Assembly: GCF_006345805.1 (NCBI RefSeq) | Contig: NW_021836359.1 | Coordinates: 1 to 24,469, forward strand | Direction: 5' to 3' | Source of the DNA: Octopus sinensis | Lineage: Eukaryota | Length of the DNA stretch: 24,469 nucleotides | Shown here: in pieces, positions 1 to 24,469 of the stretch | Numbering within the stretch: the stretch's first letter is position 1 | How the letters are laid out: each line of letters begins with the position of its first letter | Notes under the pieces: generated by a model | Told to the model about the DNA's origin: nothing | Databases searched by the model: none | Seen by the model: the letters and a program-made list of their open reading frames with translations, nothing else | Made by a program: the position numbers and the translations under genes

Positions 1-479
1 TTTTTTCACAGCGGGGGTTTCCTTGACAAGGCAGGCTTAAATGAACACACACACACATAAAACATAATATATATATATTTTTTTCTTTCTGCCACCCAAC
101 GGTTATCACGGCAGTAGCCACTGACAGCCGAACGATCAAACGCACACACGTACACAAAAAATGTTTTCTACCCCTACGCCAACACACACATATATAGAAC
201 AGTATACACACACACACGTCTCTAAGTAGATTTTTTCTCGCCCCTTATAAAACATCCAATATTCCTTAAATAGTCAGAACTTTATTCTCGGTCACAAAGA
301 CATCTATACACCCTCACCCACATGATTGACCGATGCCTGACCCGTTGAATTCTTCAGCCACCGGTTCTCAACATACACTGATAAACAGTTTCGCCATGGG
401 CTCTTAGGAGCATAGTTCGATTTGTTTTTGTTTTTGCTCCGCCTCTGTTCTGTTTTTGTTTTTCCAACGGATTTCCTTT

Positions 480-567
480 TTTCTTCCTGAAGAGAAAGAC
501 ACAATATGGTCCCATTATTCAATCGGATTTTGGTAATTTGTGCCTTTCGAACACGTGTAGAATGAAA
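480..567 (+). ncRNA. Minimal type I hammerhead ribozyme motif, family A (degenerate: GAA instead of GAAA)
   Basis: Stem I tttcttc/gaatgaaa; core CTGAAGA at 487-493; stem II gaaag...ctttc with inner cacaa/ttgtg pairing; GAA then palindromic stem III acacgtgt; GUA triplet. One A is missing from the GAAA core. Confidence 0.6.
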
Positions 568-781
568 TAAAACGATTTCTGTTCAATCTGCGTTCAGCTC
601 CATTTCTTCAATTCACCAATAATGTTTTAATTTCAATTATCCGCACCAACGCACGGTTGCAACGCCAGATGGTTGTACCTCCAACCGTGCTGTTTACCGC
701 TGTGATTTTTGCTACTAAGGTATCGGTTAAACTTTTGATTAATCTACTACAAGATTATTCATCTTTCTATTTCACATAAAT

Positions 782-790
782 TATATATAT

Positions 791-830
<40 letters not shown>

Positions 831-840
831 TATATATATT
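782..840. repeat. (TA)n microsatellite
   Basis: Read directly from the sequence. Confidence 0.95.
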
Positions 841-1258
841 TGTTGTGAAAAATTTTGTATGTGAAGTCGTGTGTTGAAACATTGTTGTATTTCGGAAAAT
901 TTATTGGCTAAACTGGCAAAATGACCATTCCGAAATATAACAATAATAATAGCATTAACAATAGAAATAATAATAATAATAAGAATGGTAAAAATAAAAA
1001 TAATAAAAATAATAGTAATAATGATGATAACAATAATAATAACAATATTTATATAAATAGTGATAATAACAATACCAATAATATAGGTAGTATAGATAAA
1101 AGTATGGCAGGTGGGAATGATGGTGAGGATGGATTAATAACTAGTAACCCTAATTTGAATAACAACGTGGTTACTCATAATGAAAGTTATACTAATACTA
1201 ATAATAATTTAAATAACAGTAATCCTTAAATAATTCTAGAACTGAATACTATCCCCCC

Positions 1259-1684
1259 AGTTGTAATTGTAGGATTAGATTAAAATGTCTGGTTTCTGGT
1301 CGTTCTTCGGTCCAAAACGTAATTTATAAATGCACGATAATAACCTCTAACAATAGTTTTCTTTATTTCGGATGTTCGGTGGATCTTAAAAGACGTCTTA
1401 ACAATCATTTTTCCTCTTTTAGACTAAAACATAAGGCAGGTTGCACAGCACTATCTAGCAATATTTGGGAACTAAAAACAAACAATATAGGATTCAACCT
1501 AAAATGGGATATAGTTAGAAGGGCGAAACCTTATAGATATAGTAGGGAAGGTTGTCAACTTTGTTCGATGGAAACTTATGAAATTTTAAAACATCAGAGT
1601 AATATAAATCTGTTAAATAATCGTCTGGAGTTGGGATGATCTTGTATACATTCCACAACCCGAACGTTTAAATACTTTAAATAA
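1259..1684 (+). pseudogene. PLE GIY-YIG endonuclease domain, decayed
   Basis: Translates as SCNCRIRLKCLVSGRSSVQNVIYKCTI...LYFGCSVDLKRRLNNHFSSF...TALSSNIWELK...WDIV...CQLCSMETYEI...LLNNRLELG*SCIH. Shows VIY/YFG (GIY-YIG), the CxC and CxLCxxE Cys motifs, and the LLN motif. In-frame TGA at 1637; frameshifted relative to the upstream Asn-rich ORF. Confidence 0.88.
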
Positions 1685-2254
1685 AAATTGTGAGTATTCC
1701 TATATTTTTCAAATTTTAACTTTTTATTATAATAATAATAAGAAATATACTATGCTAGCTTTCAATTTAACTTTCATAGATGACTAAGAAAACTTCACTG
1801 TAAACTTGAAATTGGAATTTTTTCTAAATCTAATCTAGTTTTAAAATGAATAAGGCGTTCCCCCAGTTATAAAATACTATGCCTACTCATAATAATAAGT
1901 GATAGGTTTTTTTCCCTACTCTCTGTAAAAGGGATTAATGACCATTTGACATTGACCTAGTTTCTCTCACCAAATAGCAGTAATTGGCATTTTGTTAGTG
2001 GCAACTACTGTCTTCAACTTGAATTCCTTTTATGTTATTCTGAAACCTCCTTTACCCCATTCCTACAACTAAAAAATCTTTATTACTTCTAACCTTATAG
2101 CAGTTAGATACAGCCATAGCTTGGTCAGTCAGTGGTTGGACTTCACTACCTCATACATTCTTAAAATTTAAATCTACATCTTTGTCTGTATATCTACCTT
2201 CTCTATAATGTTGCTACTTGATTTGAAAGCTTTTATATTAATGGAAAATCTATT

Positions 2255-2347
2255 TAATTGGCTGATGAGCACTCAGCATCTTAAATCTGTTGTAATACTT
2301 GCAACTTTTAATAAAATGATGTAGTGCGAAACAATTGTACCAAATTA
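2255..2347 (+). ncRNA. Type I hammerhead ribozyme in the PLE1 pseudo-LTR, family B, intact core
   Basis: Stem I taattgg/ccaaatta; CTGATGA 2262-2268; stem II gcact (2269-2273)/agtgc (2323-2327) enclosing a ~49 nt structured insert; GAAA 2328-2331; palindromic stem III acaattgt; GUA cleavage triplet 2337-2339. Confidence 0.88.
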
Positions 2348-2526
2348 CCGGAGTCATTCTTGTTGCTTATTTTGATTATAATCACCCCGCAAATTTTTAT
2401 GGATAACGCCATACAAAATTCTGCTGCATCTAAATTAAGTACCATATTCATTCGAATCTAAATTTTTGCTGAACTTATAATTCCATATATTGTATATGCT
2501 TTCCGGTACTTAACTTCTCAACAAGA

Positions 2527-4264
2527 ATGAAAAAGGTAAACATAGAGTTTTCCCCAAAGGATATCCCCTTACATAGTAAGGACGAATACATATGACTGTT
2601 GATCCACAGAACCAATGAATTTATCCGAAGAATTAGATGGATTATTTACCATTACGATACCAAACAGAAAAAAGCCCCTCAACTAACACACCTGGATAAT
2701 CGCTACAAAAAGATTTTTAGAAGTAGGAAGAGCCCACCTCCGAATCCATTGCTTGAAAGCTTTGAAAAAGATCTACTGAACTTTATCGCAAATATAAAAT
2801 TCAAGGAACATCCACTGAGATACAATCCACACCTTAAATATCTAAAGGATTTCATTAAATCTGTTCAACATAAGCAGGACATCCTAGTCCCAGCCAACAA
2901 AACTGGAAACCTTTACAGAATGGATTATGCGACTTACAGCAAACTCATTAGAAAGGAACTAAACTTAAGGTATAAAGTAACAACCAAGAAAAACTTGAGA
3001 GAGATCAATTTAGAAATCAAAAAATTTATGGTGAATTACGATCTGACCGATAGAACGGAGCCTCTTAAACCATGTGAATCCAGGATTAATCTTGAGGCCC
3101 ATAAGAAAAATTTCTCAGAAAACCTCTCGGTAAGACTCATATGTCCAACCAAGTCGGACATTGGCCGACTTAGCAAATCTATTTTGGACAATATTCTACC
3201 CCGTATAATTCCTAATCTCCCCTTGAGTCTATGGATTAATACAGATGAAGTGATAGATTGGTTTAAATCTCTAGATAACACTAATAGAATTTCTTTTATC
3301 CAATTTGATATTAACAATTACTATTCTAGTATATCCCCCATTCTACTAAATAAATCGTTTATTTTTGCTATGAATCGCTCTCTCATATCTAGGGAGGAAG
3401 TTGACATCATCCTATTAGCTAGAAAAACTATCATCGAATTTGAAGGTAAATTATGGACTAGGGCAGATACCCCTAATAATTTTGATATACCTATGGGCTC
3501 CATTGACTCAACGGAGATAACGAATCTGGTGGGAGCATACATATTAAAATGCATAAACAGAGATATTCCTGAGTTACAAGGTGGTCTATATAGAGATGAT
3601 TCTTTGTTCGTTGTACCTAGCAATAGTAAATCAAGTATTGAGAGAAAAAAAAAGAAAATTAAATTTTTTTAAAGATTTTAACCTAGGCATTTTAAAGATT
3701 TTAACCTAGGCGCAGGAGTGGCTGTGTGGTAAGTAGCTTGCTAACCAACCACATGGTTCCGGGTTCAGTCCCACTGCGTGGTACCTTGGGCAAGTGTCTT
3801 CTGCTATAGCCCCGGGCCGACCAATGCCTTGTGAGTGGATTTGGTAGATGGAAACTGAAAGAAGCCCGTCGTATATATGCGTATGTATGTTTGTGTGTCT
3901 GTGTCTGTCCCCCTAGCATTGTTTGACAACCGATGCTGGTGTGTTTACGTCCCCGTCACTTAGCGGTTCGGCAAAAGAGACCGATAGAATAAGTACTGGG
4001 CTTACAAAAGAATAAGTCCCGGGGTCGAGTTGCTCGATTAAAGGCGGTGCTCCAGCATGGCCGCAGTCAAATGACTGAAACAAGTAACAGAGTAAAAAGA
4101 GTAAAGAGGCATTACTTATGAACCTAACACTTAGATAGTTAATTTCCTAGACGTTACCTTGGACCTAAATTCAAAGTTACATTACCCATTTAGAAAGGAG
4201 GGCGAGGTCACTAGATATGTAAGTAAGTCATCTAATCACCCCCCGAATATACTAAAATCATTAG
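2527..4264 (+). pseudogene. PLE reverse transcriptase, decayed and SINE-interrupted
   Basis: MKKVNIEFSPKDIP...; in-frame TGA at 2593; motifs ANKTGN, VRLICPTKSDIG, IQFDINNYYSSI, FDIPMGSIDSTEITNLVG, GLYRDD. Homopolymer frameshift at ~3670. Resumes after the SINE as [19 protein letters not shown]...[16 protein letters not shown] (4108-4263). Confidence 0.9.
3708..4106 (+). mobile_element. tRNA-derived SINE, full length (probable Nin/Deu-type central domain, LINE-derived tail)
   Basis: A box tggctgtgtgg, B box ggttcagtccc, central ccttgtgagtggatttggtagatggaaactgaaagaagcccgtcg, tail ccagcatggccgcagtcaaatgactgaaac plus (agtaaa) repeats. TSD aggcatt at 3685-3691 and 4107-4113. Second copy at 23707-24094. 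Confidence 0.9.
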
Positions 4265-4287
4265 TTATATCAATATTATTATTATTA

Positions 4288-5245
4288 TAATGATATGAGA
4301 GGTGAGTGAGATTGGACGGTAATTCACGGCAAGCGATTTGTTTCCTTTTTTGAAAACTGGGACAACAGACTGGGATAGAAGGTCTTCTGGTATATATCCA
4401 GCATCCAGTGAGTTCCGCCACGGATTGGCTAGAGGGGGTGCAAGTTGGTGTTGACACATCTTCAAGACACAAGCAGGGAACCTATCGGGACCTACTGCTG
4501 AATTATGCTTCATTTCCTTTATTGCTTCTATGACATCAGGGGCGCCAAAGGTTATGTCCGATAAGGTGTATTGGGGAGTAACATTACTGATACAACCCAG
4601 ATCAGCCATATCAGGATTGCTGAAAACAGAGCAGTATTGTTTCTGCAGCATCTCTCCCATAGTTTTGGCATTGTCTTGAAGAGTACCATTTTCATCATTC
4701 AAAGGGCCAACAGTAGAGCCAGTGACTTTGCGTTTCTGTTTTGCAACTGAAAAGAACACTTTGGGATAAAGTTTGATCTTCTCAATGGCCCAGGCCTCTT
4801 CAGCTCTTCTCTGACTATTGATGATAGACATCATGTCGTTTTGGAGGTTATGTTTTTTAATCTCTAGTGATGTGATGGAAGTCAGGTTGGTGTGTTGCTG
4901 TTGACAGTATTTCAGCTTGTTGATTTTTTTGTTAATTCTTTTAATTTTCCCGATGAATGTTTTTCTATTTCTAGGGATTCTGCACTTAGATTTGTTTACA
5001 GATCTTAATGGGGTGTGTTTTGCACATATGTTTGTAATGGTGTCTACATTTGACTGCCAGGACTTTTTGATGTTAGTGGGTGTGTATGTGTGCGTGAAGG
5101 ACCAATTGACATGTGCAAGATCATTACTGATCGCTTCCCAGTTTGCTTTGTGGAAATCCATAGTGTCAAATGGATGGACAGGAGGGATGATGTTTGTTTT
5201 GCATTTTGGCCGGTGAAATCTCAGATCACAGAGAACCATGTCATG

Positions 5246-5246
<1 letters not shown>
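4288..5246 (-). mobile_element. CR1-like LINE ORF2 internal fragment (end of APE domain to start of RT)
   Basis: ORF reads HDMVLCDL...DFHKANWEAI...IKLYPKVFFS...VGPLNDENG...SAVGPDRFPACVLK...VVPVFKKGNKSLAVNYRPISLTSH. The N-terminal YIYI run and C-terminal IIII run are microsatellite, not protein. Confidence 0.88.

Positions 5247-5310
<64 letters not shown>
5247..5310. repeat. (TA)n microsatellite
   Basis: Read directly from the sequence. Confidence 0.95.
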
Positions 5311-5386
5311 TCATATAAGAATTTTTTTGCGTAATAAGATAAAAAAACCAAGGCTGTATAGATATTCGAGCATTTATAGATAGAAG

Positions 5387-5438
5387 GTCTTACAGCTGTT
5401 TCTAGGATATTAATTAATAATATCCCTTCATCGAAGAC
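5387..5438 (-). ncRNA. Minimal type I hammerhead motif at the PLE2 3' end, family C (variant core UCGAUGA)
   Basis: Minus strand reads gtct TCGATGA ag ggatatta ttaat taatatcc ta GAA acagctgt A agac. Stem I gtct/agac, stem II ggatatta/taatatcc, palindromic stem III, GUA triplet. Confidence 0.72.
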
Positions 5439-6469
5439 GGTGTGAGAAGAAAAATTAAGTCATAGTTAGTTTCGATGTGATACAAATAGAGAGTGAGGTG
5501 GAGGAAAGAAATTAGATGTAAGATATGTGTAGGTGTTGAATTTGTAAATCCGTTTTATAGGCATAATGGTATATATGCGATATTCCAATATCCCTTGAGT
5601 AAAATTCAAAAGTCCGACAGACTCATATGAGTCCTTCCAAATATAGAGTTTATAAGCAATGTAAGATTCTCTTAAACTTGGTCATTCCCAGTAGGGAATT
5701 TATATAGAGTGTAGTAGAGTCAAGGTTTGTATTTGAAATAACCTGGAAATAGGGAGTGTATTAGTATGGTTAAATTGAAAACAGGAAGAGAGGAATGAAA
5801 TAAAGAGAAAAAATGAAAAGAGGAGAGAAAGAAAGAAGGAAAGAGAAAGGAGAGAGAAGATTAGTAAAAGTAATAAAAAAAAAATAAAGAATAAAAACCC
5901 TGAAGATATGAATAAACCACAATAAAGAAAAACGAAAAATTAAGAATAGGTCAGTCAGTGGTCAGTGGAGATAATTTGAAAGTAGGAATGGGGATAGAGA
6001 GAGAAAGGTATTATAGTGTAAAAGATAGAAGAATGGGGGTGGTTAAGAGGTAGAGGAAAGACCAATGTGTAGTAGTAGCTTCTAATTGCGAGGCAAATAT
6101 ATGAAGAATTAAGGAAATAGCAGTGTTAAGTAGTCTGAGAAAATACATATGAAGATGTATATACATGTATATATCAGATAAGTTACAAATACAATCCTTA
6201 TTCGCATGTGTATGCCTTCTTACACGCTCACTTATACATTCATCTACATGAATCATCGCCCCCGCATATGCATTTTTATATACCTTGCATGTGTACATAT
6301 GTTTACATATACCCACATGTATGCATATATGCACATATATACGCGCACATGGGTGTGTGCGCGTATATATGAATTCGAATATAATCAGATGGTTGCATAT
6401 GTGAGAAACTAGATAGGGATTATGAGTTAGAGTGTAACATTTATAGGTTAATGGGATTACCTAAGAATT

Positions 6470-6870
6470 ATTGGGGAAATGTACTGTATGGTCATTCTGG
6501 CATTTGGATTTGTGACAGAATTTAAATGTGTGATAAAAGCGGTAGTTGCATGTGCTTAGTGCCTCGTTATGTTTATTAAGCAGTGTTGGAGAGTTGAGTC
6601 TAGTATGGACCATGATAGAGTATAGGGTATATTTGCATTTTTGAGATGATGTATGTGGTTGGCGAGTGTTGTAGATTTACTATGTTTATCGTATCTAAAA
6701 GAGTGGAGATGAGTGGCATATCATTGCTTAAAATTTTTTGTTGATCCTATGTATATGGCTGTAGAGTTGTGTAATCGGTTGAGGACCGTGCATTTGTAGA
6801 TTACATTATATCTTCTGCAATGGGTTTGTAGCGGTCAGGTGGTTCCAAGACGGCAATTACAATTAGGTGA
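6470..6870 (-). pseudogene. PLE GIY-YIG endonuclease domain, decayed
   Basis: My translation of the minus strand: SPNCNCRLGTT*PLQTHCRRYNVIYKCTVLNRLHNSTAIYIGSTKNFKQ*YATHLHSFRYDKHSKSTTLANHIHHLKNANIPYTLSWSIL. Homologous to 1259-1684, with two in-frame TGA codons. The 3' boundary is approximate. Confidence 0.85.
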
Positions 6871-6948
6871 CTTTTGAGGACCGTGTTCGGTAACTGAGGA
6901 GGTAGTATCATCAGAAGAGAGGTTATAGAAGGGGGTAAAAATTTCTAT

Positions 6949-6955
6949 ATTATTA

Positions 6956-7047
<92 letters not shown>

Positions 7048-7058
7048 ATTATTATTAA
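6949..7058. repeat. (ATT)n microsatellite within the PLE2 RT-EN linker
   Basis: Read directly; it is (AAT)n, i.e. poly-Asn coding potential, on the element strand. Confidence 0.9.
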
Positions 7059-7199
7059 CGTTATCATTACTATCACCGCCACTACTACTATTGTTACTGT
7101 TACTTCTGCTATTTGTCGGGGCATTAGAGATTATGGTGGTATTCCGGGCAGTGTTAGTAGAATGGGTTGGGTTGTGGTTGTGATCAAATGTAAGGATAT

Positions 7200-8478
7200 C
7201 TATGCTAGATATGTATGTGTGTTGATTATTTGTATTAATAGAGTTGTAGTTATGTGAGCTTTGATAGTAAAGAGAGAGAGCTTTTGCTTATTCGAGGCTG
7301 CTACAATAGATTCAAAGTTAGGTGAGTTTGAATAAGATAGTTTCAGGGTGGAGCTATTAAAGATAGAATGATATTTATGTTGTCGAGGGAAGTTAGAGTC
7401 TAGTATTCTAAAGAAGGATTTAGCTAAGTTCTTAACGTTAAGTGAGAATGGTGGTGTGTACCATAAAATAGAGCAATAGCCACTTTTTTTAGGGGGTCTG
7501 GGAATAGAGCTATCTAAATTGTTAGATAAATGAGTGTTATCTAACTTTTTGTGTAGGGTGTGTGGCAAGCGAGGCCTGTTATTGTTAGCTGTTTTATTTG
7601 TTTTAGTATTTGACCTGTTGTTAAATGAATGTGTGTGGGGTCTACGTTGTCTGGGTGCAATAGCTTCCATGGTCTCATCGACTGTGTGTGTTTGGTTGCG
7701 CTTATGATGGTTGTTGCGTGTTTGAGATGTGATTTGAGATATGTATTGATTGAGCCTGGTTTTCTGGATGTATTCTATTTGTTGGCAGAAGCCGTTAGCA
7801 GCGACTGCTTGATTACAATATGGTGCGTGATTATTGAAGATTTCTTCAGTGGAAGAGATGTCAGATATGCGGGTTGAGATTCCTTTGATTATATTATTAA
7901 AAGTGGATTTGTGGTGATTGGAATGGATGTTAAGGTATTTAAAGTACTGATTAGGTTTGTGGTAAGGGGAGTATTGGGATGTTGATAAGTTTAGGGTTGC
8001 GTTCATAAAATTAGCAGTTTTGTGAGCGTTTTCGAATGTGATAGATAGGTTCAGGTTAGAAAAGAATTTATGTAGGTCTTTTCTGGTTCTTTCTAAGGAT
8101 GATTTATTTATGCTTTTAGTAATTAATAAAGCGTCGTCCCTATATAGGCCTCTCTTGATATTAGGGAAGTGCCTGTGGAGCTGGTGTAGTATATAAAGTC
8201 CAACTAAGTCATTGACCTGAGCTGAATCCGAGGATCCCATGGTTATGTCGAATAGGTTGCTACGGTTGATGCTATGGTTATTGGTCCGGCACCATAGTTT
8301 GCTATCAAAAGGAATAAGGGTATTGCGGGCATTAAGTATAATGTTAATTTCAAGTGGGTTTAGGTTAGTAGAGAAGAGCTTGATTAAGTAATTTAGGAGA
8401 AATAAAAGATTAATAGTTGTTTATATCAAATTGTAAAAATGAATATGCTTTTTTGTTATTTATATGATTTAACCATGC
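7200..8478 (-). pseudogene. PLE reverse transcriptase, 5'-truncated and decayed
   Basis: YSFLQFDINNY*SFIS near 8400-8450; ORF 7200-8240 has MGSSDSAQVNDLVGLY, GLYRDDALL, ANFMNATLNL, YLNIHSNH, ILWYTPPFSLNV, HKYHSIFNSSTLKLSYS. Confidence 0.9.
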
Positions 8479-8489
8479 AATCAATCAAT

Positions 8490-8527
<38 letters not shown>

Positions 8528-8529
<2 letters not shown>

Positions 8530-8672
8530 TCATCATCATCATCATCATTTAGCGTCCGTTCTCCATGCTAGCATGGGTTGGACGGTTCAACTGGGGTCTG
8601 TGAAGCTGGAAGGCTTCATCAGGCCCAGTCAGATCTGGCAGTGTTTCTACGGCTGGATGCCCTTCCTAACGC
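8528..8672 (-). mobile_element. 5'-truncated SINE (Meta-domain-like) with (ATG)n tail
   Basis: Minus strand gcgttaggaagggcatccagccgtagaaa...gcatggagaacggacgctaaa(tga)n. The GGAAGGGCATCCAGCCGTA motif resembles the MetaSINE central domain, recognised from memory. Confidence 0.7.
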
Positions 8673-8728
8673 ATAATATATAATATATAATATATAATCA
8701 AAATAAGCAACAAGGATATCCAGAGGTA

Positions 8729-8817
8729 ATGCAGTACGATCGTTTCATGCGACTCCATTTAATTGAACAATGCAAATATTACATCAATTTATAATGTAGA
8801 GCAATCTTCTGTTGCAT
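8729..8817 (-). ncRNA. Type I hammerhead motif, family D (degenerate core CAGAAGA)
   Basis: Minus strand reads atgca a CAGAAGA t tgc...gca t GAA acgatcgt A c tgcat. Stem I atgca/tgcat, long stem II insert, palindromic stem III, GUA triplet. Confidence 0.62.
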
Positions 8818-10009
8818 AAAAATATAGAATTTAGTTAAATTCGAAGTATTCAATTGTATAGTTTTCTTATCCAAAATCACAAAGAGGATAAGTAGATAGA
8901 CAAAGAACATGTTTTATAACATCCCAGAGATTTTTCAAAGGAAGATACTGCTTATCATTGATTATATTTGTTATTCAGATTTACTGGGCGCGGGGGGGGG
9001 GGTTAGTTTTAATTTATAGACTGGTTTATCAAGTCTAATAGAAACTAGAATCTATCCTTTATGGATAGGGTAAAAAGACAGTTTAAGTGGCAGACTCATA
9101 AATCAAGATTTCTTTGAAGTAAAAACCATTTGGTTCAGTAACAATATACTTCAGCTAAGTTTGCTGGCTAAAGCTGATAGGGTAGGGAGAGTAAAACATA
9201 TAGCATTAACCATTTGACAACTATAAAAGCAGTGTTATTTATATATTTATATATACATAGAGTTGTTTTTAGAGTTGTTTAAAAAGAAACAATAAGAAGT
9301 ATATTTCAGAATATTTTCAGTATTATCAGAAGGATGGGGAATATAGAAATAATTCCATATTTATATATTTCTATACTAACTTAATATATATTTATAGTTA
9401 ATTATTAAATAGTAATTTTTGTTATTAATAAAGGAAAGTTAAGTTAAAAGAATATGTTAAAAATTTATATATTATATGTTAATAATTTTATTTAGAGCAT
9501 ATTTCTTATATTATAAAATAAACAGTGTATTATACCAGTATAGTTTTATATAAGTTGAGTATGAAATTTATAGAGATATATTATAAATAAATAAAATGAT
9601 ATAGTGAGTAAATAGGTAAGAAACTACCCGCTCCTATTCTCTCATCAGACCTCACATTAGCCCACTGGACACCATCTTTGTACAGAAACTCAAAAATGAT
9701 TATAAGGATGGAGACCCTGATGTGAGTGACAGATGTTCATCTGGCCCCTCTGATCGACAAAGGAACACACCCGAAACGAAAACCAAAATCGAGAGACCTG
9801 TTAAGGAAGAAGACACCAGCACTGATGGCCCTACCACAACCAATATCAAAAATGCGAAAGAACCAATAAAGGGTTAGAAAATAAAGATAAAGAAGAAAAG
9901 GGATGACGATAGAAGTAAAACCGAAGCAAAAAACAAAAGAGAGCCCCAAAGTAAAACACAAAAGCCAGACAGTCAACATGCAAAGCTACAAACAGTTAGG
10001 AAGTATACA

Positions 10010-10871
10010 CAAGTGTTTAAATTCTGCCTGCGTGGTGATTGCTAGAATGGACATGATGGTGCAAACTGCTGCTTCCTGCATCCAAAACCATAAAACATGC
10101 AGACCAAAAGCAAAAGTGTCTCTCTAAAACACAGAGGAAGACCCCAAAGAGGAAAAAGTGCATCACCTGCATCAAAGCTAAAATATGCCGATGTAGTGTG
10201 CACTACCTCTAAAAACCAACCCTACCCAGAAGCTGTCACAAGGGTTGCAGCTGAGTAAGAATCTTTTTATGCATGGCTCAAAAGATTGTGCAACAATTAA
10301 CCTGGTTTCATCAATTTCAGAGTTGGAGCCATCTGCTCCAAGATGCAAGACCGCCACAACCAATGGATCCAGGGTGGCCACCACTGGCATCAGTACAGAG
10401 GTCACACCAGTATACTTCGTAAATGTAAGAGGACTGTTACAACTCAGTAGCAGAACTAAAATTACCTTCCTGAGAGACCTAGTGACCTGCAATCAAGCCT
10501 TATGCATAGCACTCACTGAAACACACTTTCGCAGATGCAGAAATACACATACCGATAACGTTGTATTGCGAAGCGAGAGAAAAGACAGGGGCCATGGTGA
10601 AGTTATAATGTACATCAATGAAGATCTCACATCTCAGATCCTTTTGTCACTCTCAAATTCAGTGTGTGACACACTAATTGTACATATAATACAATTCGAC
10701 ATAGTTATATGTACTACATATCGCCTGCCAGATGCCCCAAATCAAACAGGCCTATTCGAAGACTGTTTTGCAAGACCTCTTCTAAGAGGTATTAACCAAA
10801 CAATAAGAGCACATCAGTGTACTTCTAATGGGAGACTTCTACATGCCCAATGTGAAATGGCTGGAAGGTAA
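10010..10871 (+). mobile_element. CR1-like LINE 5' fragment: ORF1 CCCH zinc-finger remnant plus ORF2 APE endonuclease, decayed
   Basis: QVFKFCLRGDC*NGHDGANCCFLHPK at 10010-10090; YFVNVRGLL...LCIALTETH...RSERKDRGHGEVIMYI...ICTTYRLPD; another frame gives VLLMGDFYMPNVKW. ORF1 probably extends upstream to ~9620. Confidence 0.82.
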
Positions 10872-11312
10872 CAAAATGGAAACAAAAACAGGTCAGTGAG
10901 AACAAAACAGTAAAAACAAACGGTGAGGGCTGTTAAGCCAAGACGATGTGAAGTGGTGAGCGCTAGAGAAACGAGCTTTGAGAAGAGACAGATAAAAGCA
11001 CATCATTTCATTAGGAAGGAAGTGGAAGAAAGATGGATGGCCGTTAGTCACGTGTGAGCGACGAGAGAGTGAAGGGGAGAGGAGAAGAAAAGGGAAAGGC
11101 CATATGACTTGCACTATCACACAAAACACTACATGGCAGCTTTCAAAGAATCTTTGGTGTTATGGGCGCGTTCATAATATATATATAGAGAGATGGAAGA
11201 ACATTGTAGAAAATGAAGGAGAGTATATTTTAGATTAAAAAGTAACTTTGCTTATCTTAATTTTAAAAATAAAAATATAAACAACCGCATTATGTATGGG
11301 ATGACCCAATAA

Positions 11313-11347
<35 letters not shown>

Positions 11348-11350
<3 letters not shown>

Positions 11351-11512
11351 GAATGGATGGCTGAAAATTTTCATGATTACACAATCCCTAATATTTTGCC
11401 TCCTAATTCCCAAGATCTCAATCCACTGGACTATTACATGTGGAGCGTTGTTGAGAGAGAGGTCAATGAACACGCTCATAACACCAAAGATTCTTTGAAA
11501 GCTGCCATGTAG
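11348..11512 (+). mobile_element. Tc1/mariner transposase C-terminal remnant
   Basis: Translates QEWMAENFHDYTIPNILPPNSQDLNPLDYYMWSVVEREVNEHAHNTKDSLKAAM*, matching the WPPxSPDLNPLD motif. Confidence 0.8.
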
Positions 11513-11740
11513 TGTGATTCTCCAACTCAGTGACATATTTGTCTGTTTTATATAGTCATGTCATAATTATTTAGGACATGTATCTATACTGGCCATCTAG
11601 AAAATAAGAAATAAAAAATAAGACAATAAGAAAATAAGAAATCTCCATTAGTGTCTGTTTAAAACGTGTTTTCGTCATGACCTCAGTGATACTAAAAATT
11701 TTATAAAGAATTTCTAATGCCTAGTTACTTCCTCCGTGTG

Positions 11741-11798
<58 letters not shown>

Positions 11799-11806
11799 TA
11801 TATATA

Positions 11807-12252
11807 TCCTTAAATCCTTAAAAATGTTCTAGCCAGAAGGCCGCGGCCAAGCTGGGGCACCACCACTGAATGAGCTCCACTAATATGTGAATCCCCCCCT
11901 CTGATACGTGGCACTTGATCAACAAGGGAGTTCGATGCTGCTGCCCGCATCTGCGTCTCCTGTCGTGAGGTAGGTTCATCTGGTACTCCCGACAAGAAGA
12001 GATCCAGTTTAGTTTTAAAGAAATCCACATCCACACCATGTAAGTTTCTCAGGGAGGACGTTAAAGAGCTGAGGTCCTCTGAAACCCAAGCTGTTGCAGT
12101 ATCTGGACCTGTATTTTGATGGTGATGTTGGAATCTTTGGCACCATGCAGTGGCGCCCCGTTCTGCGGTTGGGGTAATTTTGAATGCCAAAGTTTGGGAC
12201 AAGACCATCCAGGATTTTCCAGATGTATATCACCGCATATCACTCCCGCCTC

Positions 12253-12257
<5 letters not shown>
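11807..12257 (-). mobile_element. CR1-like LINE 3' end (RT C-terminus, 3' UTR, TTAAGGA tail)
   Basis: ERRRE*YAVIYIWKILDGLVPNFG...SLGFRGPQLFNVLP, then after a frameshift LRNLHGVDVDFFKTKLDLFLSGVPDEP...RAAASNSLVDQ. The 3' UTR has ggtggtgccccagcttggccgc and ends tttaaggatttaagga at (TA)n. Confidence 0.85.
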
Positions 12258-12346
<89 letters not shown>

Positions 12347-12348
<2 letters not shown>

Positions 12349-12673
12349 GTATAATGAAAATAAACGTCTGTGTGTCTGTCGATTTATAAGAAGAAAGGCT
12401 AGAGCATCTAAAAAGACCTAAAAGTGTGAAATTTTTCCAGGAAGACAGTGGAAGTGGTCTCGAGTCTCTAGGTGCCCCCTAATGGGATCCACGGGTAATT
12501 TCCAAAATGTTTCACATAGCACAGTACCCCTCACCCCACCAAAAATGACCGGTCTAAAGGAGATAACTAAATAAAAGATGAAACCCCAATAAATTGTTCA
12601 ATGCAATCTTAGTGAATGACTTCCAATATTCATAGTACAATTTTGTCAGCTTTTTCAACCCAGTCCACAACGG

Positions 12674-12674
<1 letters not shown>
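12347..12674 (+). repeat. Unclassified ~328 bp interspersed repeat (other copies 21148-21475 and partial 13771-13899)
   Basis: Near-identical sequence acgtataatgaaaataaacgtctgtgtgtctgtc...cccagtccacaacggt at three places, flanked by microsatellites. Confidence 0.85.
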
Positions 12675-12711
<37 letters not shown>

Positions 12712-12743
12712 ATATATAATAATATATATATATATATATATGT

Positions 12744-12769
<26 letters not shown>

Positions 12770-12776
<7 letters not shown>

Positions 12777-13300
12777 TGGAAGAACATTGTAGAAAATGAA
12801 GGAGAGTATATTTTAGATTAAAAAATAACTTTGCTTATCTTAATTTTTAAAAATAAAAATATAAACAACCGCATGATGTATGGGATGACCCAATACACAG
12901 ACACACACACACACAGAGGAATAGATGGCTAAAAATTTTCATGATTACACAATCCCTAATATTTGGCCTCCTTCCCAAGATCTCAATTCACTGGACTATT
13001 ACATGTGGAGCGTTGTTGAGAGAGAGGTCAATGAACACGCTCATAACACCAAAGATTCTTTGAAAGCTGCCATGTAGCGTGATTCTCCATCTCAGTGACA
13101 TATTTGTCTGTTTTATATGGTCATGTCATAATTATTTAGGACATGTATCTATACTGGCCATCTAGAAAATAAGAAATAAAAAATAAGACAATAAGAAAAT
13201 AAGAAATCTCCATTAGTGTCTGTTTAAAACGTGTTTTCGTCATGACCTCAGTGATACTAAAAAATTTATAAACAATTTCTAATGCCTAGTTACTTCCTCC

Positions 13301-13336
<36 letters not shown>

Positions 13337-13570
13337 TTAAATCCTTAAAAATGTTCTAGCCCGAAGGCCGCGGCTATGCTGGAGCACCACCACTGAATGA
13401 GCTCCACTAATATGTGAATCCCCCTCTGATACGTGGCACTTGATCAACAAGGGAGTTCGATGCTGCTGCGGTATCTGGACCTGTATTTTGATGGTGATGT
13501 TGGAAACTTTGGCACCATGCAGTGGCGCCCCGTTCTGCGGTTGGGGTAACTTTGAATGCCAAAGTTTGGG
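12770..13570 (+). repeat. Direct duplication of ~11189-12198 (Tc1 remnant plus LINE 3' end) with an internal 153 bp deletion
   Basis: agagatggaagaacattgtag...aaagtttggg matches the earlier copy with scattered substitutions; the segment equivalent to 11945-12097 is missing. Confidence 0.9.
12918..13077 (+). mobile_element. Tc1/mariner transposase remnant, duplicated copy
   Basis: Copy of 11348-11512 with a small deletion near the WPPxSPDLN motif. Confidence 0.75.
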
Positions 13571-13661
13571 CATGGCCGCAGTCAAATGACTGTGAAACAA
13601 GTAAAAGAGTAATATATATATATATATATATATATAATAATATATATTATATATATAATAT

Positions 13662-13772
13662 ACCGGAGTAGTAAAGACATAAATGTGAAACAAGGTGGAA
13701 AAAAGAGTACTCAAATATCAGTGTTAGAGTAATACCAGTGGTAGAGTACTCAAATACCAGTGGTAGAGTAAT
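13662..13772 (-). repeat. 3' fragment of the HHR family G element, with short internal duplications
   Basis: Reverse complement of 23611-23680 (ttactctaccactggtatttgagtactc...tactccggt); taccagtggtagagta is repeated. Confidence 0.8.
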
Positions 13773-13963
13773 GACCGGTCTAAAGGAGATAACTAATTAA
13801 AAGTTGAAACCCCAATAAATTGTTCAATGCAATCTTAGTGAATGACTTCCAATATTCATAGTACAATTTTGGCAGCTTTTTCACCCAGTCCACAACGGTA
13901 TATATATATATATACCATCCAGGATTTTCCAGATGTATATCACCGCATATCTCTCCGCCTCCG

Positions 13964-14033
<70 letters not shown>

Positions 14034-14060
14034 TATATATATTTATTATTATATAGAAGG

Positions 14061-14110
14061 AGCTTCTACAGGACTAGTACTGTTTCATTCAGAGAAATCT
14101 TCAGGAAGCT
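14061..14110 (-). ncRNA. Type I hammerhead motif, family E copy 1
   Basis: Minus strand reads agcttc CTGAAGA tttctctgaat GAA acag tactagtc ctgt A gaagct. Perfect 6 bp stem I, short stem II, GUA triplet. Confidence 0.8.
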
Positions 14111-14850
14111 ATTAACAAGAATTGTATTAGCATTTATACATTTAGGCAGGTTTAAAGGAGTGGTGGTGGGGGACTTTTTTGGGGTAGGCATAGCGCAAAA
14201 TATCATACTTGGGGGAGTGGTCAAGGAGTCAGTGGTAAGTTAGATGAAAGAATAGATAATAAAAAAAATAAATAAAAAAAAAAAAAAAAAAAAAAAAAAT
14301 AAAAAATAAAAAATAAAAAAATAAAAAATAAAAAAAAAAAAAATAAAAATAAAAATAATAAAAAAAATAAAAAAAATAAATGTGTGCACATACATACATA
14401 AAAACATATACATACACACACATACGTACACATGTGTGCCTATACATACCTACACATACACACATACATACATAATATATTATATATATATATATATATT
14501 ATATAATATATATATATAACACAATCAAATACAGGCCCATTCCCTAATTTTAATTTTATTATCTTCATTTATTACTTTTGTTATCTTTGATCGCTAGGGC
14601 TAAGGATCCTGGCGATGGCAGCATGTCCAATTGTCTGTCTACTAGAAGGCAAGTACTCGTTCCCGCACGCACACTCATTAGCACGTACATACACCCATTC
14701 GTACACTCATACACATACACGTACGCACGCGTATATTCATACATACAAACATCTACATACGTTCACATATATACACATACGTACTCGTACCTACAGATTC
14801 ATGTCTACACTTTAGGAGGCTAGTCTTATATATACACCAATAAATATACA

Positions 14851-14899
<49 letters not shown>

Positions 14900-14963
14900 A
14901 CACACACCACACACACATATATTACTCCTACATACAGATACATACCCATATATATATACATAT

Positions 14964-15036
<73 letters not shown>

Positions 15037-15261
15037 CATACACCACACACACATATATATACACACACATACATACACATATATAACATACACAAACATA
15101 ATACACACATATATATATATACATATATACACACATACATACACACACCTACATACATATACACACACACATACATACGTCAACATACATACATACATCC
15201 ATACATCCATACTTACATGCATTTATACGCATACATACACCCCATATATATATATATAAAA

Positions 15262-15335
<74 letters not shown>

Positions 15336-15416
15336 GGTCCGGGCTGATCCGGGTTAACCACAGTAAGTAAGGTACTCAATACATCGCAGAGTAAAATTAA
15401 TTTATTATATAGAAGG

Positions 15417-15465
15417 AGCTTCCAGGACTAGTACTGTTTCATTCAAGAGAAATCTTCAGGAAGCT
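15417..15465 (-). ncRNA. Type I hammerhead motif, family E copy 2 (UA of the cleavage triplet deleted)
   Basis: Same as 14061-14110 but ctgga replaces ctgtaga. Confidence 0.65.
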
Positions 15466-15780
15466 ATTTAACAAGAATTTATTAGCATTTATACATTTAG
15501 GCAGGTTTAAAGGAGTGGTGGTGGGGGACTTTTTTGGGGTAGGCATAGCGCAAAATATCATACTTGGGGGAGTGGTCACGGAGTCAGTGGTAAGTTAGAT
15601 GAAAGAATAGATAAATAAAAAAATAAAAAATAAAAAAAAAAATAAAAAATAAAAAATAAAAAATAAAATGTGTGCACATACATACATAAACACATATACT
15701 ACACACACACATACGTACACATGTGTGCCTTATACATACCTACACATACACACATACACATACATATTATATACATACAT

Positions 15781-15846
<66 letters not shown>

Positions 15847-16328
15847 ATCCAATACAGCCCATTCCCTAATTTTAATTTATATCTTCATTTATTACTTTTG
15901 TTATCTTTGATCGCTAGAGCTAAGGATCCTGGCGATGGCAGCATGTCCAAATTGTCTGTCTACTAGGAGGCAAGTACTCGTTCCCGCACGCACACTCATT
16001 AGCACGTACATACACCCATTCGTACACTCATACACATACACGTACGCAACGCGTTATATTCATACATACAACACATTTCATACGGTCACGTATATACACA
16101 TACGTACTCGTACTACAGATTCATGTCTACACTTTAGGAGGCTAGTCTATATATATACACCAATAAATATACATATATATATATTATATATATATATACA
16201 TATATATATATACACATATACACATACACACACACACACACATATATATACTCCTACATACAGATACATACCTATATATATAATATATATATATACCCAC
16301 ACATACATGTACACATATATATATATAC

Positions 16329-16381
<53 letters not shown>

Positions 16382-16604
16382 CATACATACATACACACAC
16401 ACCCATATATATACACACACATACATACACTATATATACATACACAAACATATATACACACATATATATATATACATATATACACACATACATACACACA
16501 CCTACATACATATACACACAAACACATACATACGTAAAACATACATACATACATCCATACATCCATACTTACATGCACTTATACGCATACACCACACCCC
16601 CATC

Positions 16605-16635
<31 letters not shown>

Positions 16636-17216
16636 ATATTATATATATATATATATATACACACTCAGACATACATATACAAATATACGCCCACACATAC
16701 ATACATACATACACGTATACGCATACACGCACTACACATATACATGCGTACCCATACACGTGCCCACACGCACATGCATCCATATGTATACACACACACA
16801 CATATATACACGTGTGCAAGCATACATACATACTCATACACGCACACATACTTACATATACATATATGCACACACTTACACACATATATACATACACATA
16901 TACATGCATACATACATATATGCATACATACACATACACGCACATAACATATACACATGCGTACCCATACACGTGCACGCACGCACGCGCATCCATATAT
17001 ATACACACGCACGCATATATATACACGTGTGCAAGCATACATACATACTCATACACGCGCACATATTTACATATACATATATGCACACACTTCCACACAT
17101 ATATACATACACATATCATGCATACATACATTATGCATACATACACACACGCGCACTCATATATACATATATATATACACACACATACACATATATACAT
17201 ATACATATATATGTAT

Positions 17217-17249
<33 letters not shown>

Positions 17250-17361
17250 TATATATACACACACTACACATACACACACATATACATACATATACACATA
17301 CATATATATACACATATACACATACACATACATGCACACATACACACACATACAATACACC

Positions 17362-17403
<42 letters not shown>

Positions 17404-18152
17404 TAGGTGTGTACATATGTGTATATATATATATATATATATGTATGTAGGTGTATGTGTATGTGTGTGTATGTGTGCATGTATGTGTATGTGTATATGT
17501 GTATATATATGTATGTGTATATGTATGTATATGTGTGTGTATGTGTATTGTATATATATATATATAATATATTATATATATATATATACATATATATATG
17601 TATATGTATATTGTGTATGTGTGTGTATATATATATGTATTATGAGTGCGCGTGTGTGTATGTATGCATATATGTATGTATGCATGTATATGTGTATGTA
17701 TATATGTGTGGAAGTGTGTGCATATATGTATATGTAAATATGTGCGCGTGTATGAGTATGTATGTATGCTTGCCACACGTGTATATATATGCGTGCGTGT
17801 GTATATATATGGATGCGCGTGCGTGCGTGGCACACGTGTATGGGTACGCATGTGTATATGTGTATGTGCGTGTATGTGTATGTATGCATATATGTAGTAT
17901 GCATGTATATGTGTATGTATATATGTGTGTAAGTGTGTGCATATATGTATATGTAAGTATGTGTGCGTGTGTATGAGTATGTATGTATGCTTGCACACGT
18001 GTATATAGGTGTGGGTGTGTATACATATGGATGCATGTGCGTGTGGGCACGGTATGGGTACGCATGTATATGTGTATGTGCGTGTATGCGTATACGTGTA
18101 TGTATGTATGTATGTGTGGGCGTATATTTGTATATGTATGTCTGAGTGTGTG

Positions 18153-18200
<48 letters not shown>

Positions 18201-18439
18201 ATATATATATATATAGATGGGGGTGTGTGTATGCGTATAAGTGCATGTAAGTATGGATGTATGGATGTATGTATGTATGTTTACGTATGTATGTGTTTGT
18301 GTGTATATGTATGTAGGTGTGTGTATGTATGTGTGTATATATGTATATATATATATATGTGTGTATATATGTTTGTGTATGTATATATATGTGTATGTAT
18401 GTGTGTGTATATATATGGGTGTGTGTGTATGTATGTATG

Positions 18440-18476
<37 letters not shown>

Positions 18477-18604
18477 TATATGTGTATGTATATATATATA
18501 TATATGTGTACATGTATGTGTGGGTATATATATATATATATATAGGTATGTATCTGTATGTAGGAGTATATATATGTGTGTGTGTGTGTGTATGTGTATA
18601 TGTG

Positions 18605-18651
<47 letters not shown>

Positions 18652-19356
18652 TTATTGGTGTATATATATAGACTAGCCTCCTAAAGTGTAGACATGAATC
18701 TGTAGGTACGAGTACGTATGTGTATATACGTGAACGTATGAAGATGTTTGTATGTATGAATGTAACGCGTGCGTACGTGTATGTGTATGAGTGTACGAAT
18801 GGGTGTATGTACGTGCTAATGAGTGTGCGTGGGGGAACGAGTACTTGCCTTCTAGTAGACAGACAATTTGGACATGCTGCCATCGCAGGATCCTTAGCTC
18901 TAGCGATCAAAGATAACAAAAAGTAATAAATGAAGATAATAAAATTAAAATTAGGGAATGGGCCTGTATTGGATTGTGTATATATATATATATAATATAT
19001 ATATTATATATAATATATATATAATATATGTGTGTATATATGTATATATATATATGTATGTGTATGTGTGTATGTGTAGTATGTATAGGCACAAATGGTA
19101 CGTATGTGTGTGTGTATGTATATGTGTTTATGTATGTATGTGCACCACATTTTTTTTTTTATTTTTTAGTTTTTATTTTTTATTTTTTATTTTTTATTTT
19201 TTATTTATCTATTCTTTCATCTAACTTACCACTGACTCCTTGACCACTCCCCCAAGTATGATATTTTGCGCTATGCCTACCCCAAAAAAAGTCCCCCACC
19301 ACCACTCTTTAAACCTGCCTCTAAATGTATAAATGCTAATACAATTCTTGTTAAAT

Positions 19357-19406
19357 AGCTTCCTGAAGATTTCTCTTGAATGAACAGTACTAGTCCTGTA
19401 GAAGCT
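19357..19406 (+). ncRNA. Type I hammerhead motif, family E copy 3 (GAA instead of GAAA)
   Basis: agcttc CTGAAGA tttctcttgaat GA acagtactagtcctgt A gaagct. Confidence 0.68.
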
Positions 19407-19444
19407 CCTTCTATATAATAATATATATATATATATTATATATA

Positions 19445-19942
19445 TACACACTCACACATACATATACCAAATATACGCCCACACATACATACATACAAGT
19501 ATACGCATACACGCACATACACATATACATGCGTACCCATAACGTGCACCCACGCACATGCATCCATATATATACACACACACACACATATATACACGTG
19601 TGCAAGCATACATACATACTCATACACGCACACATACTTACATATACATATATGCACACACTTACACACATATATACATACACATATACATGCATACATA
19701 CATATATGCATACATACACATACACGCACATACACATATACACATGCGTACCCATACACGTGCACGCACGCACGCGCATCCATATAATACACACACACAC
19801 ATATAATACACGTGTGCAAGCATACATTAATACTCATACACGCGCACATACTTAATATACATATATGACACACTTACACACATATATACATACACATATA
19901 CATGCATACATACATATATGACATACACACACACGCGCACTC

Positions 19943-19982
<40 letters not shown>

Positions 19983-20720
19983 CACATATATATATATACA
20001 TATATATACACAAACATATATATTCACATATACACATACACATACATGCACCCTACACACACATACACATACACATACATATATATATATACATATATAT
20101 ACACATATATACACATATACACATACATATATACACACATACATACATATACATACACACACACATACATATACACGGATACACATACCATACATATATA
20201 TAGTATATATATACAACAACACACACTATACACATGCATAACTTATATCTCTACATACTCACATATAAACATATATATATATACACACACACATATATAT
20301 ACATGTACACACACAATACACATATACATAAACATATACACATACACACCATACATATATATATATATATACACATACATATACTATATACATAATTATA
20401 TATATATACACATATATATATACATATACCCCCACATATTATACATATAATACACACATATACACACAACCACACACACATACATATACACATATACATG
20501 TATACATACGCAATAATGATAAACATATCTACACATTACACACACACAGACAGATGCATATACATACATATATATATATATAAACTACATATCTATATAA
20601 ATACATACATAATACAATATACACACACTATATACATACATATACATAACATATATATATACATATATATATATATACATAATATATAATATATACATAT
20701 ATATATATACATATATACAT
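19445..20720 (+). repeat. Forward-orientation, progressively degenerate copy of the 16660-17350 CA/TA complex repeat
   Basis: Shares anchors aaatatacgcccacacatac, atgcgtacccatacacgtgc and acacgtgtgcaagcatac, then decays into irregular CA/TA. Confidence 0.75.
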
Positions 20721-20724
20721 ATAT

Positions 20725-21074
20725 TTTTTTTTATTTTTTATTTATTTTTATTTTTTTTTTTTTTTTTTTTATTTGTTATTTTTTATTTTTTTTTTATCTA
20801 TTCTTTCATCTAATACCACTGACTCCTTGACCACTCCCCCAAGTATGATATTTTGCGCTATGCCTACCCCGAAAACAAGTCCCCCACCACCACTCCTTTA
20901 AAACTGCCTAAATGTATAAATGCTAATACAATTCTTGTTAAATAGTTTCCTGAAGATTTCTCTTGAATGAAACAGTACTAGTCCTGTAGAACTCCTTCTA
21001 TATAATAAATTAATTTACTCTGCTATGTATTGAGTACCTTACTTATGTGGTTAACCCCGGATCAACCCGGGACC

Positions 21075-21077
<3 letters not shown>
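20725..21077 (+). repeat. Family E 3' end, reverse complement of ~15333-15665
   Basis: T-rich tract, then ctattctttcatc...ccactcccccaagtatg...cccgggacctac, then (TA)n. Confidence 0.88.
20944..20993 (+). ncRNA. Type I hammerhead motif, family E copy 4
   Basis: agtttc CTGAAGA tttctcttgaat GAA acagtactagtcctgt A gaact; core intact. Confidence 0.75.
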
Positions 21078-21147
<70 letters not shown>

Positions 21148-21472
21148 ACGTATAATGAAAATAAACGTCTGTGTGTCTGTCGATTTATAAGAAGAAAGGC
21201 TAGAGCATTTAAAAAGACCTAAAAGTGTGAAATTTTTCCAGGAAGACAGTGGATGTGGTCTCGAGTCTCTAAGTGCCCCTAATGGGTTCCACGGGCGATT
21301 TCCAGAATGTTTCACATAGCACAGTACCCCTCACCCCACCAAAAATGACCGGTATAAAGGAGATAACTAATTAAAAGTTGAAACACCAATAAATTGTTTC
21401 AATGCAATCTTAGTGAATGACTTCCAATATTCATAGTACAATTTTGGCAGCTTTTCAAACCCAGTCCACAAC

Positions 21473-21475
<3 letters not shown>
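21148..21475 (+). repeat. Copy of the unclassified ~328 bp repeat at 12347-12674
   Basis: Direct sequence match with several substitutions. Confidence 0.85.
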
Positions 21476-21571
<96 letters not shown>

Positions 21572-21795
21572 ATAATTAATCAATATAGGGTGGCAAAAAC
21601 TTTTGTAGGAATTTTCTTGCCACCAGCGGCCTAGTGGGAAAAAATTAAATAGTCATAGACCATTTTAAGTTCAACATCAACAATCAAGGAACGGCCATAA
21701 TAGGCCATTCACCCACTAGAAATAACAGCCAAGCTTCAACCGCAATAAAGTCAATTCCGTAAACAGGAGAAAATTTAAAAAACATTTACCCTGTA

Positions 21796-21900
21796 ATTTC
21801 TTATACGATGCACCGTTTCGTCTGCTGTTAATGGTAAACTAACCTGATTAATTAAATCAAGCCAATCTTCCATAGGCCCTCAGATTCTTCAGTAAGAAAT
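21796..21900 (-). ncRNA. Type I hammerhead ribozyme, family F copy 1
   Basis: Minus strand reads atttctta CTGAAGA a tctg...caga c GAA acggtgcatcgt A taagaaat. Perfect 8 bp stem I, extended stem II, GUA triplet. Confidence 0.85.
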
Positions 21901-22281
21901 AGCCACAAGTCAGAACAGATATTTTCACGAGGCATTTCCGACCGTGCCAAGTTAATATCTGACCTAAAATTTTCAAATCATCGCACTCGCGCCAAATTTA
22001 TCGGCAGCAAATAAATATAAGCCGTCGATTCCATTACGGAATTACCAGAAAATTCATAATTAATCAATATAGGTGGCAAAAAAATTTGTAGAATTTTCTT
22101 GCCACCAGCGGCCTAGTGGGAAAAAATTAAATAGTCATAGACCATTTTAAAGTTCAACATCAACAATCAAGGAACGGCCATAATAGGCCATTCACCCACT
22201 AGAAATAACAGCCAAAGCTTCAACCGCAAATAAAAGTCAATTCCGTAAACAGGAGAAAATTTAAAAAACATTTACCCTGTA

Positions 22282-22388
22282 ATTTCTTATACGATGCACC
22301 GTTTCGTCTGCTGTTTAATGGTAAACTAACCTGATTAAATTAAATCAAGCCAATCTTCCATAGGCCCTCAGATTCTTCAGTAAGAAAT
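22282..22388 (-). ncRNA. Type I hammerhead ribozyme, family F copy 2
   Basis: As copy 1, 486 bp downstream. Confidence 0.85.
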
Positions 22389-22658
22389 AGCCACAAGTCG
22401 GAACAGATATTTTCACGAGGCATTTCCGACCCTGCCAAGTAAATATAAGCCGTCGCAAGAAAATTCTACAAAATTTTTTTGCCACCCTATATTGATTAAT
22501 TATGAATTTTCTGGTTAATTCCGTAATGGAATCGACGGCTTATATTTATTTGCTGCCGATAAATTTGGCGCGAGTGCGATGATTTGAAAATTTTAGGTCA
22601 GATATTAACTTGCAGGGTCGGAAATGCCTCGTGAAAATATCTGTTCCGACTTGTGGCT

Positions 22659-22763
22659 ATTTCTTACTGAAGAATCTGAGGGCCTATGGAAGATTGGCTG
22701 ATTTAATTTAATCAGGTTAGTTTACCATTAACAGCAGACGAAACGGTGCATCGTATAAGAAAT
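22659..22763 (+). ncRNA. Type I hammerhead ribozyme, family F copy 3
   Basis: atttcttaCTGAAGAatctg...cagacGAAAcggtgcatcGTAtaagaaat read directly. Confidence 0.85.
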
Positions 22764-23147
22764 TACAGGGTAAATGTTTTTTAAATTTTCTCCTGTTTAC
22801 GGAATTGACTTTTATTTGCGGTTGAAGCTTTGGCTGTTATTTCTAGTGGGTGAATGGCCTATTATGGCCGTTCCTTGATTGTTGATGTTGAACTTTAAAA
22901 TGGTCTATGACTATTTAATTTTTTCCCACTAGGCCGCTGGTGGCAAGAAAATTCTACAAAATTTTTTTGCCACCCTATATTGATTAATTATGAATTTTCT
23001 GGTTAATTCCGTAATGGAATCGACGGCTTATATTTATTTGCTGCCGATAAATTTGGCGCGAGTGCGATGATTTGAAAATTTTAGGTCAGATATTAACTTG
23101 GCACGGTCGGAAATGCCTCGTGAAAATATCTGTTCCGACTTGTGGCT

Positions 23148-23252
23148 ATTTCTACTGAAGAATCTGAGGGCCTATGGAAGATTGGCTTGATTTAATTTAA
23201 TCAGGTTAGTTTACCATTAAAAGCAGACGAAACGGTGCATCGTATAAGAAAT
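23148..23252 (+). ncRNA. Type I hammerhead ribozyme, family F copy 4
   Basis: As copy 3, 489 bp downstream, with one T missing in stem I. Confidence 0.82.
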
Positions 23253-23373
23253 TACAGGGTTAAATGTTATTTTAATTTTTCCTGTTTACGGAATGACTTT
23301 TATTTGCTTGGGTTGAAGATTTGGCTGTTATTTCTAGTGGGTGAATGGCCTATTATGGCCGTTCCTTGATTGT

Positions 23374-23439
<66 letters not shown>

Positions 23440-23484
23440 ATATATATTACTTTATTTTAAGCAGTGCAGAAAATTCAACAGAAT

Positions 23485-23521
23485 CTGTTACTCTGAGTTC
23501 TCGTTGCCGTTCATCAGACAG
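23485..23521 (-). ncRNA. Minimal hammerhead motif, family G left copy (GAA instead of GAAA)
   Basis: Minus strand reads ctgt CTGATGA acggcaacga GA actcagagt A acag. Confidence 0.65.
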
Positions 23522-23536
23522 TTTTGCTAGCAAAAA

Positions 23537-23574
23537 CTGTCTGATGAACGGCAACGAGAAACTCAGAGTAAAAG
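23537..23574 (+). ncRNA. Minimal hammerhead motif, family G right copy
   Basis: ctgt CTGATGA acggcaacga GAA actcagagt A aaag. Core intact, one stem I mismatch (aaag for acag). Confidence 0.7.
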
Positions 23575-23706
23575 ATTTTGTTGAATTTTCTGCTGCTTAA
23601 AATAAAGCATATTACTCTACCACTGGTATTTGAGTACTCTTTTTTCCACCTTGTTTCACATTTATGTGTTTACTCCGGTATATATATATATATATATATT
23701 ACCCTT

Positions 23707-24091
23707 TTACTTGTTTCAGTCATTTGACTGCGGCCATGCTGGAGCACCGCCTTTAATCGAGCAACTCGACCCCGGGACTTATTCTTTTGTAAGCCCAGTA
23801 CTTATTCTATCGGTCTCTTTTGCCGAACCGCTAAGTGACGGGGACGTAAACACACCAGCATCGGTTGTCAAACAATGCTAGGGGGACAGACACAGACACA
23901 CAACATACACGCACACACACATATATATATACATATATACGACGGGCTTCTTTCAGATTCCGTCTACCAAATCCACTCACAAGGCATTGGTCGGCCCGGG
24001 GCTATAGCAGAAGACACTTGCCCAAGGTGCCACGCAGTGGGACTGAACCCGAACCATGTGGTAAGCTACTTACCACACAGCCACTCCTGCG

Positions 24092-24094
<3 letters not shown>
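23707..24094 (-). mobile_element. tRNA-derived SINE, same family as 3708-4106
   Basis: Reverse complement matches 3708-4090, with a short deletion between the A and B boxes and a longer internal TA/TG tract. Confidence 0.9.
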
Positions 24095-24145
<51 letters not shown>

Positions 24146-24148
<3 letters not shown>

Positions 24149-24469
24149 ATTGATTGATTGATTGATTCTAGTTTCAGCTTATGAGCTGTGGCCATGCTGG
24201 GGCACCGCCATTTGGTGTTGCTACTTGGTTTCACTTCATGGAGGCTTTCTAGCAACTGCTATTTGGTGCATGAGAGAGTTCGATGCAGCTGCCCTCATCT
24301 GCCCCTCCTGCCGTGAAGTTGGTTCATCTGCGACACCTGACAGGAAGAGATCCAGCTCCATTTTAAAGACATCTGTATCCACCCCATGCAGGTCTCTCAG
24401 GTTCTTCGGGAGGATATTGAAGAGCTGTGGGCCTTGGAAGCCCAGGCTATCACAGAATCTTGTCCTACA
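24146..24469 (-). mobile_element. CR1-like LINE 3' end, second subfamily, (AATC)n tail; runs off the window
   Basis: Minus strand RTRFCDSLGFQGPQLFNILPKNLRDLHGVDTDVFKMELDLFLSGVADEPTSRQEGQMRAAASNSLMHQI, homologous to 11807-12257. Confidence 0.85.

Follow-up and report, generated by a model that had tools for sequence, protein, structure and literature searches.

The window, meaning the whole 24,469-base stretch of Octopus sinensis DNA analysed here, is very probably a nest of about eight PLE insertions in (TA)n. Six of its families (A to E and G) would be 5'-truncated copies of coding Hydra-type elements, and the seventh, F, a retrozyme likely copied in trans by RT/GIY-YIG enzymes. The first-pass annotation had attached only families B and C to coding PLEs and suggested that A, D, E, F and G may be non-autonomous. 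That division held for F, but A, D, E and G all have longer copies that reach a GIY-YIG domain.

Hammerhead motifs in the window

We confirmed the fourteen type I hammerhead motifs reported for the window near their claimed starts (480, 2255, 5387, 8729, 14061/15417/19357/20944, 21796/22282/22659/23148 and 23485/23537), each with its claimed stem III palindrome. They represent about eight insertions, one each for A, B, C, D, F and G and two for E. The type I scan that the first-pass annotation had proposed gave far more real sites than shuffled DNA. In relaxed form it recovered eight sites with a perfect CUGANGA box, or nine if two box mismatches were tolerated, against a mean of 0 to 0.05 hits (maximum 1) in 40 block-wise dinucleotide shuffles. 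Motifs D, E2, F4, G1 and G2 lie outside the recovered set and were read by hand from the sense-strand sequence. A strict hammerhead scan of the window recovered B alone. No hammerhead was present among the 150 of 191 Rfam matches listed for the window, and those listed were microsatellite noise.

Some copies had been described as degenerate, and this applies to half of them. Core and stems are intact in seven motifs (B, E1, E4 and F1-F4), counting E4 with only three pairs and F4 with a 1-nt deletion in stem I, and damaged in the other seven. G2 has a broken stem I and an intact core. The core is damaged in the remaining six (A, C, D, E2, E3 and G1): GAA replaces GAAA in A, E3 and G1, the core reads UCGAUGA in C and CAGAAGA in D, and E2 lacks the UA of the cut site. 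Because the window contig carries many single-base deletions, some of these damaged copies may be sequencing errors.

When loci were compared family by family, core and stem III were intact in 28/30 (A), 22/25 (B), 17/30 (D), 30/30 (E), 30/30 (F) and 15/29 (G). Family C has an intact core in only one of 25 loci, since its majority core is CCGAUGA; this replaces CUGAUGA in 79 of the 100 family C core matches listed, which argues against a strict need for the canonical core. This genome contains at least 20 clusters of ribozyme-like sequence. Stem III energies range from -6.4 to -17.5 kcal/mol for the self-duplex versus 0 to -1.4 for the hairpin. Dimeric PLE hammerheads were reportedly treated by Lunse et al. 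in 2017.

Coding families and the Hydra clade

Family A (positions 1-779, plus strand) comprises a 3' UTR, a hammerhead (core 487-559) and a tail, apparently from a young Hydra-type PLE. The contig begins inside this 3' UTR, which is why the family appears to lack an ORF in the window; positions 1-668 match a near-full-length locus (L033), with a 646-aa RT frame and GIY-YIG, at 98%. Family B (937-2475, plus strand) is a 5'-truncated copy with linker, GIY-YIG (1223-1639; Pfam E 4.8e-5), 3' UTR, hammerhead (2262-2339) and tail, and shares 93.5% identity with another locus (L171) over 937-2380. A PLE RT follows the B hammerhead as a partial tandem (2529-4260, plus strand), with RW, NKT and YRDD motifs. 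It is broken by a stop, its frame is split by a SINE-like insert (3707-4095) and its end is cut off at about 4260. This RT is 44% identical to that of family A and had no DNA match in the other fetched loci; contiguity within the window suggests its assignment to family B.

On the minus strand, family C (5313-8480) retains a 5'-truncated RT (8420-7203), linker, GIY-YIG (about 6830-6400), 3' UTR and hammerhead (5434-5391), with an 87-94% match to L193 over 5313-6799. Family D (8695-9507, minus strand) is a 3' UTR fragment with a degenerate hammerhead (8811-8735), of which about 770 nt upstream is common to other loci. Family E forms two insertions with arms on both strands. The outer one (14046-21075) has a minus arm bearing E1 (14104-14067, short end), which continues at about 19445-20720, and a plus arm bearing E4 (20950-20988, long end). 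The inner one (15335-19420), with E2 on the minus arm (15459-15423, long end) and E3 on the plus arm (19363-19400, short end), is nested in (TA)n of the outer insertion, whose flanks rejoin like an uninterrupted arm. Family G is a stump (23448-23699) of two inverted 3' ends, G1 (23517-23489, minus strand, short end) and G2 (23541-23570, plus strand, with tail). Its match is the 3' end of L140; the 1.45 kb preceding that end is also present in L152 and contains a GIY-YIG domain.

In the window none of A, D, E, F and G adjoins an ORF of its own, most copies genome-wide are short, and a same-strand endonuclease is absent within 1.5 kb upstream in 30/30 D, 30/30 E and 28/29 G loci, much as five distinct non-autonomous ribozyme elements would look. 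Such a set is nevertheless very improbable, and is already refuted for A. In each of A, D, E and G at least two loci hold a longer copy that enters GIY-YIG or RT/GIY-YIG at a constant distance, and the 5' ends differ between copies, as expected of truncation. The endonuclease precedes the ribozyme by about 0.6-1.4 kb in A (15 of 30 loci), by about 3.1-3.3 kb in E (2 of 20 ten-kb loci) and by about 1.1 kb in G (L140 and L152); in D the GIY-YIG precedes it by about 1.9 kb (2 of 10 longer stretches, L238 and L241). The coding link for C, D, E and G comes from two loci each, with no intact ORF recovered among them. The order RT, endonuclease, ribozyme is seen in A (L033), C (window) and E (L213). 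In L213 and L214, E terminates an RT/GIY-YIG element whose CA-rich 3' UTR measures 3.2 kb. In B, D and G the endonuclease precedes the ribozyme and no RT was seen upstream. Judged by sequence, A, D, E and G are, like B and C, 5'-truncated 3' ends of coding RT/GIY-YIG PLEs. The ribozyme is thus the end of an autonomous PLE in six of the seven families, F being exempt, and the earlier suggestion of PLE hammerheads with a palindromic stem III was borne out.

By their motifs, the six coding families appear to fit the Hydra-clade definition, for which we used section 11 of Craig et al. 2021 (PMC8557442). In natural frames the RT carries RIRW with DKT (A) or NKT (B), the RWK motif itself being RWL or RWI here. 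The CxCX5C linker is present in B, E and G, broken by a stop in C and was not found in A; CxxC..E..N occurs in A, B, C, E and G, and CxH in all six. An initial Neptune identification was dropped because the motifs fit the Hydra definition better. Pfam matched one of the five window proteins and recognised none of the three RT frames nor the APE-like frame. A protein atlas returned unnamed eukaryotic clusters, part of whose members carry HTH_animal or RVT_1, which we treat as a lead only. Given how many Hydra-type elements this genome contains, the cluster itself is unremarkable PLE biology.

Insertion pattern and family F

All seven families show the PLE pattern of (TA)n target, 5' truncation, inverted 5' copy and optional tail. 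Each has two 3' ends: +65/+220 (A), +35-40/+135 (B), +70/+215 (C), +35-40/+140 (D), +20-25/+95 (E), +131/+237 (F) and +35-40/+110 (G). Of 24 family F arms, 22 terminate at +131 or +237, and six of seven two-armed insertions carry one end of each kind. In anole PLE biochemistry the tail is explained by two RT start sites (PMC11167929). Following published PLE work, we propose that the endonuclease would nick AT-rich DNA and that RT would start at two internal RNA sites downstream of the ribozyme, one per strand, giving one arm with a tail and one without. We also infer that every insertion would leave (TA)n on both flanks, thereby keeping the target for the next. The window is an entire unplaced contig with many indels, and its last 3.3 kb recur in contig C1665 at 99.8%, so pile-up and inverted copies might be suspected of being assembly artefacts of an unpolished contig. 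This is hardly credible, given that the same inverted, two-ended anatomy is found at many chromosomal loci and that arms ending at two distinct fixed points are not expected from fold-back reads.

The family F insertion (21575-23377) is flanked by (TA)n on both sides. Its minus arm (22446-21575; ribozymes 22380-22290 and 21892-21804) ends at +237 and its plus arm (22452-23377; ribozymes 22667-22755 and 23155-23244) at +131. Both consist of a 491-nt non-coding unit repeated head to tail, with a type I hammerhead in each unit, a GC content of 36% and a longest stop-free frame of 52 codons. The ribozyme has 521 exact matches in the genome (control, 0), and arrays reach 11 units per arm. All 30 F loci hold nothing but unit sequence until (TA)n or the locus edge, and upstream of each of the 43 full units lies further unit sequence, in no case an ORF. 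With a mean substitution of 0.4% from the majority, F appears to be a young family. A sister family of about 480 nt, 61% identical to F, is likewise tandem and gave no PLE protein hits, so the F lineage would be old.

Copies within each of the other six families are too alike for a stem covariation test, which F and its sister allow. In their alignment (18 rows) 97.7% of cells are paired, and in 6 of 12 pairs both partners have changed, although these changes come mostly from the one F-versus-sister split and hence represent few independent events. Among the runs listed for the F unit, none is recorded as RNA. Four of them have contigs that span the unit and its head-to-tail joint, one of these contigs being 521 nt long; the joint fits a tandem and a circle equally, and a loose-end motif from these contigs had no genome match. 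No coding element sharing the F 3' end was found among the best 40 candidates per search (949 kb fetched), and BLAST of the unit against the six coding families and other fetched DNA matched F-lineage copies alone. Since it shares two fixed ends, inverted arms and (TA)n sites with the coding families, F is best read as a non-LTR retrozyme likely mobilised by PLE enzymes.

The arrays also bear on the template. Both window arms have three private variants in common in their 3'-most full unit, absent from the unit upstream, which suggests that this insertion was copied from a multi-unit template. Units of the same array share variants more often (38% of 113 pairs) than units of different arrays (12% of 790; 0/2000 permutations). 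Local duplication predicts this too, and growth of arrays in place has been discussed (Li, Clavereau and Pollet 2026, bioRxiv 10.64898/2026.07.22.740005). A closely matching coding parent could then have given rise to F, as a tandem pLTR or as a by-product with an internal deletion, and its arrays would have grown by satellite-like unequal crossover; our search for such a parent was shallow. We nonetheless judge this origin improbable: arms of several units are found on either strand and have complementary +131/+237 ends, variants stay in register across both window arms, no full unit follows an ORF, and the sister is an equally non-coding tandem.

Rolling-circle reverse transcription of one 491-nt RNA circle that the ribozyme has set free is a stronger contender, if still rather unlikely. 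Other animal retrozymes are known to form circles (PMC7229834), the F unit has a favourable circular fold (z -5.7; sister -3.4), and two arrays are nearly homogeneous as a monomer template would give (C14, with one variant in 5/5 units, and C2a, with almost none). However, neighbouring units differ in the window and in C1 while the two arms share variants, which one monomer circle cannot produce, and arrays C8a and C9, with a variant period of 2, require at least a dimer. C1 has no clean period, and assembly polishing can mix units. The clean single-circle model was rejected as a general account, as it fits some arrays only.

For the PLE-mobilised retrozyme, the template would be a multi-unit RNA with at least some ribozymes uncut. 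The ribozymes are predicted to cut slowly after GUA, chiefly when dimerised through stem III or assisted by protein, and F cleavage would release 491-nt units that may circularise. More tentatively, it is possible that F and its sister form an old, self-standing ribozyme RNA lineage without a sequence-matched coding parent. A conserved RNA fold would let it hijack the Hydra-type RT/GIY-YIG, and one insertion event, templated by circles or by multimers that are only partly cut, would produce a complete multimeric array with two arms. F arrays would then be a genomic record of animal retrozyme movement, and the F/sister pair could be used directly in the in vitro PLE assay that already exists.

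Comparison with known systems

As in metazoan PLE minimal hammerheads (Cervera and de la Pena 2014, PMC4209133) and the anole PLE (PMC11167929), many unrelated consensus families occur per genome, mostly as truncated copies, with opposite-strand pairs and a palindromic stem III; cleavage in those systems is weak or protein-assisted. Unlike the minimal hammerheads of PMC4209133, five of the seven window families have a mismatch at the stem II base in place of G10.1-C11.1, and the four-pair stems III of E and F could close as monomers too. We rejected the mismatch as an unusual trait, as it is common among published Hydra motifs: U-U at this position, as in D and E, is found in File S2 of PMC8557442, alongside equally short palindromic stems III, including actc-a-gagt as in G. 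The window families resemble the Hydra clade of that study in their C-terminal GIY-YIG, RW and DKT motifs, CxCX5C linker and CxxC/CxH round conserved E and N, and in their (TA)n targets, inverted arms, tail and 3' hammerhead with short palindromic stem III. Its published hammerheads include Hydra-1_Obim from Octopus bimaculoides, whose listed motif none of the seven window ribozymes matches. The 3' UTRs of E (3.2 kb) and D (about 1.9 kb) also contrast with Hydra elements described as under 3 kb overall, and tails here are about 70-155 nt versus 30-40.

The useful part of the window is family F, since PLE mobilisation of animal retrozymes has so far been proposed from co-occurrence and pLTR homology. 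We found no report of a cephalopod retrozyme in the literature searched, excluding Repbase, Dfam and subscription papers. The main text of PMC13282606 uses neither 'hammerhead' nor 'retrozyme', and its repeat library may hold these families, as may the supplements of Li, Clavereau and Pollet 2026. Mussel retrozymes were described by Cervera and de la Pena 2020 (PMC7229834), and no mollusc figures among the 35 species given in the 2026 preprint (bioRxiv 10.64898/2026.07.22.740005). Like the non-LTR animal retrozymes of these two sources, F has a non-coding tandem unit with one type I hammerhead and low GC, and forms dimers to multimers for which PLE mobilisation has been proposed. Its 491-nt unit is above the 150-450 nt first described and within the 51-972 nt of the preprint. 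It differs from the animal retrozymes compared there in that no matching coding pLTR was found among the loci searched. With the insertion marks of its coding neighbours and unit variants shared between arms, F makes the template question (circle, cut monomer or uncut multimer, and which RT) testable. We found no mention of direct marks of PLE insertion in PMC7229834 or bioRxiv 10.64898/2026.07.22.740005, whereas F displays them as two RT-start ends, inverted arms and TA targets.

Hammerhead motifs and their genomic copies

The window was first read as carrying 14 hammerhead motifs, and all 14 were found by a relaxed type I scan together with reading by hand, which identified five of them outside the scan. 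The scan returned eight sites whose first box is perfect and nine when two mismatches were allowed, and 40 shuffles gave a mean of 0 to 0.05 sites. Within the window, seven of the 14 motifs are intact; stem I is broken in another, and the core is damaged in the other six. The motifs are real and belong to a known kind, six families being ends of Hydra-type Penelope-like elements (PLEs) and one (F) apparently a new non-LTR retrozyme family.

Core conservation was upheld among the closest genomic copies, where the core is mostly intact in A (28/30), B (22/25), D (17/30), E (30/30), F (30/30) and G (15/29). The exception is family C, with an intact core in just 1/25, because its majority core is CCGAUGA. 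Of the 545 family C pattern matches, the first 100 include 79 with this U4 to C change; the family C core of the window lies at 5434-5428 (minus strand). A subfamily with a non-canonical core has therefore spread, and the CUGAUGA copies could be products of CpG decay. The same change occurs in 5/7 matches of a separate flank cluster (X1). First-look genomic candidates, which are not copy numbers, amounted to 1304 for A, 2163 for B, 3492 for C, 1651 for D, 2604 for E, 1851 for F and 82 for G. Stem III is predicted to be far stabler as a self-duplex than as a hairpin in all seven families, a prediction that fits the dimer model of cleavage.

Coding elements upstream of six families

The first-pass annotation suggested that families A, D, E, F and G might be non-autonomous. 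This holds for F but fails for A, D, E and G, which have an endonuclease upstream elsewhere in the genome; A, B, C, D, E and G are all ends of coding elements. In family A, 15 of the 30 three-kb loci have a same-strand GIY-YIG match of at least 76% identity that ends approximately 600 nt 5' of the ribozyme; several loci are two arms of one insertion and two overlap the query locus. One A locus (L033) has a 646-aa RT frame, the endonuclease and the ribozyme in this order; the A cut site lies 558 nt into the window, whose start falls within the 3' UTR. For B, the endonuclease was upstream in 3/25 loci, including the window, where the RT lies 3' of the ribozyme in the arrangement of a partial tandem. 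RT, endonuclease and ribozyme of C are contiguous in the window, and the endonuclease end was also found at locus L193.

No endonuclease was found within 1.5 kb upstream in 30 loci each of D and E. Two of ten longer D stretches (L238, L241) continue from the 3' UTR into an endonuclease approximately 1.9 kb upstream, and two of 20 ten-kb E loci (L213, L214) have an RT end, the endonuclease, a 3.2-kb CA-rich UTR and then the ribozyme. The 1.45-1.54 kb upstream of G common to L140 and L152 includes the endonuclease; the D, E and G frames are broken and were read in natural frames only. The E 3' UTR (~3.2 kb) is largely CA/TA microsatellite (window 14046-21075; L213:4972-8297) and contains the family's own (TA)n target, so that self-nesting is possible. 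A G tail fragment lacking the ribozyme lies at 13610-13734.

Family F, a candidate retrozyme, and its template

[quoted passage not shown] Its unit, measured between successive cut sites, is 490-492 nt long, with 36% GC and a longest stop-free frame of at most 52 codons. In all 30 F loci, which represent 17 separate arrays and the duplicate contig, nothing but unit sequence extends as far as (TA)n or the edge of the locus. The 3' half of the ribozyme had 521 exact genomic matches (control, 0), mostly 490 apart among the 100 matches listed. Arm ends lie near +131 (13 of 24 arms) or near +237 (nine) from the cut site, and 6/7 two-armed insertions have one arm of each type.

A sister family with a unit of ~480 nt, 61% identical overall, is likewise tandem (L198:2413-2995, minus strand; L243-L260); it has subfamilies (86-97% identity) and tandem arrays of its own, and no PLE protein matches were found in 18 stretches. 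Aligning both families showed stem covariation, with 6/12 pairs altered on both sides, mostly derived from one split; 97.7% of stem cells are paired across 18 ribozymes. Stem III symmetry round UGCA is retained in four versions, and in the first box the free core position 7 varies and the remainder is fixed.

Among 43 full F units, variant sharing was 38% for 113 same-array pairs versus 12% for 790 different-array pairs (0/2000 permutations reached the observed value). The 3'-most full unit of both arms in the window carries the same three variants, and upstream units are without those of the three that they cover. Because the arms share variants and the upstream units differ, the template of this insertion held at least two different units, a ribozyme site between them having been left uncut or rejoined. 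A monomer template would fit arrays C14 and C2a, and a dimer template C8a and C9; variants in C1 have no clean period, and such patterns can be blurred by assembly polishing.

Insertion anatomy, genomic setting and clade

All seven families have two alternative 3' ends past the cut site, ~70-155 nt apart and both into (TA)n, with variable 5' ends and frequent inverted arms. Counted on this basis, the 14 motifs represent about eight insertions: the four F motifs are one, the two G motifs are one, and E2 and E3 form a single insertion nested in a (TA)n of the E1-E4 insertion. For the anole PLE, PMC11167929 places the tail between two RT start sites and describes ribozyme cleavage as protein-assisted and dispensable for insertion in vitro.

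The window is an entire unplaced contig of 24,469 bases from a 2.72-Gb assembly, AT-rich with many (TA)n and CA-rich runs and numerous single-base deletions relative to chromosomal copies. Its last 3.3 kb (21141-24469) is duplicated at 99.8% in a small contig, G000:C1665, a haplotig or assembly duplicate. A SINE-like repeat of ~390 nt, which we take to be octopus-like in appearance, has two copies in opposite orientations (3707-4095 and 23699-24095), one of which interrupts the family B RT. Local duplications (95-97% identity) link 11187-12198 with 12770-13570, and 12349-12673 with 13770-13898 and 21150-21474; a 325-nt segment is found on each side of the E block. LINE-like fragments, judged by eye and without a Pfam match, lie at 4265-5230 (pre-RT region, minus strand) and 10197-10871 (APE-like frame, plus strand).

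Using a library of the seven window families and 15 further flank clusters, a few of them possibly chance motifs, we counted 37 non-query family occurrences in 949 kb of fetched DNA (233 loci, some overlapping), approximately 1 per 26 kb, versus seven in the window. A Poisson estimate by hand (mean 1 to 1.4) gives a probability of about 1e-4 to 6e-4 for at least seven families, or some 9 to 70 windows this dense in a total of roughly 110,000. Though a dense nest, the window stays within expectation for TA targeting and a genome-wide scan. Most of the 15 additional hammerhead-like clusters (flanks of L002-L242) have short palindromic stems III. Dozens of PLE ribozyme families are probably present in this genome.

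The RTs of the window PLE families have RW and DKT/NKT motifs, B, E and G have the CxCX5C linker, and the endonuclease reads CxxC..E..N..CxH. By these motifs the coding families would be Hydra-type: the marks of the Hydra clade in section 11 of PMC8557442 include the same RT, linker and endonuclease motifs, (TA)n insertion and hammerheads. The supplement of that paper lists one octopus family and tabulates Hydra ribozymes whose stems III are short and palindromic, with a U-U at the base of stem II.

Follow-up and report, generated by a model that had tools for sequence, protein, structure and literature searches.

We analysed a window of 24,469 nucleotides from Octopus sinensis (assembly GCF_006345805.1, contig NW_021836359.1). 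Self-comparison showed that it holds four copies of a ~488-bp non-coding unit, 96-97% alike and present in two orientations. These four copies had been recognised in the initial annotation, which described them as a single tandem array with a spacing of 486-489 nt. They form instead two dimers on opposite strands: a minus-strand arm of ~1.8 units at 21572-22446 and a plus-strand arm of ~1.9 units at 22452-23377. The spacing holds within the arms, where the distance from cut site to cut site is 486 and 489 nt, and fails between them, where the two inner hammerhead cores lie on opposite strands, 287 bp apart and pointing away from each other. The arms, joined 5'-to-5' inside (TA)n, both read outward from the centre, and their outer ends also lie in (TA)n: the left tract (21475-21574, no strand assigned), in which the left arm ends directly, is the putative insertion target, and the right tract (23376-23447, no strand assigned) was located by a repeat scan. 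With this geometry each arm could release a single monomer, the two coming from opposite strands, instead of the three of a tetramer.

The two arms are unequal. The left arm, 5'-truncated, is ~104 nt longer at its 3' end, and this extension or tail (21572-21675, minus strand) is present in that arm only; the right arm, which has the short 3' end, is ~150 nt longer at its 5' end. As each arm has sequence absent from the other, neither is a copy of its partner (in the self-comparison, 21676-22446 aligns to 23377-22602). By sequence reading, the junction between them (22440-22455, minus strand) is a 16-nt piece that matches unit positions 82-97 in reverse complement; next come a skip of ~60 nt at a short common motif and the change of strand. 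Read at this level, the junction is a template-switch signature. The flanks of the inverted pair are not mirror images, and the locus has no terminal repeats besides the unit itself, the (TA)n context masking any target-site duplication. A partial tandem and an adjoining inverted 5'-truncated copy, both seen here, are the form of a PLE-type (Penelope-like element) insertion, and the microsatellite target, which for Hydra and Naiad is (TA)n, was present at both ends of the locus; published PLE insertions leave the same footprint and have a tail at one end (PMC8557442). Opposite-strand PLE hammerheads 100-700 bp apart have been described (PMC4209133), a range that includes the 287 bp found here. 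Tandem Repeats Finder did not report the ~488-bp unit. The sequence of the window is noisy, with many homopolymer indels between copies, and self-comparison revealed several inverted duplications in it. If the whole locus were transcribed, the RNA would form a hairpin of ~770 bp, a possible substrate for editing or small-RNA production. We do not claim RNA editing as a source of variation, as A>G changes are seen in DNA runs too.

The unit is non-coding: its longest stop-free stretch, in six frames of the doubled unit, was 42 aa, and with no ORF it has neither the reverse transcriptase (RT) nor the GIY-YIG endonuclease of an autonomous PLE. Its GC content is 36%. The predicted monomer measures 486-489 nt; in the right arm it comprises the 489 nt between the two predicted cut sites (22756-23244, plus strand), and its left-arm counterpart the 486 nt from 22289 to 21804 on the minus strand. 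Folding of the monomer, a check suggested in the initial annotation, gave a well-structured RNA: as circles the two monomers had predicted minimum free energies of -137 and -135 kcal/mol in a branched fold with ~60% of the bases paired, with z scores of -5.8 and -4.0 and 0 of 60 shuffles as stable in either case, which predicts a highly self-paired monomer circle. An additional 7-bp hairpin just 5' of the ribozyme, also pointed out in the initial annotation, is present at 22617-22650 (plus strand, pair probabilities 0.57-0.72) and in the other three copies, the outer left one (C1) with one G-U change. A 15-bp hairpin folds between the two 3' end positions (22939-22974, plus strand), and the 5' truncation of the right arm falls at the base of the first copy of this hairpin. 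No B box was found, and the ribozyme strand of the right arm (22452-23377) has five runs of 5-7 T, its complement none; Pol III multimers are therefore an unlikely source of transcripts, judging from these motifs, and our guess is read-through Pol II transcription.

Each unit contains a predicted type I hammerhead. The four CUGAAGA...GAAA...GUA cores start at 21892 (C1, outer) and 22380 (C2, inner) on the minus strand, and at 22667 (C3, inner) and 23155 (C4, outer) on the plus strand; the corresponding hammerheads span 21796-21900, 22282-22388, 22659-22763 and 23148-23252, with predicted cuts after 21804, 22290, 22755 and 23244, respectively. In C3 the core (22667-22673) is followed by stem-loop II (22674-22739), consisting of an A-C mismatch, 4 bp and a 58-nt internal hairpin, then by GAAA (22740-22743) and a near-palindromic stem III. 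The conserved core bases are present in all four copies, so that the description of the cores as intact stands in this respect; it does not extend to stem II, which an A-C mismatch closes in all four copies in place of the usual G-C pair and whose stem-loop is 66-68 nt long. Likewise, the stem I of 7-8 bp originally described measures 8 bp in three copies, and in C4 a missing T leaves 2+5 bp with a bulge. Canonical type I hammerheads have a G10.1-C11.1 pair, in the standard residue numbering, and a short loop II for the contact between loops I and II. Both features are absent from the four hammerheads of the unit copies.

The descriptor used to detect the ribozyme matched three of the four copies; the one missed was C4, with its 1-nt deletion in stem I. 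Among 5000 dinucleotide shuffles of the monomer, the hammerhead was matched in one, and a stem I of at least 7 bp in none, so chance does not account for the motif. A search of Rfam returned no ribozyme for the window or for this region, and no hammerhead match in the region at E values up to 10, which is explained by the length of stem-loop II; its miRNA-like matches were below the gathering scores and were rejected as low-complexity or palindrome noise. The predicted ribozyme thus stems from the descriptor and from the variation within the family (see below). These results suggest that hammerhead surveys by descriptor may undercount ribozymes with a long stem-loop II. Constraining the fold to the hammerhead cost 3.3 kcal/mol relative to the local minimum, and pair probabilities in stem III did not exceed 0.19; such values would suit the slow or dimeric cleavage that has been reported of PLE hammerheads (PMC4209133). 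Among predicted Xenopus retrozyme dimers, one of nine cleaved in vitro (bioRxiv 10.64898/2026.07.22.740005). From the predicted cut site to the short 3' end there are 133 nt. Only one strand of the unit contains CUGANGA, so there is no ribozyme in both polarities. A viroid-like ambisense circular RNA was rejected on this ground and also because no Rfam ribozyme family matched and because motif scans of viral and metagenome contigs gave 0 matches.

The unit was found in 20 of the 24 public sequence runs listed, which belong to 11 studies and five organisms, and the contigs of four of these runs (X1, X2, X13 and X18) were compared to one monomer. Contigs matching the monomer numbered 7103 and 2589 in the two large runs and 28 and 12 in the two small ones, counts that give no copy number. 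The head-to-tail joint reappeared in other samples, in contigs of three of the four runs compared (11, 7 and 1 contigs of X1, X2 and X13); in X18 the end-to-start joint was visible only as loose ends. The head-to-tail closure of the unit was seen in two organisms. The share of contigs continuing into unlike sequence was 0 in X1 and X2, where the loose ends, among those listed, were short variants of the unit itself, and 0.06 and 0.25 in the small runs. No fixed link of the unit to other sequence was found in the DNA runs; note that Logan contigs are short (62-259 nt in the pieces listed), so that a rare ORF junction could escape. Six runs are only guessed to be RNA and none is on record as such. 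One X13 contig spans the cut site and fits equally DNA, uncut RNA or a circle; the junction GUA/uaagaaau is uninformative about circles because it is identical to uncleaved genomic sequence in a tandem.

Thirty variable positions were listed for the family. At the foot of stem II, T replaces C in 70% (X1) and 58% (X2) of the summed depth, and the replacement is almost complete in X13 and X18. As T gives an A-U pair, A-U is the family majority at this position in all four runs compared. Two other common variants preserve pairing as G-U, and a compensatory change in stem II was suggested by separate loose ends on different contigs. The pairing-preserving variants weakly support the hammerhead fold. 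Conservation of the core was discarded as a proof of selection: 0 of the 30 variable positions fell in the 31 bases of the core, stem III and the 3' strand of stem I, where ~2 would be expected by chance, a difference that is not significant. Two X13 contigs end in (TA)n at 1 and 4 nt from the two end positions of the locus. The initial annotation had the array ends fall mid-unit; this recurrence makes them look unlike random breaks there and suggests, with one contig for each, that the family has two preferred 3' ends, resembling the two RT start sites of PLEs.

The window also contains two decayed Hydra-type PLEs. One is a partial tandem at 1223-3672 (plus strand) with a GIY-YIG fragment carrying CxCX5C, then a pLTR (pseudo-LTR) whose hammerhead at 2262 has a 59-nt stem-loop II and a G-C closing pair, and an RT frame starting at ATG 2527 with an early stop. 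Half of its frame aligns at 85% identity to an O. sinensis protein predicted to have ankyrin repeats, which suggests that a piece of the PLE lies inside that gene model. The other (6700-8830, minus strand) has an upstream hammerhead remnant at ~8810-8725 whose core is mutated and whose stem-loop II measures ~60 nt; the remnant is 75% like the hammerhead at 2262. Both decayed elements carry the RW, NKT and CxCX5C motifs, the last cysteine position being a stop in the second, and their full-length relatives, of ~700 aa with DKT and CxCX5C, were found on contigs of 2.4-2.8 kb; RW, NKT/DKT and CxCX5C are markers of the Hydra clade (PMC8557442). Pfam recognised only the GIY-YIG fragment among five neighbouring ORFs, and an Atlas search retrieved RT-like clusters with no clade assigned. 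Both local PLE hammerheads share with the ~488-bp unit a stem-loop II of ~60 nt, and no similarity was detected between the unit and the two PLE hammerhead regions (105 of 300 and 260 of 300 shuffles scored as high).

Two other hammerhead repeats are found in the window, both inverted. The repeat at 13989-21143, whose unit measures ~1.35 kb and abounds in CA/TA microsatellite, has cores at 14104 and 15459 on the minus strand and at 19363 and 20950 on the plus strand, and two 3' ends ~67 nt apart; its ribozyme is compact and Hydra-style, the base of stem II being a U-U mismatch. A tiny pair at 23448-23680, in (TA)n, has cores at 23517 (minus, lacking one A of GAAA) and 23541 (plus) and a ~70-nt tail on the right only; its stems I and III resemble those of Hydra-2_aMil in the published table (PMC8557442). 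Downstream of the ribozyme this mini element showed weak similarity to the 488-bp unit (1 of 300 shuffles, with 10 pairs compared). A ~450-bp repeat bounded by (TA)n, with no CUGANGA core, occurs at 12296-12744, 13770-13914 and 21097-21549, the last adjoining the left arm. A ~400-bp element, presumably an octopus SINE, is present in two copies 91% alike and in opposite orientation (3707-4095 and 23699-24095), one of which cuts off the PLE RT frame. Finally, by eye we noted LINE-like frames, with no significant Pfam match, and a ~750-bp direct duplication at 4265-5389 (minus), 10197-10871 (plus) and 11187-13469.

In every respect that could be tested the unit agrees with the animal non-LTR retrozymes (PMC7229834; bioRxiv 10.64898/2026.07.22.740005), with which it shares a non-coding unit of GC content below 50%, a type I hammerhead in each unit, at least two consecutive units, a well-folded predicted circle and coexistence with PLEs. 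Its 488 bp fall within the 51-972 bp of Li et al. (bioRxiv 10.64898/2026.07.22.740005) and above the 150-450 bp repeats of Cervera and de la Pena 2020 (PMC7229834). It differs from animal non-LTR retrozymes in its 66-nt stem-loop II and the lack of a G-C pair at the base of stem II, and cleavage and circles are here predictions; unlike the retrozymes of PMC7229834, where the word "inverted" occurs 0 times in the main text, it has an inverted arrangement. The retrozyme label of the initial annotation consequently suits the composition of the unit (non-coding, 36% GC, one hammerhead per unit, at least two units, joints elsewhere) and not the geometry and mechanism that came with it. No cephalopod appears among the genomes described in the available text of the two retrozyme papers, the available text of PMC13282606 mentions neither hammerhead nor ribozyme, and our search, whose coverage left most subscription journals outside, found no published report of a cephalopod retrozyme or of one linked to the Hydra clade.

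The Hydra-clade PLEs (Craig et al. 2021, PMC8557442), which include Hydra-1_Obim of Octopus bimaculoides, share with the unit the (TA)n target, a hammerhead near the 3' end, the frequent absence of G-C at the base of stem II and a palindromic stem III. In the published table 25 Hydra-family hammerheads, counted by eye after dropping one duplicate row, have at this base 14 U-U, 1 U-C, 3 G-U and 7 G-C; as 18 of 25 have no G-C, its absence is normal for the clade. An inverted 5'-truncated copy is also noted there for Penelope-13_HM. Compared with these PLEs, the unit has no ORF, a loop II of 58 nt against 3-10 nt in the published Hydra loops, and a one-sided tail of ~104 nt, the usual PLE tail being 30-40 bp. 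Two motifs of the unit had 0 matches in the supplement text of that paper. The Poseidon PLE of Anolis carolinensis, PAc (Frangieh et al. 2024, PMC11167929), has two RT start sites, a one-sided tail, an AT-rich target, both strands nicked and extended, and an uncut RNA template, i.e., the mechanism that we infer for the unit; its purified protein initiates within the RNA at two sites, which set the limits of the tail. PAc differs in being autonomous, in belonging to another clade and in its tail of 30-40 bp, so that the likeness to a non-coding passenger RNA is by analogy. The non-autonomous Chlamys elements such as MRC1 (PMC8557442) are likewise non-coding passengers with pLTRs and multicopy head-to-tail insertions; they differ in being green-algal, in generally having no canonical hammerheads and in sharing their 3' ends with autonomous families.

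We consider it probable (about 0.68) that the locus is an insertion of a non-autonomous Penelope-like retroelement whose non-coding unit of 488 bp carries a single type I hammerhead. Animal non-LTR retrozymes as a group appear to be non-autonomous PLEs, which is how Li et al. read them (bioRxiv 10.64898/2026.07.22.740005), and from the target site, the style of the ribozyme and the neighbourhood this one is probably mobilised by a Hydra-clade PLE. A multimeric RNA of at least ~1,030 nt, with both hammerheads uncut, would be bound in trans by the RT/GIY-YIG protein of a PLE, most likely of the Hydra clade, which would nick both strands of the (TA)n tract. Two cDNAs would be primed at two start sites ~104 nt apart, and the two 5'-truncated products would be joined end to end via microhomology, giving inverted partial dimers with a one-sided tail. 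Cleavage by the hammerhead would probably be slow and take place in a dimer formed through the near-palindromic stem III; monomers or circles of 486-489 nt may result.

The nature of the template bears on the main alternative, the retrozyme cycle, in which multimers self-cleave to ~487-nt monomers that circularise, and RT round one such circle gave both arms. It accounts for the two consecutive hammerheads of each arm and for the circular fold (z -5.8 and -4.0, with 0 of 60 shuffles as stable in each case), the family majority at the base of stem II is A-U in all four runs compared, circles have been shown for coral, mussel and axolotl retrozymes (the model was proposed in PMC7229834), and fixed start sites are possible on a circle as well. 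Successive passes round one circle would, however, be identical, and with the arms in register both inner units have G (22615 and 22432) and both outer units C (23104 and 21944), the remaining differences between units being private or homopolymer noise. The outer C is not among the variants of at least 5% listed in any of the four runs, the A-C mismatch is in all four window copies, and the model alone leaves the inversion unexplained. A marker common to both arms points to a template of at least a dimer and not one monomer circle; with a single site in noisy sequence we hold a template of at least dimer length to be moderately favoured over the monomer circle of the initial annotation, which was probably not the template here, and the cycle as a whole to be unlikely. 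The shared G/C marker is also expected from a fold-back or from a circle of two units. We give roughly even odds to the production of ~487-nt circles by the family, which is a judgement of ours rather than a result.

The unit could also be the pseudo-LTR, or 3' non-coding end, of a coding PLE, and the locus a doubly 5'-truncated inverted insertion of it. PLE insertions are mostly 5'-truncated and commonly inverted (PMC8557442), the distance of 133 nt between the cut site and the short 3' end is like that in Hydra pLTRs (PMC8557442), and short contigs could hide a rare ORF junction, the more so as 6% and 25% of the small-run contigs enter unlike sequence and a further 146 loose ends lie outside those listed. 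A truncated coding PLE would nevertheless give one pLTR per arm or leave endonuclease codons before the pLTR, whereas each arm has unit after unit and no remains of an ORF; furthermore, the unit closes head-to-tail in two organisms and the X1/X2 loose ends listed are short variants of it, which makes this origin quite unlikely. The unit and its tandem could also be real and the inversion an artefact, produced when a long read or the assembly folded back on itself, in keeping with the noisy sequence, its homopolymer indels and the several inverted duplications of the window, and with the mirrored G/C marker, which a fold-back would produce too. An artefact is highly improbable given flanks that are not mirrored, arms that each have sequence absent from the other, a junction with a templated 16-nt piece and a 60-nt skip, and two other hammerhead repeats in the same window that are inverted with unequal 3' ends, a form published for PLEs.

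A further reading, which we regard as doubtful, goes beyond the non-autonomous PLE insertion proposed above: Hydra-clade PLEs would move this octopus retrozyme from uncut multimers, on both strands and from two fixed starts, the circle being a side product, and the ~58-nt hairpin would replace loop II in an architecture common to the local coding PLEs. This hairpin is possibly the handle by which the PLE protein restrains the ribozyme until copying ends.

The family would extend retrozymes to cephalopods and tie one of them to the Hydra clade. The standard model for retrozyme copying is RT round a monomer circle, and the one PLE studied in vitro uses uncut RNA. Abundant inverted twin-armed insertions allow a genomic test of this matter: inner/outer markers shared by the two arms at many loci, together with two fixed ends, would favour multimer templates and priming of the PLE type.
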